DNA of 64,000 nucleotides from IMG/VR virus record IMGVR_UViG_3300042890_004365, positions 1 to 64,000 of that record; one strand, written 5' to 3'. Position numbers and translations under genes: made by a program. A model generated the notes under the pieces. That model was not told where the DNA came from and ran no database searches. It was given only the letters and a program-made list of their open reading frames with translations. Source of the DNA: a virus (Duplodnaviria; Caudoviricetes). Positions 1-64,000 of this stretch are shown piece after piece (the first letter of the stretch is position 1; every line of letters starts with the position of its first letter).

Positions 1-7
1 TAAGTTG

Positions 8-748
8 TTACTCAATAATAAATAATTTTATATTTCCTTCTAAGTCTTCATATAAAAAAGAACAAGACTCACAAAAATCACCAGTATTATAATAATTCTT
101 ATCATCTATTTTCTCTATTGCAGGTGTGTGTATATGACCAATCATTATAGACTCACAATCAGTTTCTTGTAATTTTTTTATTGATAAGTATTTAAAGTCA
201 TTTACAAAAGCAATTGCATCTTTTACTTTTGATTTTAAATATTTTGATAAAGACCAATAGTCTAATCCAAAAACTCTTCTTAACTTATTATAGATTTTAT
301 TTATCTTAAAACTTAATTCATATGCAAAATCACCTAAAATATATAAAAATGGATGTAATCTTATAAATCCATCAAACTGATCACCATGACAAATAAAAAT
401 CTTCTCACCTTTAATAGTTTCATAGTGATATTCATCACATATTAAAATATTTCCTAAATTAATATCTAATTCTTCTTTTATTAAACCTCTCAAAAAATGA
501 TCATGATTTCCCAATAAATAAATGACATTTACTCCTTTTCTTGACAATCTTAATACTTTTTGTATAACTGTTGAGTGGTCCTCATTCCAGTAAAACTTAC
601 TTTTTAATGCAGTTAAATCTATGAAGTCACCAATTATTATTAAATTTTCAAATTCATAATCTTTTAAGACATCTAATAATTTATTAGCTTGTGACTTTTT
701 AGTTCCTAAGTGAACATCTGATATAAATAATGTCCTAACTTTTTGCAT
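8..748 (-). CDS. Calcineurin-like metallophosphoesterase, PlcP / LpxH2 (UDP-2,3-diacylglucosamine hydrolase-like) family
   Basis: Motifs RTLFISDVHLG, GDFID, GNHD, HGDQFD, GHIH, YNTGDFCES. Start moved to MQKVRT (748), which overlaps the end of the upstream glycosyltransferase. Confidence 0.85.
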   Translation of the reverse strand: MQKVRTLFISDVHLGTKKSQANKLLDVLKDYEFENLIIIGDFIDLTALKSKFYWNEDHSTVIQKVLRLSRKGVNVIYLLGNHDHFLRGLIKEELDINLGNILICDEYHYETIKGEKIFICHGDQFDGFIRLHPFLYILGDFAYELSFKINKIYNKLRRVFGLDYWSLSKYLKSKVKDAIAFVNDFKYLSIKKLQETDCESIMIGHIHTPAIEKIDDKNYYNTGDFCESCSFLYEDLEGNIKLFIIE

Positions 749-1712
749 AATCACTGATCTTTTTAACAATATCTTCAATTGGATTAGTCCAATCATATTT
801 AATAGTCTTGTAGTTATAAATCCATTCAAATATATTATCATCATTCAAATCATCAGTAAATACACCCATTTTATTAAGTGCCTTTGCATTACAAAGTTGT
901 TCATATTGTCCTTTGATAGGAATAGACCATAATTTTTTACCTAATACTAAAGCTTCTGATGTAGTAGAAAATCCTGATGCAGTTATTACACCAGAACAAT
1001 TTAATAAGTCTTTACTAAATTTTTCTTTATCTAGTTTTTTTAATTTTACTATACCATCAGTTGAGTCTTTTAATACATCAGGTGAATAAACCTTCCAAAT
1101 TCCTACACAATAAGTATTTATCTGTTCTGATATAAATTTTGAAGACATCGAAGGTAAATAAACTAAGTAGAATCTCTTATCAGTTACTTTTTTATTTATG
1201 AAGTCATCACTTATAATAGGTAAAGTAATAAATTCATCATACTTTTTATAGTTTATACCGATATGTTCTTTACACGGTGCAAAGAATTTTATAAATATTT
1301 CTGAGAATATATCTTTAAAGAAAGGTCTAGGTGTTTTCTTTGATCTAAATGAGTATTGATTACCTATACCTAATGATTTTTTGTTAGATTTTCTTGCAGA
1401 CCAAGCAGATACTGGTTCAAAATCAGATATTATAAGGTCATATGAACTTACATCATATTTTAAATCTGATAGAAATTGTTTTAGTTTAAGTGATAATAAA
1501 GTTTTTATCCAATCTATACCACCTTTCTTATTATAAAAGAATGATAAGCCTTGAAATTGTTTTTTAATTTTAAATGGTAAATTTAATTGTGAATTGGTAC
1601 CCGATGTTATAATATCTACATCAAAGCCCGCAGACTTTAATGCAGTAATTATTTTTATAGACCTTGTTATATGTCCATTTCCTGTTAGTTGAATACCATA
1701 CAGAATTTTCAT
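735..1712 (-). CDS. GT-B glycosyltransferase, MJ1255-like family
   Basis: MKILYGIQLTGNGHITRS, DLIISDFEP, SGFSTTSEAL, GQYEQLCNA motifs. Confidence 0.85.
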   Translation of the reverse strand: MKILYGIQLTGNGHITRSIKIITALKSAGFDVDIITSGTNSQLNLPFKIKKQFQGLSFFYNKKGGIDWIKTLLSLKLKQFLSDLKYDVSSYDLIISDFEPVSAWSARKSNKKSLGIGNQYSFRSKKTPRPFFKDIFSEIFIKFFAPCKEHIGINYKKYDEFITLPIISDDFINKKVTDKRFYLVYLPSMSSKFISEQINTYCVGIWKVYSPDVLKDSTDGIVKLKKLDKEKFSKDLLNCSGVITASGFSTTSEALVLGKKLWSIPIKGQYEQLCNAKALNKMGVFTDDLNDDNIFEWIYNYKTIKYDWTNPIEDIVKKISDYAKS

Positions 1713-1715
1713 AAG

Positions 1716-3197
1716 TTATTTTGATTTAAAATTTTCAAAGTTTCTTATTAAATTACCTTGCTTATCTAACTTAGTAACGTCCTTAGCAGCAATTACTTTG
1801 TTATCCATTGCTGGTTCTTTTGGATGAAAAGGTTCTGCCGGTTCACTCCATTTTAAACCTAAATTGAAAGCAACACCTGATAAGTCAGAAATGATTTTAT
1901 TCTTAAACATATCAACATATTTTAAATCCAAATAAGCAGGTAATTCACATTTACCATAAACATTTGAGATTGAACCTATACCACCGTGACCACCAGAAAC
2001 TGTAATTTCGTCTTGTCCTAGTGAAGTATCTGGGTTATGATAACCTAAATGTTTTTGGAAATTTTGTAATAATTCTGTCATATATTTTCCTAAGTCACTT
2101 ACTACTTCACCATTTCTTAATACTGGTAGATTTTCAATCTTATCCATATTTTTATATGAACAAACTTGTAACGTTCCACCATATTGTAATAATATAAAGT
2201 TAGGTTCTGAATCTAAAACACCATTATTAAAATCTTTCTCAACAATAGTTCTTGCTCTTAAAGCATTTGCCCAAGTTCCAGTTGGAACATAAACTAAATC
2301 ACCAATTTTTTGATAACCGTCTAGTTGAAGATATTGACCATTTCTAAATTGAGTAGTAAACTCAGCTTGTGAATTATAAGTTTTTTTAGAAGTCATTGAA
2401 CCTCTAGTTTTCTTTTGCATTTCTCCTAATCTCCATTCAGAATCTTCGATAAAATCTTTTTTCTGACCTCTTTTAGGACCACCTAATGTAACATTATGCT
2501 CTGGGTAAACTTTCTTCATTGTATTAAAAATTGCATAGATAGAAGCATCTGGACAGTTCTCAATAACAGATATAATAGTTTTTGAATCTGATCTTTTTAT
2601 GAACTGATTAAATGCTGCACCAAACTCTAATCTTTTGTTTTTAGATTTTTTAATTTCTGATAAATCAAAATCTAAAAGTCTTTGCCACGAAACTTCATAC
2701 TGATCATATTTAGCAGCGTCAATCATATCAATAACATCTAATGTTAATGAATCTTGTGGAACACCAAGTGCTTGACAAATTGCCTCATAAGCAGAAGCAG
2801 TTTTTTTCTTTTGTACTGGTGAAGATTTGTATTTTTCTAATTCTTCCGCACTAAATAAACCATGATGATCTAAATAGTAATCTACTAAATCATCTCTTTC
2901 ATCTCCTGGCATAGAAGCAAAGTCTAAAACTACATTTATAAGTTTTGGATCTAAAGTTGTGTATTTCCAACCTTCTGTATAGTTAAGAATTCCATATTTT
3001 TCAATAGTAAAACCTGCATTTAATAAGTATTTTTTCATTTCAATTCCGCTGAACATGCCATCCATATCATCGTGAATGTAAAGTGCAACCTTTTTACCTA
3101 TCTTACCTTTTTTCAACCAATAATCTTCTGACTTTGGAAGTCTTGGTGCACCCTCTAAAATTAAATTAAATTTATTAAAATTTTCTATATTTCTCAT
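1716..3197 (-). CDS. DHH-family phosphoesterase with capsid-targeting-like termini
   Basis: HDDMDG, VLDFA, LDHH and C-terminal GGH (DHHA1-like) motifs. Confidence 0.7.
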   Translation of the reverse strand: MRNIENFNKFNLILEGAPRLPKSEDYWLKKGKIGKKVALYIHDDMDGMFSGIEMKKYLLNAGFTIEKYGILNYTEGWKYTTLDPKLINVVLDFASMPGDERDDLVDYYLDHHGLFSAEELEKYKSSPVQKKKTASAYEAICQALGVPQDSLTLDVIDMIDAAKYDQYEVSWQRLLDFDLSEIKKSKNKRLEFGAAFNQFIKRSDSKTIISVIENCPDASIYAIFNTMKKVYPEHNVTLGGPKRGQKKDFIEDSEWRLGEMQKKTRGSMTSKKTYNSQAEFTTQFRNGQYLQLDGYQKIGDLVYVPTGTWANALRARTIVEKDFNNGVLDSEPNFILLQYGGTLQVCSYKNMDKIENLPVLRNGEVVSDLGKYMTELLQNFQKHLGYHNPDTSLGQDEITVSGGHGGIGSISNVYGKCELPAYLDLKYVDMFKNKIISDLSGVAFNLGLKWSEPAEPFHPKEPAMDNKVIAAKDVTKLDKQGNLIRNFENFKSK

Positions 3198-3277
3198 AAA
3201 CTATATATTTAATTTAATTTATGTATTTTTTATGTCAAAATACTATCAGGGACGTTATGTGTTTTAATATATAATAT

Positions 3278-4174
3278 ATGATAATAGGAGTTTATAAACC
3301 AGTAAAAGAGAATAAAAGGGTTACTAGTTATAGTATATTAAATATAGGTGACTTATATAACAAAGGTTCACAGAGATATAAGGTATCTTATATCTGTGAT
3401 GGTATTCATTGTAAAACACCAGATAAAATATATTCAATAACCAGAGAACATCTTAATGAGAAAAGATCCAAGACAGTAAATGATAAAATACAAATTTGTC
3501 GTTCTTGTCAAACTACTGGTGAGAATAATCCTAGATTTGGAGACAATAGAACTTGGAATGAAATTTTTAATAAAGAAACCTCTGATAGACTTAGAAAAAA
3601 TTTAAGTGATAGATCAATAGGTGATAAAAATCCATCTAAAAATAATGGTGTTAAAGAAAAGAAAAATCAAATTATTATTAATTATGAAAATGTTAATAAA
3701 TACTTAAATCAATATAATTTTAAACTTAATTCTATTGAAGGTGATAATAAGTTTTCAAAATTAAACATAACATGTAATGAAAATCATACTTTTAATATAC
3801 AATGGGCAAGTTTTCGAGTAAGTAAAAAATGTAGATATTGTTATTATGATTCAGTGAGAATACCATTTGAGGAAATTGAAAGATTTGAAACATATTCAAA
3901 AACAGTTAGGTCATTGACAAGATTCACATTCAATAAAAATAAGAATCTTATTGATCCAAATGGGTTGAAAGATTTGGATTCTAAAAATCATCATATAGAT
4001 CATATTTATTCAATATCAGATGGATTTTTAAATGATATTGAGCCTAAAATAATTGCATCATATCATAATTTAAGAATTATTACAAAAATAGAAAATTTAC
4101 AAAAAGGTAGAAAGTCTGGTATGGAATTATCAGAATTATTAGAAATTAATAATCAGGATTGTCATAAGAATTAA
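3278..4174 (+). CDS. Free-standing HNH homing endonuclease (NUMOD-like and Zn-finger elements, C-terminal HNH)
   Basis: GENNPRFG and GDKNPSK repeats, CxxC pairs, HHIDHIYS...NLRII...EN. It lies antisense to the flanking genes. Confidence 0.75.
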   Translation: MIIGVYKPVKENKRVTSYSILNIGDLYNKGSQRYKVSYICDGIHCKTPDKIYSITREHLNEKRSKTVNDKIQICRSCQTTGENNPRFGDNRTWNEIFNKETSDRLRKNLSDRSIGDKNPSKNNGVKEKKNQIIINYENVNKYLNQYNFKLNSIEGDNKFSKLNITCNENHTFNIQWASFRVSKKCRYCYYDSVRIPFEEIERFETYSKTVRSLTRFTFNKNKNLIDPNGLKDLDSKNHHIDHIYSISDGFLNDIEPKIIASYHNLRIITKIENLQKGRKSGMELSELLEINNQDCHKN

Positions 4175-4412
4175 AACTATCTCTTATATCTTGTTCCAGT
4201 AAATCAATTGCCTTACTAAGTTTAATAACTGAGTATATACTTTCATTTTGTTTAGTATAATTACTATACTCCTTATTTTTATTATCACATTCTATTTGTG
4301 CACTTTTTATATCTAAAAATATTTCATCAATATATCCATTGTTTGGATATATTGTCCAAACATTATCAGTTGTTAGTTTATTATTCTCATTTATTTTTTT
4401 TAAATACTTCAT
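4146..4412 (-). CDS. Hypothetical protein with MKYLKKINE leader
   Basis: ATATATA box 4 nt upstream of the ATG; shared leader motif. Confidence 0.6.
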   Translation of the reverse strand: MKYLKKINENNKLTTDNVWTIYPNNGYIDEIFLDIKSAQIECDNKNKEYSNYTKQNESIYSVIKLSKAIDLLEQDIRDSFNSYDNPDY

Positions 4413-4445
4413 ATTCTATATATTTTGTTTCAATAATGTAAATTA

Positions 4446-5258
4446 TTATCTATTATTATAATCATTTTCAATATAATACCAAGCATCATTAAAATCACCG
4501 AAGTTAAGTCCATTTTGTCGTAATAATACATCTAATTTATTAAAGTCGGGTGAATTTGGATCATAAGGATTAGTTTGAACAGTTCTACAAATATTATCGT
4601 GTATTACAAAATTTGAAGATGATTGTGTGTTATAAGAAAGTTTAAGTACTTTAGCCGGATTGTTTCTATCAGTTACAAACTTATTTTTATAGAAAATATA
4701 ATAATGTCTCCACTTTCCGGGATTTCTTGTTACTTTCCAAACAGATCTGTCTTCATCATTATCTAATTCACTAAGATAAGTATTATCTTTTTTATATACT
4801 CTTGATAAAAGATCACACAAAATTTCATTGTAAATTTGAATTCGTATACCATATATCGGTTTATTTTCAGTTAAGTTAGTAATACTCGATAGATCTTTTT
4901 CGTCCCAAATATTATTCTGTTTGTCTAAAAAATAAAATGACTTGATAACATATTCTTTTTTTAAAAAATGAAAGAATGGTATAAATCTATCTGTTATTGT
5001 ATTCCAAGTAAAAGGATACGCTTGAATTCTAGTTCTGGTTTCGGTTCTAAAATAGGTGTCCCATATATTATCATTTGTTTGACCTTCTCTTTTATAAATA
5101 TAAATTTCTAATTTATTTGCAGTATTGCCACCATTTTCTTCAGAATCACCAACAATAACTTCATATCCCTCATCAAGTAAATAAGCTAGATGATTCCTAA
5201 CAAAATCCTCAACATCTCTAATTTGATATGCCTCATTTATACTTTTTAAATATCTCAT
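4446..5258 (-). CDS. Hypothetical protein with MRYLKSINE leader; paralog of 34141-34566
   Basis: Shares HLAYLLDEGY...FTWN...IPFFHFLKKEY with 34141-34566. Confidence 0.7.
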   Translation of the reverse strand: MRYLKSINEAYQIRDVEDFVRNHLAYLLDEGYEVIVGDSEENGGNTANKLEIYIYKREGQTNDNIWDTYFRTETRTRIQAYPFTWNTITDRFIPFFHFLKKEYVIKSFYFLDKQNNIWDEKDLSSITNLTENKPIYGIRIQIYNEILCDLLSRVYKKDNTYLSELDNDEDRSVWKVTRNPGKWRHYYIFYKNKFVTDRNNPAKVLKLSYNTQSSSNFVIHDNICRTVQTNPYDPNSPDFNKLDVLLRQNGLNFGDFNDAWYYIENDYNNR

Positions 5259-6631
5259 TACTTTTTAAATCCTTTTATAGCACCTTCTTTATCACCTTTA
5301 TCATCTTCCTCAAATGGGGTATCAAAGAAATTAGAAGTATCAGTAACAACCTTAACTTCTGAGTCTAAACTAGCGTAAGGCCCAAGTTCACCAGAACGGA
5401 ATACACCACTATACATATTACCATTAAGATATCCACCCATAAAGTAACAATTAGTCAATTCACTTTGTTCTACTTTACAGTTGAATACTTTTGAATTATC
5501 TACATCAGAGTGTTGAATTTTAGATTTTGTAATTTGTGAATTTTTTATTTCAGATCCAACAAAGAAACAATCTTCAAAAATTCCTTCTACATTACAGTTT
5601 ATTAAGTCACATCCTTTAATTGTTAAAAGTGATTTAAAGTTTGCATCAACTATTTCAACTATTTGTGTGTTGATAACATAATTTATAATACATTCTTTTA
5701 AATCTTCTGTGGCTTCAACTAAAGCAAATAACTTAGGATAAATTTTATCATAGTAAGTATTTACCATATCATAACTATTATTCTGGTCTATTTGTATTTG
5801 TACACTAGGGAAATCAACAATAAAATTATCATATTTTGAAAGGTTTTTAAATTTTGATATATTTTCTTCTAAGAACTCTTCTAATTTAGAAACGTCTTCT
5901 GCATTAAATAAGGTATCAATAGAATCAAATACATTTATAATAAATCTATCCATAAAGTAAATTAGTTGACCTAAATTCTTTTCATAGTCTTTACCACCAA
6001 TATATCTCAACTCTAATCTTTGAGTTTCTTTGTCATTATTGATATGTAAGAAGTTTATACCAAAGTACTTATCATTTGGTAATCTTAAATTATTTTTAAC
6101 AACTGAAATAGGAATATTGAAAAAGTCATATTCTTTAAAAGGAATCATATTTTTAATACTTTTTGCATAAACATTTGCTTTTCTCGATGGATAACATCTG
6201 TATATCTCATCTTCGTCAGTATTTAATATAAGTTTTAGTATATTTAAGTCATTTAAGTTTTTATCCCCGTTAAAAGATAGGTTAAAGTGAATAGAACATT
6301 TCTCGTTGGTGTATCCATAAGTTTGTATAAATTTAATAATTTTAACAAGAAAATACTTAGCATCAAAATAATCTAATGGTCCAGTTACCAACTCAACCAT
6401 GTTTGAACCTCCTGATAAATCGGGTTCAATTTTAAAGTTTCTATCATCTGGTGTAAAGTTAGAGTGATACTCTCTAAAACCCCAAACCTTTACTGGGTCT
6501 AGCTCTTGGTTAAGTAGTTCTAATGTTTTATAGAAAGAAAGATCTTTCATATAGAACTCGAATTCCATTCCTACAATTGCATTTTTAAGCTTACTTGATT
6601 GGTTTAAAAATTTATCTGAATATTTTTCCAT
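5258..6631 (-). CDS. Putative amidoligase (COOH-NH2 ligase) with C-terminal beta-helix-like region
   Basis: GMEFEF, KIEPDLSGG, ELVTGP, CSIHFNLS, KYFGINF, LELRYIGG motifs. Confidence 0.75.
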   Translation of the reverse strand: MEKYSDKFLNQSSKLKNAIVGMEFEFYMKDLSFYKTLELLNQELDPVKVWGFREYHSNFTPDDRNFKIEPDLSGGSNMVELVTGPLDYFDAKYFLVKIIKFIQTYGYTNEKCSIHFNLSFNGDKNLNDLNILKLILNTDEDEIYRCYPSRKANVYAKSIKNMIPFKEYDFFNIPISVVKNNLRLPNDKYFGINFLHINNDKETQRLELRYIGGKDYEKNLGQLIYFMDRFIINVFDSIDTLFNAEDVSKLEEFLEENISKFKNLSKYDNFIVDFPSVQIQIDQNNSYDMVNTYYDKIYPKLFALVEATEDLKECIINYVINTQIVEIVDANFKSLLTIKGCDLINCNVEGIFEDCFFVGSEIKNSQITKSKIQHSDVDNSKVFNCKVEQSELTNCYFMGGYLNGNMYSGVFRSGELGPYASLDSEVKVVTDTSNFFDTPFEEDDKGDKEGAIKGFKK

Positions 6632-6703
6632 ATTGTTATATATTAAAAATTATAGGGACTTTATTAGATATTATATATAAATTGTTAAAAATAAATAAAA
6701 TGA

Positions 6704-7093
6704 ATGGAGTTCTTCTGTGTCTATTGCAAAACTAGGAAAAAATTTGATAAATTTGTAAAGGTGAACGCCATCAAAAATAAGTATATCATAGATATAAATA
6801 AAATAATTAGTGAAGAAGAGGTTGACTTCACGGATGATAAAACGTACCTGAAAATTTTAATTTTTAACAAAATACAACAAGCAATAGATAAAAAGAAGGA
6901 CATATATTATATTCCAGACTTCGATAATGAGTTCTCAATCGAAAAACTACTTAACCTCAAAAAAATCCTCGGAGAAAACAATTTTAACGTTCTAATATTC
7001 TACAATGAATTTAGAAGAAATCCAGAAGTTATGGATGATGTTTTCTCAAATCTTTCAAAATTTTCCAACTCTCAGATCATAAGGGACTACTAG
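6704..7093 (+). CDS. Hypothetical protein
   Basis: 129-aa ORF with upstream TTATATATA box; no clear motif. Confidence 0.6.
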   Translation: MEFFCVYCKTRKKFDKFVKVNAIKNKYIIDINKIISEEEVDFTDDKTYLKILIFNKIQQAIDKKKDIYYIPDFDNEFSIEKLLNLKKILGENNFNVLIFYNEFRRNPEVMDDVFSNLSKFSNSQIIRDY

Positions 7094-7127
7094 TATAATT
7101 AGAGATTATTATTTTTATATATACATT

Positions 7128-7826
7128 ATGGAAAAGAAATGTAATATATGTGATTCTGTTAAAAATATTGAAGATTTTTACAAAAATCAAACTAGGTGTA
7201 AGTTTTGCACAAAACAATATAATTTAGAAAATAAGGAAAGGATTAGAAATTATAAAATATCCTATAAAGAAGAAGGTAAAAGATCTAAAAGTGATAAAAA
7301 GTATTATCTAAAGAACAAAGAATTTATAAATAATAAAAATAATAAGTATTATTTAGAAAATACTGATAAGGTTAAAAAGATTCAAAAAGATTATAGAGAT
7401 AATAATAAAGAAATTTTATCAATTAAAAGTTTAGAATATTCCAAAAAATATTATAGTAAGAAAAAGTCCGATCCTCTTTTTAAATTAAAAGGTAACTGTC
7501 GAAGTATGATAGGAAATGCACTTAGGTTTAATGGTTATGTAAAAAATTCTAAAACAGAGGAAATACTAGGTTGTTCCTTTGAATATTTTAAGTTATACTT
7601 AGAAAGTAAGTTTGAAGATTGGATGACTTGGGAAAATCATGGTAGGTTTAATAGTGAATTAAACTATGGTTGGGATATAGATCATATTATACCATTAGAT
7701 AGTGCTGAAATAGAAGAAGATATTATTAGACTTAATCACTATACTAATTTACAACCACTTTGTTCCTATACCAATAGACATTTAAAAATGTATAAGACTG
7801 ACTTTTATGTGATAAAGGATTACTAA
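7128..7826 (+). CDS. HNH endonuclease (WMTWEN...WDIDHIIP...NHYTNLQPL family); paralog of 53577-54191
   Basis: N-terminal CxxC pair, basic helical linker, DIDHIIP and NLQPL motifs. Confidence 0.8.
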   Translation: MEKKCNICDSVKNIEDFYKNQTRCKFCTKQYNLENKERIRNYKISYKEEGKRSKSDKKYYLKNKEFINNKNNKYYLENTDKVKKIQKDYRDNNKEILSIKSLEYSKKYYSKKKSDPLFKLKGNCRSMIGNALRFNGYVKNSKTEEILGCSFEYFKLYLESKFEDWMTWENHGRFNSELNYGWDIDHIIPLDSAEIEEDIIRLNHYTNLQPLCSYTNRHLKMYKTDFYVIKDY

Positions 7827-7863
7827 TTTTTTATATATAGTATATAAAAAATAATTATTATCA

Positions 7864-10062
7864 ATGGCTATATTAGGCGGTTCTCCACTTGGTCTTATCA
7901 ATACTAGAAGTTTGCCAAAATCTGATGGTATGACAACGTTTAATGGTGGTACCAGTAGAAAAATATCAGTAAACGCATATAATAATGCAACTAATGGTCA
8001 AATGGGTCAAACAGGAAATTTTACTGGTGCTGTAGGTACTAGATCGTTATTTAGTGGATCTGCGTCTGCATCGGTTGCACCTTATGGTAATGTTGGTAAG
8101 TTAGGAACAACAAATGGTGGTGGTATGGATATGTCAGGACCTTATAAAGGTATTAAAAGAAGTAGTTTACATAATAATACTGTATATGATATGAGTTTAT
8201 TAAATATTATTGAACAACTATCTGGTACACAAGCAGAATTGAGACCTTCTGACTTTGCTTATCTTAAAGATGTTGGAGTTTTTCCTAATAATAGACTAAT
8301 GATCGCAAGAAGATTTGCATCACCACATAATGATAATATTTTTCTTAAAGGATTAGCAACTGGACAACCACTTGCTATTATGATTTCTTGGAAACCACAA
8401 GGAGAAGATTTCGTAAAAATATCATTTGGTGAAAAGTGGGAGAATGCAGAAGCGGACTTTAAAAGTGTACTGGATTCTTTAGGACAAGATTTCCTAGGTA
8501 AAGAACTTGGTCAAAAAATTGGTGGTGCCGTAGCAGTTGTACCTTTACCTGGCTTTACAGAAACAATACAAAGAGTTGTATTACAAAAATTAGGTATAAT
8601 TGATGATAGTCTAGAAACTCCGTTACCATCTGGGAATCCGAACCTTATTAAAATGGCAAAAAGAAGACAAACTATTAAGAGTGAGGCTGAAGGATCGGGT
8701 TTAAATTGTACAGTTTCTATAACGATGAATTGTGAATGGGAACAAAAGTTTATATCTGGTATTGATCCAACTATTGTATGGCAAGATATTATAGGTAAAA
8801 TACTAACATTTTCAACATCTAGAAGTAATAACTATGGATTAAAAAAATCTTTTGAGGATAGAGTTAAAATATGGATGGATCATCCAGAACGAATTGTTAA
8901 AGACATGGTTGAGTTTATCAAAGCAGGACTGGAACAAGCAAAGAAAGAGATTGGTGAAATGATTGCGAAGCTTCCTACAACTTCTGATTCTGGTACTTCT
9001 GGTACTTCTGGTTCTTCTGGTACATCAGAAGATGCGAATTCTTTGTTGAAAAAAGCGGCAGAGTCAACTCTAAATTTTATTGATAAAATTCTACCTAACT
9101 TAGCAAGACAACTTAATAAATATAAAGTTGCAATTGAGGGTATAGCAAGAGCACTTAGTGGTGCACCTTCTACACCTTGGCATATTACAATTGGTAATCC
9201 TTTGAGACCTATTTTTTGTTCGGGGGATATGTATATGGATCAAGATTTGGCATTAGATTTAGGACCTACATTGGCATTCAATGATTTACCATCAAATATA
9301 AAAGCATCATTTACTTTAACTAACGCAAGACCTTGGGGTCTACAAGAAATTGCTGCAAAGTTTAATGCAGGTTCTATTAGAGTTGTTACTATCGTTAAAG
9401 ATGCCAATGATCTAAATCAGGGAGAAACACTTCAAGATCAGATTTATGTCACACCGACAACTGGATCCAAGACAAATCCTACAAATACTACAGCGACTAC
9501 TAATGCGGTAGCTGGTGCGGCAGCTCCTGGTGCAGTAGCAGGCGTAGCCGGTGCAACTGTTCCTACAACTGTACCTCAAGTTCCACCTGCGATAGCGACA
9601 GTTGCTGCAGGTCCTCAATTACCACCCCCTGTTCCTACATTCGCAAATAATTTCAATACCGATATTAGTACGGCAGCTCCTAATTTAACTGCAGGAGCTG
9701 CAGCTAATGCAGCTAGTGCACAAAATAGTTTAGATGGTGTTACTACCGCAGTAAATAGTGGACAATCTCAAGCAGAAGCTTTGGCTGCCAGGGCAACGGC
9801 AGCGGCTAATGAGGCAGCAGTTGCTGCAGGTACTGCACTACCTGCATTACCCGAGCTTCCCGCAGTAGGTACGGTAGCTAATAATGCGGTTGCTGCCGCA
9901 CAGAATGAAGTTGCAACAGTTGGTGCAAATGTAAGTTCAACAGCGGCTACTGCGACAGGTACAGTAAAAGAATCGGTTAATAGTGAAACGATAGTACCAG
10001 ATGCAAACTCATCAGTAGGAACAACATTACAAAACATAAATTGGAGTGGTTTTGCACTTTAA
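7864..10062 (+). CDS. Probable baseplate/tail structural protein with Ala/Thr-rich tail
   Basis: Directly upstream of the gp53-like gene; PWHITIGNP motif; low-complexity C-terminus. Function inferred from context. Confidence 0.45.
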   Translation: MAILGGSPLGLINTRSLPKSDGMTTFNGGTSRKISVNAYNNATNGQMGQTGNFTGAVGTRSLFSGSASASVAPYGNVGKLGTTNGGGMDMSGPYKGIKRSSLHNNTVYDMSLLNIIEQLSGTQAELRPSDFAYLKDVGVFPNNRLMIARRFASPHNDNIFLKGLATGQPLAIMISWKPQGEDFVKISFGEKWENAEADFKSVLDSLGQDFLGKELGQKIGGAVAVVPLPGFTETIQRVVLQKLGIIDDSLETPLPSGNPNLIKMAKRRQTIKSEAEGSGLNCTVSITMNCEWEQKFISGIDPTIVWQDIIGKILTFSTSRSNNYGLKKSFEDRVKIWMDHPERIVKDMVEFIKAGLEQAKKEIGEMIAKLPTTSDSGTSGTSGSSGTSEDANSLLKKAAESTLNFIDKILPNLARQLNKYKVAIEGIARALSGAPSTPWHITIGNPLRPIFCSGDMYMDQDLALDLGPTLAFNDLPSNIKASFTLTNARPWGLQEIAAKFNAGSIRVVTIVKDANDLNQGETLQDQIYVTPTTGSKTNPTNTTATTNAVAGAAAPGAVAGVAGATVPTTVPQVPPAIATVAAGPQLPPPVPTFANNFNTDISTAAPNLTAGAAANAASAQNSLDGVTTAVNSGQSQAEALAARATAAANEAAVAAGTALPALPELPAVGTVANNAVAAAQNEVATVGANVSSTAATATGTVKESVNSETIVPDANSSVGTTLQNINWSGFAL

Positions 10063-10077
10063 AAAATAAAATAAAAA

Positions 10078-10581
10078 ATGGATATATTTTCTTTATATAA
10101 AACAGTTAAATTTAACAACACTGATGGTGTTTATAATCTTTTTGAGCCAATTATTATTTTTAAAAATGATGCCACACAAGAATATACAGTAACCAATTCA
10201 GATGAGATGCGTATAGATTTAATTTTTCAAAATATGTATAATATAACCCCAAATTCAATATATGAAATGTTAGAGGACATTGATATTATTTTAAGATTAA
10301 ATAATATAGATAATCCACTGAATATTAAAGAAGGAATGGTTTTAAAATTTCCAACAATGGGTCAATTTGAAACTTATAGATACTCAGAGATTTTAGAAGA
10401 AACTAATAATGAAGTTATTAAGCAATTAGGCGTTAAGAATAATCCTAATAAAACTACAAGAGTTGATCCTAATAGACAAAATTATATAGAGAATGACTAT
10501 TCACTATCTCCAGTTGTTTTAGATACACCAAGAGAACCGGTTAGAATAGTAGATGGTAGATTTTCAATAGGAGGATTATAA
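10078..10581 (+). CDS. Baseplate wedge protein, T4 gp53-like (LysM-like)
   Basis: MRIDLI...ILRLNNIDNPLNIKEGMVLKFP pattern. Confidence 0.65.
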   Translation: MDIFSLYKTVKFNNTDGVYNLFEPIIIFKNDATQEYTVTNSDEMRIDLIFQNMYNITPNSIYEMLEDIDIILRLNNIDNPLNIKEGMVLKFPTMGQFETYRYSEILEETNNEVIKQLGVKNNPNKTTRVDPNRQNYIENDYSLSPVVLDTPREPVRIVDGRFSIGGL

Positions 10582-10582
10582 T

Positions 10583-12178
10583 ATGAAAGAGATTAAATCA
10601 GTAAGAGTAAGAAGAAGAGATGTTAAATATGGTACTTTAGACATTAAGGTAACTATATTTGAAGAGAAAAACACATTTAAGGCAGATCAACGAGTAGTCA
10701 TGGGAACTAATAATGATAGACCTATTTGGATGGGAGTATATTATCCAAAAAAAGGTTTATATAAAGATTATACAGATGATCAATTTATAAAAGACTTCAT
10801 AGATATGAATTCTAAAAGTGATGGTGGTGGAAAAACTTATGATATAATACAAGATCCTTGGGAGATTAAAACACCTAAATGGAGGAGTTATGGTTACGAT
10901 CCTTATTACTTAAATAATGGTGCACAAATATTTATAAGTTGGACTGAAGGAAATTTTACTGCAGGTGGTTTAACTTATAGTGATGACTCTGGAAAAGAAA
11001 TAAATGCAAGTGTTTCAATTAGCAAGACAGTTTCTAATATTATTGGTATAGATGAACCATCTATGTTACAATATGGTAAAAATCAAGAAATCGAATATAA
11101 ATCATTTGATAAACCAACACAAGTATATGGTGGTTTATTTGATGATCTTTCTATAATACGAGAGATTATTGACGCTTGGAAAAGAAAAGTTCCTAACTAT
11201 GATGAATTAGCACTTTGTTCACCTGATAACCAAAGTTGTTCTATAATACCTTATAAAAGCCCTTTAAAACCACCTGAACCAGAAGTACCACCTATAGAAA
11301 AAGTTGCAGTCAATGAGCCACCTAAAGAAAAAATGACAGTAGTTTTACCTCCAGATGTAGTAAAGGTTAAAAGTGATATAACATCATTTGTAGTTTATGT
11401 TGGTAAAGTAAAAGAGAAAGCTTTATTAGAAAACCCAAGTGTCGAACAAGATGAGTTTATTTTTGATGATTCCGCAGGACTAGATGAATATACGGAGTCT
11501 GAATTTGAGGGTAATCCAGAAGCATCTGTATTAGAAGAACAAGAATATCCAAGTGAGGAAATTAGACAAGAAACTGAAAAACAGTCAGAAATAATAAATA
11601 GTGCTCCTTATGTACCAGGTAAATATAAATTGGATTTGATTCCAGGTACTCTTCTTGGTAATAACAAAATGCCTGTAAAATGTTGTCAGATAGATGGAAA
11701 ACCAGTAAATGTTAATATAGCTGATGCAGTATTAGATCTTAAAGCAGCTGCCAAAAAAGATGGTATCAATTTGCGTATAAATTCGGGATTTAGACCAGAT
11801 TATGGTCCACGATTAAACACTAAATCAGAGGCAGGAGTAAGTGTTAGTGCAGACTCACAAGAGTATTTATATTCATTGTTTCTAAAAAAAGGTACACCTG
11901 ATACTGCAAAACCAGGAAGATCTAAACATGGAAATGGTATAGCAGTTGACTTTAATACAGGATCTAGAACTGGTGCTATCAATCAACCGTTGGATCCAAA
12001 GACATATAGTTGGATGGTCAAGAATAGTTGGAGATTTGGATTTGTTAGAACTGTTAAATCAGAAGAATGGCATTTTGAATATTGGGGGAAAGTATCAGGT
12101 CCTTATGCAAAATTACCAAAATCTAATAACTTATTCTATGCAGATTTAGGATTAAATAATCTATCTGTAGTTGCATAA
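10583..12178 (+). CDS. Virion-associated protein with C-terminal M15 (VanY-like) peptidoglycan peptidase domain
   Basis: INSGFR, AKPGRSKHGNGIAVD (SxHxxGxAxD) and EEWHFEY motifs. Confidence 0.8.
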   Translation: MKEIKSVRVRRRDVKYGTLDIKVTIFEEKNTFKADQRVVMGTNNDRPIWMGVYYPKKGLYKDYTDDQFIKDFIDMNSKSDGGGKTYDIIQDPWEIKTPKWRSYGYDPYYLNNGAQIFISWTEGNFTAGGLTYSDDSGKEINASVSISKTVSNIIGIDEPSMLQYGKNQEIEYKSFDKPTQVYGGLFDDLSIIREIIDAWKRKVPNYDELALCSPDNQSCSIIPYKSPLKPPEPEVPPIEKVAVNEPPKEKMTVVLPPDVVKVKSDITSFVVYVGKVKEKALLENPSVEQDEFIFDDSAGLDEYTESEFEGNPEASVLEEQEYPSEEIRQETEKQSEIINSAPYVPGKYKLDLIPGTLLGNNKMPVKCCQIDGKPVNVNIADAVLDLKAAAKKDGINLRINSGFRPDYGPRLNTKSEAGVSVSADSQEYLYSLFLKKGTPDTAKPGRSKHGNGIAVDFNTGSRTGAINQPLDPKTYSWMVKNSWRFGFVRTVKSEEWHFEYWGKVSGPYAKLPKSNNLFYADLGLNNLSVVA

Positions 12179-12181
12179 TAA

Positions 12182-12205
12182 AAAAACCTCTTTAAAGAGG
12201 TTTTT
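12182..12205. terminator. Bidirectional intrinsic terminator
   Basis: Palindrome AAAAACCTCTTTAAAGAGGTTTTT between convergent genes. Confidence 0.7.
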
Positions 12206-12209
12206 ATTT

Positions 12210-12476
12210 TTATTGTCCAATAGGTGGCATACCATTATCAGGTGTTGTTGATGCTGTTGCAATAATCATTAGATTATTTAATGCACTCGCATAAGAAGAT
12301 CCAGTTGCATAAATCTTAACTTCTGGCATACTAGCCGCAAAAAATCCGCCAGAATAAGCTTCTCTTTGACTAACTAATAAACTACTACCATCCGATTGTG
12401 TTACATATGTTCCAACTGAACCATTTCTATACATTGGTACGTAAGAAATAGTAACTAAGTATTTTGGATTTATCAT
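12210..12476 (-). CDS. Small hypothetical (possibly structural) protein
   Basis: 88-aa ORF with upstream TAATATATA box and downstream terminator. Confidence 0.6.
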   Translation of the reverse strand: MINPKYLVTISYVPMYRNGSVGTYVTQSDGSSLLVSQREAYSGGFFAASMPEVKIYATGSSYASALNNLMIIATASTTPDNGMPPIGQ

Positions 12477-12517
12477 GATAAAAAATTATTTTCTTTTATA
12501 TATTAAATAATAATATA

Positions 12518-14782
12518 CTAAAAATCTGTTTTTATTGTAATATTTTTTACTCCCTCACCAACTTTTAAAGTAGGTAAGTTAAAATTAAATGAATTAGTTT
12601 TACTTAGAGTGGCAGATTTAAGCCCATTCAATTGGTTTTTAAATAGTTGTTGATGTGCCGTAGTTAAACCACTTATTGGAAGTTTATTATACCAACGTTG
12701 TTTTATGTTCATTGTTTTTAATCCTAATAATTCATATAATCTAGAAAATGCACCAGAAGTATCATCAGTAAATCCTTTGAAATCCTTAAATAATGGTTTT
12801 CCATTTGCAGTAAAATTATTATCACCTAACCTGTAGATATTCTCAATTATTTTAACAATTCGTTGATAATCATCAAATGACTTTTGTTCTGCGGTTATAG
12901 CTGGTTTAGTTGGTGGCTTTGGTGGAGTGGCTGCAGTATTTGTAGCAGTTGCATTACCAGTTGTAGCAGTTGTATTACCAGTTGTAGCAGTTGCAGTTGT
13001 ATTACCAGTTGTATTACCAGTTGCAGTTGTATTACCAGTTGTATTAGCAGTTGCAGTATTTGTACCAGTTGTATTAGCAGTTGTATTAGCAGTTGCAGCA
13101 GTTGTTGCATTTGTGGCATTTGTTGCAGCAACTTTTGGAGTTGTTGGTGTATCAGGTGTAGTAGGAACGAAATTATCAAACTCACTTTGTTTACAAAGAG
13201 TATAAGTAAATGTTTCTTTTTTAGCAATAGTAACTTGACTTTCACATAATGTTATAAATTGATCCCACTGTGATACTGTTTTAAATACTTGAGCACCTGT
13301 TGAATAATTAAATACATTTTCAGCAGATCCCATATCACTTGATTTGTGTAATAAAACAACTGATTGTTTTAAATTCACTTGTTCTGACTTGTAATTATAA
13401 ATTTTTGTAGAGTCATTCATATGTAATATAACCTCTGAAATTTTTAAACATTTTTCATTTTTGGGAGGAGTTGCACTAGGATCTGATATATAAGTATCTA
13501 GTTTACATTGATCATTATATTGTCCGAATGCTAATAAACCTGTGCCCTCTGGCAACAACTCAGTTTTTGGAAAATAACCCGGTACTGTTGTTATTTGATA
13601 TTCTAATAACTCCCAATTACCATTTTGATTTTTATAAAATACATTTAATGTATCATCAAATTTATTTGAAATACTACCATCATCCTTTTTAGATGATTGG
13701 AATGCGACAATATTTAATACACCTATTTGATCAAATGTTCGGTAACTTTTAGACTTTAGGAAACTAATCAACCTATCTATTTTTGGATTAGATGTAGTTG
13801 ATGATAGTGGATCGGCAGGTGGGTTAGTATTTATAGGACCTGTTACACCATTTGCCACACTCGCACCAGTTGTCGAAGTAACACCATTAGTACTTGCACT
13901 AGCACCTGGTGCAGTTGTAGGTGCAGTTGCAGGAGTATTTATTGGTGGTTCTACGTGTTTATCATTATACTCTGGTTTAGGACCATCTACTGGTTTGAAA
14001 TTCTCATTAGTCTTTTTAGTTAGATCATTTTCTTTCTTTGTAGAGTTCCAAGCATCTCCAACTTGTGGAGTATCTTCTCTTTTAGTATTTTTAACCGTTG
14101 AAACTTTATTATTATCTACAATATTTACGTGATGTGATAAGAAAACAGGATCTCTTAATTGTTTATATTTCATTAAAACTTGTATCATAGCAGGATTAGT
14201 AACAACTGGTGCTCCTAAATTACCTAAATAAGGACCTCCTTTATTTCCCATTAAATTATCAACAAACTCATCAAACCAATCCATCCAGTGATTTCCTAAA
14301 ATTGCTTGTTGTCCTGCAGTTGCATCTCCAATATTTACGTGTCTATTATTGTCCTTTAGATTAAGGTCAATTGTATTGTCTGTAATATTGATATTATTGA
14401 ACTTATGATCTATTTTTAAACCTTCTTTATCATTTACATATATTTGAGTTTTATGATCAAATATAAGTGACTTCATAGAAACATAATCAGTTGCAGATAA
14501 TGATGTTAGTTTTTTTTCTAAATTTACATTATAGTGATCTGCCGAGATAAACTCTGGTTTGTGTTCATCACCTGAATCAAATACAACTAAAAGTACTTTA
14601 CCTTTCTCAGGTACATTAAATTGATTACCATTAAGATCCTTCCACGGACTTGCCCAGGGTATTGCACTTACTTCAATATCATCAAAAACATCTAGGACTC
14701 TAACCCTAGCACGACCAATTTTTAAAGGATCGTTATTATCTTCAACAACCCCAATATATGTTTTATTTGCTTCTACTTTCAT
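12518..14782 (-). CDS. Baseplate hub/spike protein, T4 gp5-like N-terminal OB fold, with degenerate L,D-transpeptidase-like domain and Thr/Ala-rich linker
   Basis: YIGVVEDNNDPLKIGRARVRV...IPWA...VPEKG is the gp5/VgrG OB-fold pattern. Internal LNIVAF..NKFDD..TTVPG..H-x14-STGA. Confidence 0.75.
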   Translation of the reverse strand: MKVEANKTYIGVVEDNNDPLKIGRARVRVLDVFDDIEVSAIPWASPWKDLNGNQFNVPEKGKVLLVVFDSGDEHKPEFISADHYNVNLEKKLTSLSATDYVSMKSLIFDHKTQIYVNDKEGLKIDHKFNNINITDNTIDLNLKDNNRHVNIGDATAGQQAILGNHWMDWFDEFVDNLMGNKGGPYLGNLGAPVVTNPAMIQVLMKYKQLRDPVFLSHHVNIVDNNKVSTVKNTKREDTPQVGDAWNSTKKENDLTKKTNENFKPVDGPKPEYNDKHVEPPINTPATAPTTAPGASASTNGVTSTTGASVANGVTGPINTNPPADPLSSTTSNPKIDRLISFLKSKSYRTFDQIGVLNIVAFQSSKKDDGSISNKFDDTLNVFYKNQNGNWELLEYQITTVPGYFPKTELLPEGTGLLAFGQYNDQCKLDTYISDPSATPPKNEKCLKISEVILHMNDSTKIYNYKSEQVNLKQSVVLLHKSSDMGSAENVFNYSTGAQVFKTVSQWDQFITLCESQVTIAKKETFTYTLCKQSEFDNFVPTTPDTPTTPKVAATNATNATTAATANTTANTTGTNTATANTTGNTTATGNTTGNTTATATTGNTTATTGNATATNTAATPPKPPTKPAITAEQKSFDDYQRIVKIIENIYRLGDNNFTANGKPLFKDFKGFTDDTSGAFSRLYELLGLKTMNIKQRWYNKLPISGLTTAHQQLFKNQLNGLKSATLSKTNSFNFNLPTLKVGEGVKNITIKTDF
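12930..13130 (-). repeat. Imperfect 12-nt tandem repeats encoding a TTGN/TTAN/TATA linker
   Basis: Repeated (G/C)CAGTTGTATTA units on the + strand. Confidence 0.8.
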
Positions 14783-14792
14783 AACTTATAAA

Positions 14793-17036
14793 TTATCTTC
14801 TAGTTAAACTACTAATACCACCATTTAGTACATTACTAACTGCACCACCTGCAAAGTCTGCCAATTCATTTCTAATATCATAGAAGAATCTATCAGTTAC
14901 ATTTGTCAATGCAATACCCATTGGATCTTGTGGACCTGTATAAATATTCTGTGGTGGGCTAATTCCTTTTCTACCAACAAAATCAATTAAAAGTTTATTT
15001 ATTGTTCTTGATAATAAACTAACTCTACCATTTACTAATGTTGCTAGTTCTTGTTTAGCACTCTTAATAGTTTTATCTTTTAATCTTTCAATAAAATTAC
15101 CAATATTTGTATCTGCTTTTTTGTTGGTTAGTTCTTTAAGAGATGTTGGTATTCCGATTGTTTTACTTTTCTCAGTAAAGTTCTTTACTGCAGATTCTGC
15201 AGTAGTTTTTAATAATGTTTTAGGACTATTTAATAACTCTAATTGTTTACTTTGTTCTTTAACTAATTTACTTAGATCTGCACCAATCGCAGTTTGATCT
15301 TTAGCATACCTTTTAAATTTATCTAAGTCAAATTTATCTTCTTCGTCCTTAGCTTGTAAATCATCTATCTTTTCATCAGTTGTAAATCCTAAAGGATTTT
15401 CCGGTAAATTAACACCAAATCTATTTAATATTGCAGGTGATTTAACTCCATTACTATTAATTGCATTAGTACCGGATGTGAAGAATCTAGGTAAAGAAGT
15501 ATCAGTTGTACTTGACTGTGTCCCACCTCTTTGTAATCTTGCACCCGGGTTACCAATTTTCCAAATAGCACCACCATCATATCCAATATATTTACCAAAA
15601 TTTGCAGATGGCATAAATTTTTCAAACTTGACTGTAGAATATTTATAATCAAACTGAATACCATAAGTCTCATATGTTGCAATAGAAGACATATCAATAT
15701 CAGGATTGTGAGGCATCGTATTAAAAAAGAACTGACATTCTTTTAAAGAGTAAACATATCTAGATAAGTTATCTTTAATAACTTCTAAATCACCATTATC
15801 CATAGCTTTTCTAACTCTATTAAAGTTTCTACACTCAGAAACTATAATATCACAGTTAAATCTTAGTAGGTTTTCGGGAACTAGATTCTTACCATTTGGT
15901 TTAGACCAATATAACAATTTATATAAATGTGCTAAAGTACCCATCGTCAATGAAACATCCTCTGTAAAATCAAGTGTAATAGTATCTGTTCTATACTCAA
16001 CTAGGTATTTTTTCTTATCTGTTGTATTTGATTCTATTAGATCTCCCAATCCACCAATTTTTTTAAGATAGTAACTCATATATGCGGTTTTTCCACCTCT
16101 AAAAAGATCTTTAGAACTATCAGTATTTGCATAACCAGGTTTAGTTTTACTAATTGATACTTGTTCATCATTTATATTTACAGTAGTTTTAGTTCTAAAT
16201 AATTTTACAAATTGTTGTTTAAAATCCTCATAAACGGGAATTTTAGATTTTATCTCATCAACACCACTATATATCTTTAAAAAATCAAGTACCGATCCAT
16301 TTAATAATGGAGAAGATAAATCATCTATTATAATCTCAAATCCAAACATAACAGGATCATTGTTTTCAAAAGGTGTTTGTTGAAATTGTGATAAACGTAA
16401 TTCTGATTTACCATTCTCTGGATTTTCAATCGGATTTAAATTATCAATTATTTGTAAACCATGTTTAAAATAGTCAGTTCTTGTATCATTAAATAATAAG
16501 TAATAATCACGTGTACTATAAGGAGATGACTGCAAATCTTTTGGGTTTTTAGGTAAATCTTTGCTCTCACTAAATCTCTCATCAGTATCTAAAATAGTGG
16601 AATTTGCACCTGGTTTTATCAGTTGTCCCATCCAATCAACATACTCATACTCTCCAACTTTAATTTGATTCACCATATTAGGAGATGAGTATAAATTACT
16701 TTCAGGACTAGAAGGTTGATTATCAACATTTCCACTTGTAGTATATTGATCAGTTGATTTTGGTGTAGTACCATATCTAAAATCTTTACTAGGTCCTATA
16801 AAATATGGTGACAAAAATCCTTTATCTATACTTGCTTGTGGCCAAGGGGTTCCTCTTTTAATAATATTATCAATATTTGATCTTAAATCACCTCCAATTT
16901 TATTAATATCAACTGTTTCAATTTGTCCAGTTTCTCTATTAAAAATAGTATAAGTTCCTGCTTTATACGAGTATTTAGGAGGAGTACCAACAATTGATTC
17001 TGCAGTTGTAGAAGTAGAAAGTTTACTTAGATCCAT
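14793..17036 (-). CDS. Probable baseplate/tail structural protein
   Basis: 747-aa ORF in the baseplate cluster with an upstream ATATATA box; no catalytic motif recognised. Confidence 0.45.
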   Translation of the reverse strand: MDLSKLSTSTTAESIVGTPPKYSYKAGTYTIFNRETGQIETVDINKIGGDLRSNIDNIIKRGTPWPQASIDKGFLSPYFIGPSKDFRYGTTPKSTDQYTTSGNVDNQPSSPESNLYSSPNMVNQIKVGEYEYVDWMGQLIKPGANSTILDTDERFSESKDLPKNPKDLQSSPYSTRDYYLLFNDTRTDYFKHGLQIIDNLNPIENPENGKSELRLSQFQQTPFENNDPVMFGFEIIIDDLSSPLLNGSVLDFLKIYSGVDEIKSKIPVYEDFKQQFVKLFRTKTTVNINDEQVSISKTKPGYANTDSSKDLFRGGKTAYMSYYLKKIGGLGDLIESNTTDKKKYLVEYRTDTITLDFTEDVSLTMGTLAHLYKLLYWSKPNGKNLVPENLLRFNCDIIVSECRNFNRVRKAMDNGDLEVIKDNLSRYVYSLKECQFFFNTMPHNPDIDMSSIATYETYGIQFDYKYSTVKFEKFMPSANFGKYIGYDGGAIWKIGNPGARLQRGGTQSSTTDTSLPRFFTSGTNAINSNGVKSPAILNRFGVNLPENPLGFTTDEKIDDLQAKDEEDKFDLDKFKRYAKDQTAIGADLSKLVKEQSKQLELLNSPKTLLKTTAESAVKNFTEKSKTIGIPTSLKELTNKKADTNIGNFIERLKDKTIKSAKQELATLVNGRVSLLSRTINKLLIDFVGRKGISPPQNIYTGPQDPMGIALTNVTDRFFYDIRNELADFAGGAVSNVLNGGISSLTRR

Positions 17037-17090
17037 TAAGTTAAATTATATTTGTAGTATATATAAATATTTTACTTTTCTATGTATAAT

Positions 17091-19115
17091 TTATGCAAGT
17101 GCTAGTCCAGATTCCTTTGCTCTTCTTCTTACCAAAGCAGCATATACTTTACCACCACCAGTTGTCGGACCACTTGCAATACCCTTCGATATTAGAGAAG
17201 CATTATTATCTAAAACACCTTGTTTAACGGTTTTTGCATAAGATCTAGTTTTTACTGCTTTTGCAGTATAAATATAAGCACCACAATTATATGCCAAACT
17301 TAATACTGCCGCCTTTTGATTTTTATTTAACTTAGACCAAGGACCTGCACCGAATGCACTTATCATAATTTTCTCATATTGATTTTTTATCTGATAAGCT
17401 AAGGTATCAGTAGCTTCTTGTTTTGTAAATGTTGTAGAGGCAGTAACTTCTACAAGATTAGATCCCACTAATTTCTGTGAAGTACCAAAACCTCCTCTAT
17501 AATGATCTATATCCCACTTAGCTTTACTAAGGAATCCTTCCTCGGCTGCGATAAAATTTGCTGCAATCGCATACCAACTATCACCAGGTATATTTACTTT
17601 AATAGGGGTTACTGGATTAGAAGGTTCTTTTGTATCATCTTTACTATCTGGTGGGAGATCAGTTGATCTAGGTAATGCCTGAAGTTCTTCTTGTGTGAAT
17701 CCCTCTACTGCAAATTCATCTTGACCTGCAAATTCATCTTCAACATACTCGCTACCGTAAGTGTCTGTTCCATCATCATATAGTAAAGTCTCATCTTCTT
17801 GACCAATAATAAATAAATTACCAAAGTCAGCATTTGAAAATATATCTAATTGTTCTACATTAAAAGTAAACTCTTGTGTACCTATTGTACTTACTGTTGC
17901 ACCAGGTATTGAACTTTCAGAGGCACCTGTTATAGTACTCGCGGAAGAGCCTTCTATATTACTCGCGGAAGAACCTGTCGTGATATCACCTGGTGGTACT
18001 ACTGGAGGTCCATCTGGTTCTGTATATTTAAGATAAATTGTCAAACCATAAGTACCTTCTATTATATTTTGTAAAGCAATAATTGCATCAGTTGCAAGAT
18101 TATTTTTAGATGAAGTACTTTTACCACCATTAAATGTAATAGTCCCAGTATTATTTGGTACTACTACGTTAGTCTTAGGATTTGTCCATGGATTCGGTAA
18201 TCCATTTAATGTACTATTAGGAATTATATAATTACCTGCTTCAATAAAAACTATTTTACCTTGAATCTTCTTTTCAATATCACTTAATGGATTTATTACA
18301 CTCAGTGTATAATCAGTGTTTACACCAGATTGTGTTCCAGACTGTGTTCCAGAAGTTTGAGATGGGAAAAAACCGTCACCTGCTTCCAAAACTGCTTGAA
18401 AATATTTAGATTGTTCACCAGTACCTAGAGGAAAACCAAAACCACTATTATAATAATTTGGTAAAAATTCTTTAAAAGATTCGTCAAAATTTTCTGAATT
18501 GATTATACTGGAATAATCTTTATATTTTAGGTTTGATACAGATATTTTAGTATTAAATATAGTATAATATAGTGAACGCATGAGTACGTCAAACCAAGCT
18601 TTACCTCCTAAGTTTTTTAGTTTTTTGTATGATTCTAAATTGAGAAAGCCAGAACTTTTAATTTTTAATATATTGTATAAATCCTGGCGTGTTCCAAGAC
18701 CAGTCTCATATTGTTCTGCTAAGTATGACATAGTTGCATAAGTATATCCTTCGGTATATAAAGAAGTTGGAGTTATTAGATTATCATTTACATCAAGTTT
18801 TCTATCGACATATTCTTCTACAATCTCAGGATTTTCCTTATAATTAATATATTTAACACTATAGTTTTTAGGTCCACTTGCAGGATAAGACCAGTCAAAT
18901 AATTGACCCAATGTTGTTACATCAAATCCATCTATTGTGAAGTCCTCGGAAATGCCAAAAACTTTCATTTTAGGCATTTTCAATATAAAAGGATCTGTAA
19001 GTGCAATAGCAGTTTGTCTAGCAGCTAAGTAAGCATCTACATCACTTTGTGCTGTGGCTATCTTTACATCGACTTCAGTATTCCATGCATCAATAAATTC
19101 TTGTATCTTTGACAT
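17091..19115 (-). CDS. Virion-associated protein with C-terminal GH24 (phage lysozyme) domain
   Basis: FIAAEEGF (E-x8-D), LNKNQKAAVLSLAYNCG and LVRRRAKE motifs. Confidence 0.8.
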   Translation of the reverse strand: MSKIQEFIDAWNTEVDVKIATAQSDVDAYLAARQTAIALTDPFILKMPKMKVFGISEDFTIDGFDVTTLGQLFDWSYPASGPKNYSVKYINYKENPEIVEEYVDRKLDVNDNLITPTSLYTEGYTYATMSYLAEQYETGLGTRQDLYNILKIKSSGFLNLESYKKLKNLGGKAWFDVLMRSLYYTIFNTKISVSNLKYKDYSSIINSENFDESFKEFLPNYYNSGFGFPLGTGEQSKYFQAVLEAGDGFFPSQTSGTQSGTQSGVNTDYTLSVINPLSDIEKKIQGKIVFIEAGNYIIPNSTLNGLPNPWTNPKTNVVVPNNTGTITFNGGKSTSSKNNLATDAIIALQNIIEGTYGLTIYLKYTEPDGPPVVPPGDITTGSSASNIEGSSASTITGASESSIPGATVSTIGTQEFTFNVEQLDIFSNADFGNLFIIGQEDETLLYDDGTDTYGSEYVEDEFAGQDEFAVEGFTQEELQALPRSTDLPPDSKDDTKEPSNPVTPIKVNIPGDSWYAIAANFIAAEEGFLSKAKWDIDHYRGGFGTSQKLVGSNLVEVTASTTFTKQEATDTLAYQIKNQYEKIMISAFGAGPWSKLNKNQKAAVLSLAYNCGAYIYTAKAVKTRSYAKTVKQGVLDNNASLISKGIASGPTTGGGKVYAALVRRRAKESGLALA

Positions 19116-19121
19116 TATTCA

Positions 19122-22100
19122 TTAAATATTTTTTATAGTTGCTTTTACTTCTTTACCGTTTTCAGAAACTTCAGTAATTGTCAATTTAAACACTTTACCA
19201 GAATTATTCTGAACAAGGAATATTTGACCAACTTTATAAACACTATTTGGTGGTACTGCAGTTGATAATATAGGTTGTGTTTGACCCGGTACTACTGGGT
19301 TTTCATTATTCTGTGTATTTGTTTCTGCTTTAGCAGGTGTAGAGTTTGCATCCTTTTTCAATTCTTCATCTGTCTTACTAAGTTCTTTTCTAACCGCAGT
19401 AACTTTTTGAGTTAGATTACCTTGTGTCCAAGTATATGATATATCAATAATAACCCACTCACCTGTTAAACGTTTCTGAGAAATTTCATCATTATTAACA
19501 GAAGTTTTTATATTTATAAAGTTTAACTGTATCTTCATAAATTTATATAAATTGAAATTTGCATTAGGAAGTTCTAAATCAACAGAAATTCTAGCCATAT
19601 TATCAAAATTTACTTTATTTTGTGTTTCTGAATAGTAGTATTGTTTGTGTACATTATCGGTATCCATTTTACCAGAGTATCTTGTACGATAGTTATCTTT
19701 TTGATCATCAGATGGAGCACCTTTTAATATAATACTTTTTGATCCATCTGATGTCTGTGAGTCAACATCAAATACTAAAAATTGTTTTTTTATACTATCA
19801 TAAACTTTCGATACGGTAAATTGACCACTATTAAGAGAAGTTTGTGTTGAATTATTATTTACTCTATACTTATTGAAAAAGAATACACTACTATTTTGAC
19901 TTAAATCGTTACTTAGTTGTAATTGAGAAACCTTTTCACTTTCTTCTTTTTTATTTAAGTGATTTAAACCTCTTGAATCTATACCAACATCTTTAGATAT
20001 ATCTCTAATCCATTCTTTTTCAATATCTACATAATTAAAACAATAATAGAAGTCAATGTAGCCAATTAAAAATGTTTTATCCGAAATATATGAGTGTGAA
20101 ATAATATCGTTAATAAATGTTCTAAATAATTTACCATTATTTACCCAGGTCATACTATCAGAAGTATTTGTAATATTAGAATTAAATCCTATTCCCAACT
20201 CCTTACACATTTTTTGTAATGTCTCAAATGAAGTTCCTTTATAACTCTGAAATCTTATTTTATAAAAATCTTGAAGGTCTAGTGTACCAACTATTGTATA
20301 AGTTTTACTTTTATTTTCTTGGAAATTCTTTAATTTAAACTTTAGATGTATTGATTTTATATTCTTTGAACCAGAATTTAAAAATATTTCAAATTTACTA
20401 TCATCAAGTGGAAATCCATCTTTTTTCATAACTCCCATTGAGTCAATAAAAACAATAGATACCATAGGTACTAGATCTTCATAATATAAATTCAGTGAGT
20501 TTATATATCGTTGATCTATCTGAACACCAGAATACCAGAAAAATGGAGTAAATCCAAGAGCACCTGCTACTTCTACATTATCTCTATTATTTTGCAAAGC
20601 ATCAAATTCAATCGGTTTTAGTTTAATTGTTGGTTTATCTATTTGTGCAATTATTGGTCGGGTTCCTTGTACATCTTTTGATTCTTGTTCACCACCTCTT
20701 GACTTATCTTGAGCAATAACATCATCTTCTGGTAAAACTTTTATTGTTACCTCAGATGTTTCTATAAGATTTGAATCTGGTATTACCAAAATAACGTAAT
20801 CTCCAGGTGCATCAAATTGAATACCTGCAAAATTTACAATACCATCTTTAACTGTTTGTTCTACCTCACCTATTAGTTCACCAGGACCACTTTTCTTTTG
20901 TAGCTTAATCTTTATACCAGTAGCATCAAAAGTACTTTGAGTGAAACCTGATTGAGTTGAACTTAGAGGTGACGAGGATTGAGTACCAGATTGAGTACCA
21001 GATTGAGTACCAGATTCAGGTCCTGAAACAGGAGTAGGAGCATCAGGATTTTTTGTATATTGTAACTTTATTTCTACTCCGTAGTAATAATCTATCATAC
21101 TTTGTAGACTTGCAATTGACTGGTCTGCCAATACTGTTTCATAAGTATCTGGATAAGATGATATACTTAAATTTGCAGTTGTATAGGTCAACCCGGAAGC
21201 ATTGACCCCAACTTCGGCACCTTCTGGTGAAAAAAAAGAAGTTACTTCTGTGCCAGTTCTTGGGTTAGTAAATGGGTGTGGTAAGCCAATCAATCTAGAC
21301 TTGGCACTAACTTGTGGACCTAAAGTTTTGAATGAAATTGAACCTTCGATTTTTCTATCATTATCACTTTTAGGATCTTTTACGGTGATTTTATAGTCAC
21401 CTATCTCAAGAGCTGATTGTGTCGCAGCTTGTGGTGCAACAGGTGTCACAGATTGCGTTCCTGATTGTGTTCCTGATTGTGTTCCTGATTGTGTTCCTGA
21501 TTGTGTAGCCGATACTGGTGGAGGTAGCTTATAGTTATCACCAGCTTCTATAAAAGCCTCATAAAGAATTGGAAGTGTAGTAATCCAACTTGTTGAAACA
21601 TCTGCAATATCACCATAATTATATTTGAATTCTGAAATAAGTTGACTATAATCATCAGAAAATTCATCAGAATTTTTATAATCTAATGTTGATGTTTTTT
21701 CATCTTTTAAAAATTTAAGTGCAGATGACATGAATGCATCAAACCATTTTTGAGCACCATATTTTCTAAGATTATTAATAAATTTTACTTGATTTGAAGC
21801 ACCATATGTTTTTTTAAGAATTTCTTCCAGTGGTTTTGCACCAGTATCTTGATCCCTAAGCTCTGCAATAACATCACCGAGGCTAGTAGGATTATTTCCA
21901 TCAGGAAACCATCTTTCACCACCTTCTGGATTATGATAGATATACTTAAATAGATCTCCAACTGTACTTATAGCGGGATCTCTACGATAAACACCATCAC
22001 TATCTGGTTCTTTCTTATAAGGCCAATCACAAATTTTACCATAGGTTATTGCAATAGCAGACGCTCTTGCAGTTTTATATTCAGCTACTTTACCAGTATA

Positions 22101-22163
22101 AAAGTTAAGTTTTGCTAAAGTGAGAGTCTCAAAATTATCAATAAAAATTTGTATTTTTGACAT
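19122..22163 (-). CDS. Baseplate hub-like protein (gp27-like C-terminal half) with N-terminal region paralogous to 17091-19115
   Basis: C-terminal SFETLQKMCKELGIGF, FIDFYY-like and LTGEWVIIDI segments; N-terminal paralogy; SGTQ repeats. Confidence 0.55.
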   Translation of the reverse strand: MSKIQIFIDNFETLTLAKLNFYTGKVAEYKTARASAIAITYGKICDWPYKKEPDSDGVYRRDPAISTVGDLFKYIYHNPEGGERWFPDGNNPTSLGDVIAELRDQDTGAKPLEEILKKTYGASNQVKFINNLRKYGAQKWFDAFMSSALKFLKDEKTSTLDYKNSDEFSDDYSQLISEFKYNYGDIADVSTSWITTLPILYEAFIEAGDNYKLPPPVSATQSGTQSGTQSGTQSGTQSVTPVAPQAATQSALEIGDYKITVKDPKSDNDRKIEGSISFKTLGPQVSAKSRLIGLPHPFTNPRTGTEVTSFFSPEGAEVGVNASGLTYTTANLSISSYPDTYETVLADQSIASLQSMIDYYYGVEIKLQYTKNPDAPTPVSGPESGTQSGTQSGTQSSSPLSSTQSGFTQSTFDATGIKIKLQKKSGPGELIGEVEQTVKDGIVNFAGIQFDAPGDYVILVIPDSNLIETSEVTIKVLPEDDVIAQDKSRGGEQESKDVQGTRPIIAQIDKPTIKLKPIEFDALQNNRDNVEVAGALGFTPFFWYSGVQIDQRYINSLNLYYEDLVPMVSIVFIDSMGVMKKDGFPLDDSKFEIFLNSGSKNIKSIHLKFKLKNFQENKSKTYTIVGTLDLQDFYKIRFQSYKGTSFETLQKMCKELGIGFNSNITNTSDSMTWVNNGKLFRTFINDIISHSYISDKTFLIGYIDFYYCFNYVDIEKEWIRDISKDVGIDSRGLNHLNKKEESEKVSQLQLSNDLSQNSSVFFFNKYRVNNNSTQTSLNSGQFTVSKVYDSIKKQFLVFDVDSQTSDGSKSIILKGAPSDDQKDNYRTRYSGKMDTDNVHKQYYYSETQNKVNFDNMARISVDLELPNANFNLYKFMKIQLNFINIKTSVNNDEISQKRLTGEWVIIDISYTWTQGNLTQKVTAVRKELSKTDEELKKDANSTPAKAETNTQNNENPVVPGQTQPILSTAVPPNSVYKVGQIFLVQNNSGKVFKLTITEVSENGKEVKATIKNI
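20978..21016 (-). repeat. 12-bp tandem repeat (SGTQ x3)
   Basis: GATTGAGTACCA x3 on the + strand. Confidence 0.85.
21451..21506 (-). repeat. 12-bp tandem repeat (TQSG x4-5)
   Basis: GATTGTGTTCCT repeated on the + strand. Confidence 0.85.
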
Positions 22164-22206
22164 TAAATATAATAAATTTTATCTATTATATATAAAGATA
22201 GTGTCG

Positions 22207-23820
22207 TTACAAATTAATTTTTATTATCTTATATGGGTATTTTCTTTTATTATAAAACCCCTCTCTTTCTTTAAAATGTCTATAAAGTATATTAGACATA
22301 TCAGTAGGATTAAATATATCAACTAAATCAAAGATATTTACTTTATCCTTATCAGTGTGCAAACGAAGTCCACGGCCAATACTTTGGATAATAATCTGCT
22401 CTGATTTGAATGAGTCTGTAAATATAACATTGAAAATAGCATTTATACTTACACCAGTAGAAAGTGTTCCAAAAGAAGCTACAAGTACTTTAACCTTATC
22501 AGAAGTTACTTCCATCAATTTTTTAATCTCTTCTCTTTTCTTACCACTTATCTCACCATCAATATAATAGAATTCTTTATCGGGTAACTCATCTTTTAAT
22601 TTCTGAAATATTCTTTGGCCATTTTCAATAGTATGAAATAATAATAAAGTATTATTAGTACACTTTTCAACAATCTTTCTAATAAAAACTAATCTTTTTT
22701 CAGATTGATGAGCATAAGCTTTCTCTAAATCGAATGCTGCTTTACCATCACCACTCTTTCTTATCAATTTCAATCTTTCATGAAATTCTAAATCATTATG
22801 GTTCATTATAACTGCTTTTATTTCCATTGGAGTAATAATACCCTTCTTCTTTAATTCATCTGCGGAAACCTCTGTTATTTTAGGTCCTAGCACTGCCTGT
22901 ATATTAAGTATTTCACAAGTATCATCTGTCGGAAAAGTACCGGATACTCCAAATCGACAATAAGCATGTGTAAATGTACTTTCTAAAATAGATGAAATTG
23001 TTTTTGCTTTGGCACCGTGAGCTTCATCGGTCGCAATTGTATGAAATTGTTGAAAGAATTTTTTAGGCCACTTCTCTAAAGATTGATAAGTGCCAATATA
23101 AACATTAGGATTTTCTGTACCAGAAAACTTTCTTGGTCTATCAGACATTACTTCTTCTACTCTAACAGTACAAGGTATGTGTCCGTTATTTAGATCTTCA
23201 AATTTTTCAATTTTACTTTCTCTCATTTCAAGAAGGTTATTCAAGCCATAGTTATACTCTATAATATTATCATAAAACTGAGTAACTAAAGTAATTGAGG
23301 GAACGATTATTAGAAATTTTGCATCAGGATCAGTATGTTTTAAAGTGTAAAACATAACTATTGATATAATTAAGGATTTACCACCTGAAGTTGCAACCTC
23401 AGCCATACAAAATCTATTCTTTAAAATTTTATAAGCAGCTTCAATTTGATGGTCGTATGGCATAAAAGGAACTATTTCACCATCTTTCTTCATTTTATGA
23501 GTTTTGAAGAAGTCTTTACAGAAGTCTTGAACTTTTTCTAAAGTAACATCTCTGTTGATTGGAAAATCTTCTTTATTTTCAACTATAAAAGGAGCATCAA
23601 TTTCTTTACAACCTCGCATAGCTTCTTTCCACAAACCTAAGTTTATTTTACCATCTCTAAAGTAAGATTTTTTACCATCCCATACTCCCATTTTCACCGC
23701 GGGTTGGTATCTCCAACCTTTGACATGACGAGTTAACCACAGTGATAACTGATGATATTCAACTCTACTTGCTTCTGTGACTACTAACTCTTCTTTATCT
23801 TTATCATATCTAAGTTTCAT
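22207..23820 (-). CDS. uvsW: UvsW-like superfamily 2 DNA helicase
   Basis: WDGK, PYDHQ, ATSGGKSLI, TDEAH, GVSGT, STGVSI, QSIGRGLR motifs. Confidence 0.9.
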   Translation of the reverse strand: MKLRYDKDKEELVVTEASRVEYHQLSLWLTRHVKGWRYQPAVKMGVWDGKKSYFRDGKINLGLWKEAMRGCKEIDAPFIVENKEDFPINRDVTLEKVQDFCKDFFKTHKMKKDGEIVPFMPYDHQIEAAYKILKNRFCMAEVATSGGKSLIISIVMFYTLKHTDPDAKFLIIVPSITLVTQFYDNIIEYNYGLNNLLEMRESKIEKFEDLNNGHIPCTVRVEEVMSDRPRKFSGTENPNVYIGTYQSLEKWPKKFFQQFHTIATDEAHGAKAKTISSILESTFTHAYCRFGVSGTFPTDDTCEILNIQAVLGPKITEVSADELKKKGIITPMEIKAVIMNHNDLEFHERLKLIRKSGDGKAAFDLEKAYAHQSEKRLVFIRKIVEKCTNNTLLLFHTIENGQRIFQKLKDELPDKEFYYIDGEISGKKREEIKKLMEVTSDKVKVLVASFGTLSTGVSINAIFNVIFTDSFKSEQIIIQSIGRGLRLHTDKDKVNIFDLVDIFNPTDMSNILYRHFKEREGFYNKRKYPYKIIKINL

Positions 23821-23943
23821 CTCATTATTATATATTAAAACCTTGTATTTGTTTAGTTTATGAAGTATTTGTCGTTTTTTTGGGGTTTTTTACAAAGGGG
23901 GAAGAGTAAATTGAATATATAATAAAAAAATAAATTAAATATT

Positions 23944-24267
23944 ATGGGATTATTCAAATTCTTAAAAGGAATTTTTGGAGCAAAAGAGACAGAAACTTGT
24001 CCAACTCCAGAAGTAAAAGTACCAGTTGTAAAAGCTGAGGAAATTAAAAAAGAAGTGGTAAAAGAAGTTAAACAAGAAGTACCAGTTGTAAAAGCTGAGG
24101 AAACTAAAGTAACTGCTAAAGAGATTAAAGCAAAAAGAACACCTGCTATTAAGAAAACTGAAGTTAAAGCAGAAGAGGTTTCAACAGAGGTTGTTGCTGA
24201 GAAGAAAGCTAAACCACGTAGAAGAAGAAAGCCAAAAGCTAAACCAGAAAACGGGGATCAAGCATAA
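23944..24267 (+). CDS. Lys/Glu/Val-rich protein with amphipathic N-terminus and basic C-terminus
   Basis: MGLFKFLKGIFG; VPVVKAEE x2 (direct DNA repeat 60 nt apart); KKAKPRRRRKPKAK. Confidence 0.7.
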   Translation: MGLFKFLKGIFGAKETETCPTPEVKVPVVKAEEIKKEVVKEVKQEVPVVKAEETKVTAKEIKAKRTPAIKKTEVKAEEVSTEVVAEKKAKPRRRRKPKAKPENGDQA

Positions 24268-24268
24268 T

Positions 24269-24298
24269 AAAAAAACCACTCAAATGAGTGGTTTTTTT
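24269..24298. terminator. Bidirectional intrinsic terminator (CCACTCA family)
   Basis: A-tract, CCACTCA-AA-TGAGTGG, T-tract, between convergent genes. Confidence 0.8.
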
Positions 24299-24300
24299 AT

Positions 24301-24759
24301 TTAGAAAACTGGTTTATCATTTAATAAATCATCTATTTTCTTTTCACGTTTAATTGCTTTTAAACGTAAATCATCTTCATACTTATATAACCTTATATTA
24401 TATCGAAAACTATTAGGATCATACGTTAAATTATAAAATCCAATAACTTCAGAGTCCTTTAAATAACCAATAACAATTTGTGCCAAGTCATCTAGTGTAG
24501 AGCTTTGTGATGTTGATACATTATATGTAAGTAATTCTAATTGATTATTTATATTTTTATTAAATGTACCAGTAGGTGCATTTAAAATCATAGTTGTTTT
24601 ATCTACAATTTTTTCAAAAAAATTTATCAAATCAGAATCACTAATTTCATTTTTTGGAAATAAAGTATTACTCACACTAAATAAATTAAACTTATGTTTA
24701 ACATCAACCACTAACTTCTGAACTTTTTCATCATCCGATAAAAATGTTATATCTTCCAT
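24301..24759 (-). CDS. Hypothetical protein with C-terminal REKKIDDLL motif
   Basis: 152-aa ORF just downstream of clpP. Confidence 0.65.
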   Translation of the reverse strand: MEDITFLSDDEKVQKLVVDVKHKFNLFSVSNTLFPKNEISDSDLINFFEKIVDKTTMILNAPTGTFNKNINNQLELLTYNVSTSQSSTLDDLAQIVIGYLKDSEVIGFYNLTYDPNSFRYNIRLYKYEDDLRLKAIKREKKIDDLLNDKPVF

Positions 24760-24764
24760 TCATA

Positions 24765-25424
24765 TTATTTTCTTTTTAATATTATCTCATCGATAATTCC
24801 ATACTTTTTTGCATCAGGTGCAGTCATCCAATAATCTCTATCACCATCTTTCGCAACTTTATCAAAAGCTTGTCCAGATTTATCAGAAATTATTTCATAA
24901 AGTTCTTTTTTCAAAGAGTTTACCTCTTTTACTTCAATCTCTAAATCTGATGCTTGTTGATATCCAGCATAGGATAATGGTTGGTGTATCATTGTTCTAC
25001 TTCTTTTAAGAGCCATTCTCTTACCTTTTGTACCAGAACATAGAATTACTGCAGCCATTGATGCAGCAAGCCCCGTATTGATTGTAACAATGTCTGGTTT
25101 AACAAAGTCCATTACATCAAGTAAACCTAATCCGGTATAAACTGAACCACCTGGTGAATCAATATAAATTGATATGTCATCATCACTTTCGGATTCTAAA
25201 TAAAGAAGTTGTGCTTTGATTATGTTTGTAACATACTCATCAACTTCAGTAGATAAAAAGATAATCCTATCATCTAATAACTTTGAGAAAACATCAACAG
25301 ACATACCATTATCCTCTAATAACATAGGAGTGCTGTTTTTTCTTTGTAAATGTTTAAAGTAATTGTCTTGAAAGGTACTTGAAATAGATTGACTTCGTAG
25401 AAATTTTTGTAAGTCGTTTTTCAT
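24765..25424 (-). CDS. clpP: ATP-dependent Clp protease proteolytic subunit
   Basis: DVFSKLLDDRIIFL, YIDSPGGSV, GLAASMAA (Ser), MIHQP (His), DRDYWM (Asp). Confidence 0.95.
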   Translation of the reverse strand: MKNDLQKFLRSQSISSTFQDNYFKHLQRKNSTPMLLEDNGMSVDVFSKLLDDRIIFLSTEVDEYVTNIIKAQLLYLESESDDDISIYIDSPGGSVYTGLGLLDVMDFVKPDIVTINTGLAASMAAVILCSGTKGKRMALKRSRTMIHQPLSYAGYQQASDLEIEVKEVNSLKKELYEIISDKSGQAFDKVAKDGDRDYWMTAPDAKKYGIIDEIILKRK

Positions 25425-25484
25425 TTATGGGTATTATTTTTTGTTTTTATTATAAAATAAAGTAAAAGTTTAATATATACTGAT

Positions 25485-26135
25485 ATGAAGTATTTAAAGA
25501 TTTTTGAGACATTTAAGAATAATGACACATTATATGTGTTCGATTTTGACGATACTCTTGTGAATACACCAGAGTTTGAAGAATTTGTTATTGAATACTT
25601 AACAGAAGATGTTTCTATAAAAGAAATAGTAGATAAATCAACTGCAAGTATTGGAGTAAATAAGTCAGACTTAAAATGGCAAGATGGTAGAATTTATGTA
25701 GAAGATCCAAATGAGAACATTGAAGTAAAAGGAAACTGGGTTAGAAAAGGTAAAAGGATTTATCTTATGGCACCAGATATATTTGGTATGACTGATTTAA
25801 GTTTACCAACTGAAGTATTAGAATTGGCAGAATTTTATAATTCAATTGAGAATAAATGTATAGTAACTGCTCGTTCAGAAAAGATTAGAGATAAAATTGA
25901 AAAAGTTATGAAAGAGTTAGGATTAGAATATCCTAAATATGGACTTCATATGTATCCTTATGAAAATCACTATAATGCAGGTGGTTGGAAAGGTGAAAAG
26001 ATTGTTGAACTAGTTAAGCAAACTGGATTTGATAAGGTTATATTTTACGATGATAATATAAAGTATTTAAAAGGTGCTACTAAGGTAATTAAAGAGAAGT
26101 TACCTAACTTAGACTATAAGTATGTAAAAGTGTAA
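25485..26135 (+). CDS. HAD-superfamily phosphatase with capsid-targeting-like leader
   Basis: VFDFDDTL, VTAR, conserved Lys, FYDD motifs. Confidence 0.8.
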   Translation: MKYLKIFETFKNNDTLYVFDFDDTLVNTPEFEEFVIEYLTEDVSIKEIVDKSTASIGVNKSDLKWQDGRIYVEDPNENIEVKGNWVRKGKRIYLMAPDIFGMTDLSLPTEVLELAEFYNSIENKCIVTARSEKIRDKIEKVMKELGLEYPKYGLHMYPYENHYNAGGWKGEKIVELVKQTGFDKVIFYDDNIKYLKGATKVIKEKLPNLDYKYVKV

Positions 26136-26183
26136 AAAAGACGTTTAATAATTTAATATATAATAAAAAAATAATAAACATAT

Positions 26184-26492
26184 ATGAAAACTAAAGTTGA
26201 AGTACTTGGATATGAAATCGAAATTGAAGAAGTTGATGGTGTTGTAACTGTTAAAGCTGAATTAGATGGTGAAACAGTTGAAGAATTCACTCTTGAAGCA
26301 CCTGAAGAAGGGCAAGGTCAAGATGAAGAATCAGATGACGACGTTAAAGGATTTAAAGATTTTGATGGTCAAGAAGAAGAAGATTTCGGAGACGAAGAAT
26401 CAGAAGGTCAAGATGACGATGATGACGATGACGATGATGACGATGATGAAAAGGCACTAGAATCTTTTCAGTCTTTTTTCAATAAGAGATAA
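26184..26492 (+). CDS. Highly acidic small protein (poly-Asp)
   Basis: GATGAC repeat encodes an Asp run; upstream TAATATATA box; downstream hairpin. Confidence 0.7.
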   Translation: MKTKVEVLGYEIEIEEVDGVVTVKAELDGETVEEFTLEAPEEGQGQDEESDDDVKGFKDFDGQEEEDFGDEESEGQDDDDDDDDDDDDEKALESFQSFFNKR

Positions 26493-26562
26493 TAAGAAAG
26501 AGGATTTAGTCCTCTTTTTTTATAAATGAAATTTAATATATAATAAAAAATATTATAATACT

Positions 26563-27720
26563 ATGTTATTAAAATTTAATAATTTTATCAAAGAAAGTGT
26601 TGATGGTAAAGGAACTTTACTTTTTTATGCATTTGATTGGGATGACAATATACTAAACATGCCAACTGAAATTATGGTACAAACCGAAGATGGTGAAGAA
26701 GTTGGTATGAGTACAGCAGACTTTGCGGTTTATCGTTCTAAAATAGGAAAAGAAGAATTTGAATATGATGGAAAAACTATTGTTGGTTTAGATTATAATA
26801 CTGCATTTAGAAATTTTAGAGATATAGAAGATCCAGAAATATTCAAAAAGGATGTTGCTAAGGCATTACAAATGGAAGCATTTGCACCTGCTTGGGAAGA
26901 TTTTATTGAGTGTTTAACTAATGGTTCTTTATTTGCAATTATAACTGCACGTGGTCACGAATCAGAAGGAATGAGAAAAGGTGTTGAATATATTATCGAC
27001 GGTTTAGATCAACAAGATAAAGAGAAAATGCATGATAGTTTACTTATGTACCTTCAACTTTTTGGTAAATCAAGAAATGAAGAAAGTTATGAAAGTATTA
27101 CAAATTTCTCTCAAAGTGAATTAGTTAAAAACTACTTAGATTTATGTCACTTTGTTGGTGTTTCTGCGCCTTCAAGAGGTGGTTCACCTGCTAATCCAGA
27201 AGCAGCAAAAGAAGATGCTTTAAGAGAATTTATTACTGATGTAAATGGATATGCAGAAAAAATTGGATTTGTTGCAAAAGTTGGTTTCTCTGATGATGAC
27301 CCAGGAAATGTTAAACATATGACACATGCACTTTCAAGTGAAGATTTAGATCACGAAGAATTGTGGCCTTTTATTAAAGAGTTCATCATTAAAGATACTA
27401 ATAAACCAGAAAACGTAGTTAGAACTAATATACCTACAAGAAGAGTTAAAACATTTAGTGATTTTAATGAGAGCCAAACTCAAATTCCCGGACTACAAAG
27501 TTCAACTATTTCTATGCAACCAGAAACTAATCTTATGATTATGGCAGATAAAACTAATGACTTTAGTGCAAATGGTGATGAAACTCGTCAAGATCCTTAT
27601 GGTAATAGATTAAAAGCTCAAGCTAGAAGATTAGGAAGTCAAGAATATTGTGCTTGTTGTGATAATACAAAATCAGAATGTGATTGTGATGACGGTTGTG
27701 AATGTAAATGTAAAGAATAA
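26563..27720 (+). CDS. HAD-superfamily hydrolase with capsid-targeting-like leader and Cys-rich tail
   Basis: AFDWDDNI, IITARGH, GFSDDD motifs; ends CACC...CDCDDGCECKCKE. Confidence 0.75.
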   Translation: MLLKFNNFIKESVDGKGTLLFYAFDWDDNILNMPTEIMVQTEDGEEVGMSTADFAVYRSKIGKEEFEYDGKTIVGLDYNTAFRNFRDIEDPEIFKKDVAKALQMEAFAPAWEDFIECLTNGSLFAIITARGHESEGMRKGVEYIIDGLDQQDKEKMHDSLLMYLQLFGKSRNEESYESITNFSQSELVKNYLDLCHFVGVSAPSRGGSPANPEAAKEDALREFITDVNGYAEKIGFVAKVGFSDDDPGNVKHMTHALSSEDLDHEELWPFIKEFIIKDTNKPENVVRTNIPTRRVKTFSDFNESQTQIPGLQSSTISMQPETNLMIMADKTNDFSANGDETRQDPYGNRLKAQARRLGSQEYCACCDNTKSECDCDDGCECKCKE

Positions 27721-27786
27721 ATTAAATCCTCTTTTTTAAGAGGATTTTTTATTTAAACTTAGTAAGCTTTTTACAATATATTCTGT

Positions 27787-28983
27787 ATGGATAAAGTCTA
27801 TATTAAAAATATTCTTCAAAAAATTCTCGATAAAGAGTTTGCAAATGTTCAAAAACGTAGAGTAAACGATTACTCTGACCGTTTGAACTTTGCTTGTCCA
27901 TTTTGTGGAGATAGTCATCGAAATAACCATGCAAAACGTGGTAATCTTTATTTTAATCGTTTAGTTTTTATTTGTTTCAACTGTGATAAGAAAACTACAT
28001 TCGATAGAATGTGTAAAGAGTTCAATGAACAAATTGATCCTGATAAGAAATTAGAGATGATTGAACACTTAGATTCAATTATGACTTATAATGATTATCA
28101 AAGTGAGTTTGTTGATGCAAAATTTGATAACTTAATAGATTTAAGTGATTTAGAGAAATCTATTGAACTTAATCTAACACCTTTCTCAGACTTTAAACCT
28201 ATTCAAGTAAATGGTGGTATCTACAAGTATCTAATTGGTCGTGGTATAGAGCCAGATAAACATAAAAATATTTACCAAGCAAAGTATTGGAAGAATGAAG
28301 ATGAATCGGAATGGATTATAGTAATGCTTAATCGTAGAGATACTAAGTTATTAGGGATGCAAGTTCGTAATCTTAAAGAAGGTAGAAAAAGAATGTTTAA
28401 AATCTATAACTATGAAAATATATTAGAATGGGTAAATCTAGCAAAAGAAGAACCTAAACAAGTTGATATAAATGAGTTAGTTATTTATAACAAATTATCT
28501 TATTACTTTAATATACTTAATGTTGATTTTGATAGAATGATTACTGTTTTTGAAGGTTACTTAGACTCTCTTTTTTATCCTAACTCAATTGGTTTAGTTG
28601 GTGTAAATACAGATTTTAGATTTTTAGAAAATAGTGGATTTGATTTACAATACTTTTTCGATAATGATGAGGCAGGATTTAAGAAATCCGAAGAGAAGTT
28701 AAAAGAAGGATATTCAATTTTTCTATGGAATAAGTTATTTGAGAGTATTGTTGATCAAAAGAATTCTAATGATCCGTTTAGTTTATTGCATAGAATTAGT
28801 AAAGTAAAAGATATAAATAAATTATGTCAACTAACACCAGATGCGTTTAAAAAGTTAAAACTTCCATTATTTTTTAGTAAGGATATTTTAGATGTCAAAT
28901 GGATTCCAAAGTTCAAACATAGAAGAAATAATAAAGAAGAAGTTGACTATAATAGAAAATTTGAAGAATTTAAAAAACTATAA
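27787..28983 (+). CDS. DNA primase, T4 gp61-like
   Basis: Zn-finger CPFCGDS...CFNC; TOPRIM motifs FEGYLDS and FFDNDEAG. Confidence 0.9.
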   Translation: MDKVYIKNILQKILDKEFANVQKRRVNDYSDRLNFACPFCGDSHRNNHAKRGNLYFNRLVFICFNCDKKTTFDRMCKEFNEQIDPDKKLEMIEHLDSIMTYNDYQSEFVDAKFDNLIDLSDLEKSIELNLTPFSDFKPIQVNGGIYKYLIGRGIEPDKHKNIYQAKYWKNEDESEWIIVMLNRRDTKLLGMQVRNLKEGRKRMFKIYNYENILEWVNLAKEEPKQVDINELVIYNKLSYYFNILNVDFDRMITVFEGYLDSLFYPNSIGLVGVNTDFRFLENSGFDLQYFFDNDEAGFKKSEEKLKEGYSIFLWNKLFESIVDQKNSNDPFSLLHRISKVKDINKLCQLTPDAFKKLKLPLFFSKDILDVKWIPKFKHRRNNKEEVDYNRKFEEFKKL

Positions 28984-29013
28984 AACTTTCTAAAATATAA
29001 AAATATAAATCTT

Positions 29014-29080
29014 ATCACGCCCTGAGAAAGCAGTGGGACCAATTGAAAAGAGCCTTTCACTTCTGAAAGGCTCTTTTTTT
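29014..29080 (+). ncRNA. Candidate ~65-nt small RNA
   Basis: Own AAAC-N17-TATAA box (28983-29008), GC-richer non-coding body and a strong terminator AAAAGAGCCTTTCA-CTTC-TGAAAGGCTCTTTT. Confidence 0.4.
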
Positions 29081-29119
29081 ATGTTTTTTGTTTTAATATA
29101 TAAAAGAAAAAGACTTATT

Positions 29120-29440
29120 ATGGCAGAAGAAGTTAAAAAGAAATTAGGATTCTTTGGAAGTATCAAATGGTTCTTCACAGAGATTATGAAAATCTATTCT
29201 ACACAAGATTCATACTTTTCTAAAAAGAGAGTTGAGTCAGGAATTGGATTTGTAATTGCAGAATGGGGAATGATATTTTTCCTATTAAGTAAATTTGAAA
29301 CAATGACTATGATTGAGTTTGGTGGATGGGCTTCTATTCAGTTTGTTGTAGCAGGTTACATGGTTAGCCAAATACAAAGTGAAAAGAAATCAGACGTTAG
29401 TAATTCAGTAGATGAAACGGTTGAAGAAAATCAACCATAA
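29120..29440 (+). CDS. Small two-TM membrane protein (holin-like candidate)
   Basis: Start moved to MAEEVKKK after a TAATATATA box; two hydrophobic segments after FSKKR; acidic C-terminal tail. Confidence 0.55.
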   Translation: MAEEVKKKLGFFGSIKWFFTEIMKIYSTQDSYFSKKRVESGIGFVIAEWGMIFFLLSKFETMTMIEFGGWASIQFVVAGYMVSQIQSEKKSDVSNSVDETVEENQP

Positions 29441-29468
29441 AAAAAACCACTCATATGAGTGGTTTTTT
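29441..29468. terminator. Bidirectional intrinsic terminator (CCACTCA family)
   Basis: A6, CCACTCA-TA-TGAGTGG, T6. Confidence 0.8.
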
Positions 29469-29484
29469 ATTTATTATAAAGATA

Positions 29485-30072
29485 TTATTTTAATCTTCTT
29501 TCTCTTCTTGAGAATCTATAACTTTTTGCCTCAAACTCAGGATCAATACGATCTTCATCTTCTAATTTTGGTGCATTTGGTGTAGTACCACCATTTAAGT
29601 AATCTACAACTTGTTCAACTGTATCAAATTTCTTTCTATCAACGTGGAACTTTCCAGTTTCAGAAGGGAAAGTAATCTCTTTTCCTTTATCTTCTGGATT
29701 TTTTTTCAAGATAATTCTATTATTTTGAACTACATCTTCACCTAATTTTAAAGCTACTGCCAATTCTTTTAGTTTAGCTATATAAGGATCTTCTTCTTCT
29801 ACTTCACCATCAAACTCTTGACTTCCACCATCAGAGAATCCACCATCACCACCATCAAATGGATTATTTTTAGCCAATGGATTATCTTGTTCACTTGGAA
29901 CATCATCTGGAATAACACCTGGTCTAGTTGGTCTAGGAGCAGTAGGTCTATCTGTATCTGGTCTAGTTGGAGTTTCAGTTTCTCTTCTTGTTGGTGCAGG
30001 AGCTTGTTCAGGTCCAGCAGTAAACTCTTCATTTATTTTGTCATCTACGAATTGATTATATCTTTTAATCAT
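29485..30072 (-). CDS. Hypothetical Pro-rich protein with capsid-targeting-like leader
   Basis: Starts MIKRYNQFVDDKINEE; upstream TAATATATA box. Confidence 0.7.
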   Translation of the reverse strand: MIKRYNQFVDDKINEEFTAGPEQAPAPTRRETETPTRPDTDRPTAPRPTRPGVIPDDVPSEQDNPLAKNNPFDGGDGGFSDGGSQEFDGEVEEEDPYIAKLKELAVALKLGEDVVQNNRIILKKNPEDKGKEITFPSETGKFHVDRKKFDTVEQVVDYLNGGTTPNAPKLEDEDRIDPEFEAKSYRFSRRERRLK

Positions 30073-30119
30073 ATCAAATAATTATTTTTTATTATATATT
30101 AAATTTAAAATACCTGTTT

Positions 30120-30593
30120 TTAACCTAATTCTTGAACCACATAGTCTATAAAGCTATCCAATTCATATTCTAGTCCACTACAGAACTCAAAAACATCATA
30201 TTCTACCACTTTACCCTTCTCATTTACAACTTTTAAAAAATCAAGTGAATAAGCACCGGTATTATAAAGTATTATTTTACCTTTTAAGTTTCCTTCTATT
30301 GTTTTATGTGATTTTTCTAAATCTGGCACATATAAAGTACCAATATATTCAATACCATCTTCTTCATACTTTATATCATCTAATTCAAACTTAAAGTAAT
30401 CATCTTCAAAAATAGTATCAGTACTTAGAATTCTCATTTTAGTTTTAACTATTTCTTCATCACCTAAAGAAACTGCGTCCAGAAATTCTTTTTCATGTAT
30501 AGTCAAAGATATTATACCATACTTAGATATTTTATCCAGTAATTCATCAGTCTTTTCTTGACCGGAAAATTCTTCTGTTACTATACTTTTCAT
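30120..30593 (-). CDS. Hypothetical protein with DUF6576-like N-terminal motif
   Basis: DELLDKISKYGIISLTIHEKEFL matches the xDxxLDKIxxxGxxSLTxxEKxFL motif known from Bacteroidota proteins. Confidence 0.6.
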   Translation of the reverse strand: MKSIVTEEFSGQEKTDELLDKISKYGIISLTIHEKEFLDAVSLGDEEIVKTKMRILSTDTIFEDDYFKFELDDIKYEEDGIEYIGTLYVPDLEKSHKTIEGNLKGKIILYNTGAYSLDFLKVVNEKGKVVEYDVFEFCSGLEYELDSFIDYVVQELG

Positions 30594-30608
30594 ACAACTA
30601 TATATTGT

Positions 30609-30815
30609 TTATATATCATTAAAAAGATCATCAATCCTCTTATCTCGCTTAAATTGAAGGGAGAAGTCTTTATCATTTTCAAATCTATATTTGAAATCAT
30701 TAAAAGCACTTTCACTAATTCTTAGCAGAGAAAAAGAACCTCTACTTAGTTTACCTTCCGTAAGTCTGTTATCTAAATGTTTTAGATAATATGGATATAT
30801 TTCATCTTCTTTCAT
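30609..30815 (-). CDS. Small hypothetical protein with C-terminal RDKRIDDLF motif
   Basis: ATATATA box 4 nt before the ATG. Confidence 0.6.
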   Translation of the reverse strand: MKEDEIYPYYLKHLDNRLTEGKLSRGSFSLLRISESAFNDFKYRFENDKDFSLQFKRDKRIDDLFNDI

Positions 30816-30846
30816 ATTTTATATATTATTTTTTTATATATACATT

Positions 30847-31575
30847 ATGAAATGGATCAAATTAAATGAAAGTTCCTTAAAATTAGGGAACGTAATGACT
30901 AAGAAATATGGTGAATTTAACTCAATAGATTGGTTAAATGGGAAAATTAAAAAATATATCGAAAGTATATATGAACCATTTGGTTTTAGATATGGTGTGA
31001 ATCAAGATTTAAACATAGAAGGTCAGATTATAAGTAGTGAATATATCAGTAAAATGGTAAATAACTATACCGTATTTAAAGTAATTATTAAGGAAAATTC
31101 TATTAGAACAGAAGCGGCATTTTATCACTTTATGACTAATAATATGAAAGAAATATATCACTGGGAAGGTAAATACTTTAAACGTATTACTTTACCTGTT
31201 TTAATCAATACTTCCAGAAGAGGAAATGTAGGAGAACAAGATTCTCTAAGATTCTTTAAACAATCATTACAAGAAAAGAAAGGAATTTCTGTAAACTTTA
31301 TTCCACCAACCGTTGAAGAAGATATTTCTGGAATTGATGGTAAATTTATTTGGTTAGGTAAAGAAGTAACTATTCAAGTTAAACCTTATGATAGAGCCGT
31401 TATTAGCGAATCAACAAGAAAAGTGAAAGTTCACTCACCAGGATCATTATCGTTGAATACAGACTACCTAGTCGTTTATAAAGGACAATCATTTATTATT
31501 GTAAGAGGTAAAGATGTTACAATAGAAGGAAATAACTTTACATTTCAAGAAGATAAAGTAGTAGCAAAAACATAA
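30847..31575 (+). CDS. PD-(D/E)xK-fold nuclease-like protein with leader
   Basis: RGNVGE...EDISGID...TIQVK pattern; starts MKWIKLNES. Confidence 0.6.
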   Translation: MKWIKLNESSLKLGNVMTKKYGEFNSIDWLNGKIKKYIESIYEPFGFRYGVNQDLNIEGQIISSEYISKMVNNYTVFKVIIKENSIRTEAAFYHFMTNNMKEIYHWEGKYFKRITLPVLINTSRRGNVGEQDSLRFFKQSLQEKKGISVNFIPPTVEEDISGIDGKFIWLGKEVTIQVKPYDRAVISESTRKVKVHSPGSLSLNTDYLVVYKGQSFIIVRGKDVTIEGNNFTFQEDKVVAKT

Positions 31576-31582
31576 AGTATAT

Positions 31583-31894
31583 ATGAAAAGAATTGATACA
31601 TTTAATAAGTTTAATGAAAGTGAAGACAATAAAAGGTTTGTAGGTCCTAATGGAGAGTTTCAACCTACGGAACAACCAAAAGAAGGAACTACTACTATAC
31701 AATTTATGGAGGAATTACTTGAATGGATATATTATCATGATAGTATGCCTTTTGAAGAAAAAATGAAATTCATAACTGGTATTGAAGAACAGATACAATT
31801 ACTTCTAAATGGTGATGGAGGTGGTGCTCCATTTGGTATGCCAATCAACTATATACCAACTTGGTCAACAAAACTAAAGAAAGATTTAGAATAA
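31583..31894 (+). CDS. Hypothetical protein with MKRIDTFNKFNES leader
   Basis: 103-aa ORF followed by a hairpin. Confidence 0.65.
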   Translation: MKRIDTFNKFNESEDNKRFVGPNGEFQPTEQPKEGTTTIQFMEELLEWIYYHDSMPFEEKMKFITGIEEQIQLLLNGDGGGAPFGMPINYIPTWSTKLKKDLE

Positions 31895-31924
31895 AAAATC
31901 CTCTCAATTTGAGAGGATTTTTTA

Positions 31925-33355
31925 TTAGAAGCCACCGAAGATGTCCATCACGACCGACAACCTTTTAGTTATTTCAGGTAAACCTAATGGTTCAATAATC
32001 GAATTAATTGGAGAAAGTATAGCTTTCGCGAACTGTTCGTCATAATCTATCTGCGGAGCGAACTCATGAGGAAAAGAGCCTCTCATATAAGCAAATTGAT
32101 CATTTACAGTTTTATCCTTACAAACATAATACTTAATCTTTGTACCCGATTTAATAAACTCATACTTCTGTTGTGCTGCTCTATCTAAATTTAATAGGTA
32201 ATTGTGATAAGCTGCGGCCTTGACTGCAAAGTGAGCACCATTTACATATCGTAAAGGTAAAATCTTATCATCAATAATTTTAGCATCATAGTTAGAACAA
32301 GAAGACTGCATCGCTATATCATCAATATCCGCCAACTCAAACTCTTTTCTAAGATTTTTAACTAACTTCAATAATTCTTTAATGTTGAATGTATCTGGAT
32401 TAGAAAATAAGTATCTTACAATATCTACAATCTTATCTCTTGCAAATAAAGGTGTAGATGATCTTACAAGTTCAACTCCTTTAGGGAATATATAACTCAT
32501 CGGATCAAAGTTGATACCATCTTCGTGTACAATATGTTGAATGTATTTCTTTTTAGCAATGTTTATAATTGATTCAGAAATCTTTTCTAACTCAAAATCT
32601 TCTTTATTCTCTACTCCAAATGAAGCAGCATAATTCTCTAAACATTGTTTGAAATATCCACCATATCTGAAATGGTCTAAACCTTGAATTAAGTCTAATT
32701 CACTAGTCCAATTCCATTTTATTTCCGATGTAAATACACCATCATTTATCATAGTATTAAGATTTCTATCTTTAATGAAATGACCATCAAATACTAATAG
32801 GTCATACGCATTACAAATTGTATCTTTTAGTTCACTAACTGAATGAACTACGGCAACACAATTTGGATTATTATGTCTTACTTTTTCTTTTGAAAGAACA
32901 ATAAACTTTTTATCAATCTTATCAACTTCACTTAAAACTAAATTCTCCCAATCACAATGATCAATTGCAGGTTTAAATGATACAAATAATGAGTCAGTAT
33001 CAGCATAAATACTAACATGTTCATTTTTATCAATTTGAGTAACATTTTTTATTCCTACTTTATCATGTACTTCAAAATCAAGATGCCATTGGTTATACCA
33101 ATAATCTTCATTTACTCTATCCATTGTTTTTGTAAGGTCACGACCTTGTGCCGTTATTGTACCTGCTACGTGATTATTATATAATATGAAGTAAGCCGTT
33201 GCAAAAGCTCCGTAAGATCCATTTAATACTAATTTTAATGCGGTTTGCATTGCATTATAGTACTCAACATCTTTTTTAAGTTGAACTGCTTGTATTTTAA
33301 GTTGTTCTATTTTTATTTTTTTCTCTTCTTTTGTCATAGAAATTATATCATTCAT
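31925..33355 (-). CDS. Family B DNA polymerase, C-terminal half (split gp43)
   Basis: Motif B QTALKLVLNGSYG, motif C YADTDS, AKKKY, KGVELVRSSTP. Exonuclease domain and motif A are absent. Confidence 0.9.
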   Translation of the reverse strand: MNDIISMTKEEKKIKIEQLKIQAVQLKKDVEYYNAMQTALKLVLNGSYGAFATAYFILYNNHVAGTITAQGRDLTKTMDRVNEDYWYNQWHLDFEVHDKVGIKNVTQIDKNEHVSIYADTDSLFVSFKPAIDHCDWENLVLSEVDKIDKKFIVLSKEKVRHNNPNCVAVVHSVSELKDTICNAYDLLVFDGHFIKDRNLNTMINDGVFTSEIKWNWTSELDLIQGLDHFRYGGYFKQCLENYAASFGVENKEDFELEKISESIINIAKKKYIQHIVHEDGINFDPMSYIFPKGVELVRSSTPLFARDKIVDIVRYLFSNPDTFNIKELLKLVKNLRKEFELADIDDIAMQSSCSNYDAKIIDDKILPLRYVNGAHFAVKAAAYHNYLLNLDRAAQQKYEFIKSGTKIKYYVCKDKTVNDQFAYMRGSFPHEFAPQIDYDEQFAKAILSPINSIIEPLGLPEITKRLSVVMDIFGGF

Positions 33356-33388
33356 AATAGAAAAGTTTTTAAATAAAAAAGAAGAACA

Positions 33389-33922
33389 TTAGTTCTTCTT
33401 TTTTGGTTTTAATATCATAAGCCATTTACTAGATTCCAATTTAGGAACGTTTTCTGCAGATCCAAACTCTTCAAGTAAGGTAGCAAATTTTAACATTACT
33501 AATTGTCCTCTATCTGGATTACCTTTTTGTCTTCCTTTTAATTGAATAACACATTTTACCTTGTCATTATCTAATAAGAACTCTTTACCTTTTTTAGCTT
33601 TAATCTCTAAATCGTGATCTGAAATCTCACAAGAAAGTTTTATTTCTTTTAATTCTGATTTTATGGCATTTTTCTTTTGTTCTTTTAACATTTTCTCAAT
33701 GTTATAAAGGAACTTACCATAGTCTTCAATTTTGGCAATAGGTGGATCTTGGTTCTCATTGATTAAAATAAGATCTTTACCTTCTTCATCAGCAAGACGA
33801 AGTGCTTCTTTAGTTCTCATTACTTCCGGTGCTGCACCGGTAACGATTAGTCTAACCTCAAATGACTTAATTTCGTCATTTATTTTGTGTTTTCTTTTGT
33901 TGTTTGGTTGTTTTCTATTCAA
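33389..33922 (-). CDS. infC: Translation initiation factor IF-3
   Basis: INDEIKSFEVRLI, PPIAKIEDYGKFLY, LKEIKLS, HDLEIK, KVKCVIQLKGR motifs; UUG start. Confidence 0.93.
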   Translation of the reverse strand: MNRKQPNNKRKHKINDEIKSFEVRLIVTGAAPEVMRTKEALRLADEEGKDLILINENQDPPIAKIEDYGKFLYNIEKMLKEQKKNAIKSELKEIKLSCEISDHDLEIKAKKGKEFLLDNDKVKCVIQLKGRQKGNPDRGQLVMLKFATLLEEFGSAENVPKLESSKWLMILKPKKKN

Positions 33923-34098
33923 GGTTTGAATAATTTAATTATTTTTATTTGTCGGTTTATATATTTATTATTAAAATCATAAGAATTCTTTTTACAGATT
34001 TCCCACCATTTACTTTTTTTTCTAAATGATTCAAGTGGTATTTTGATAACAAATCTAAAATTATCATCAATTATACTCCAATTTATCTTATTGGCCAT
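33919..34098 (-). CDS. Small hypothetical protein coupled to infC
   Basis: Its UGA overlaps the infC UUG. TAAAC-N17-TATAA box at 34104-34130 favours the second Met as start. Confidence 0.5.
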   Translation of the reverse strand: MANKINWSIIDDNFRFVIKIPLESFRKKSKWWEICKKNSYDFNNKYINRQIKIIKLFKP

Positions 34099-34140
34099 AT
34101 CCATTATATTTTTAATAGTTAGAAAGTTTATATATACTTT

Positions 34141-34566
34141 ATGAAATATATTAAACTTTTTGAGGACCTATTTGAAGATAATCTTCAAGACTTTTGTGAC
34201 ACTTATCTGGCTTATCTAAAAGACGAAGGATTTAATATTTATATTAATAGTGCGGGGTGGAAAGATGGTGAAATAACTATTTCACATCCTTGTGATAGTT
34301 ACAATCCGTTTCGCAGAATAGATTTTATGCTTGACGATTTTTCTTGGAATGAAGTTAAGGACCACATTATTCCTTTTTTACAAATGTTATATAAAGAGTA
34401 TAATTATGATAAATCAACCGATAAAATACTATTTTTTACATCAAATGCCAAATATATTACTAAATCATTTGATGATGTTGTAAGTGATAAGATCTTTCCT
34501 GTAACAAACATGCCAATCAATAAAAGTATAAAAAAGATAATTATCAAAAAACCTTCTGAAAATTAA
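34141..34566 (+). CDS. Hypothetical protein with MKYIKLFE leader; paralog of 4446-5258
   Basis: YLAYLKDEGF...FSWNEVKDHIIPFLQMLYKEY. Confidence 0.7.
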   Translation: MKYIKLFEDLFEDNLQDFCDTYLAYLKDEGFNIYINSAGWKDGEITISHPCDSYNPFRRIDFMLDDFSWNEVKDHIIPFLQMLYKEYNYDKSTDKILFFTSNAKYITKSFDDVVSDKIFPVTNMPINKSIKKIIIKKPSEN

Positions 34567-35342
34567 TCATCAGAGAAGTCTTGTTCAAAGCTCAACATCA
34601 AATTTGAGTTTTCATCTTTTATCAACATAAAGTTATCAAAGATAATAAATTCTATATTCTCCATCTTATCATTTATACAACCTAAAAATCTTTTATTTAA
34701 AATTAAACTAGCAGTTCTATCATCGTTTAAATTATCGACTTCTAATTCCCAAGAAGATTTCTCTGATAAAGTAACAACTCCTTTAACAACGTCCATATTT
34801 ATGATTCTCTCGCCATTTATACCAGATAACTTTTTAATGTCTAAGAAATCACTATTAGGAATATTAAAAGTCCATTTTTTATTTCTAACATCTAATCGTT
34901 GAGCCAATGCTGCTTTACCAATATCTCTTATTGTTCCTCCTTCACCACCTAACCAGTTTACTTTAAACTTACCAGAAGATACTTGAAGACCTCTAGCTAA
35001 ATATAATGAATCATCATCTGGTGATTCCTTATAAGAAACATCAAAACCTATTTTATCCATATCTTTTATGAATGCTAAGTTTTTAACAAATCTTTTGGCA
35101 GAAGGAATTATTATGTCTAATGAAAAATCTTCCATATCATTATCAAAGTAGTCTTTTGTAGGTAAAAGAAAGTTTTTGAATGCCAAAATAACATTACCAC
35201 CACCTAACATTGCATACATTAAAATATTTTCATTATCTATCTTTAATTTAACGGTGTCATCAATGGATGCTACGGTATTTAACTTCTCAACGAAGTCACT
35301 AAACATATTTGGTACTACTTTTAACTTTACTTTTCCTGCCAT
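34563..35342 (-). CDS. Probable sliding clamp (gp45/PCNA-like)
   Basis: Size, alternating alpha/beta pattern, location near the polymerase and same promoter class as the replication genes. Confidence 0.5.
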   Translation of the reverse strand: MAGKVKLKVVPNMFSDFVEKLNTVASIDDTVKLKIDNENILMYAMLGGGNVILAFKNFLLPTKDYFDNDMEDFSLDIIIPSAKRFVKNLAFIKDMDKIGFDVSYKESPDDDSLYLARGLQVSSGKFKVNWLGGEGGTIRDIGKAALAQRLDVRNKKWTFNIPNSDFLDIKKLSGINGERIINMDVVKGVVTLSEKSSWELEVDNLNDDRTASLILNKRFLGCINDKMENIEFIIFDNFMLIKDENSNLMLSFEQDFSDD

Positions 35343-35412
35343 ATTTAATTTAATTATTAGAGATTATATGAAAAAGTTGATTTTTTGTTTAATAGTTTTT
35401 AATATATAATTT

Positions 35413-36384
35413 ATGATTAAAAACTGGAACCAATTTATCAACGAGAATGTCACTAACCCAGATAGTTATTTAGACATGAGAATGCAAGAAATCAAAGATT
35501 TACTTGACAACACTGAAAATAGTGATACACTTATATATGAGTGGGAGAATAAAGATGACCATGAGTTGTTTATAAATTTTTCTGCAAATGGTATGAACGT
35601 TAGATATGAATTTGACATTGATGATATGAAAGTTACTAAAATTGCAAATGATGTACACGACTTTACTGAAGAAGTTGAATCAATGGAAGAAGGAGTTGAA
35701 ATGATTGAAAAAGATATTCACTCTATATTGGGTATATCTGAAAGTAAAGTAAATGAAGCAATCGTTGATTACAAAAATGATTCCATAGATGGTTTAATGG
35801 GAGAAATCAATACATATCCGAGACACCATAGATTTCAAATACCGGAACTGACTGCACTTGGAGCAGAGTATGATATAGAGATTGTAGATTATAATACTTT
35901 CTTAAATGATTTACCAGAAAGGGATAAAGCAACTGTACCACCAAGATCATCTCAGTTTTTTGCATTAGTAAATCCAGTTACAAAAAGACCTAGAGTTGTT
36001 TTAAATTTACCAATGCCTTTTATACCAAAAGACTTCTTTGACCAAGTTCCACTTGGTGATATACTTAAACATGAACAAATACACGTTGGACAACATTCTA
36101 GAAGACCTAATATAGATATGCCTTTACCAGAACCAAAAGATCAGAAAAAATATTTCTCTAATAAAGATGAAGTTATGGCATTTGCATTTTCAATTGCCAA
36201 AGAAGTAGTTACTATGTTTCCAACAATCACAACTCCTAAAGAAGGAATAGATAAACTTACACAAAATTCAAGTAGATTTAGATTATATGTTGATATTAAA
36301 AGAAATGTTGATCCATTTATCTTAAAAAGATACCACAAATATATCTACTTATATTTAGAAGACTTATTGAAAACCGAAGAATAA
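35413..36384 (+). CDS. Zincin-like metallopeptidase domain protein with leader
   Basis: LKHEQIHVGQ (HExxH) and YFSNKDEVMAFA; starts MIKNWNQFINE. Confidence 0.7.
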   Translation: MIKNWNQFINENVTNPDSYLDMRMQEIKDLLDNTENSDTLIYEWENKDDHELFINFSANGMNVRYEFDIDDMKVTKIANDVHDFTEEVESMEEGVEMIEKDIHSILGISESKVNEAIVDYKNDSIDGLMGEINTYPRHHRFQIPELTALGAEYDIEIVDYNTFLNDLPERDKATVPPRSSQFFALVNPVTKRPRVVLNLPMPFIPKDFFDQVPLGDILKHEQIHVGQHSRRPNIDMPLPEPKDQKKYFSNKDEVMAFAFSIAKEVVTMFPTITTPKEGIDKLTQNSSRFRLYVDIKRNVDPFILKRYHKYIYLYLEDLLKTEE

Positions 36385-36650
36385 TGAAACACTTAAACTT
36401 ATTTGAAGAATTCAATTTTGATATTGAACCATTTGATGTTCATGGTAATGACCTTGAAGCTATTATCGATGACCAAGATTTTTCATTTAAAGTAATAGAT
36501 GGTGAAGTTAGTTTCTCAAGTGATGATGACTATGAAAGAGCATTTGAAATGGGTATTGAACTGGATGATGAGTTAAAATCTTATATACTTGATGAGTATA
36601 ATAAGATGTTAAGTAAAACTAGAATGAAAAGATTTGGTTTCTTTAAATAG
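36384..36650 (+). CDS. Small acidic hypothetical protein with MKHLNLFEEF leader
   Basis: Start overlaps the upstream stop (TAATG). Confidence 0.65.
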   Translation: MKHLNLFEEFNFDIEPFDVHGNDLEAIIDDQDFSFKVIDGEVSFSSDDDYERAFEMGIELDDELKSYILDEYNKMLSKTRMKRFGFFK

Positions 36651-36977
36651 TTAAAGCATTTCACTTACATTATCTCTTATAAACTTTTCAATTTCTTTTA
36701 ATTTCCTTCTGGACGTTTTTACATCAAGTTGTATTCTCCAATTACCTACTTTATTTTCATCATCTTCAGTAATTTCTCTTACATCTAATTTTAATTCAAG
36801 TAACTCTTCAAATAACTCAGGTTTTGAAAGTAAATCTTCTTTAGTAAATGCTTTATTTAACTTAGGAAATACATAATCACCATTTTCATTAGGTTCAGTA
36901 ATATCCCCTTTTTGTAGAATTATTTCTTCACCAAATCCGGTATTTAATATAAAGTCGTTTATTAGTCTAAATTTCAT
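36651..36977 (-). CDS. Hypothetical protein
   Basis: 108-aa ORF with TAAAC-N17-TATAA box ending 5 nt upstream. Confidence 0.65.
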   Translation of the reverse strand: MKFRLINDFILNTGFGEEIILQKGDITEPNENGDYVFPKLNKAFTKEDLLSKPELFEELLELKLDVREITEDDENKVGNWRIQLDVKTSRRKLKEIEKFIRDNVSEML

Positions 36978-36982
36978 AATGA

Positions 36983-37034
36983 TTATATCAAAGTTGATAA
37001 CTTTGTTTAAACTAATTTACATTTTCATGTATAA
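36983..37034. promoter_or_regulatory. Back-to-back TAAAC-N17-TATAA promoters sharing the palindrome GTTTAAAC
   Basis: TTATA 36983-87 with GTTTA 37005-09 (minus) and TAAAC 37008-12 with TATAA 37030-34 (plus). Confidence 0.6.
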
Positions 37035-37059
37035 CATAAGAACATTAAAAATATCTAAA

Positions 37060-38130
37060 ATGAAATTAAACAAAAAGTTTTTAAAAGAGTACTTGAATAG
37101 TACTTCTCCAACAGGGTTTGAGTATGAATTAGGTGGACAAAAAGTTTGGATGGACAATATTGAAAAGTATGTCGATTCGGTAGAACTTGATAATTATGGT
37201 ACTGCTTATGGTGTTACCGGTAATTTAGAGTCTGACTTTAAAGTTGTTATCGAAGCACACTCTGATGAAATCAGTTGGTTTGTAAACTACATTGACTCAA
37301 AAGGATATATTAGAGTTATTAGAAATGGTGGCTCTGACGTACAAATTGCTCCTTCTATGAGAGTAAATCTATGGGGTGAAAAGGGTGCCGTTACAGGTGT
37401 CTTTGGACATCCAGCGATACATATCTCTGATAGAAAGAAAGAGGTTGATTTAAACTCAATTTTTATCGATATTGGTGCTTCTTCAAAAGAAGATGTTGCT
37501 AAAATGGGTATTAAAGTTGGTACAGTAGTTACTTTTAAAGATGAGTTGATGAAACTTGGTAACGATTACTACTCTGGTAGAGCTCTTGACAACAGAATTG
37601 GTGGTTTTATGATTGCCGAGGTTGCAAGAAAATTGAAAGAGAAAGGTAAAAAACTACCATTTAAACTTTACATTGTTAATTCTGTTCAAGAAGAAATTGG
37701 ATTACGTGGTGCTGAAATGATTGCACACACAATTAAACCAAATGTTGCTATTGTAACTGATGTTTGTCATGAAACATCATCACCTTGTTATACCGCAAGT
37801 AAACAAGGAGATCACATTGCTGGTGATGGAGGTGTTATTACAAGAGGTCCTGCAGTTCATAATAAATTGAGAAAATTGATTTTGGATACCGCAACGGCTA
37901 AAAAAATCCCTCACCAGTTAGCAGCATCTTCAAGATCAACTGGAACAGATACTGATGCGTTTGCTTATGCAAATGGTGGTACTCCTTCGGCACTTATTTC
38001 ACTGCCATTGAAATATATGCACACAACGACTGAGACTGTTCATAAGAATGATATTAAAAATGTTATAGAGTTGATTTATGAGACTCTTCTAAATATTGAA
38101 GAGAATCATAATTTTAAATACAACTCTTAA
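37060..38130 (+). CDS. M42 family aminopeptidase
   Basis: EAHSDEI, RALDNRIG, QEEIGLRGA, TDVCH, TGTDTD, YMHT motifs; start moved to MKLNKK. Confidence 0.92.
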   Translation: MKLNKKFLKEYLNSTSPTGFEYELGGQKVWMDNIEKYVDSVELDNYGTAYGVTGNLESDFKVVIEAHSDEISWFVNYIDSKGYIRVIRNGGSDVQIAPSMRVNLWGEKGAVTGVFGHPAIHISDRKKEVDLNSIFIDIGASSKEDVAKMGIKVGTVVTFKDELMKLGNDYYSGRALDNRIGGFMIAEVARKLKEKGKKLPFKLYIVNSVQEEIGLRGAEMIAHTIKPNVAIVTDVCHETSSPCYTASKQGDHIAGDGGVITRGPAVHNKLRKLILDTATAKKIPHQLAASSRSTGTDTDAFAYANGGTPSALISLPLKYMHTTTETVHKNDIKNVIELIYETLLNIEENHNFKYNS

Positions 38131-38182
38131 AAAACAACCCATCTTTTTAAAAAGATGGGTTTTTTATTTAATATATAGTAGT

Positions 38183-39247
38183 ATGATTAGTAAGTACAAC
38201 CAATTTTTAATAAACGAATCTAAACTTATACTAGAAGCATTTTTAAGTGCAGATACAAGTTTTTTATCTAAATTAGATAAAATTTCAAGACAGTCAAATT
38301 TTTCCTCTACAATTGCGGATATGCTTTTATCAAGAATTAATGATAAAGACTGGGTTTCTGAGGTGGATCTAAAACAAGATTTCTTTAAAACAACTGATGA
38401 TAAAGACAAAGTATCTTTTATTCAAACAAATAGAGTAAAAGATGATGTAGATCCATATACAATGGCTGGTAGAAGTGATCTTAAAGTTGGTAGAGCTATA
38501 AAATATATAGCAAAAGATTTATATGACATTAAAATCACTGATAAACAAATAGAAGATTTTGTAAATGTTTATAAATCAATTGCAGATGAAGGAGAAGATG
38601 ATTTTAGATTTTATGTTGGTGATGAAATAAAATCAGGTTATATCGAAAAAAACTACTCTGATGCAAATTATGGAACTCTTGGTAGTTCTTGTATGACCGG
38701 ACATCCATCATTTCTTAAAATATACACTAAAAATGAAAAGAAAGTTAGATTACTAGTTCTTCTCGAAGATGGTAAAATATGTGGTAGAGCTTTAGTTTGG
38801 AAATTAGATAAATCTCCTTGTGATGCAGAATATTTTATGGATAGGGTTTATACAAACCGTGATTACGAAGTAAATAAATTTACACAATATGCTGAGAAAA
38901 ATGGTTGGTTATACAAACAAAGTATGACTTGTGGTGATTCTTGGGCAGTAAAGTTTAAATATAATAGGAAAGAAGTATTAGGAGAAATATCTGTTAAGAT
39001 AGATGGTAAACATCCTAAATATCCTTATATGGATACCTTATTTTGTTTAAATAAAGATAAAGATGAACTTTCTAATGTTCCTTCTTGGAAATGTTATAGA
39101 TTATGGGACACCGATGGTGATCGTGAAAGATGTGATGATTGTGATGGTAAGTCAAAAAATAAAAATCTATGTTATGGTTGTTCTGAAGGTGTAATGGTTT
39201 TAAAACAAGCAGGTATTGAAATAGACGTTGAGAAAGGAAGAAGTTGA
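38183..39247 (+). CDS. Phage 'SCM' family protein (late copy, with leader); paralog of 51438-52580
   Basis: GTLGSSCM, GRALVW, FMDRVY, YPYMDT motifs; start moved to MISKYNQFLINES. Confidence 0.7.
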   Translation: MISKYNQFLINESKLILEAFLSADTSFLSKLDKISRQSNFSSTIADMLLSRINDKDWVSEVDLKQDFFKTTDDKDKVSFIQTNRVKDDVDPYTMAGRSDLKVGRAIKYIAKDLYDIKITDKQIEDFVNVYKSIADEGEDDFRFYVGDEIKSGYIEKNYSDANYGTLGSSCMTGHPSFLKIYTKNEKKVRLLVLLEDGKICGRALVWKLDKSPCDAEYFMDRVYTNRDYEVNKFTQYAEKNGWLYKQSMTCGDSWAVKFKYNRKEVLGEISVKIDGKHPKYPYMDTLFCLNKDKDELSNVPSWKCYRLWDTDGDRERCDDCDGKSKNKNLCYGCSEGVMVLKQAGIEIDVEKGRS

Positions 39248-39266
39248 AGCATAAATATTCTTGTCA

Positions 39267-39761
39267 TTACTTTCCTAAATAATTCATCAATTCAATCATA
39301 TTCTTAACTGCAAATCCTAATGATTCAAGATTTTTAACAGTATCTCTCATATAAGAAATATAAGCTTCTATAATTTCTAATGCTCTATCATTTTCCGCTA
39401 AGTGACCATCAATTAAAATACCCTTTTCTCCCATATTTGTTTTAACACCAAATCCTGTAGCATAAAAAATAAACTTATCTTGTTTAAGTTTTTTAATTTT
39501 AGTCATTTCTCTACTTCGTTTATTTAAAAAGAAGTTTATTTGTTCATTTAACATTTGTCTATATGAAAGTGCGATAGCTTGTGTATCTAATATCACCTTA
39601 GAATTTGTTGGGTTTGCTAAGTCTAATGATAAAGATTTAAAAAGTGGATCAACATTTTTACTCCACTCTGATCTTTTATCATTAAAGTATTCTTCTAACT
39701 TATCGTTAGTTTCTTTAGCTTTAGTAATTCTATCAATTTCTTCTTGACTAAATAAATTCAT
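39267..39761 (-). CDS. UvsY-like recombination mediator
   Basis: All-helical 164 aa; C-terminal LGFAVKNMIE resembles the UvsY GFxIKNxIE motif. Confidence 0.55.
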   Translation of the reverse strand: MNLFSQEEIDRITKAKETNDKLEEYFNDKRSEWSKNVDPLFKSLSLDLANPTNSKVILDTQAIALSYRQMLNEQINFFLNKRSREMTKIKKLKQDKFIFYATGFGVKTNMGEKGILIDGHLAENDRALEIIEAYISYMRDTVKNLESLGFAVKNMIELMNYLGK

Positions 39762-39762
39762 A

Positions 39763-40164
39763 TTAAATATCCATTTTTTTTAATTTATAACCTCTTAACA
39801 AACCTTTTTGATTAGTATTTGTGAATGTATTATTTATTAAATCTCCAACTGTCTTTTCGAGATTATCTTGAATATATTCTTCAAAAATATTTGTCCATTT
39901 TTCCACTAACTCAGTATCTTCAACTACGATATTATCCATATTAGAAAAAATATCAATACATTTATTTCGATTATCTATTACAATTGTAAAGTCTGATATA
40001 TAAAGTCCATTTTTTGAGAAACTAATTTCTGTCTCTTCTTGCTGTTCAACTTTAATATTTAAGTAGTAATGTCTGTAGCCATACTTCATCTTTTTTGATA
40101 GTGTAATATCTTCACTCTCGATATTATTAAAAAGATGTGTTAAAAAGCTGTCTAATTCGTTCAT
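39763..40164 (-). CDS. Hypothetical protein
   Basis: 133-aa ORF upstream of uvsY-like; TAAAC-N18-TATAA box at 40213-40240. Confidence 0.65.
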   Translation of the reverse strand: MNELDSFLTHLFNNIESEDITLSKKMKYGYRHYYLNIKVEQQEETEISFSKNGLYISDFTIVIDNRNKCIDIFSNMDNIVVEDTELVEKWTNIFEEYIQDNLEKTVGDLINNTFTNTNQKGLLRGYKLKKMDI

Positions 40165-40244
40165 TCATAGGCCATTATTTTTTAATTCCTAATTAAGGAG
40201 TTAAACTTCAACTTATATGAAATACTAACATGTTAGTTTAAAAG

Positions 40245-40271
40245 AAAAAACCTCACTAAGTGAGGTTTTTT
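40245..40271. terminator. Intrinsic terminator
   Basis: A6, CCTCACT-A-AGTGAGG, T6. Confidence 0.75.
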
Positions 40272-40273
40272 AA

Positions 40274-40951
40274 TTATTTCTTTGTGAAAAAACTTTTTAA
40301 ATGTTGCATTGGATTAGTTTTACCTTTCCCATATTTCCCAGTATCCATATTAAGTATAGCATTTTTTGTAAGTGGATAATCATACTCTTCTTCTGTATAA
40401 TTCATATTTCTCATATGATTATCATGTTCTGTATGTGAACTTTCTGGTCCACCTAAAAGAGGTTTCTCTTCCTGATTACTATGTGCTGTAATAAAGTTAA
40501 ATACTTCTTCAACATCATCCTTAGAGGATGTAATATGATCTGATGCCCAGTCATGTTCTTTTAACATTGTATCGATTTCTGTTCTATCCATTTCTAATAA
40601 CTTATCAACTAATCTTTTGATAGTTTCTAAGTTAGAGAAAAACATATAGTTCTCTTCTTCATTGTTCTCTTTAATTGCTTTAAGTTTACTTAAAGTTTTA
40701 GCTAACTCCAATCTTCTTTTTTTAGTAGCATCTTTTTTATCTAATTGAGTACCTGGTTTTTTCTTATCTTTATCCTTAGCTTTTAATTTAGAAAGTTCTG
40801 AATCGATTTCTTTTTTAGAAATTTTCTCATCATCTTTTTTACCTAAAGATTTTTTTAATGCACCTGGATGTTTAATTGCATCTTTGATCCAATTTTTCTT
40901 CTCATTGAACTCTTCTGAATTATCATTAAAGTTTTCAAATTTCTTAATCAT
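40274..40951 (-). CDS. Two-domain hypothetical protein (WIKDAIKHPGAL basic domain plus HDWASDH domain) with leader
   Basis: Starts MIKKFENF; ends MQHLKSFFTKK. Confidence 0.7.
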   Translation of the reverse strand: MIKKFENFNDNSEEFNEKKNWIKDAIKHPGALKKSLGKKDDEKISKKEIDSELSKLKAKDKDKKKPGTQLDKKDATKKRRLELAKTLSKLKAIKENNEEENYMFFSNLETIKRLVDKLLEMDRTEIDTMLKEHDWASDHITSSKDDVEEVFNFITAHSNQEEKPLLGGPESSHTEHDNHMRNMNYTEEEYDYPLTKNAILNMDTGKYGKGKTNPMQHLKSFFTKK

Positions 40952-40982
40952 AACTTTTTAATTATTTTTATAATACTATATA

Positions 40983-41888
40983 TTAAAGTTTTTTATCAAA
41001 TAAATACAAATCATATAAAGCATTACCCTTTACATTCTTAATACTTTTTAAAACATCGCCAGTGATAGAATCAAGTACTTTAAAAATTCCCAAATTTACT
41101 TGTTTATCAGTTAAAACTCTAACTGTGTTACCTGGTTGTCCTAATGCACCTAATACAGCAATATATTTATTACCATAAATACTTTTTAAGAATGATATTC
41201 TTAACCCAGCCATATCTTTATTGTTATTTACATAAACATTTTCAAATGGTTTCATTAAGTCTAATTTAGATTCTTCTGTTTCTTTAACTTGTATAGAAGC
41301 AAAAGTTTTATCTTTTTCACCAATAGTAACTTCTTCTCTGTTTTGAATTTTATTTTGATTTACAAGTGCTTGTTGATTTCTTCTAATTTCATTGAAATCT
41401 GCTCTAACAACAATACCACCTCTCATACCTTTATCATTCATATTATAACCTGCGGGAGGCAATCTATAGAACGATCCAGTAAAAGTCATAGAAAGTATCC
41501 TATCTGTTCTAAAAAGTCTCCAAATCTTGTTTATGTGTCTTCTTTGAGATACTGACCATCCATTTAAGTGCCAACCTCTCAATAACATCTTACCTTGAGA
41601 TGAACGTCCAAGTACCATAGGGTATATAACTCTCTCGTGACCAGCAAAGTGTTTATCTTTTTCTCCTTTGTAGTTTAGTAAAAACATCATACCATATTTA
41701 ATGGCTTTGGTCATTATTTGATCAGAATATTTAATCGGTTGATTGATAGGTATATTTGCAATATCCTTAACATTCTTTAATGAAAAACGTGGAATATACT
41801 CATTATCTTCTATTAAGTTATAATGTTCTTTAATAACAAACTCAACTGGTTTATTATTATAAAAGTCTCTAAGTTGTTTTAAATTCAT
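40983..41888 (-). CDS. WYL-domain-like protein
   Basis: NYKGE...ERVIYPMVLG...LLRGW...WRLFRTDRI pattern. Confidence 0.65.
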   Translation of the reverse strand: MNLKQLRDFYNNKPVEFVIKEHYNLIEDNEYIPRFSLKNVKDIANIPINQPIKYSDQIMTKAIKYGMMFLLNYKGEKDKHFAGHERVIYPMVLGRSSQGKMLLRGWHLNGWSVSQRRHINKIWRLFRTDRILSMTFTGSFYRLPPAGYNMNDKGMRGGIVVRADFNEIRRNQQALVNQNKIQNREEVTIGEKDKTFASIQVKETEESKLDLMKPFENVYVNNNKDMAGLRISFLKSIYGNKYIAVLGALGQPGNTVRVLTDKQVNLGIFKVLDSITGDVLKSIKNVKGNALYDLYLFDKKL

Positions 41889-41989
41889 AAACTATATATT
41901 AAATACATAATTCCTAAAAACAAAAAAGAGAAACATTTCTGTTTCTCTTTTTAAAATCCACTAAATGGAAAAAATAGTGTTCTGTTGGA

Positions 41990-42178
41990 TTACTTAGCTA
42001 CCTCAGTAGTTTTAGTAGTGTCAACAGTTGTTGAATCTACAGCAGTTGTATCAACTTTAGTAGTATCAACAGCAGTTGTATCAACAGTTGTTGTAGTTGC
42101 ATCTACAGTTTCAGTTTTTTTGCAAGATGTTAAAGAAATTGCAGCGATTGCCATTACAGCGAATAATACTTTTTTCAT
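41990..42178 (-). CDS. Small Bacteroidota-type lipoprotein with VD(T/S)Tx repeats
   Basis: Signal MKKVLFAVMAIAAISLTS-C (lipobox); mature part is VDTTA/VDTTK/VDSTT repeats. Confidence 0.8.
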   Translation of the reverse strand: MKKVLFAVMAIAAISLTSCKKTETVDATTTTVDTTAVDTTKVDTTAVDSTTVDTTKTTEVAK

Positions 42179-42296
42179 AGTTTTTTGTTTTTTTAATTTT
42201 TTTACATGATTATATATCATGAAAATTATCCTTTGTTTAGTAAAAAGTGAAAATATTTTTTTAATATATAGTTCTAATAAAAAACATAATTAAATA

Positions 42297-43019
42297 ATGT
42301 CAATAAACAGTAGAGAAGATGCAAATAAATATTATCAAGTAGTAAATAAGCTAGTTGATGAATATATTGATAAATGGAAAATTAAACCTACTAACTTAAA
42401 AAGATATTTAAAGAATGGTTCCGATAAATTTGAAAAGTTTATAGATAGAAATGGTTTAAAAGACATAAATGGTATTAAACAGGTTATAAATGATGTTATT
42501 GAAGATAGAGTTCATATGGAATCAGATGGAGTTTTAACATTTGAAAGTTTTAAAGTATTTGAATCAGACGAATTTAAAATTACTTCAATTATTCAATGTC
42601 TTTATAAAGGTATTGGCAAAACTGATATTAAAGCAGAGAAGTTTTTGGCAGATTATTTTGATGCAAATTTAAGTCAGATAGATATAGTTGATACAGATAA
42701 ACATATGTTTAAAATTAGTAATTGGGAAAATGAAGATCTTTTAGTAATTGTTTATAATAAAGATGAATTTGATATTATCAAAGAGAATATAAAAGAACAT
42801 TTATATGATGAACTTCTTAAACAACAAATTGATTTAATTGTTGGTGTGTCTTTAAAACTAAATACAATTATAGATAAAGATAAATTTAATACAGATATAG
42901 AATCTAAGTTGAGTGATAGTCTAATAACTGATTTAATAAATGATTCTCTTGAAATGAACTATACAAAGTTTGATTTTGAAAAAACAGATGATTATTATCT
43001 TTGGATTAAGAAACAATAA
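42297..43019 (+). CDS. Hypothetical protein
   Basis: 240-aa ORF with TAATATATA box and downstream hairpin. Confidence 0.7.
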   Translation: MSINSREDANKYYQVVNKLVDEYIDKWKIKPTNLKRYLKNGSDKFEKFIDRNGLKDINGIKQVINDVIEDRVHMESDGVLTFESFKVFESDEFKITSIIQCLYKGIGKTDIKAEKFLADYFDANLSQIDIVDTDKHMFKISNWENEDLLVIVYNKDEFDIIKENIKEHLYDELLKQQIDLIVGVSLKLNTIIDKDKFNTDIESKLSDSLITDLINDSLEMNYTKFDFEKTDDYYLWIKKQ

Positions 43020-43099
43020 ATAAAAAGAGAGTTATAACTCTCTTTTTTTATTTTATGAGAATAATATTTTAATATATACATAAAAATATTAAATTATAT

Positions 43100-44134
43100 A
43101 TGCCAGTTTTATATACATCATTTGCAAGTCCCATCGTCTCTAGAAGGTGGAGTGACGTACAGGAATTATTAAACCAGTTACAAGATAATAATGCAAATCT
43201 TATTTTTGCAGAAGATGTTAGAGATGCGGTATATACACTTTGGGAAAGAGTAGAAGAAGTGGCTATAGTTGCGGCTTCTGCGTCATTGGCATCACCATAT
43301 TTTCAAAATCCAAATCCTACAACTATTGAAGTAGGTGGTATTGCAGAAGGAACAACATTCTCTACTCCACAAACAGTTCAACAAATGTTTGATGCTCTTT
43401 TATATCCATATGTGGCACCAATATTAAGTTTATCTGGACTTTTCGGACAACCTTTAACTAATAAAGAATATGGTGCACCTCTAAATTCAACATTACTTTG
43501 GAGTGTTACTAAGAAATCTAATACAATCACATCAATTAATGTTAATAGTCAAATAATACTTCCAGTAAATGGTGGTGATCAAAGTGGAATAAGGGGAGTA
43601 ACGGGAACATGGAGTACTCCAGCAGTTTCTACTCTAAATACCTTTACAATGAGTGTTAGTGATGGAACAAATACAACCTCAACAAGTACATCATACGAGT
43701 GGATGAATAAAATATATTGGGGAAGATTAGATCTTACATCAATATTAAATCCAGACTTATCAGATCCTAATACACGTAATTCACGTATTAATACTATTGT
43801 TACAAATTTTTTCCCTAACTCTAGTAGTGGAAGTGCACGAATTCGAGGATTGACTGGAGCAGGTGTTTCTCCAGGTAATATTTTATCTAAAGTAAAGAAT
43901 AAAACTTATACTAATATAAATGGTGCTGGTGGATATTTAGTATTTGCTTGGCCAAGTAGTGTTCCAAATGCAACAACACCAGAATTTAAAGTAAATGGAT
44001 TTACAAGTACGGGGTTTAGTCCACTATTAACTAATTTTAGTTTTATAAACACATATGGTATTATAACAAACTATGAGGTTTGGATATCACATACCGCACA
44101 GAATTCACCATTGAATCCAGTAATAATAAGTTAA
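43100..44134 (+). CDS. Probable virion structural protein (Ig-like/beta-rich), partner of the tail fibre
   Basis: VGGIAEGT...LLYPYVAP...IYWG...YLVFAWP pattern; late box. Confidence 0.55.
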   Translation: MPVLYTSFASPIVSRRWSDVQELLNQLQDNNANLIFAEDVRDAVYTLWERVEEVAIVAASASLASPYFQNPNPTTIEVGGIAEGTTFSTPQTVQQMFDALLYPYVAPILSLSGLFGQPLTNKEYGAPLNSTLLWSVTKKSNTITSINVNSQIILPVNGGDQSGIRGVTGTWSTPAVSTLNTFTMSVSDGTNTTSTSTSYEWMNKIYWGRLDLTSILNPDLSDPNTRNSRINTIVTNFFPNSSSGSARIRGLTGAGVSPGNILSKVKNKTYTNINGAGGYLVFAWPSSVPNATTPEFKVNGFTSTGFSPLLTNFSFINTYGIITNYEVWISHTAQNSPLNPVIIS

Positions 44135-44152
44135 AAAAAATATAGAATATAA

Positions 44153-47100
44153 ATGCAAAATTCAGGAACTTTAATATCAGCACCAATTCGTCCAAATGAT
44201 TCATTAGATCAATATGCATCAGCATTTGCTAATGAAATAAAAGGTGGTTCACATGGATATGAAACATATGTTGAAATGTTTGACATAATAGAAGCAAGAA
44301 GAGAGTGGGGTATGTTAGTAAATGTTTACAATGATTCTGATCCTGATCTTAACGGTACATATCAACTTAAACATGGTTATTATAATAACGATATATTAGA
44401 TAACTCAAATTGGGAAAAACTCAATTTAGGCGAGAATACATCAACTGAATGGGTTGACTCAGTAATTTCAATTTTAACTATTGAGCCTACATTAGAACCT
44501 TTTCCAGGTCACAGATACTTACTTGGAACTATTCCTAGTTTATCTCCATTAGGCACAAACTGGGATAATTATTCATATGGAACAATAATTGTAGAGTATA
44601 GTAACGTAGGTTTATGGAAAGTTACTATTCCAACTAATGGTATGACTGTTAGAGTTGATAATGATAATAATTCAATTTATAAATATGAGGGGACTTATCC
44701 TAATGGAATATGGAAGCAAGAGAAGATAACACAAGTTTTTTATATTGAACCTTCAGGAAATGGTTTAACTTACTCAGTAAGTACTGATCCAATATTTAAC
44801 GAATATAGTAGAGACTTAATATTTTTAACTAAATTTAATACAGCCAATAATGGTACAGCATCAATCAATATAAATGGATTAGGATATAAAGATATTAAAA
44901 TTGCAACTAAAAATGGAGTAAGAGATCTTATAATAACTGATATTATAACAAATGGTATTTATAGTTTAACATATAATGGAACCTACTTTCAAATGACTAA
45001 ACCATTTCCATCAGATGCTTATAATATTCAATATTATATAGGACCTGGTGAGGTTGTTACTGTTGAAGAAAATGAACAGTATTGGGTCTATGGTGATTTA
45101 ACAATAGACGGGGGTGTAATGCAGAACTATGGACATGTAGTTATAGCAAATGGTGCAGTAAATCTTGTAAATGGTGGTGCTTTTAATAATAATATGGCAG
45201 GTGAGTTGATTTTAGTTGACTTAACAAATACTATTGCTTTTAATACGACTGATACTATTCAATTATCATCAGAGATGACTGTAAATGGTCCTTCTGTCTC
45301 TGCAATAGTTTTAGATAATAGTTTAAAAACAAATCATCTAAATTCAATAAACACAGCAACCGCAAGTTGGATTGTTTCTAATGATGGAAATGGTTCATTT
45401 CAATGGGAAGAATTTAATGCATTATCTTTAAGTTATGTACCATCCGGACTAACATTAACAGCAAATAATGTACAAGGTGCTATAGATCAATTAGATTCAT
45501 TAGTAACAGATGATAATGTAATAATGGTTAAAAAGGGTGCAACTGGTTCAGGTCAATATGAAACAATTAATGAGGCATTGGATTCAATACTAAGTCCATC
45601 TGTTACAAATAGATGGACAATTGCAGTAGGTGCAGGTGATTTCTATGAAGATACAATTACAATGAAACCCTGGGTTAATATTGTAGGACGTGATAGAACA
45701 ACAAGAATTATTGCAGCAACTTCAAGTCAACATGTCTTTATTGGTGCTGACTTCGCATCTGTTATATCTTGTTTAGTTACAGGAGCTGGACCTGGATATG
45801 CGGCATTTTATCATACATCTCCAACGGGTACTGCACAAAGTGCATTTGTTATAAAAGATGTTATATTTGGTGAAAATGATAGTCATGTTATTTGTTATGC
45901 AGATACAAATCAAACAACCGTACAAGTTATTGATTGTAGATATGGTGATGATTTTATATTTGATAAAGGGTTTTATGCTTATAATAATAGTTTTCCAACA
46001 CCTAGTTCAGTTGCAGCAAGAATATTACTTTTACATTGTTATTCACAAGGTATGTCTGCAGTTACAAAACCTACATATTTTGCCAAAGCAAGTGGTGAAA
46101 ATTGTGAAATTGTAATGAACTCTGTTCAAGCAAATGCAGCGGGCACTATTCAATTAGGAACAACATTTTTAATTATAGAGAATGGTGCAAAATGTAGATT
46201 AAATGCAGTAAACTTCACAAATTGGGATAAAGGAATTTGGGTTCCTTTTTTAAATATTGTTGGTGAACTTGGTTCTAAACTAATTGGAGTTGCTGTTTCT
46301 TGTCAAAGTACAAATGATCATATACTTATTGAAAATGAAGATACTTATGGACAATTAAGTGGAACTTTTGAGAAAGCAAAAGTTACAACTTTATCATCTG
46401 ATGTTAGTTTAACTTATGCAGATCCAGAAGTTGGTGACTTTACTATTGCAGGTGGATTAAATGTTACTTATACACCAACGGTAACTACTGATATTTCTAC
46501 ACTTATAGAAAGATCATCTACAATGGGTGTTATTGAAGGTGGTTACATAACAGAAGGTTTAGGATTAACTTTAAGTGTGGCTGCTGGTTTTGGTTATTAT
46601 CATATTAATAGTAGTAATATATTAAATAGATTTGATTGGCCAACAACAGAGATAAGTATTCCATCAAACTCAACATATTATATTTATTTTAACTCATCAA
46701 ATCAACTAATTTATGATGTTAGTATTCCTGATACATCAGAAAATATACTATTAGGTAGAGTAAGAACTAACACAATAGGATTTGAGTTTATTGAAAGGAC
46801 ACCTTTATTTGCTGAACATTGGGCAAATAAAGCAACTAAATTATTTAGAAAAGGTATTGGTCCAGTTTACTCAAATGGTTCTATTGTTAGTGAAAATGCA
46901 ACTCAATCATTACATTTAGATGTGTCACAAGGTACTTACTATTATGGTGCCAATGAGTTTAATCCAGCAGGTGGAACTGATATTACATTTGAAAGCTATA
47001 GACCTGATGGGTTAGGTGATTGGATAGTAGTTGCTACTAATTCAGTAGATAATACTTATTATTCAGGTACTAACTCACTAATTGCATTAAGTACTGGTTA

Positions 47101-48901
47101 TTTTGCAAAACACTCACTATATTTAGTAGGAGATAATGGTGAAGAAAGATATTTTATGGTTTATGATAACTCAGAACATATTGATTTATTATCTGCACAG
47201 GTTGCTTCTTTACCAATACCACCAAGTTATTTTAGTGATGCAGTAGCACTTATTGCAGGTATTGTAGTTCAACAAGGAACTTCAAGTATTGTAGAGATTA
47301 GAGATCAAAGACCAGTAGTTGGGTTTAGAGCCGCAGGAATTAATGCATCTGCAGACCACTCTTCATTAATAAACTTAGCTGCGGATGACCATCAACAATA
47401 CTTATTAACAAATGGTGCAAGAATATTAACTGGTGATTTACAAATGGGCAGTTACTCTATTCAAGGTGTTAATCTAATCAACTCAATTAATATAGAATCA
47501 CACGCATCAAGACATTTACCTGGTGCAATTGACGGATTATTAACTGGTACACCATCAACAATTGGAGTTACTAATCAAATTGGTAGTATAGCAGCATTTG
47601 CAAGACAAGACCATATTCATGCTCACGGTAATTTAGATGGTGGTTCATTACACGCTTTAGTAACTACTACACAATCAGGATTTATGTCTTTTGGAGATAA
47701 AGTTATATTGGATAATATTACAAGTTCAACACAATCTTTAACTAATAAAGGTATTACTGGTTCAACTAACTATGTTGATGCAAATGGATTGAAAACAACA
47801 ACAGATCCAGTTTATATTGTTTCTACTGCACCAAGTATTGGACAAGTTTTAATATCAACATCAGCAACTCAGGCAACTTGGCAAACTATTCCTACAGGTA
47901 CACCATCAACAATTGGTACTGTTAGTCAGATTGGTACAAGTTCAAACTATGCAAGACAAGACCATATACATTCACATGGTGACCAAGCAGGTGGTAGTTT
48001 ACACGCAACTGCATCTACAACAACTGCTGGGTTTATGTCTGCTAATGATAAAGTTATATTAGATAATATTACAAGTTCAACTCAATCTTTAACTAATAAG
48101 ACAATTATTGGAACAACTAACTATGTTGATACAAATGGATTGAAAACAACAACCAATCCAGTTTATATTGTGGCTACAGCACCAAGTGTTAATCAAGTCT
48201 TAATGGCTATATCTGCTACTCAAGCAACTTGGCAAACACCTGCTTTGGCAACTAGTACTCAATCAGGATTTATGTCTTTTGGAGATAAAGTTATATTGGA
48301 TAATATAACAAGTTCAACACAATCTTTAACTAATAAAGGTATAACAGGATCAACTAACTATGTAGAAACAAATGCATTAAAAACAAATACAAATCCAGTT
48401 TATATAGTGGCAACTGCACCAAGTATAGGACAAGTATTAACTGCGGTATCTGCAACTGCAGCAACTTGGCAAACACCAACTGCTGCCAGTACACAAAAAA
48501 ATCCAACAGATCCTACAGTAACATCTTCTACAGTTGGTGTAATGATGGGATTATCTGCATCTATAACACCTGTATTATCTGGTAAGATAATGATTATTAT
48601 ATCAGGAGATATGGACAATGATACAGGTGATGATGGTGCACAAGTACAAATGATAACTGGAACTGGAACACCACCAATAAATGGTGCTGCCTTAACTGGT
48701 ACTACACAAGGTGGTTTAGTTAAAATGAGTGTTGTTGTATCAGGTGGTGCAACAGCAGTAACAAGAGTACCATTCTCATTAAATGCAATTGTAACTGGAT
48801 TAACATTAAATACTGCAGTTTGGATTGATATAAGTTTGGCTGCAATTGGTGCTGGTAATGCAAGAGTTAGAGATGTAAGTATTTCAGTAGTTGAATTATA
48901 A
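44153..48901 (+). CDS. Long tail fibre / receptor-binding protein
   Basis: 1582 aa, Thr/Ser/Gly-rich; beta-helix-like middle; HASRH, DDHQQY and DHIH motifs; C-terminal internal repeats. Confidence 0.7.
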   Translation: MQNSGTLISAPIRPNDSLDQYASAFANEIKGGSHGYETYVEMFDIIEARREWGMLVNVYNDSDPDLNGTYQLKHGYYNNDILDNSNWEKLNLGENTSTEWVDSVISILTIEPTLEPFPGHRYLLGTIPSLSPLGTNWDNYSYGTIIVEYSNVGLWKVTIPTNGMTVRVDNDNNSIYKYEGTYPNGIWKQEKITQVFYIEPSGNGLTYSVSTDPIFNEYSRDLIFLTKFNTANNGTASININGLGYKDIKIATKNGVRDLIITDIITNGIYSLTYNGTYFQMTKPFPSDAYNIQYYIGPGEVVTVEENEQYWVYGDLTIDGGVMQNYGHVVIANGAVNLVNGGAFNNNMAGELILVDLTNTIAFNTTDTIQLSSEMTVNGPSVSAIVLDNSLKTNHLNSINTATASWIVSNDGNGSFQWEEFNALSLSYVPSGLTLTANNVQGAIDQLDSLVTDDNVIMVKKGATGSGQYETINEALDSILSPSVTNRWTIAVGAGDFYEDTITMKPWVNIVGRDRTTRIIAATSSQHVFIGADFASVISCLVTGAGPGYAAFYHTSPTGTAQSAFVIKDVIFGENDSHVICYADTNQTTVQVIDCRYGDDFIFDKGFYAYNNSFPTPSSVAARILLLHCYSQGMSAVTKPTYFAKASGENCEIVMNSVQANAAGTIQLGTTFLIIENGAKCRLNAVNFTNWDKGIWVPFLNIVGELGSKLIGVAVSCQSTNDHILIENEDTYGQLSGTFEKAKVTTLSSDVSLTYADPEVGDFTIAGGLNVTYTPTVTTDISTLIERSSTMGVIEGGYITEGLGLTLSVAAGFGYYHINSSNILNRFDWPTTEISIPSNSTYYIYFNSSNQLIYDVSIPDTSENILLGRVRTNTIGFEFIERTPLFAEHWANKATKLFRKGIGPVYSNGSIVSENATQSLHLDVSQGTYYYGANEFNPAGGTDITFESYRPDGLGDWIVVATNSVDNTYYSGTNSLIALSTGYFAKHSLYLVGDNGEERYFMVYDNSEHIDLLSAQVASLPIPPSYFSDAVALIAGIVVQQGTSSIVEIRDQRPVVGFRAAGINASADHSSLINLAADDHQQYLLTNGARILTGDLQMGSYSIQGVNLINSINIESHASRHLPGAIDGLLTGTPSTIGVTNQIGSIAAFARQDHIHAHGNLDGGSLHALVTTTQSGFMSFGDKVILDNITSSTQSLTNKGITGSTNYVDANGLKTTTDPVYIVSTAPSIGQVLISTSATQATWQTIPTGTPSTIGTVSQIGTSSNYARQDHIHSHGDQAGGSLHATASTTTAGFMSANDKVILDNITSSTQSLTNKTIIGTTNYVDTNGLKTTTNPVYIVATAPSVNQVLMAISATQATWQTPALATSTQSGFMSFGDKVILDNITSSTQSLTNKGITGSTNYVETNALKTNTNPVYIVATAPSIGQVLTAVSATAATWQTPTAASTQKNPTDPTVTSSTVGVMMGLSASITPVLSGKIMIIISGDMDNDTGDDGAQVQMITGTGTPPINGAALTGTTQGGLVKMSVVVSGGATAVTRVPFSLNAIVTGLTLNTAVWIDISLAAIGAGNARVRDVSISVVEL
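47543..48477 (+). repeat. Internal repeats in the fibre gene (two 351-nt units plus a third partial unit)
   Basis: GGTACACCATCAACAATTGG at about 47546 and 47897; the GFMS..DKVILDNITSSTQSLTNK...ATWQT block occurs three times. Confidence 0.85.
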
Positions 48902-48911
48902 TATATAGTAT

Positions 48912-49658
48912 ATGAAAGTAGATAAATATTTTGAATTTGTACAAGCTGATTTTGAACCAGTAAAATCATTTCACTTAAAAGATGAATTGAATCCTAAAAT
49001 ATGGACTGATTTTGAAATTGATGAAGAAGTAAGGGAAAATCTATTAAGAATCGCACAAGACTTTTACAACTCGACTACTTTAGAAGCTGATGTAAAAGAT
49101 GTTGTTCTAACAGGTTCATTATCAAACTATAACTGGTCTGAAAAATACTCAGATTATGACTTACATATATTAATAGATTTTACTGAAGTTAATGAAGATA
49201 TAGAATTAGTTAAAAAATATGTAGACTCCGCAAAAAATAACTTTAACAAAGAACATGATATTAATATCAAAGGTTATGAAGTAGAAGTTTATATACAAGA
49301 TGTTTCAGAAGATCACAAAGCAAGTGGTATGTTTTCACTACTTAACAATAAATGGTTAGTAAAACCCGAAAAAGTTGATTTTGAACCAGATGATGAACAA
49401 ATCAGAGAGAAAGGTAAATCAGTAATGATGTTGATTGATGATTTAGAAGATGAAGTAGATGAAGACAAATATGAACAATTTAGTGAAAAGATTAAAAAAG
49501 TTTGGGAAAAGATTAAAAACTATAGAAAAAGTGGATTAGAAAGTGAAGGTGGTGAGTTTTCACTAGGTAATTTAGTATTTAAGCTTCTAAGAAGAAATGG
49601 GTATATTGAAAAAGTTATGAAACTTAAAAGATATGCTTATGATAAACAATTTGAATAA
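48912..49658 (+). CDS. Pol-beta superfamily nucleotidyltransferase
   Basis: LTGSLSNYNWS..SDYDLH, EVEVY, GEFSLGNLVFKLLRR motifs. Confidence 0.8.
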   Translation: MKVDKYFEFVQADFEPVKSFHLKDELNPKIWTDFEIDEEVRENLLRIAQDFYNSTTLEADVKDVVLTGSLSNYNWSEKYSDYDLHILIDFTEVNEDIELVKKYVDSAKNNFNKEHDINIKGYEVEVYIQDVSEDHKASGMFSLLNNKWLVKPEKVDFEPDDEQIREKGKSVMMLIDDLEDEVDEDKYEQFSEKIKKVWEKIKNYRKSGLESEGGEFSLGNLVFKLLRRNGYIEKVMKLKRYAYDKQFE

Positions 49659-49660
49659 TT

Positions 49661-50365
49661 ATGAACATTAGAATAGAGGAAATAGAAACAGCTTTTAAAG
49701 AGATTTTCAGCGAAGAAGATGGTGTAGTTACATCAATAGACACAGTTTATGAAAAATCTGATGATGAACAGTTTTTAAAACTTGTAATTTGTTTACACGG
49801 TTTATCAACTGAAGACATATCTATTATACACACCAAATTTATATTTAAAACTGATCTGAATAAAAGAAATATTATTGATAATTCATTTTTATATCTTTAT
49901 GATATAAACTGTGTTTATCATAAAATAGAATTTACTAGTATTATCGATATGAAAAAGAAAATTGATGATATTATTGAATCCAATAACTTTGGAGAAGATA
50001 TACAAATACTTTCCGACTTTATCGAAGCACCTGCAATGTTCTTAAATTACTATATGAAAAGAGCAAAGATTACAGAATATTCAGTATTTGAAGTAGAATA
50101 TGAACCTAAGTTTAAAATGGTTTCTTGTGATAAAACTACATTCGACTTTAAAGTAAATATAAATAATAGTTATGATATTGAATTATCAATACATAAAATT
50201 GATAAAGACATTACAGAAGATCCAGAAGATCAGGATAAATATAAATTCCAATTTAGATTTATGGATGAAATAGAAACAATTGAAGTTGATGGAATTAAAA
50301 ACATTCACTATTTAATTGGTTCTAATATTGCCAAACTATTAGATAGAAAGTTAAAAAATCAATAA
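49661..50365 (+). CDS. Hypothetical protein
   Basis: 234-aa ORF starting 2 nt after the nucleotidyltransferase stop. Confidence 0.7.
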   Translation: MNIRIEEIETAFKEIFSEEDGVVTSIDTVYEKSDDEQFLKLVICLHGLSTEDISIIHTKFIFKTDLNKRNIIDNSFLYLYDINCVYHKIEFTSIIDMKKKIDDIIESNNFGEDIQILSDFIEAPAMFLNYYMKRAKITEYSVFEVEYEPKFKMVSCDKTTFDFKVNINNSYDIELSIHKIDKDITEDPEDQDKYKFQFRFMDEIETIEVDGIKNIHYLIGSNIAKLLDRKLKNQ

Positions 50366-50375
50366 AAAAAGAGGA

Positions 50376-51341
50376 TTATAAATCCTCTTTTATTTCTTCT
50401 TTGATATTTAACATTTTTCCAGTTTCTGGATCATAGTTCATAATCAATAATTCAATACCCTTTTCCTTATCAACACCCTCTACTTTATTCTTAATTACGG
50501 CAGATGGTCTATGAAATTCTTTTGAAGTCCAAAGATATTCGTCTCTTGGTAATAATTCTTCTAATAAAGGAAAATAGTAATATGATAATGACCATCTACT
50601 TTTAGAACTCTTTAATAATTCTAATAAACGTCTATGTGAAGAAATTCCAAAGGTGTTCTCTGTGTCACATCCATACCAAAATAATCTTCTACCATCATCA
50701 TCATTTTTTAAGTCATTAAAACGAGCGTAAGGTGGGTCTAAATACATATAAGTATCTTCTGCATCATACATTGTAATAACATCTTCAAAATCTAAATTAT
50801 GAAAGTCTGTAATTTTTTGTAATCTTTCGGTATATTTATTCTTCTCTAATTTATTGATTAAAATTAAAAGATTTAATTTGTTTGTTTTTTTCTTAAATCC
50901 AGTAAATCCACCACCTCTAGGATAAACAGAACTAAAACTTGATGTAATTAAGAATGCATAAATTGCACCTACTTTAAAATCACCAATCTCAAAGTTCATA
51001 TCGTCTAAGAAATCATTGGTAACGTAAGTTCTGTAGATTGCTTTAAAGAAATCCCATTTTTTATCTACTTCTGTTTCAGTAGTATAAAGTAAACCACCTG
51101 GTGCCAATAAGGATTTAAGTTCCACTAAGAAATCTTGTGGTTGAGAACAACATTTCATTAGATTTGCTTGATGTCTATTTCTGTCATTAAATATAACATT
51201 AGTAAACTCTAAGTTAGAATCTAAATATATTGCGAATGAGCCAGAAAAGGGCTCGATGTATGTTTTACAATCTGTTGGGATGTTAGGTGTGATAAAGGAT
51301 TGAAAGTTGGCCTTGCCCCCGAAATATGATATTACCGACAT
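50376..51341 (-). CDS. Dam-like (D12 class) N6-adenine DNA methyltransferase
   Basis: YFGGK, YIEPFSGS, YLDPPY motifs. Confidence 0.9.
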   Translation of the reverse strand: MSVISYFGGKANFQSFITPNIPTDCKTYIEPFSGSFAIYLDSNLEFTNVIFNDRNRHQANLMKCCSQPQDFLVELKSLLAPGGLLYTTETEVDKKWDFFKAIYRTYVTNDFLDDMNFEIGDFKVGAIYAFLITSSFSSVYPRGGGFTGFKKKTNKLNLLILINKLEKNKYTERLQKITDFHNLDFEDVITMYDAEDTYMYLDPPYARFNDLKNDDDGRRLFWYGCDTENTFGISSHRRLLELLKSSKSRWSLSYYYFPLLEELLPRDEYLWTSKEFHRPSAVIKNKVEGVDKEKGIELLIMNYDPETGKMLNIKEEIKEDL

Positions 51342-51384
51342 TTTTATATAGTTTTTATTGTTTATATAATTTTATTGAAAAATG

Positions 51385-51415
51385 TTTGGTATATAATTTT
51401 TTTTTATTACTTTTG
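51385..51415 (+). promoter_or_regulatory. Bacteroidota housekeeping-sigma promoter
   Basis: TTTG (51385-88), 19-nt spacer, TACTTTTG (51408-15), 22 nt before the ATG at 51438. Confidence 0.65.
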
Positions 51416-51437
51416 TCAAGATAAAAAATAGAAAAAT

Positions 51438-52580
51438 ATGCTTATATATAAAGGTATTCAATACAAACCGGGTAGTAGAGTAATTGCAAATATAGATGGT
51501 ATGCAAATTGAAGGTAAAATTCAACATGAGGACCCATACTACTATATTTGTCATAATGAACCTGAAAAATCAGGAAATCAAGCTACCAATAGACTTGGTT
51601 ATAAATTTTCTTGGGCATTTAAACAAGATTATAATGGAACACTTACTGATGGTGTTGTTATATTAGGTTTAAATGGTGTTGAAAACTTAAAAGATACATT
51701 TGAAATATCCGAAAAATTAATTACTTTTTTTCAAAGTAAGTCTATTGATATTCTTTCAATAGAAGATAAAAGAATGTTCCCAGACTATAATAAATTTGAT
51801 ATATCTGAGACAAAAGGAATGATTACATTAGTAGATTCTACAAAAAATAGAAGTACTGATTTAAAATTTGGAAGATTTTTAAATTCATTCTCTAAACAAT
51901 ATAAAGATACATTTAAAATGGATTCTTTATTTGATAATAAAAAAATAGAGAAAACTCATAATGATTATGTATCATATCAAACTGGTGATCACATTAAAGT
52001 TGAGTATTTAACCGGCAAAGAAATCTTAGAAGGATATAAAAGAGATAATTATCAATCATCTAAATCATCATTAGGTGGTTCTTGTATGACAGATAAACTA
52101 AGTTATCTAGATCTTTATACAAAAAATACTGATAAAGTCAGTATGGTTGCAATTAAAGTTTTTGATAAATTTGTTGGTAGATGTTTAGTATGGACAACTA
52201 ATTGTGGACAAAAGATAATGGATAAACCTTACATTTGTGATGAATGGGTTTTATCTAAATTTGATGAGATTAGAGAAAAAGAAGGATATCTATCATTTAA
52301 TGATGTTATCACAAACTCATCAATGAAACTATTTATTGATTTGGATACTACTGATATTGATGAGTGGCCTTATTTAGATACATTTATGTATTTAACTTTT
52401 CATCAAAAGAAAGTTATTGTTGAACAACCAGTAGGTGTTCTTCAATTAAATATATTTAATCGTAAAACAGAAGTGTTACAAGATGATTATTCTAAAGGTA
52501 TATTACAATCTTATCCACCTAGAGGTTACTCTATGAGACTTAGAACAACCAATGGTAGATATGAAGATAATAGAAATTAA
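51438..52580 (+). CDS. Phage 'SCM' family protein (host-promoter copy); paralog of 38183-39247
   Basis: SSLGGSCM, GRCLVW, IMDKPY, WPYLDT motifs. Confidence 0.7.
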   Translation: MLIYKGIQYKPGSRVIANIDGMQIEGKIQHEDPYYYICHNEPEKSGNQATNRLGYKFSWAFKQDYNGTLTDGVVILGLNGVENLKDTFEISEKLITFFQSKSIDILSIEDKRMFPDYNKFDISETKGMITLVDSTKNRSTDLKFGRFLNSFSKQYKDTFKMDSLFDNKKIEKTHNDYVSYQTGDHIKVEYLTGKEILEGYKRDNYQSSKSSLGGSCMTDKLSYLDLYTKNTDKVSMVAIKVFDKFVGRCLVWTTNCGQKIMDKPYICDEWVLSKFDEIREKEGYLSFNDVITNSSMKLFIDLDTTDIDEWPYLDTFMYLTFHQKKVIVEQPVGVLQLNIFNRKTEVLQDDYSKGILQSYPPRGYSMRLRTTNGRYEDNRN

Positions 52581-52597
52581 AAAAAGCTTAGAGAAAT

Positions 52598-53107
52598 CTA
52601 AGCTTTTTTGTCTTTAAATAAAACATCAAAAAGATTTGGTTTTTTAGTACCATTTAATTCACTTCTTATATCCATTAGGAGTTTACCTAATTTATTTTTA
52701 CCTTTACCCGCACATTTTTCACAAGTACATTGACCATAGAAATTATCGTGCCAATAATTCCCTTCAATAATCTCTTTATTTTCAGTCATTAGTAACATTT
52801 CTTTTAATGTTTCATCTTTGAACTTTTCTTTAACTGCCCATTCCATAAATCCAAATTTCTTTGAATCCCACTCAGATCTTACTTTTATAACTTTTCCTAG
52901 TTGTTTTGCTTTACCAGGTGCCATATTAGAAACTAGTTCTCTAAAATCAGCAGCAGTATAGTATTTACCATCAATCATTTGATCATTATTACACTTCATT
53001 GCAACATAGTATGTTTCAACACTATTGTAAGTAATACCTTGGTATTCTATTTTACATGGATAGAAGTTCGATAAAAAACCATACCTACCATCAAATTTTG
53101 TTATCAT
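52598..53107 (-). CDS. NADAR (YbiA-like) family protein
   Basis: FLSNFY, SVETYYVAMK, AKQLG, IIEGNYWHDNFYG, NKLGKLLMDIR motifs. Confidence 0.9.
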   Translation of the reverse strand: MITKFDGRYGFLSNFYPCKIEYQGITYNSVETYYVAMKCNNDQMIDGKYYTAADFRELVSNMAPGKAKQLGKVIKVRSEWDSKKFGFMEWAVKEKFKDETLKEMLLMTENKEIIEGNYWHDNFYGQCTCEKCAGKGKNKLGKLLMDIRSELNGTKKPNLFDVLFKDKKA

Positions 53108-53123
53108 AATTTTATATATTTAT

Positions 53124-53147
53124 AAAAAAACCCACTCAATGAGTGGG
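53124..53147 (-). terminator. Intrinsic terminator downstream of the tmRNA (CCACTCA family)
   Basis: Minus strand CCCACTCATTGAGTGGG followed by T7. Confidence 0.75.
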
Positions 53148-53157
53148 AATTTTGTTG

Positions 53158-53535
53158 TGGAGATGACGTTGTACTGCCCAACGTGTCTTTCTCAGTTAAA
53201 AATAACTATTCGTTTACAAGTTTAGTAAGTTTTTCTAAGTCTTACAAAATAATTAGTTTTTGAATCTCAAACTACTAATAAAAAGGTTTCACTTTTAAAC
53301 TGGTGAACACAGCTGTAGAATTTTTGGTGTATTAGTCTTATTTGATTAAGCTACTACTAAATCTCTGTTAGAGATCAAATTGTTTTGTAAGCAAGCTACT
53401 AAATCTTCACTTGTTCCTACTTGATTAACGTTGCCGTTTAAAAATGTACCATCTAATTTATTAATCGGTCATTGTAGGCCACCCGATACTTGCATAATCA
53501 TCCTTAGTCCGCAAATCAATTCTAAAAACACCCCC
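53158..53535 (-). ncRNA. ssrA: tmRNA (one-piece), tag (A)GNVNQVGTSEDLVACLQNNLISNRDLVVA*
   Basis: 5' GGGGGUG pairs with 3' CAUCUCC-A including G3.U70. T-arm ACGUUG-GGCAGUA-CAACGU. UGCAAGU/ACUUGUA helix 2 and AUCGG/CCGAU pk1 stem. UAAAC-GGC resume context; tag ORF 53435-53346. Confidence 0.9.
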
Positions 53536-53576
53536 AGGATTAAATATATATATTATATATTAAAAGTGTAAAAGGT

Positions 53577-54191
53577 TTAATTTCTATTTCTTTTTATATC
53601 TCTATTTATTTTACTACATAATGGTTGTAGATTACTATAATGATTAAGTTTAAATATTTCCTGTTCATTAACGGCATTTGATATTGGTATAATATGATCT
53701 ATATCCCAACCATAGTTTAATTCTCCATTATATAGACCATAGTTTTCCCAATTCATCCAATTCTCAAATTTATCTTCTAAATGTTTTTTAAAATCATTAA
53801 AATTACATCCTATTATATTTAATAATTCAATTGTCGTAGAAGTTACAAACTTACCTCTACTTAAAGATTTATTTAATCTTCTTTGAAACCCATGTTTTAA
53901 TCTGTATAAAATATCTGTTCTCATTTTCATTTTATGATATTCTCTACGTCTTATCCTGTTTTTCTCTCTACGTTCATCACTAATTATATAACTATCATTA
54001 AGTTTTTTCTTTATTATTTTTCTTCTATTCTTCTCATCATCACTTAATAGGTTTAATTTTTCTTTAATAAACTCTTTGTTTTTTAAGAAGTATAATCTTT
54101 TATATTCTTTTATACAATTTTTACATTGATTAGTACCTTTATTATATTCCTCTATAACTTTTAATTCTTCACACTTTATACATTTTTTCAT
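53577..54191 (-). CDS. HNH endonuclease, paralog of 7128-7826
   Basis: CxxC pair; WMNWENYG...GWDIDHIIP...NHYSNLQPL. Confidence 0.8.
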   Translation of the reverse strand: MKKCIKCEELKVIEEYNKGTNQCKNCIKEYKRLYFLKNKEFIKEKLNLLSDDEKNRRKIIKKKLNDSYIISDERREKNRIRRREYHKMKMRTDILYRLKHGFQRRLNKSLSRGKFVTSTTIELLNIIGCNFNDFKKHLEDKFENWMNWENYGLYNGELNYGWDIDHIIPISNAVNEQEIFKLNHYSNLQPLCSKINRDIKRNRN

Positions 54192-54244
54192 ATAAACATT
54201 TTATATTTTTGTTACTATATATATTAAAATAATAGTTTCTCCTT

Positions 54245-54409
54245 ATGGAAAATAAAAATAAAATTGCTAAAAAAAACTATAACTCAGATAAAACATTTGT
54301 ACAAATATCAAAGGAGTTACATATCAAAATAAAAGATTATTGTAAAAATAATAATATAAAAGTTAAGGACTTTTTAGAAAATACCATAAATGATAAAATA
54401 AAAAAGTGA
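54245..54409 (+). CDS. Small ribbon-helix-helix-like protein (54 aa, not in the ORF track)
   Basis: MENKNKIAKKNYNSDKTFVQISKELHIKIKDYCKNNNIKVKDFLENTINDKIKK*. TAAAC-N18-TATAT box upstream, hairpin downstream. Confidence 0.6.
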   Translation: MENKNKIAKKNYNSDKTFVQISKELHIKIKDYCKNNNIKVKDFLENTINDKIKK

Positions 54410-54430
54410 GTTATAAAAACTCACTTTTTT

Positions 54431-55708
54431 TTAGTCAAGAACATTATCAGTAAACCACTTAATAACTAACTCTTTTGGTATCACATCACCATAATACTCT
54501 GTATATTGTTCACCACCTTTTTTAATGACGTATGACGTATCATCTGTGTTGATACTATCAAAGTATTTAACATACTCTTCAAAGCTCTTAAAACGCATCC
54601 CTAATACACTCACAGAGTCGTCATTAAATATCATCATCTTATAATCATCTGGACTAATATCAATACCAAATAGATTTCCTAAATATGTATTTAATTTTTT
54701 AACATCTTTGAAATCAAATTTAACATCTTTTTGACCTTCGATTTGAACTAAAATATCATCTAAAATGGTTACTTTAATATCAACATCTTCAAACCAAGTA
54801 TTAAATACAAGAGTATCAGTGTTATATGTATCATACTCTAATGTATTTGTATGTAGTAAGTCATATTTATTTAAAATACTTTTAACTTCTTTTACAACAC
54901 TCTTATTAGAGAAACGATGTCTTGGTGCAATTTTATATTTTGGCTCAAAATAAGTTACTTTTCTTTCAGTTGGTAAGTTCTCCCAATCAATTTTACACGC
55001 GGCTTCTGCAACTTTTTTAGTGTAAGATAAATCTACATACTCTGTTTTATAGTGTTCATTCCATCCACCAGCACTAATGTTGGTACATTCTGGAATAATG
55101 TCTAAGAAAGTCGCAGTATCTGTATAATAAGCATTTGGATCTGGTTTAGATTCAACACCTAAGTTAGTTAGTTCATCTGATAAAGCATCTGCAAAATCAA
55201 TAGAACAACAAAATCTACCTTTCTGTCTTAGTACAACAGAACCTGTTTGTTTTCTATCAAATGCAACTGCTCTTTTAAATTTTTTGAAGAATTCTGGGTT
55301 TGCTTTTAAAGCATTTTGTGAACCCCATAAACCACCACTTAAAATTGGTTCTTCTCCTAAGAAGAAGTAGTAAGTTCCAGGTATTCCTTTAGAAATCATG
55401 TATAATAAAATAGACATTCCTAATTTATTATCACCACCTAATATGGTTTTTTCATCAGTTTTGATAATATCACCTTCAATAACATGATTTACTTTTTCAT
55501 ATTCGGTACAATAAGTATCTAAGTGAGTTGTGAATAATGTTTCTGAATTACCTACTTGAATATAATAGTTACCAATAGAATCTTTTTTATATCCTGTGGG
55601 TAGATATTTTTCCAATTTAGTCTCATCACCATAAGGAATTGTATATTCAGTTAGTTTCAAAAAAGTATCCTTTATATCTAAAGGATTTATACTTTCATTT
55701 TTTGCCAT
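54431..55708 (-). CDS. M28/M20-like zinc peptidase (host-promoter copy)
   Basis: FTTHLDT, LGGDNKLG, FLGEE, FDR, YTDTA, ECTNIS..NEH motifs; TATATTTG box at 55733-55726. Confidence 0.8.
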   Translation of the reverse strand: MAKNESINPLDIKDTFLKLTEYTIPYGDETKLEKYLPTGYKKDSIGNYYIQVGNSETLFTTHLDTYCTEYEKVNHVIEGDIIKTDEKTILGGDNKLGMSILLYMISKGIPGTYYFFLGEEPILSGGLWGSQNALKANPEFFKKFKRAVAFDRKQTGSVVLRQKGRFCCSIDFADALSDELTNLGVESKPDPNAYYTDTATFLDIIPECTNISAGGWNEHYKTEYVDLSYTKKVAEAACKIDWENLPTERKVTYFEPKYKIAPRHRFSNKSVVKEVKSILNKYDLLHTNTLEYDTYNTDTLVFNTWFEDVDIKVTILDDILVQIEGQKDVKFDFKDVKKLNTYLGNLFGIDISPDDYKMMIFNDDSVSVLGMRFKSFEEYVKYFDSINTDDTSYVIKKGGEQYTEYYGDVIPKELVIKWFTDNVLD

Positions 55709-55751
55709 AATTGTTTAATTTTTTACAAATATACAAAATTATTTTTAAATA

Positions 55752-56339
55752 TTAAAATGGTGCATCATCATCTTCACCATAATCTTCATCAGTATCATCA
55801 TTTAATCCTTCATCATAATAGAATCCAAATTCTAAAGTTTGACCTCTTTGACTTTCCCACATATCAAATTCTGAATCATATTGTGGTAGAATATCCATTT
55901 TTAATTTATTTAAAAGATCAAAAACATTTATTACATCACTTAATCTTTCTCTATGACCCATAGAACATCTAATAGATAAATCTAAATTATCATTAGTAAT
56001 AGATACATTTTCAATACCTTTATTTTTAAACATACCTCTTAATAGATATTTTAAGTGTTCCATATCATCATCTTCAATATCTTCATCACTTAAATCTGGA
56101 TCTCTATCACCATCTTTATTATCATAATGATCAAAGTTATGAGCTATCCCACCATAATACTCACTATCATAAAAATCTTCATCATCATCAGGTATCTCAC
56201 CTGACATATCAAAACGAGATGGTAAAGAGTTACTTTTTTTTCTAGAACCACCAGCCCAGTCATCATTCCAATCTTGATCTGTACCTTCCCAGGCATCATC
56301 ATCAACTCTTTCTGTAAATCTTTTATACTTTTGTATCAT
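55752..56339 (-). CDS. Acidic hypothetical protein with MIQKYKRFTE leader
   Basis: 195-aa Asp-rich ORF starting just after the peptidase stop. Confidence 0.7.
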   Translation of the reverse strand: MIQKYKRFTERVDDDAWEGTDQDWNDDWAGGSRKKSNSLPSRFDMSGEIPDDDEDFYDSEYYGGIAHNFDHYDNKDGDRDPDLSDEDIEDDDMEHLKYLLRGMFKNKGIENVSITNDNLDLSIRCSMGHRERLSDVINVFDLLNKLKMDILPQYDSEFDMWESQRGQTLEFGFYYDEGLNDDTDEDYGEDDDAPF

Positions 56340-56340
56340 A

Positions 56341-57717
56341 TTATTTTAATTCTATTTTGATGGTTGTTTCGTCAAAAACAACGTAAGGGTCTGCGGTTCT
56401 GTGTTTATATAATAAACCTTGTACTTGTGATAATGTATCAAAGATAGTTTTAACATCTGCAAGATCTAAATCTATTTTAATGAATATTTTATCTTGAACA
56501 CCAACTACTTTAACATCTAAACCAAATATAGATTTTTTAACAGTATCAATTAAAGTTTTATGTTTTCTTAATAATTCTTCATTTATACCTACCTTTCTTA
56601 CAGCGGGCAATTGTGACCAATTTACTTTTAAAGAAGCTTTTGCTAATTTCTCTAAATAAGTCATATTTTGTATCTCTCTAAATGTATGTTCGTTATTATA
56701 TCCAACCGATACGTTAGTACATTCTGATATATCATCGATAAATGATGCAGAATCAGTAAATACTCCTGTTGGATCAGTAGATAAATTTAATCCACTTTTG
56801 TTATATTCTTTACAAAGTGCTGTAGCAAACTCATTTGAACAACAAACTCTACCATATTGAGAAGTAATAACCGAACCAGTTTTTCTTCTATCAAAAGAAA
56901 CACATTTTTTAACATTTTTTAAAAATTCAAATGAACTATATTCACTCGCCAAATCTCTTGAACCAATACCACCTCTTTCTTCTCCAATAAAGAAGTAATA
57001 AATACCTGGTATTTTATTTTCCATCATATATAACATTACTGCTACTCCTGCTTTATCATCTGCTCCTAATATAGATGTACCATCAGTATAAATATACTCA
57101 TCACCATCTTCTATTTTTGATAATAGTTTAGTAGGTAGTTGAGTTCTATCCGCAGTATCTAAGTGAGATGTAAACATTGTAGTATCATCTCCTGCAATTA
57201 CTTTATAATAATTTCCAAATTTATCTAATTCTAAGTCTGGTAAAAACTCTAAAACTTCAGTTTCGTGACCCATTGGGTAAGTTTTTGTTACCAATGATAA
57301 GAATGTTGAACGAACATCTTTTGGATTATAAACAAATGGTTTATGTTCAATTGGTGTACCAACTGGTTGTACTGTAACTTTTACTCCTTTTTTAAGATTT
57401 ACAATAGTAGTAGAGAATTTTCTAATACTTTCTTCATCATAAACACCAGGAAAATAGCTTCTCAAAAATGTTCCTATTTTGATATATTGTCTTCTTCCAC
57501 CTATTATAGCATCAAAGAAATAATCTGAATCAGAGATATCCAATCTTGATATATTCATATCATTGGCATATTTAGACCTAGGATCTGCCATCCAGTTAAG
57601 TTCATATGCAATATAATCATCATGATCATCTTCCATTGTAGTTAGAAGTTTTACTAACCTAGCAGAAAATGCAATCTTTATCTCATCTTCATATTTCATT
57701 TTATAATCATTTGCCAT
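56341..57717 (-). CDS. M28/M20-like zinc peptidase with extra N-terminal domain (late copy)
   Basis: FTSHLDT, LGADDKAG, FIGEE, FDR, FTDSA, ECTNVS..NEH motifs. Confidence 0.8.
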   Translation of the reverse strand: MANDYKMKYEDEIKIAFSARLVKLLTTMEDDHDDYIAYELNWMADPRSKYANDMNISRLDISDSDYFFDAIIGGRRQYIKIGTFLRSYFPGVYDEESIRKFSTTIVNLKKGVKVTVQPVGTPIEHKPFVYNPKDVRSTFLSLVTKTYPMGHETEVLEFLPDLELDKFGNYYKVIAGDDTTMFTSHLDTADRTQLPTKLLSKIEDGDEYIYTDGTSILGADDKAGVAVMLYMMENKIPGIYYFFIGEERGGIGSRDLASEYSSFEFLKNVKKCVSFDRRKTGSVITSQYGRVCCSNEFATALCKEYNKSGLNLSTDPTGVFTDSASFIDDISECTNVSVGYNNEHTFREIQNMTYLEKLAKASLKVNWSQLPAVRKVGINEELLRKHKTLIDTVKKSIFGLDVKVVGVQDKIFIKIDLDLADVKTIFDTLSQVQGLLYKHRTADPYVVFDETTIKIELK

Positions 57718-57750
57718 TTAAAATGTTTTTATTTTTATTATATATTAAAA

Positions 57751-58143
57751 TTATATAGTGACTTCATGTGCGTTTTTATAATCAACCATAACTTGACCAT
57801 CATTCATACCTGGTTTTTTACTAACAAATCTACGTTTACAGTAAACTACAACAGATTTATCAACACCTTTTGCCTTACTATTATCCTTTGCAATCTCTGC
57901 AACTTTCTTAATAACTTCAGGAGTTGGTATATTATCTTTAACAACAATAACTACATGACTTCCTGGAACACCTTTTACGTGCATCCATAAATCGTCATTA
58001 TCTGCAATATTAAATGTTAAGTGGTCGTTAGACCTAGCATCTTTACCTAAATGAATAATAAATCCATCAACTTCCATTTTTTTAATATTAGGAAATTTAT
58101 CTTTTTTGGATTCATTAAATTGTTTATATTTCTTTAATCTCAT
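57751..58143 (-). CDS. Stand-alone NFACT-R (DUF814) RNA-binding domain protein with leader
   Basis: IHLGKDARSNDHLT, DLWMHVKGVPGSHVVI, VAEIA..NSK motifs; start moved to MRLKKYKQFNES. Confidence 0.85.
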   Translation of the reverse strand: MRLKKYKQFNESKKDKFPNIKKMEVDGFIIHLGKDARSNDHLTFNIADNDDLWMHVKGVPGSHVVIVVKDNIPTPEVIKKVAEIAKDNSKAKGVDKSVVVYCKRRFVSKKPGMNDGQVMVDYKNAHEVTI

Positions 58144-58168
58144 AATGTATATATTATTTATATAAAAC

Positions 58169-58197
58169 AAAAAAAGACCCAATTGGGTCTTTTTTTT
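58169..58197. terminator. Intrinsic terminator after the capsid gene
   Basis: A-tract, GACCCAATTGGGTC, T-tract. Confidence 0.75.
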
Positions 58198-58214
58198 AAT
58201 ATAATAACTAATAA

Positions 58215-59957
58215 TTAGTTAAGTAATCCTTGAGCATCAGAAACTTTGATAGTCATGAACTGTTTTTGTGGGTACCAACCAACTTCAGTTACAGCATATC
58301 TAGATCTAAGTAACATTCTTGGTGCGAATGTAGCCTCAGAGATGATGCTAATTGACTGAGCCATTAAGTAAGGTACGAAAATAATACCTGGTTGATCAGG
58401 GTTATTTTTTCTTCCTAAAACGATTCTGTTATCGTTATATCTCATGTATGGATCAACATAGATAGAGATGTCTCCGATTGAACCTACTGGGTACAATTGA
58501 CCTTGAGAGTTCATTTTAGATTTCAATGGGTTGATAGTGTATCCTGCAATATCTTGTAATGCTGCAGCTAAACCTCCATTTGTGATTAAGTATTGAGCTG
58601 GCCCAACACGTCCTTCTGTTGCAATGTAGTTAGAAGCATGAGCAATTTTCGTGATCAATTTTCTTTGTACAGCGTGAGTAGTTTCACCACCAATAGCACT
58701 AGTTCCAGTAGCATAAGTAGTATCTAAGTCAAACAAAGTTTGATTAGTGATAGCACCAGAGAAAGTACTTCCCGATAAAGGAGCATTTACTCTGTTTAAA
58801 TCTCCCATTTCGAAGATTTTATTAACAATTTGTTTAGAGATTGTTTGAGACAATTCATTAACAAGGATTGATTCCATTTTTTGAACGATATCCATACCTG
58901 TGTTAGCTTTGATGTCTTCAATCTCAGTTCTTCTAAGTGCAGAAGATACTTCAATAGTACCAACAGCAACTGTTTTAGAAGAGATTTTTGGTCCGATAAC
59001 TCCTGCGTAAGAATCATCATCTGTTTGTCTGTCCATTGGTGAAGATCCTGAAGATCTATCATTAGTTGTACTACCGTACCAGTTTGCAGAGAAACCAGGA
59101 ATGTGATCTTCTAAAGCAGATACTAATGAAACAGCAACATTTGTTAAACTAGATCCAGTTGCTGCAATTTTAGTAATTGCCGCAGTCATTGCTTGAGTTG
59201 GACCAAATGTATTTCTTGTAGCATCATAAGCCCAAGTTGCAGCAACAGAACCACCAGCAGCATAACCATTAGCAGTATTAGCTTGTCTATAAGCTCTAAA
59301 TATTGGAAAACCATCGATACGAGAGAATCCTAAGAATTCAACCTGATTAAGTTTTGAACCATTTTCTACAGTAGCGATATTTTTAGTAGTTGTACCAGTA
59401 GAAATGTCAGCAAACAATCTACCACCTGATAAACCACCTTGTGTTTCAGTAATTACTGGAGTACCTGTAGCTAAAGCAGTTCTTAAATTTGCTTGTACAG
59501 TAGTTAATTCAGTAGCAGTAACTTTAAAAACTTGTGGTTTTTCGTCTGCAGCACCTGTACGAGTATCATCATATTGAAAGTCAATATAAAGTAAATCGAT
59601 TTTCGGACCTGGAGTTGGTTTAACAGCAACTAAGTCAAGACCAATTGTTTGAGCAGCAATTTTCATTGCAACTGGTAACAAGTTTTGACCAACATCACCT
59701 GAACCAATTGTTCCTACTGTTGTTGTTGTAGCTGGACTACCACCTACTGTTTGACCTGCATAAAAAGCTGGTTGAGCAGCTAAAACTGAACCCATACCTG
59801 CTACGTTTGAAGCGTTTACATACGCATTCTCGTTGATTGAGTGAAATTCAGCATATTCTGACATCCATTCTACTCTATCACCTGTAACTCCCATGTTTTC
59901 CAACACTGGAGACCATTTTTTCATGGCTTTTTGATTATCTATTCTAATGTGTGACAT
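58215..59957 (-). CDS. Major capsid protein, T4 gp23-like
   Basis: KKWSPVLE, AQTIGLDLVAVKP, NELSQTISKQI, IYVDPY, FVPY, FAPRMLLRSRYA motifs; start moved to MSHIRID. Confidence 0.9.
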   Translation of the reverse strand: MSHIRIDNQKAMKKWSPVLENMGVTGDRVEWMSEYAEFHSINENAYVNASNVAGMGSVLAAQPAFYAGQTVGGSPATTTTVGTIGSGDVGQNLLPVAMKIAAQTIGLDLVAVKPTPGPKIDLLYIDFQYDDTRTGAADEKPQVFKVTATELTTVQANLRTALATGTPVITETQGGLSGGRLFADISTGTTTKNIATVENGSKLNQVEFLGFSRIDGFPIFRAYRQANTANGYAAGGSVAATWAYDATRNTFGPTQAMTAAITKIAATGSSLTNVAVSLVSALEDHIPGFSANWYGSTTNDRSSGSSPMDRQTDDDSYAGVIGPKISSKTVAVGTIEVSSALRRTEIEDIKANTGMDIVQKMESILVNELSQTISKQIVNKIFEMGDLNRVNAPLSGSTFSGAITNQTLFDLDTTYATGTSAIGGETTHAVQRKLITKIAHASNYIATEGRVGPAQYLITNGGLAAALQDIAGYTINPLKSKMNSQGQLYPVGSIGDISIYVDPYMRYNDNRIVLGRKNNPDQPGIIFVPYLMAQSISIISEATFAPRMLLRSRYAVTEVGWYPQKQFMTIKVSDAQGLLN

Positions 59958-60044
59958 AAAATTTTTATTTTTTTTTAGTTTTTTTATAATACTATATATA
60001 TCCTTGTTTTTACTCGTTTTTGACAAGTATGGATTTTTTATAGA

Positions 60045-62222
60045 TTATATACTTTTGAATCTTTCCATTATTGCAGTCATCTCATTATCAGACAATTTGT
60101 CTTCTTGGATTAAAGCTTCGTGTGCTACTAATTTCTTAGTTGTAGATTCATTTTTTTTGATATTTCTAGTTCCCCAGAAATGCTCAATTTGATTTTCAGT
60201 TTTTAATACGTCCTCTGGATATAATCTAGCTTGTGACAAGATAGATTTTTTAGCAGATTCGTTTAACTGACCCCAGATTGGCTTAATGTTTTCCGGCATC
60301 AATCTGATTACTCTTTCTTCAAGAGATTCATTCTTTGTTGATAATGACTCTGCAATCAATGTAAGAACTTCTTTCTGTGTAAAATAACTACTTTCGTTTA
60401 TATGTAGTTTAACATTTTCTTGTTCTTCGTCTGATAGTGCATAAAAGCTATCAACTTGTGATTTGTTTAAGAACTTTAAAAAGTTCAAATCACTGCTTTC
60501 AGAAACTTTACGTTTTTTAGCTTCTTCAATTAATTTATTTATTGATTCAGAAAGTTCTGAGTCTTCTTCACCACTAAATTCTGGTAATTCTTGACCTTCT
60601 TCTTCTAAACCTTCGTGTTCTTCACCTTCGTGTTCTTCACCTTCGTGTCCAGCAGCAAATTCAGCAGCATCTTCAGCAAATTCTTTAGCCTCTTCAGCAA
60701 ATTCTTTAGCTTCTTCCGCGAAATCTTCGTGTCCTTCGTGTCCTGTGAATTCTTCATCTTCTCCAGCAAATTCATCATCATTTTCTTCAAAACCAGCGTC
60801 TTGTAATGTAGGGAATTGAGCTTCATCACCTTCAGCAGATTCATTTAATTTAAAACCACCATTTAATCTTTCAACGATCATTCCTTGATAAGAGATAGAT
60901 TTATCTAAACTTTCTGCAACATATTCTGAGTAAGCGATATTATCATCTAAATGTTCAGCAATGTATTCTGAGTAAGCAATGTTACCTTCAACATGCTCAG
61001 CTAAGTATTCAGAGTAAGCAATTGAGTTATCAACATTCTCAGCAATATATTCTGAGTAAGCGATGTTTTTGTCTAAGTTTTCTGCGATATATTCTGAGTA
61101 AGCAATATTCTTATCTAAGTTTTCAGCCAAGTATTCAGAATATTCAATGTTTTTGTCTAAGTTTTCAGCTAAGTATTCTGAGTAAGAGATATTTTTATCT
61201 AAGTTCTCAGCGATATATTCTGAATAATTAATGTTTTTGTCTAAGTTTTCAGCTAAGTACTCAGAGTATTCAATGTTTTTGTCTAAGTTTTCAGCAACAT
61301 ATTCAGAGTAAGCAATAGCTTTTTCTAAATTTTCTGCTAAATAATCATTGTGTTTAGCTAATTTATCAGTTGTATCTTTTAATGATTTATTTTCATTAAC
61401 TACAACTTGGATTTTGTCCGCCAAATAATCTAAATATTTAGCAACTTGTGAATTAGTATTATTTAATTCTTCATAATACTCTAACAATTGTTCCAATTTC
61501 TGTGGGCTCATATTACCTTTTGAAATTGCGTTTTTTACTTCACTTTTTGTTGAAGCAATCTCTTTAACCAAATACTGTGAATAGTCACTTAACTGTTTCT
61601 TGGTTACAAATTCATCTTTGTTCATATTGAATAGTTCATTTATTTTTGACTCGTCAGATAATTCATATATCCTAAAGTTATTTTTTTCGATTTGTCCTTC
61701 TGGGCAAAAACCTAACGATTCATTTAATACTCTAACACTCATTTTTGCCGATGCAAATCCAGGATCTGCAACAATGTCATAAGTGAAAAGTTTTTTCAAT
61801 GATACTGAACCATCTGATTCTGTTATACCAGCAGCTCTTGATGATACAAAAACTGGACATCCGTCATCAACTAATGATTTAGCTTCTTTACCCCAGTAAG
61901 TACTTAGTAATTTTATTTCTCCAGCAACAATGTTCTTTTCAGTAACAAATTCTGCTTTTGTAATAATGTGTGATGCTCTTGATAACGAAGTATCAAAAAC
62001 ATCCGGGTGATCGAATTCACCATAAACAACACCTAGGCTGCTCATTCTTTCATTCATTTCTTGTAATGCTGGTAAAAATTTCTCAGCTTGATATATCCTC
62101 TCATTACGATTCTTTATACCAAACTCAGTAAAAGTACCACCCAATACATACTCCTTATTAGTAGAGGCTGACTCTCTAATAAGCGAACTTGTTGAATTTT
62201 CTACTATTAAAACCGGTTTCAT
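60045..62222 (-). CDS. Prohead protease (gp21-like) fused to a repeat/acidic scaffold region
   Basis: KNRNERIY, GEFDHP, VSSRAAG, TYDIVADPG motifs, then 14-aa repeats and an acidic linker. Confidence 0.9.
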   Translation of the reverse strand: MKPVLIVENSTSSLIRESASTNKEYVLGGTFTEFGIKNRNERIYQAEKFLPALQEMNERMSSLGVVYGEFDHPDVFDTSLSRASHIITKAEFVTEKNIVAGEIKLLSTYWGKEAKSLVDDGCPVFVSSRAAGITESDGSVSLKKLFTYDIVADPGFASAKMSVRVLNESLGFCPEGQIEKNNFRIYELSDESKINELFNMNKDEFVTKKQLSDYSQYLVKEIASTKSEVKNAISKGNMSPQKLEQLLEYYEELNNTNSQVAKYLDYLADKIQVVVNENKSLKDTTDKLAKHNDYLAENLEKAIAYSEYVAENLDKNIEYSEYLAENLDKNINYSEYIAENLDKNISYSEYLAENLDKNIEYSEYLAENLDKNIAYSEYIAENLDKNIAYSEYIAENVDNSIAYSEYLAEHVEGNIAYSEYIAEHLDDNIAYSEYVAESLDKSISYQGMIVERLNGGFKLNESAEGDEAQFPTLQDAGFEENDDEFAGEDEEFTGHEGHEDFAEEAKEFAEEAKEFAEDAAEFAAGHEGEEHEGEEHEGLEEEGQELPEFSGEEDSELSESINKLIEEAKKRKVSESSDLNFLKFLNKSQVDSFYALSDEEQENVKLHINESSYFTQKEVLTLIAESLSTKNESLEERVIRLMPENIKPIWGQLNESAKKSILSQARLYPEDVLKTENQIEHFWGTRNIKKNESTTKKLVAHEALIQEDKLSDNEMTAIMERFKSI
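60890..61350 (-). repeat. 42-bp coding tandem repeat (10 copies of NIxYSEY[LIV]AENLDK plus 2 degenerate)
   Basis: Ten YSEY units counted in the translation; DNA repeats are contiguous with synonymous variation. Confidence 0.9.
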
Positions 62223-62408
62223 TTAAAATAATTATTTTTTGTAGTTATTACGATGGTATATATTTAACCTGTAAAACAATAAAATTTTAAAGGTGGATTC
62301 TTTATGGTAAAAATCTTTTTTTAATTTTTATTAGGTATATCTACTGGATTTTTTATCTTTGTAAAAGTTTTGGAGGAGAAATGCTAATTTTAATAAATAC
62401 TTAAAAAA

Positions 62409-62816
62409 ATGCGGTTTTTTATGATCCTATCAAGAGAGATAAATGTAAAAATCACTGAGTCAAATTACAACTATTATGATGATTTAGGATATGATGTATA
62501 TATAAGTGAAGAAATTGTAATTCCAGTTGAATTACTACCAAAAGGATCACATTACAAAATCAAGTGTAAATGTGACACTTGTGGAATTGAAAAAGAAGTA
62601 ATCTATAAGAACTACTTAAAATATGATAATGATTGGGGAGATTATTATTGTAGAAAGTGTTCTGAAGTTAAAAGAAAAGAAACATTAAGAAAAAATTTCG
62701 GAGTTGATTATCCGATACAGAATAAAAAAGTTTTAGAAAAGATGAAGAAAACATTAGTACAGAAGTATGGAGTAGATAACATTTCTAAAAACAAAAAAAA
62801 ATTAAATAATGAATAA
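62409..62816 (+). CDS. Zn-finger protein with KYGVDN-type repeats (homing-endonuclease-associated module lacking a nuclease domain)
   Basis: GSHYKIKCKCDTCG, YYCRKC, NFGVDYP and KYGVDNISK. Confidence 0.6.
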   Translation: MRFFMILSREINVKITESNYNYYDDLGYDVYISEEIVIPVELLPKGSHYKIKCKCDTCGIEKEVIYKNYLKYDNDWGDYYCRKCSEVKRKETLRKNFGVDYPIQNKKVLEKMKKTLVQKYGVDNISKNKKKLNNE

Positions 62817-64000
62817 AATTAAAGAAGATAGTGTTTTTGAGGGCACTATCGATTTCGCAAACAGCGGAAATGCCTCAATAAATATAGGAGATAAAAATCT
62901 CTTCATATTTAAGAAAAATACACTTAACTCACTTAATGGTGATAAAGTTAAAGTTAAAGTAATAACTAAGAACAATAAAATTGAAGCTGAAGTTATTGAA
63001 GTTCTCGAAAGATTCAGAACACAATTTGTTGGTAAAGTACAAATAAACAAAGAAAATAAAAGACTTATCTTTGTAGTACCTGACAGTCAGAAAATAGGTG
63101 TCGACTTTTATATAAAAGGGGAAAACGATGCAGTACATGATCAAAAAGTTCTTGTCGAACTAATCGACTGGGAACCAGGAACAAAATCACCAAAAGCAAA
63201 AATAGTAGAGATACTTGGTAGTTCAGGTGATAATAATACAGAAATGAACTCAATTATGTATGAGTACGGTTTACCTAACAACTTTCCTTTAATGGTAGAA
63301 GCCGAAGCGGAATTGATAGACTTCACAATTCCAGAATCAGAAATCAGTAACAGACGAGATTTAAGAAATATCACAACATTTACAATTGATCCAGTCGACG
63401 CCAAAGATTTTGACGACGCACTTTCGGTTAATATACTCGATGATAATACAGTAGAAGTAGGTATACATATTGCAGATGTTTCACATTATATTAAAGAAGG
63501 TGGAATAATTGATGAAGAAGCTATTAAAAGAGCAACATCAGTTTACTTAGTTGATAGATGTGTACCAATGCTACCAGAAAGATTAAGTAATGGAGTGTGC
63601 TCATTAAGACCTAATGAAGATAAACTTTGTTTCTCTGTTATTGTTAAACTAAATAATGACGGACAAATACTTGATAAATGGTTTGGAAAAACTATTATAC
63701 ATTCAGATAGAAGATACTCTTATGAAGAAGCTCAAGAAATAATTGAAGGTAAAGACGGTGATTTTAAAACTGAAATACTTTTATTAGATTCGATTGCTAA
63801 GAAAATGAGAAAACAAAGAATAAATGACGGTTCTATCGAAATGGGTGGAATTGAAGTAAGATTTCAATTAGATCCAACTACTAAGAAACCAACAGGTGTT
63901 TATTTTAAAACTCAAAAAGATGCAAATAAACTGATTGAGGAATATATGTTACTTGCAAATAAATTAGTTGCGAAACTTCTTTATGATGCTAAGTATCACA
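62809..64000 (+). CDS. rnr: Ribonuclease R (runs off the window; not in the ORF track)
   Basis: ATG at 62809: MNKIKEDSVFEGTIDF...LNGDKVKV. RNB motifs RRDLRNITTFTIDPVDAKDFDDALS, VGIHIADVSHY, RATSVYLVDRCVPMLPERLSNGVCSLRP. Confidence 0.93.
   Translation, partial: MNKIKEDSVFEGTIDFANSGNASINIGDKNLFIFKKNTLNSLNGDKVKVKVITKNNKIEAEVIEVLERFRTQFVGKVQINKENKRLIFVVPDSQKIGVDFYIKGENDAVHDQKVLVELIDWEPGTKSPKAKIVEILGSSGDNNTEMNSIMYEYGLPNNFPLMVEAEAELIDFTIPESEISNRRDLRNITTFTIDPVDAKDFDDALSVNILDDNTVEVGIHIADVSHYIKEGGIIDEEAIKRATSVYLVDRCVPMLPERLSNGVCSLRPNEDKLCFSVIVKLNNDGQILDKWFGKTIIHSDRRYSYEEAQEIIEGKDGDFKTEILLLDSIAKKMRKQRINDGSIEMGGIEVRFQLDPTTKKPTGVYFKTQKDANKLIEEYMLLANKLVAKLLYDAKYH

Follow-up and report, generated by a model that had tools for sequence, protein, structure and literature searches.

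Why do many otherwise unrelated proteins of one phage begin with nearly the same short peptide? The window analysed here (64,000 nucleotides) belongs to a 74.5-kb contig that is a piece of an uncultured Mahaphage-clade megaphage, and about one in six proteins of this fragment carries such a leader. The contig encodes T4-type head machinery, in which the capsid protein is gp23-like and the protease, fused to a scaffold, is gp21-like, and two leader genes are close neighbours of the capsid gene. The gene set consisted of non-overlapping ORFs of at least 40 aa (63 starting inside the window, 79 across the contig), and the complete 635-kb relative LR745206.1, with 956 scored N-termini, served for comparison. 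Each of the 16 N-termini quoted in a preliminary description of this DNA proved to be the start of the longest ATG ORF at its place, and the internal or C-terminal copies listed there (VKTFSDFNES, IRNFENFK and MQHLKSFF) were present as claimed (Table 1).

Table 1. Leader genes, leader-like copies and head genes; positions are those of the window except in the row marked contig, and the residue after "then" follows the leader or site.
Feature	Position	Strand	Description
Leader gene	1716..3197	-	493 aa; MRNIENFNKFNLILE then G; leader DNA 3153-3197; no family found
C-terminus of 1716..3197 protein	1725-1748	-	leader-like IRNFENFK
Leader gene	4146..4412	-	88 aa; MKYLKKINE then N (4386-4412); no family; PSSM 19.6
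Leader gene	4446..5258	-	270 aa; MRYLKSINE then A (5232-5258); no family; PSSM 15.8
Leader gene	25485..26135	+	216 aa; MKYLKIFE then T (25485-25508); HAD-like, FDFDDT motif
Leader gene	26563..27720	+	385 aa; MLLKFNNFIKE then S (26563-26595)
Internal second leader-like copy in 26563..27720 protein	27445-27474	+	VKTFSDFNE then S
Leader gene	29485..30072	-	195 aa; MIKRYNQFVDDKINE then E (30028-30072)
Leader gene	30847..31575	+	242 aa; MKWIKLNE then S (30847-30870); PSSM 6.7
Leader gene	31583..31894	+	103 aa; MKRIDTFNKFNE then S (31583-31618)
Leader gene	34141..34566	+	141 aa; MKYIKLFE then D (34141-34164); PSSM 12.2
Leader gene	35413..36384	+	323 aa; MIKNWNQFINE then N (35413-35445); matches T4 IPII/IPIII-derived pattern
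Leader gene	36384..36650	+	88 aa; MKHLNLFE then E (36384-36407); PSSM 20.4
Leader gene	38183..39247	+	354 aa; MISKYNQFLINE then S (38183-38218)
Weaker leader gene	40274..40951	-	225 aa; MIKKFENFNDNSE then E (40913-40951); PSSM 3.7, sub-threshold
C-terminus of 40274..40951 protein	40286-40309	-	MQHLKSFF
Leader gene	48912..49658	+	248 aa; MKVDKYFE then F (48912-48935); phrog_36119, function unknown
Leader gene	55752..56339	-	195 aa; MIQKYKRFTE then R (56310-56339); flanked by two peptidase genes beside capsid gene
Leader gene	57751..58143	-	130 aa; MRLKKYKQFNE then SKKDKFP (58111-58143); NFACT-R domain; directly downstream of capsid gene
Major capsid protein, gp23 family	58215..59957	-	Pfam Gp23 2e-29
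Conserved site in capsid propeptide	59826-59837	-	I-N-E then N; residues 41-44
Prohead protease-scaffold fusion	60045..62222	-	725 aa; phrog_207, 1.2e-27
42-nt repeat x10	60901..61334	-	encodes 14-residue scaffold repeat YSEY(L/I)AENLDKNI(x)
Site at protease domain end	61716-61727	-	L-N-E then S; residues 166-169
17th leader gene	contig 73748-74302		MNYIKLFEDF; outside window

A regular expression built from the leaders of the preliminary description matched 10 of 79 contig N-termini, compared with 3/374 internal-Met peptides, 4/793 other ATG-started open frames and a mean of 0.44 (maximum 5) over 2000 shuffles. An expression of the same kind, written on the window, matched 67/956 N-termini but only 6/3010 internal-Met peptides of LR745206.1; the enrichment held and was replicated in a second genome. 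In a pattern-free all-against-all 8-mer BLOSUM test, 27 of 3081 pairs scored at least 24 (shuffles: mean 7.9, maximum 16), and a looser rule selected 15/79 N-termini of the contig (controls 5.3%) and 181/956 of LR745206.1 (controls 3.5%). A PSSM trained on LR745206.1, with a threshold of 6.6 that 0.5% of internal controls pass, was exceeded by 139-140 of its 956 N-termini and by 10 of 79 on the contig, 9 of them inside the window. Thus, "about 16" tagged proteins stands as a by-eye count, while the stringent count is 9-12. On this basis the leader is found on about 14% of LR745206.1 proteins, or some 135 kinds. Beyond N-termini, PSSM matches showed no excess in LR745206.1 (4 vs 2-6 in shuffles) and numbered 3 on the contig (0-1 in shuffles).

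The leader occurs in two interchangeable forms, MK(Y/H)(L/I)Kx(F/Y)(N/E)E and M(I)KK(W/Y/F)NQF(I/L)NE, and ends in phi-x-E, mostly F/I/L-N-E↓S, with S, N or G after phi-N-E (the arrow stands after the Glu); Lys at position 2 is frequent at N-termini generally. Synonymous codons at conserved leader positions tracked genome-wide usage (Lys as AAA, 0.76 vs 0.74), the conserved Leu was encoded by five codons and Ser by both TCN and AGT, and no nucleotide-level conservation of the leader was observed beyond codon bias. Because codon choice at these positions equals background, the RNA sequence is not the conserved entity; selection on the leader acts at the peptide and not the DNA level.

The proteins that carry the tag are mostly without a recognised family, on the contig and in LR745206.1 alike. 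The preliminary description had spoken of enzyme cargo, which overstates the case for the window: NFACT-R was confirmed for the 57751..58143 protein (Pfam 1.3e-13) and HAD weakly for the 25485..26135 protein (HAD_2 E=0.025, phrog_415 1.2e-7, visible FDFDDT motif), whereas the proteins labelled DHH, nuclease, zincin, SCM and nucleotidyltransferase matched no Pfam or PHROGs family. Likewise, the UvsW-like helicase, polymerase, ClpP, M42 and Dam indeed lack the leader, but two other genes named as leader-free were not confirmed in identity, the "clamp" gene (34563-35342) matching no family and the "RNase R" gene (62809-) matching only a PHROG named nuclease. Among 138 tagged proteins scanned, about 11 had Pfam matches: two NUDIX, NFACT-R, an M15 peptidase, RNA ligase 1, a poly(A) polymerase/CCA-type enzyme, a 2H phosphoesterase with an RNase T domain, two DUF6576 matches and three probable PSSM false positives (M42, glutamyl/glutaminyl-tRNA synthetase and a weak HTH_45). 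The same scan recognised no tail, portal, terminase or DNA-replication protein. Tagged proteins were acidic (median pI 4.9 vs 5.5; 79% below pI 6).

Homologues of the two classifiable carriers retain the leader while its sequence and length drift. NFACT-R homologues 125-133 aa long carry it in 104/104 cases, in both forms, with E then S/G at position 6-13 in 103/104 and KKDK immediately afterwards in 82/104; a few distant homologues begin directly with the domain and are leaderless. The best 120 HAD-like homologues comprised 106 with DxD near the N-terminus, 9 without such a motif and 5 fused forms. A short extension precedes the DxD, which lies at positions 15-27 in 105/106, and the 40 commonest N-termini were leader-like, of both forms. 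At the junction of fused two-domain forms, LNE↓SKKKFP or SLFE↓S is retained. In an AlphaFold2 model of the NFACT-R protein (mean pLDDT 85.8), residues 1-14 had pLDDT below 50 and no secondary structure, and the fold began near residue 20.

We then compared the leader with the head proteins of the phage and of T4. The gp21-like protease domain spans residues 1-165 of the fusion protein (His72, Ser127/128), with the scaffold-like part fused after it; residues 5-218 share 34% identity with a cyanophage gene annotated prohead core scaffold protein/head maturation protease, and the His (EFDHPD) and Ser (FVSSRAAG) motifs align with ELNHPP and GVSSRG of T4 gp21. NES occurs six times in this protein (Poisson p=3e-7, rank 1 of 68 proteins) and four times in its LR745206.1 orthologue (p=7e-5, rank 1 of 686). 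LNES was found at the protease domain end in 120/120 homologues, which, being close relatives of at least 83% identity, are not 120 independent observations, and NE[SG] averaged 4.6 per homologue compared with 1.1 in shuffles. The LNE↓S site aligns with ITE↓S near the T4 gp21 C-terminus, and LIVE↓N with gp21 LIE-9. In the capsid propeptide, phi-x-E↓N was kept in 6/6 megaphage capsid proteins (INE, MNE, IHE or LYE) and aligns with IFEN of gp23 and INE of gp24. The closing residues of the leader thus reappear precisely at places where cutting by a T4-type prohead protease would be anticipated: the protease domain end, the scaffold region fused to it and the capsid propeptide.

T4 IPII and IPIII begin MKTYQEFIAE (NC_000866), and a pattern set a priori from them (aromatic-x-x-F-aliphatic-x-E near the start) matched 20/956 N-termini of LR745206.1 compared with 1/3010 controls, an enrichment of about 60-fold that bears out the T4 likeness noted earlier, and 2/79 N-termini of the contig compared with 0/374 controls. 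Among 90 T4 ORFs it matched IPII and IPIII only. The megaphage-trained PSSM passed 0 of these 90 ORFs and did not pick the internal proteins, its top T4 match being gp24 at 3.7. As reported in PMC9026906, targeting by the T4 leader depends on residues 4 and 7, and processing on residues 8 and 10. Altogether, the tag exists, is N-terminal, portable and outside the fold of its carrier, and shares its motif with head-maturation substrates; computation supports the earlier claim of a real, portable tag on unrelated proteins and shows selection at the peptide level.

An A/T-ATATATA box precedes the ATG by 0-8 nt in 7/10 PSSM-positive leader genes of the contig vs 14/69 others, and in 49/145 vs 58/811 in LR745206.1, with a sharp peak of box-to-ATG spacing at 4-5 nt; 74/145 leader genes there have no box within 60 nt. 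The box is therefore enriched, but the statement that nearly all leaders follow it was too strong. Among non-leader proteins of at least 150 aa, head, connector and tail proteins made up 9/98 box-bearing but 1/98 box-less genes. UvsX, both topoisomerase II subunits, the clamp loader and SbcC also carry the box; thus, it is not restricted to virion genes and does not by itself establish late co-expression. A gp55-like late sigma factor gene lies at contig 69772-70146.

We consider it reasonably probable, at roughly 60%, that the leader acts like the T4 capsid targeting sequence, as a short N-terminal propeptide that can be removed. Tagged proteins would be made late in infection alongside head proteins; the hydrophobic/aromatic face of the tag would bind the prohead core, built from the protease-scaffold fusion; and the gp21-like protease would cut after the Glu of phi-x-E, and would act at sites of this type in itself, in its scaffold part and in the capsid propeptide as well. 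Once freed, the mature proteins would stay inside the head and accompany the DNA into the next cell. We infer these steps of binding, cleavage, packaging and injection. As the tag resembles the clipped head-loading tag of T4, the phage probably packs a large and varied protein cargo. The T4-type head genes, the leader genes beside the capsid gene, the clustering of leader genes, a box shared with virion genes, the late sigma factor gene and the absence of Pfam-recognised tail, portal, terminase and DNA-replication proteins among those tagged also favour this reading. Several observations point the other way: the putative cargo is acidic and would amount to about 14% of proteins, with some 135 kinds in LR745206.1 compared with the 89 virion proteins given for 201phi2-1 (PMC9026906), the commoner leader form is not that of T4, the box extends beyond virion genes, and in PTm1, the nearest cultured relative sampled, the leader was absent from 23 CDS around the capsid gene. 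A 42-kb stretch of Lak-A1 showed at most a different leader variant.

Other explanations account for parts of these data. The shared start could reflect translation, since many leader genes have a promoter-like box just 4-5 nt ahead of the ATG, so that their mRNAs may be leaderless, with the first codons or nascent peptide tuned for initiation. The enrichment and spacing of the proximal box, a phage-encoded IF3 and the commonness of Lys at position 2 fit this idea. However, half of the leader genes lack the box, the 58 box-bearing genes without a leader indicate that the box does not need the tag, codon choice is that of the background, and the conserved F...N-E-S is 7-12 codons away from the start and turns up again both at internal junctions and inside the protease-scaffold protein, which makes a translational origin improbable. 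Least probable of all is functionless baggage, that is, ORFans spread by duplication or recombination at a shared gene-start cassette. Leader genes do lie in tandem arrays (84/145 in runs of at least two vs 40 expected, maximum 61), and 6 of 17 leader proteins had no BLASTP match in the closest complete genome, suggesting fast turnover; yet the tag sits on unrelated families (NFACT-R, HAD-like, NUDIX, RNA ligase, poly(A) polymerase type), persists in all full-length NFACT-R proteins and in the N-termini read among the 106 HAD-like homologues despite drift, and lacks conservation at the nucleotide level apart from codon bias.

A sorting or degradation signal with no link to the capsid, either a Clp-type N-terminal degron or an address to another phage-made compartment, is unlikely but draws on real features: the phage has a genuine ClpP gene (24765-25424; Pfam 1.1e-65), the tag is predicted to be a disordered, degron-like extension, and the proteome share and acidity of the cargo suit the cytoplasm better than packed DNA. 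It leaves unexplained, however, the tag-end motif at the protease domain end, in the scaffold and in the capsid propeptide, the phi-x-E↓S retained at fused-domain junctions, and the specific match to the T4 leader at its functional residues. Ranking next, and also unlikely, is a propeptide that the protease cuts to activate or time late enzymes in the manner of zymogens, with neither head retention nor injection. All cleavage-site evidence fits it equally well, and no computed result bears on head retention; but gp21 is described as a prohead core component that cuts head proteins during prohead maturation (PMC9026906). Moreover, because the protease is fused to scaffold, its substrates should be inside the prohead, and an 8-12-residue tag modelled as disordered and outside the fold would hardly inhibit many unrelated folds.

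A capsid-targeting propeptide has parallels in known systems. Encapsulin cargo-loading peptides are short, disordered and portable like the megaphage tag, and address unrelated enzymes into an HK97-fold shell, as the tag would; unlike the proposed propeptide, they are usually C-terminal, bind the shell protein and stay uncleaved, in a cellular compartment without a virion. T4 IPII and IPIII are basic, whereas the putative megaphage cargo is acidic and includes recognisable enzyme families. As in T4, an 8-15-residue N-terminal tag whose start is rich in Lys, whose core is aromatic-x-x-Phe and which ends in phi-x-Glu sits on otherwise unrelated, dispensable-looking proteins, encoded in arrays in a phage whose capsid protein is of the gp23 type and whose protease is of the gp21 type; the T4 sequences (IPI, IPII, IPIII; Alt and gp24 propeptides) are reported to be removed by gp21 after L/I-x-E (PMC9026906, PMC3012670, PMC12373910). 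In contrast to T4, about 14% of the proteome is tagged rather than three proteins (for T4 relatives, PMC12373910 gives "at least 10"), the commoner form MK(Y/H)LKxFNE has a sequence of its own, not found in T4 by the PSSM, the preferred site is phi-N-E↓S, and the protease is fused to scaffold. The phiKZ-like phages (phiKZ gp175, 201phi2-1, SPN3US gp245) are likewise giant phages with a gp21-type protease, and this diverged enzyme is reported to cut many head proteins after Glu, with a large protein cargo ejected along with the DNA (PMC9026906, PMC5694885). As described in these sources, phiKZ-like propeptides are mostly longer than 100 residues, share no portable leader and are cut at S/A-x-E, whereas the megaphage tag is short and shared, and its phi-x-E is closer to the T4 rule.

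All 16 N-termini listed in the preliminary description proved to be starts of the longest ATG open reading frames at their places, and a 17th leader gene lies beyond the window within the single 74,509-base contig (G+C 25-34%) of which the window forms the first 64 kb. These short leaders, or tags, end in phi-x-E and take two forms. The commoner, form A, reads MK(Y/H/W)(L/I)Kx(F/I/L)(N/F)E (e.g. MKYLKKINE, MKYLKIFE and MKHLNLFE), and the minority form B reads M(I/R)xK(Y/W/F)(N/K)xF(x)0-4(N)E (e.g. MIKNWNQFINE, MISKYNQFLINE and MRLKKYKQFNE). A regular expression for both forms matched 10 of the 79 N-termini in the contig, compared to a mean of 0.44 (maximum 5) in 2000 shuffles, which bears out the shared leader described earlier; among controls it matched 3 of 374 internal-Met peptides and 4 of 793 other ATG-initiated frames. 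Because this expression was composed after inspection of the data, we added a pattern-free test, in which 27 of 3081 pairs of N-termini shared an 8-mer scoring at least 24 (BLOSUM62), compared to means of 7.9 (maximum 16) for shuffles and 6.4 (maximum 14) for internal-Met peptides.

The records closest to the contig by tblastn with its protease and capsid protein were uncultured phages of 635-735 kb: LR745206.1 (84% identity for the protease, 72% for the capsid protein), LR756502.1 (79% and 73%), LR756501.1 and LR756503.1 (52%) and LR756504.1 (51-52%), followed by LR756500.1 (462 kb), Lak phages at ~30% and Tenacibaculum phage PTm1 at 28%. Al-Shayeb et al. (PMC7162821) place their five genomes >634 kb in the Mahaphage clade, with Bacteroidetes as predicted hosts. 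Judged by these identities, the contig is a fragment of a Mahaphage-clade megaphage; outside the window it also encodes a portal, a head-closure protein and a gp55-like late sigma factor.

LR745206.1, a complete 635-kb genome with 956 ORFs of at least 40 aa and a coding density of 0.93 (stop-codon recoding brought no gain), served as an independent test. The regular expression matched 67 of its 956 N-termini, compared to 6 of 3010 internal-Met peptides. A leader profile (PSSM) refined on this genome, with a threshold passed by 0.5% of internal controls, converged on K-(H/Y)-(L/I)-K-x-(F/Y)-(N/E)-E-(F/S) and was positive for 139-140 of the 956; under a looser rule the counts rose to 181 of 956 (background 3.5%) and, in the contig, to 15 of 79 (background 5.3%). 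Thus, about one protein in seven is tagged. Away from N-termini, LR745206.1 showed no excess of PSSM matches (4, with 2-6 in shuffles), and the contig held 3 (0-1 in shuffles), some of them mis-called starts. At conserved positions Lys was encoded by AAA at a share of 0.76 compared to 0.74 genome-wide, Leu was encoded by five codons at near-background shares, and Ser by both TCN and AGT. Synonymous codons therefore follow genome usage and selection acts on the peptide; a conserved nucleotide motif or a mobile gene-start cassette is ruled out by the same codon usage.

Only the leader is common to the tagged proteins, whose mature parts belong to differing Pfam families or to none. By BLASTP, 11 of the contig's 17 leader proteins had a match in LR745206.1 and 6 had none; all 11 partners had leader-like starts by eye, 7 of them by PSSM or pattern. 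For the NFACT-R protein, encoded beside the capsid gene, we compared the 104 homologues of 125-133 aa within the best 120 of 444. Across these 104, the leader Glu ranged over positions 6-13 and was followed by Ser in 57, Gly in 46 and Asn in 1, P3 was F, L or Y in 99, and KKDK formed the four residues after P1' in 82 (consensus KKDKFP). Both leader forms occurred in the family (MKYLKKFE↓S and MIKKFNSFNE↓S, the arrow marking the predicted cut). After clustering at 50% identity, divergent short homologues kept a leader (e.g. MKLLKYNLFVE↓SKKDKFP) and a few homologues started at the domain itself, and longer two-domain forms kept LNE↓SKKKFP or FINE↓SKKDKFP at the internal junction. In an AlphaFold2 model of the NFACT-R protein, the domain was predicted with confidence (mean pLDDT 85.8), whereas residues 1-14 scored below 50 and had no secondary structure.

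The HAD-like family gave a similar picture. Of its top 120 homologues, 111 were anchored on the DxD motif, which stood near the N-terminus in 106 (105 at positions 15-27), and the 40 commonest N-termini of these 106 were, by eye, leader-like extensions of both forms. The remaining 5 of the 111 were fused forms of 365-374 aa, with KVKSLFE↓S at the junction and MKYLKLFNE↓S at the start or just after a short upstream extension. By these alignments forms A and B are interchangeable. The tag is real, portable and under selection at the level of the peptide. Within one leader protein of the window, VKTFSDFNE↓S lies at about residue 295 of 385 and fits the junctions of the fused homologues; two other copies, C-terminal and lacking the Glu, occur on two leader proteins (see table).

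Features of the window and of the remainder of the contig
Feature	Position	Strand	Match or remark
Major capsid protein, T4 gp23 family	58215-59957	-	Pfam Gp23 2e-29; phrog_138 1.9e-26
Head maturation protease	60045-62222	-	phrog_207 1.2e-27; upstream of capsid gene
14-residue repeats of the protease protein	60901-61334		
NFACT-R leader gene	57751-58143	-	
HAD-like leader gene	25485-26135	+	
Internal leader copy	27445-27474	+	
C-terminal leader-like copies	1725-1748; 40286-40309	-	
Peptidase genes, phrog_4191 / M28-like	54431-55708; 56341-57717	-	flank leader gene by capsid gene
M42 aminopeptidase	36979-38130	+	
ClpP, full length	24765-25424	-	Pfam CLP_protease 1.1e-65; PHROGs: head maturation proteases
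Translation initiation factor IF3	33389-33820, possibly from TTG at 33922	-	Pfam IF3_C 7.5e-24, IF3_N 2.6e-14
gp55-like late sigma factor	contig 69772-70146		outside window
Endonuclease VII / HNH-like and phrog_5104 genes	7128-7826 (+); 53577-54191 (-); 3278-4174 (+); 62409-62816 (+); contig 66901-67578		
Family B DNA polymerase ORF	31925-33355	-	
1582-residue ORF	44153-48901	+	
Tandem repeat in that ORF	48047-48477		237 nt, 1.8 copies, 82% matches
Large neighbouring proteins starting MSKIQ(E/I)FID	17091-19115; 19122-22163	-	the former ends with phage lysozyme domain (6.4e-09)
gp5-like baseplate hub	12518-14782		
Boxes (examples)	25468-25484; 35396-35412; 38166-38182		

The strongest new evidence comes from the head genes, in which the end of the tag recurs as a likely protease site. 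The capsid protein aligned with T4 gp23 and gp24. The protease was 34% identical to a cyanophage gene whose annotation reads prohead core scaffold protein or head maturation protease, and matched T4 gp21 (BLASTP E=0.001), with His72 and Ser127/128 aligned (EFDHPD on ELNHPP, FVSSRAAG on GVSSRG); Pfam Peptidase_S77 was reached only at E=0.025, below the family cut-off. This 725-residue protein starts with a gp21-like domain (residues 1-165), continues with about ten repeats of 14 residues, YSEY(L/I)AENLDKNI(x), and then has a strongly acidic stretch and a C-terminal part; by this layout it is a prohead protease fused to a scaffold-like part. In T4, gp21 and gp22 are separate proteins. A PDB sequence search with the fusion returned nothing relevant, only one chance coiled-coil match (E=0.49), and 1546 metagenomic proteins shared the protease part at E<=1e-10. 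ClpP, which PHROGs files with head proteases, is encoded by a gene separate from the gp21-like protease.

The tripeptide NES occurred 6 times in the protease protein, compared to ~0.26 expected at its frequency in the whole contig, 0.037 per 100 residues (p=3e-7; rank 1 of 68 contig proteins), and 4 times in its LR745206.1 orthologue (p=7e-5; rank 1 of 686). LNES at residues 166-169 exactly closes the protease domain and did so in all of the best 120 of the 1546 homologues, each at least 83% identical; across six megaphage genomes this end was (L/I)NES in five and VNEA in the sixth. This site aligned on an ITE↓S close to the C-terminal end of T4 gp21, and an N-terminal LIVE↓N aligned on LIE-9 of gp21, described in the accessible text of a T4 review as a candidate self-cleavage site (PMC9026906). 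In the capsid protein, phi-x-E↓N at residues 41-44 was kept in 6 of 6 megaphage genomes (INE, MNE, IHE or LYE) and aligned with IFEN of gp23 and INE of gp24. The leaders themselves end in KINE↓N, SINE↓A, FINE↓N, LINE↓S, FNE↓S, LNE↓S, IFE↓T or LFE↓D. The motif in which the tag ends is the one that marks, in a T4-type head, the probable sites of self-cleavage and capsid maturation.

We also analyzed the A/T-rich, promoter-like box upstream of many ATGs (consensus TTT(A/T)ATATATA). Its distance to the ATG was bimodal: one mode was narrow, at 4-5 nt, and the other wide, at ~19-25 nt. The near class made up 20 of the 41 boxed genes in the contig and counted 93 genes in LR745206.1, and capsid, protease and tail genes had far-class boxes. 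The preliminary description had nearly all leaders following such a box or coupled to a gene that does. An association held up, with near boxes enriched at leader genes in LR745206.1 (49 of 145, compared to 58 of 811), but the contig count of 7 of 10, compared to 14 of 69, falls short of "nearly all". Among non-leader proteins of at least 150 aa, the 98 boxed ones included the capsid, portal, large terminase, sheath, tube, head-closure, adaptor and head-decoration proteins and a fibre protein, whereas a random 98 of 257 box-less ones contained one baseplate protein, plus a ClpP that PHROGs groups with head proteases. The box was also present on UvsW and UvsX, on the clamp loader and SbcC, and on the two topoisomerase II subunits, and a strictly late promoter was rejected because the genes for UvsX, topoisomerase II and the clamp loader have the box. 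Its sequence resembles that of the T4 late promoter TATAAATA; owing to this likeness and to the gp55-like sigma factor, late co-expression of leader genes with head genes is plausible. Near-class boxes would give leaderless or almost leaderless mRNAs. IF3 discriminates against leaderless mRNAs, and a phage-encoded IF3 is of interest beside so many leaderless-looking genes.

Most of the 138 tagged proteins scanned with Pfam had no family. Those that did comprised two NUDIX proteins, NFACT-R, an M15 peptidase, RNA ligase 1, a poly(A) polymerase/CCA-type enzyme, a 2H phosphoesterase with an RNase T domain and two DUF6576 proteins; matches to M42, glutamyl/glutaminyl-tRNA synthetase and a weak HTH_45 had unconvincing leaders and are probably false positives. 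No recognisable tail, portal, terminase or replication protein was among the 138. The labels DHH, nuclease, zincin, SCM and nucleotidyltransferase assigned earlier were recovered neither with Pfam (E up to 0.5) nor with PHROGs. Leader genes clustered in LR745206.1, with 84 of 145 in runs of at least two compared to 40 expected (maximum 61 in 1000 shuffles), and in the contig two of them immediately follow the capsid gene on its downstream side, alternating with two peptidase genes; that the M28-like and M42 peptidases clear released propeptides is a guess. The endonuclease VII/HNH-like and phrog_5104 genes scattered between conserved genes are probably homing endonucleases. The family B DNA polymerase ORF spans only positions 475-839 of the 856 in its PHROG profile, so that the polymerase seems to be split, with its other half not adjacent, and the 1582-residue ORF matched neither Pfam nor PHROGs. 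The two large proteins sharing the start MSKIQ(E/I)FID, which recalls the T4 leader and scored below the PSSM threshold, adjoin the baseplate hub gene and could be tail or ejected lysins.

The leader is best explained as a T4-like capsid-targeting propeptide, as the preliminary description had proposed; we put the probability of this reading at roughly 60%, and we infer that the tagged proteins are packaged and cleaved. Several observations count against it. The majority form A differs from the T4 sequence, the stretch of PTm1 sampled lacks the leader, Lak-A1 has at most another variant in its sampled stretch, and most of the enzyme names assigned earlier were unconfirmed. Tagged proteins were also shifted towards acidic pI (median 4.9 compared to 5.5 for the remainder, p=8e-9), whereas T4 IPII and IPIII are basic proteins. 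Furthermore, the ~135 putative cargo species per megaphage genome exceed the 89 virion proteins of phage 201phi2-1 given in the accessible text of the T4 review (PMC9026906). The acidity and the number of tagged proteins would not trouble a different sorting or degradation signal, which could likewise be a portable N-terminal peptide; we consider it unlikely beside the match of the tag's end to the head-protein sites. A propeptide that is cleaved and yet not retained in the head would share that match and seems about equally unlikely.

A feature of translation is quite improbable: near boxes do accompany leader genes, and an RNA-level reading is mostly removed by the genome-like codon usage at conserved positions. 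We give least credence to inherited baggage without function, to be set against the peptide-level selection. The capsid-targeting reading can be extended, tentatively and at somewhat less than even odds, to a cleavable tag that would pre-load more than 100 proteins (~1/7 of the proteome) into the capsid, a "starter proteome" which, delivered together with the DNA, would act against host defences. This cargo would include RNA ligase, a CCA/poly(A)-type nucleotidyltransferase and a 2H phosphoesterase-exonuclease (RNA repair), NUDIX and HAD-type hydrolases and the NFACT-R ribosome-rescue-like protein, and some of it would be polyproteins cut by the prohead protease at internal copies of the tag's end.

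If it acts as the T4 tag does, the tag would allow the proteins that uncultured huge phages package and inject to be read out from sequence alone; such phages are not yet growable, and most of their genes have no assigned function. Roughly 135 genes in each genome would be singled out as first-minute effectors and hence as likely counter-defence or takeover factors, and the large size of these genomes and capsids would be explained in part. A portable tag with a defined protease would also be a candidate means of loading foreign proteins into large capsids. Our literature search found no proteome of this uncultured phage and, with megaphage and targeting terms, no paper describing the tag; the accessible parts of huge-phage and jumbo-phage papers do not mention it.

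Beyond the close relatives, PTm1, the nearest cultured relative sampled, had the leader at none of the 23 annotated CDS within the 25 kb that surround the capsid gene and is therefore unusable as a proteomic stand-in. In Lak-A1, 42 kb around the capsid gene (MK250016.1, 26853-68748), with TAG read as sense (coding density 0.88 instead of 0.62, as expected for Lak phages), contained no MKYLK-type leader. Two paralogues there start MNKxIKxL(I/L)E(S/N)LFDD, with one or two more candidates in this small sample of 39 ORFs, and the start MNKxIKxL(I/L)E(S/N) is perhaps a Lak version of the tag. The propeptides of phiKZ-type ejection and inner-body proteins are, in the accessible text of two sources, often >100 residues long, protein-specific and cut at S/A-x-E (PMC9026906, PMC5694885); the megaphage leaders, in contrast, have 8-15 residues, are common to many proteins and have F/L/I/Y at P3.

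The closer comparison is with T4, in whose record MKTYQEFIAE opens both IPII and IPIII, and MKTFKEFTST opens IPI. According to the available portion of the T4 review, IPIII needs no more than its first 10 residues to be packaged, targeting depends on residues 4 and 7 and processing on residues 8 and 10, and gp21 cleaves after L/I-x-E (PMC9026906). A pattern taken from IPII/IPIII knowledge alone (aromatic-x-x-F-aliphatic-x-E, allowed to slide a few residues) matched 20 of 956 N-termini in LR745206.1 compared to 1 of 3010 controls, 2 of 79 in the contig compared to 0 of 374, and, among 90 T4 ORFs, IPII and IPIII only. Form B matches the T4 tag in its functional residues (aromatic 4, Phe 7, aliphatic 8, Glu 10), whereas form A, MK(Y/H)LKxFNE, keeps a hydrophobic residue, Phe and Glu at another spacing. 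The megaphage PSSM passed 0 of the 90 T4 ORFs, the top score, below threshold, being the gp24 propeptide MAKINELLRE, and an identity of form A with the T4 leader by sequence was rejected on this count. The principle is known from T4; what is new is its scale (~1/7 of the proteome), the second leader form, the internal sites in fused cargo proteins and the fusion of protease and scaffold.
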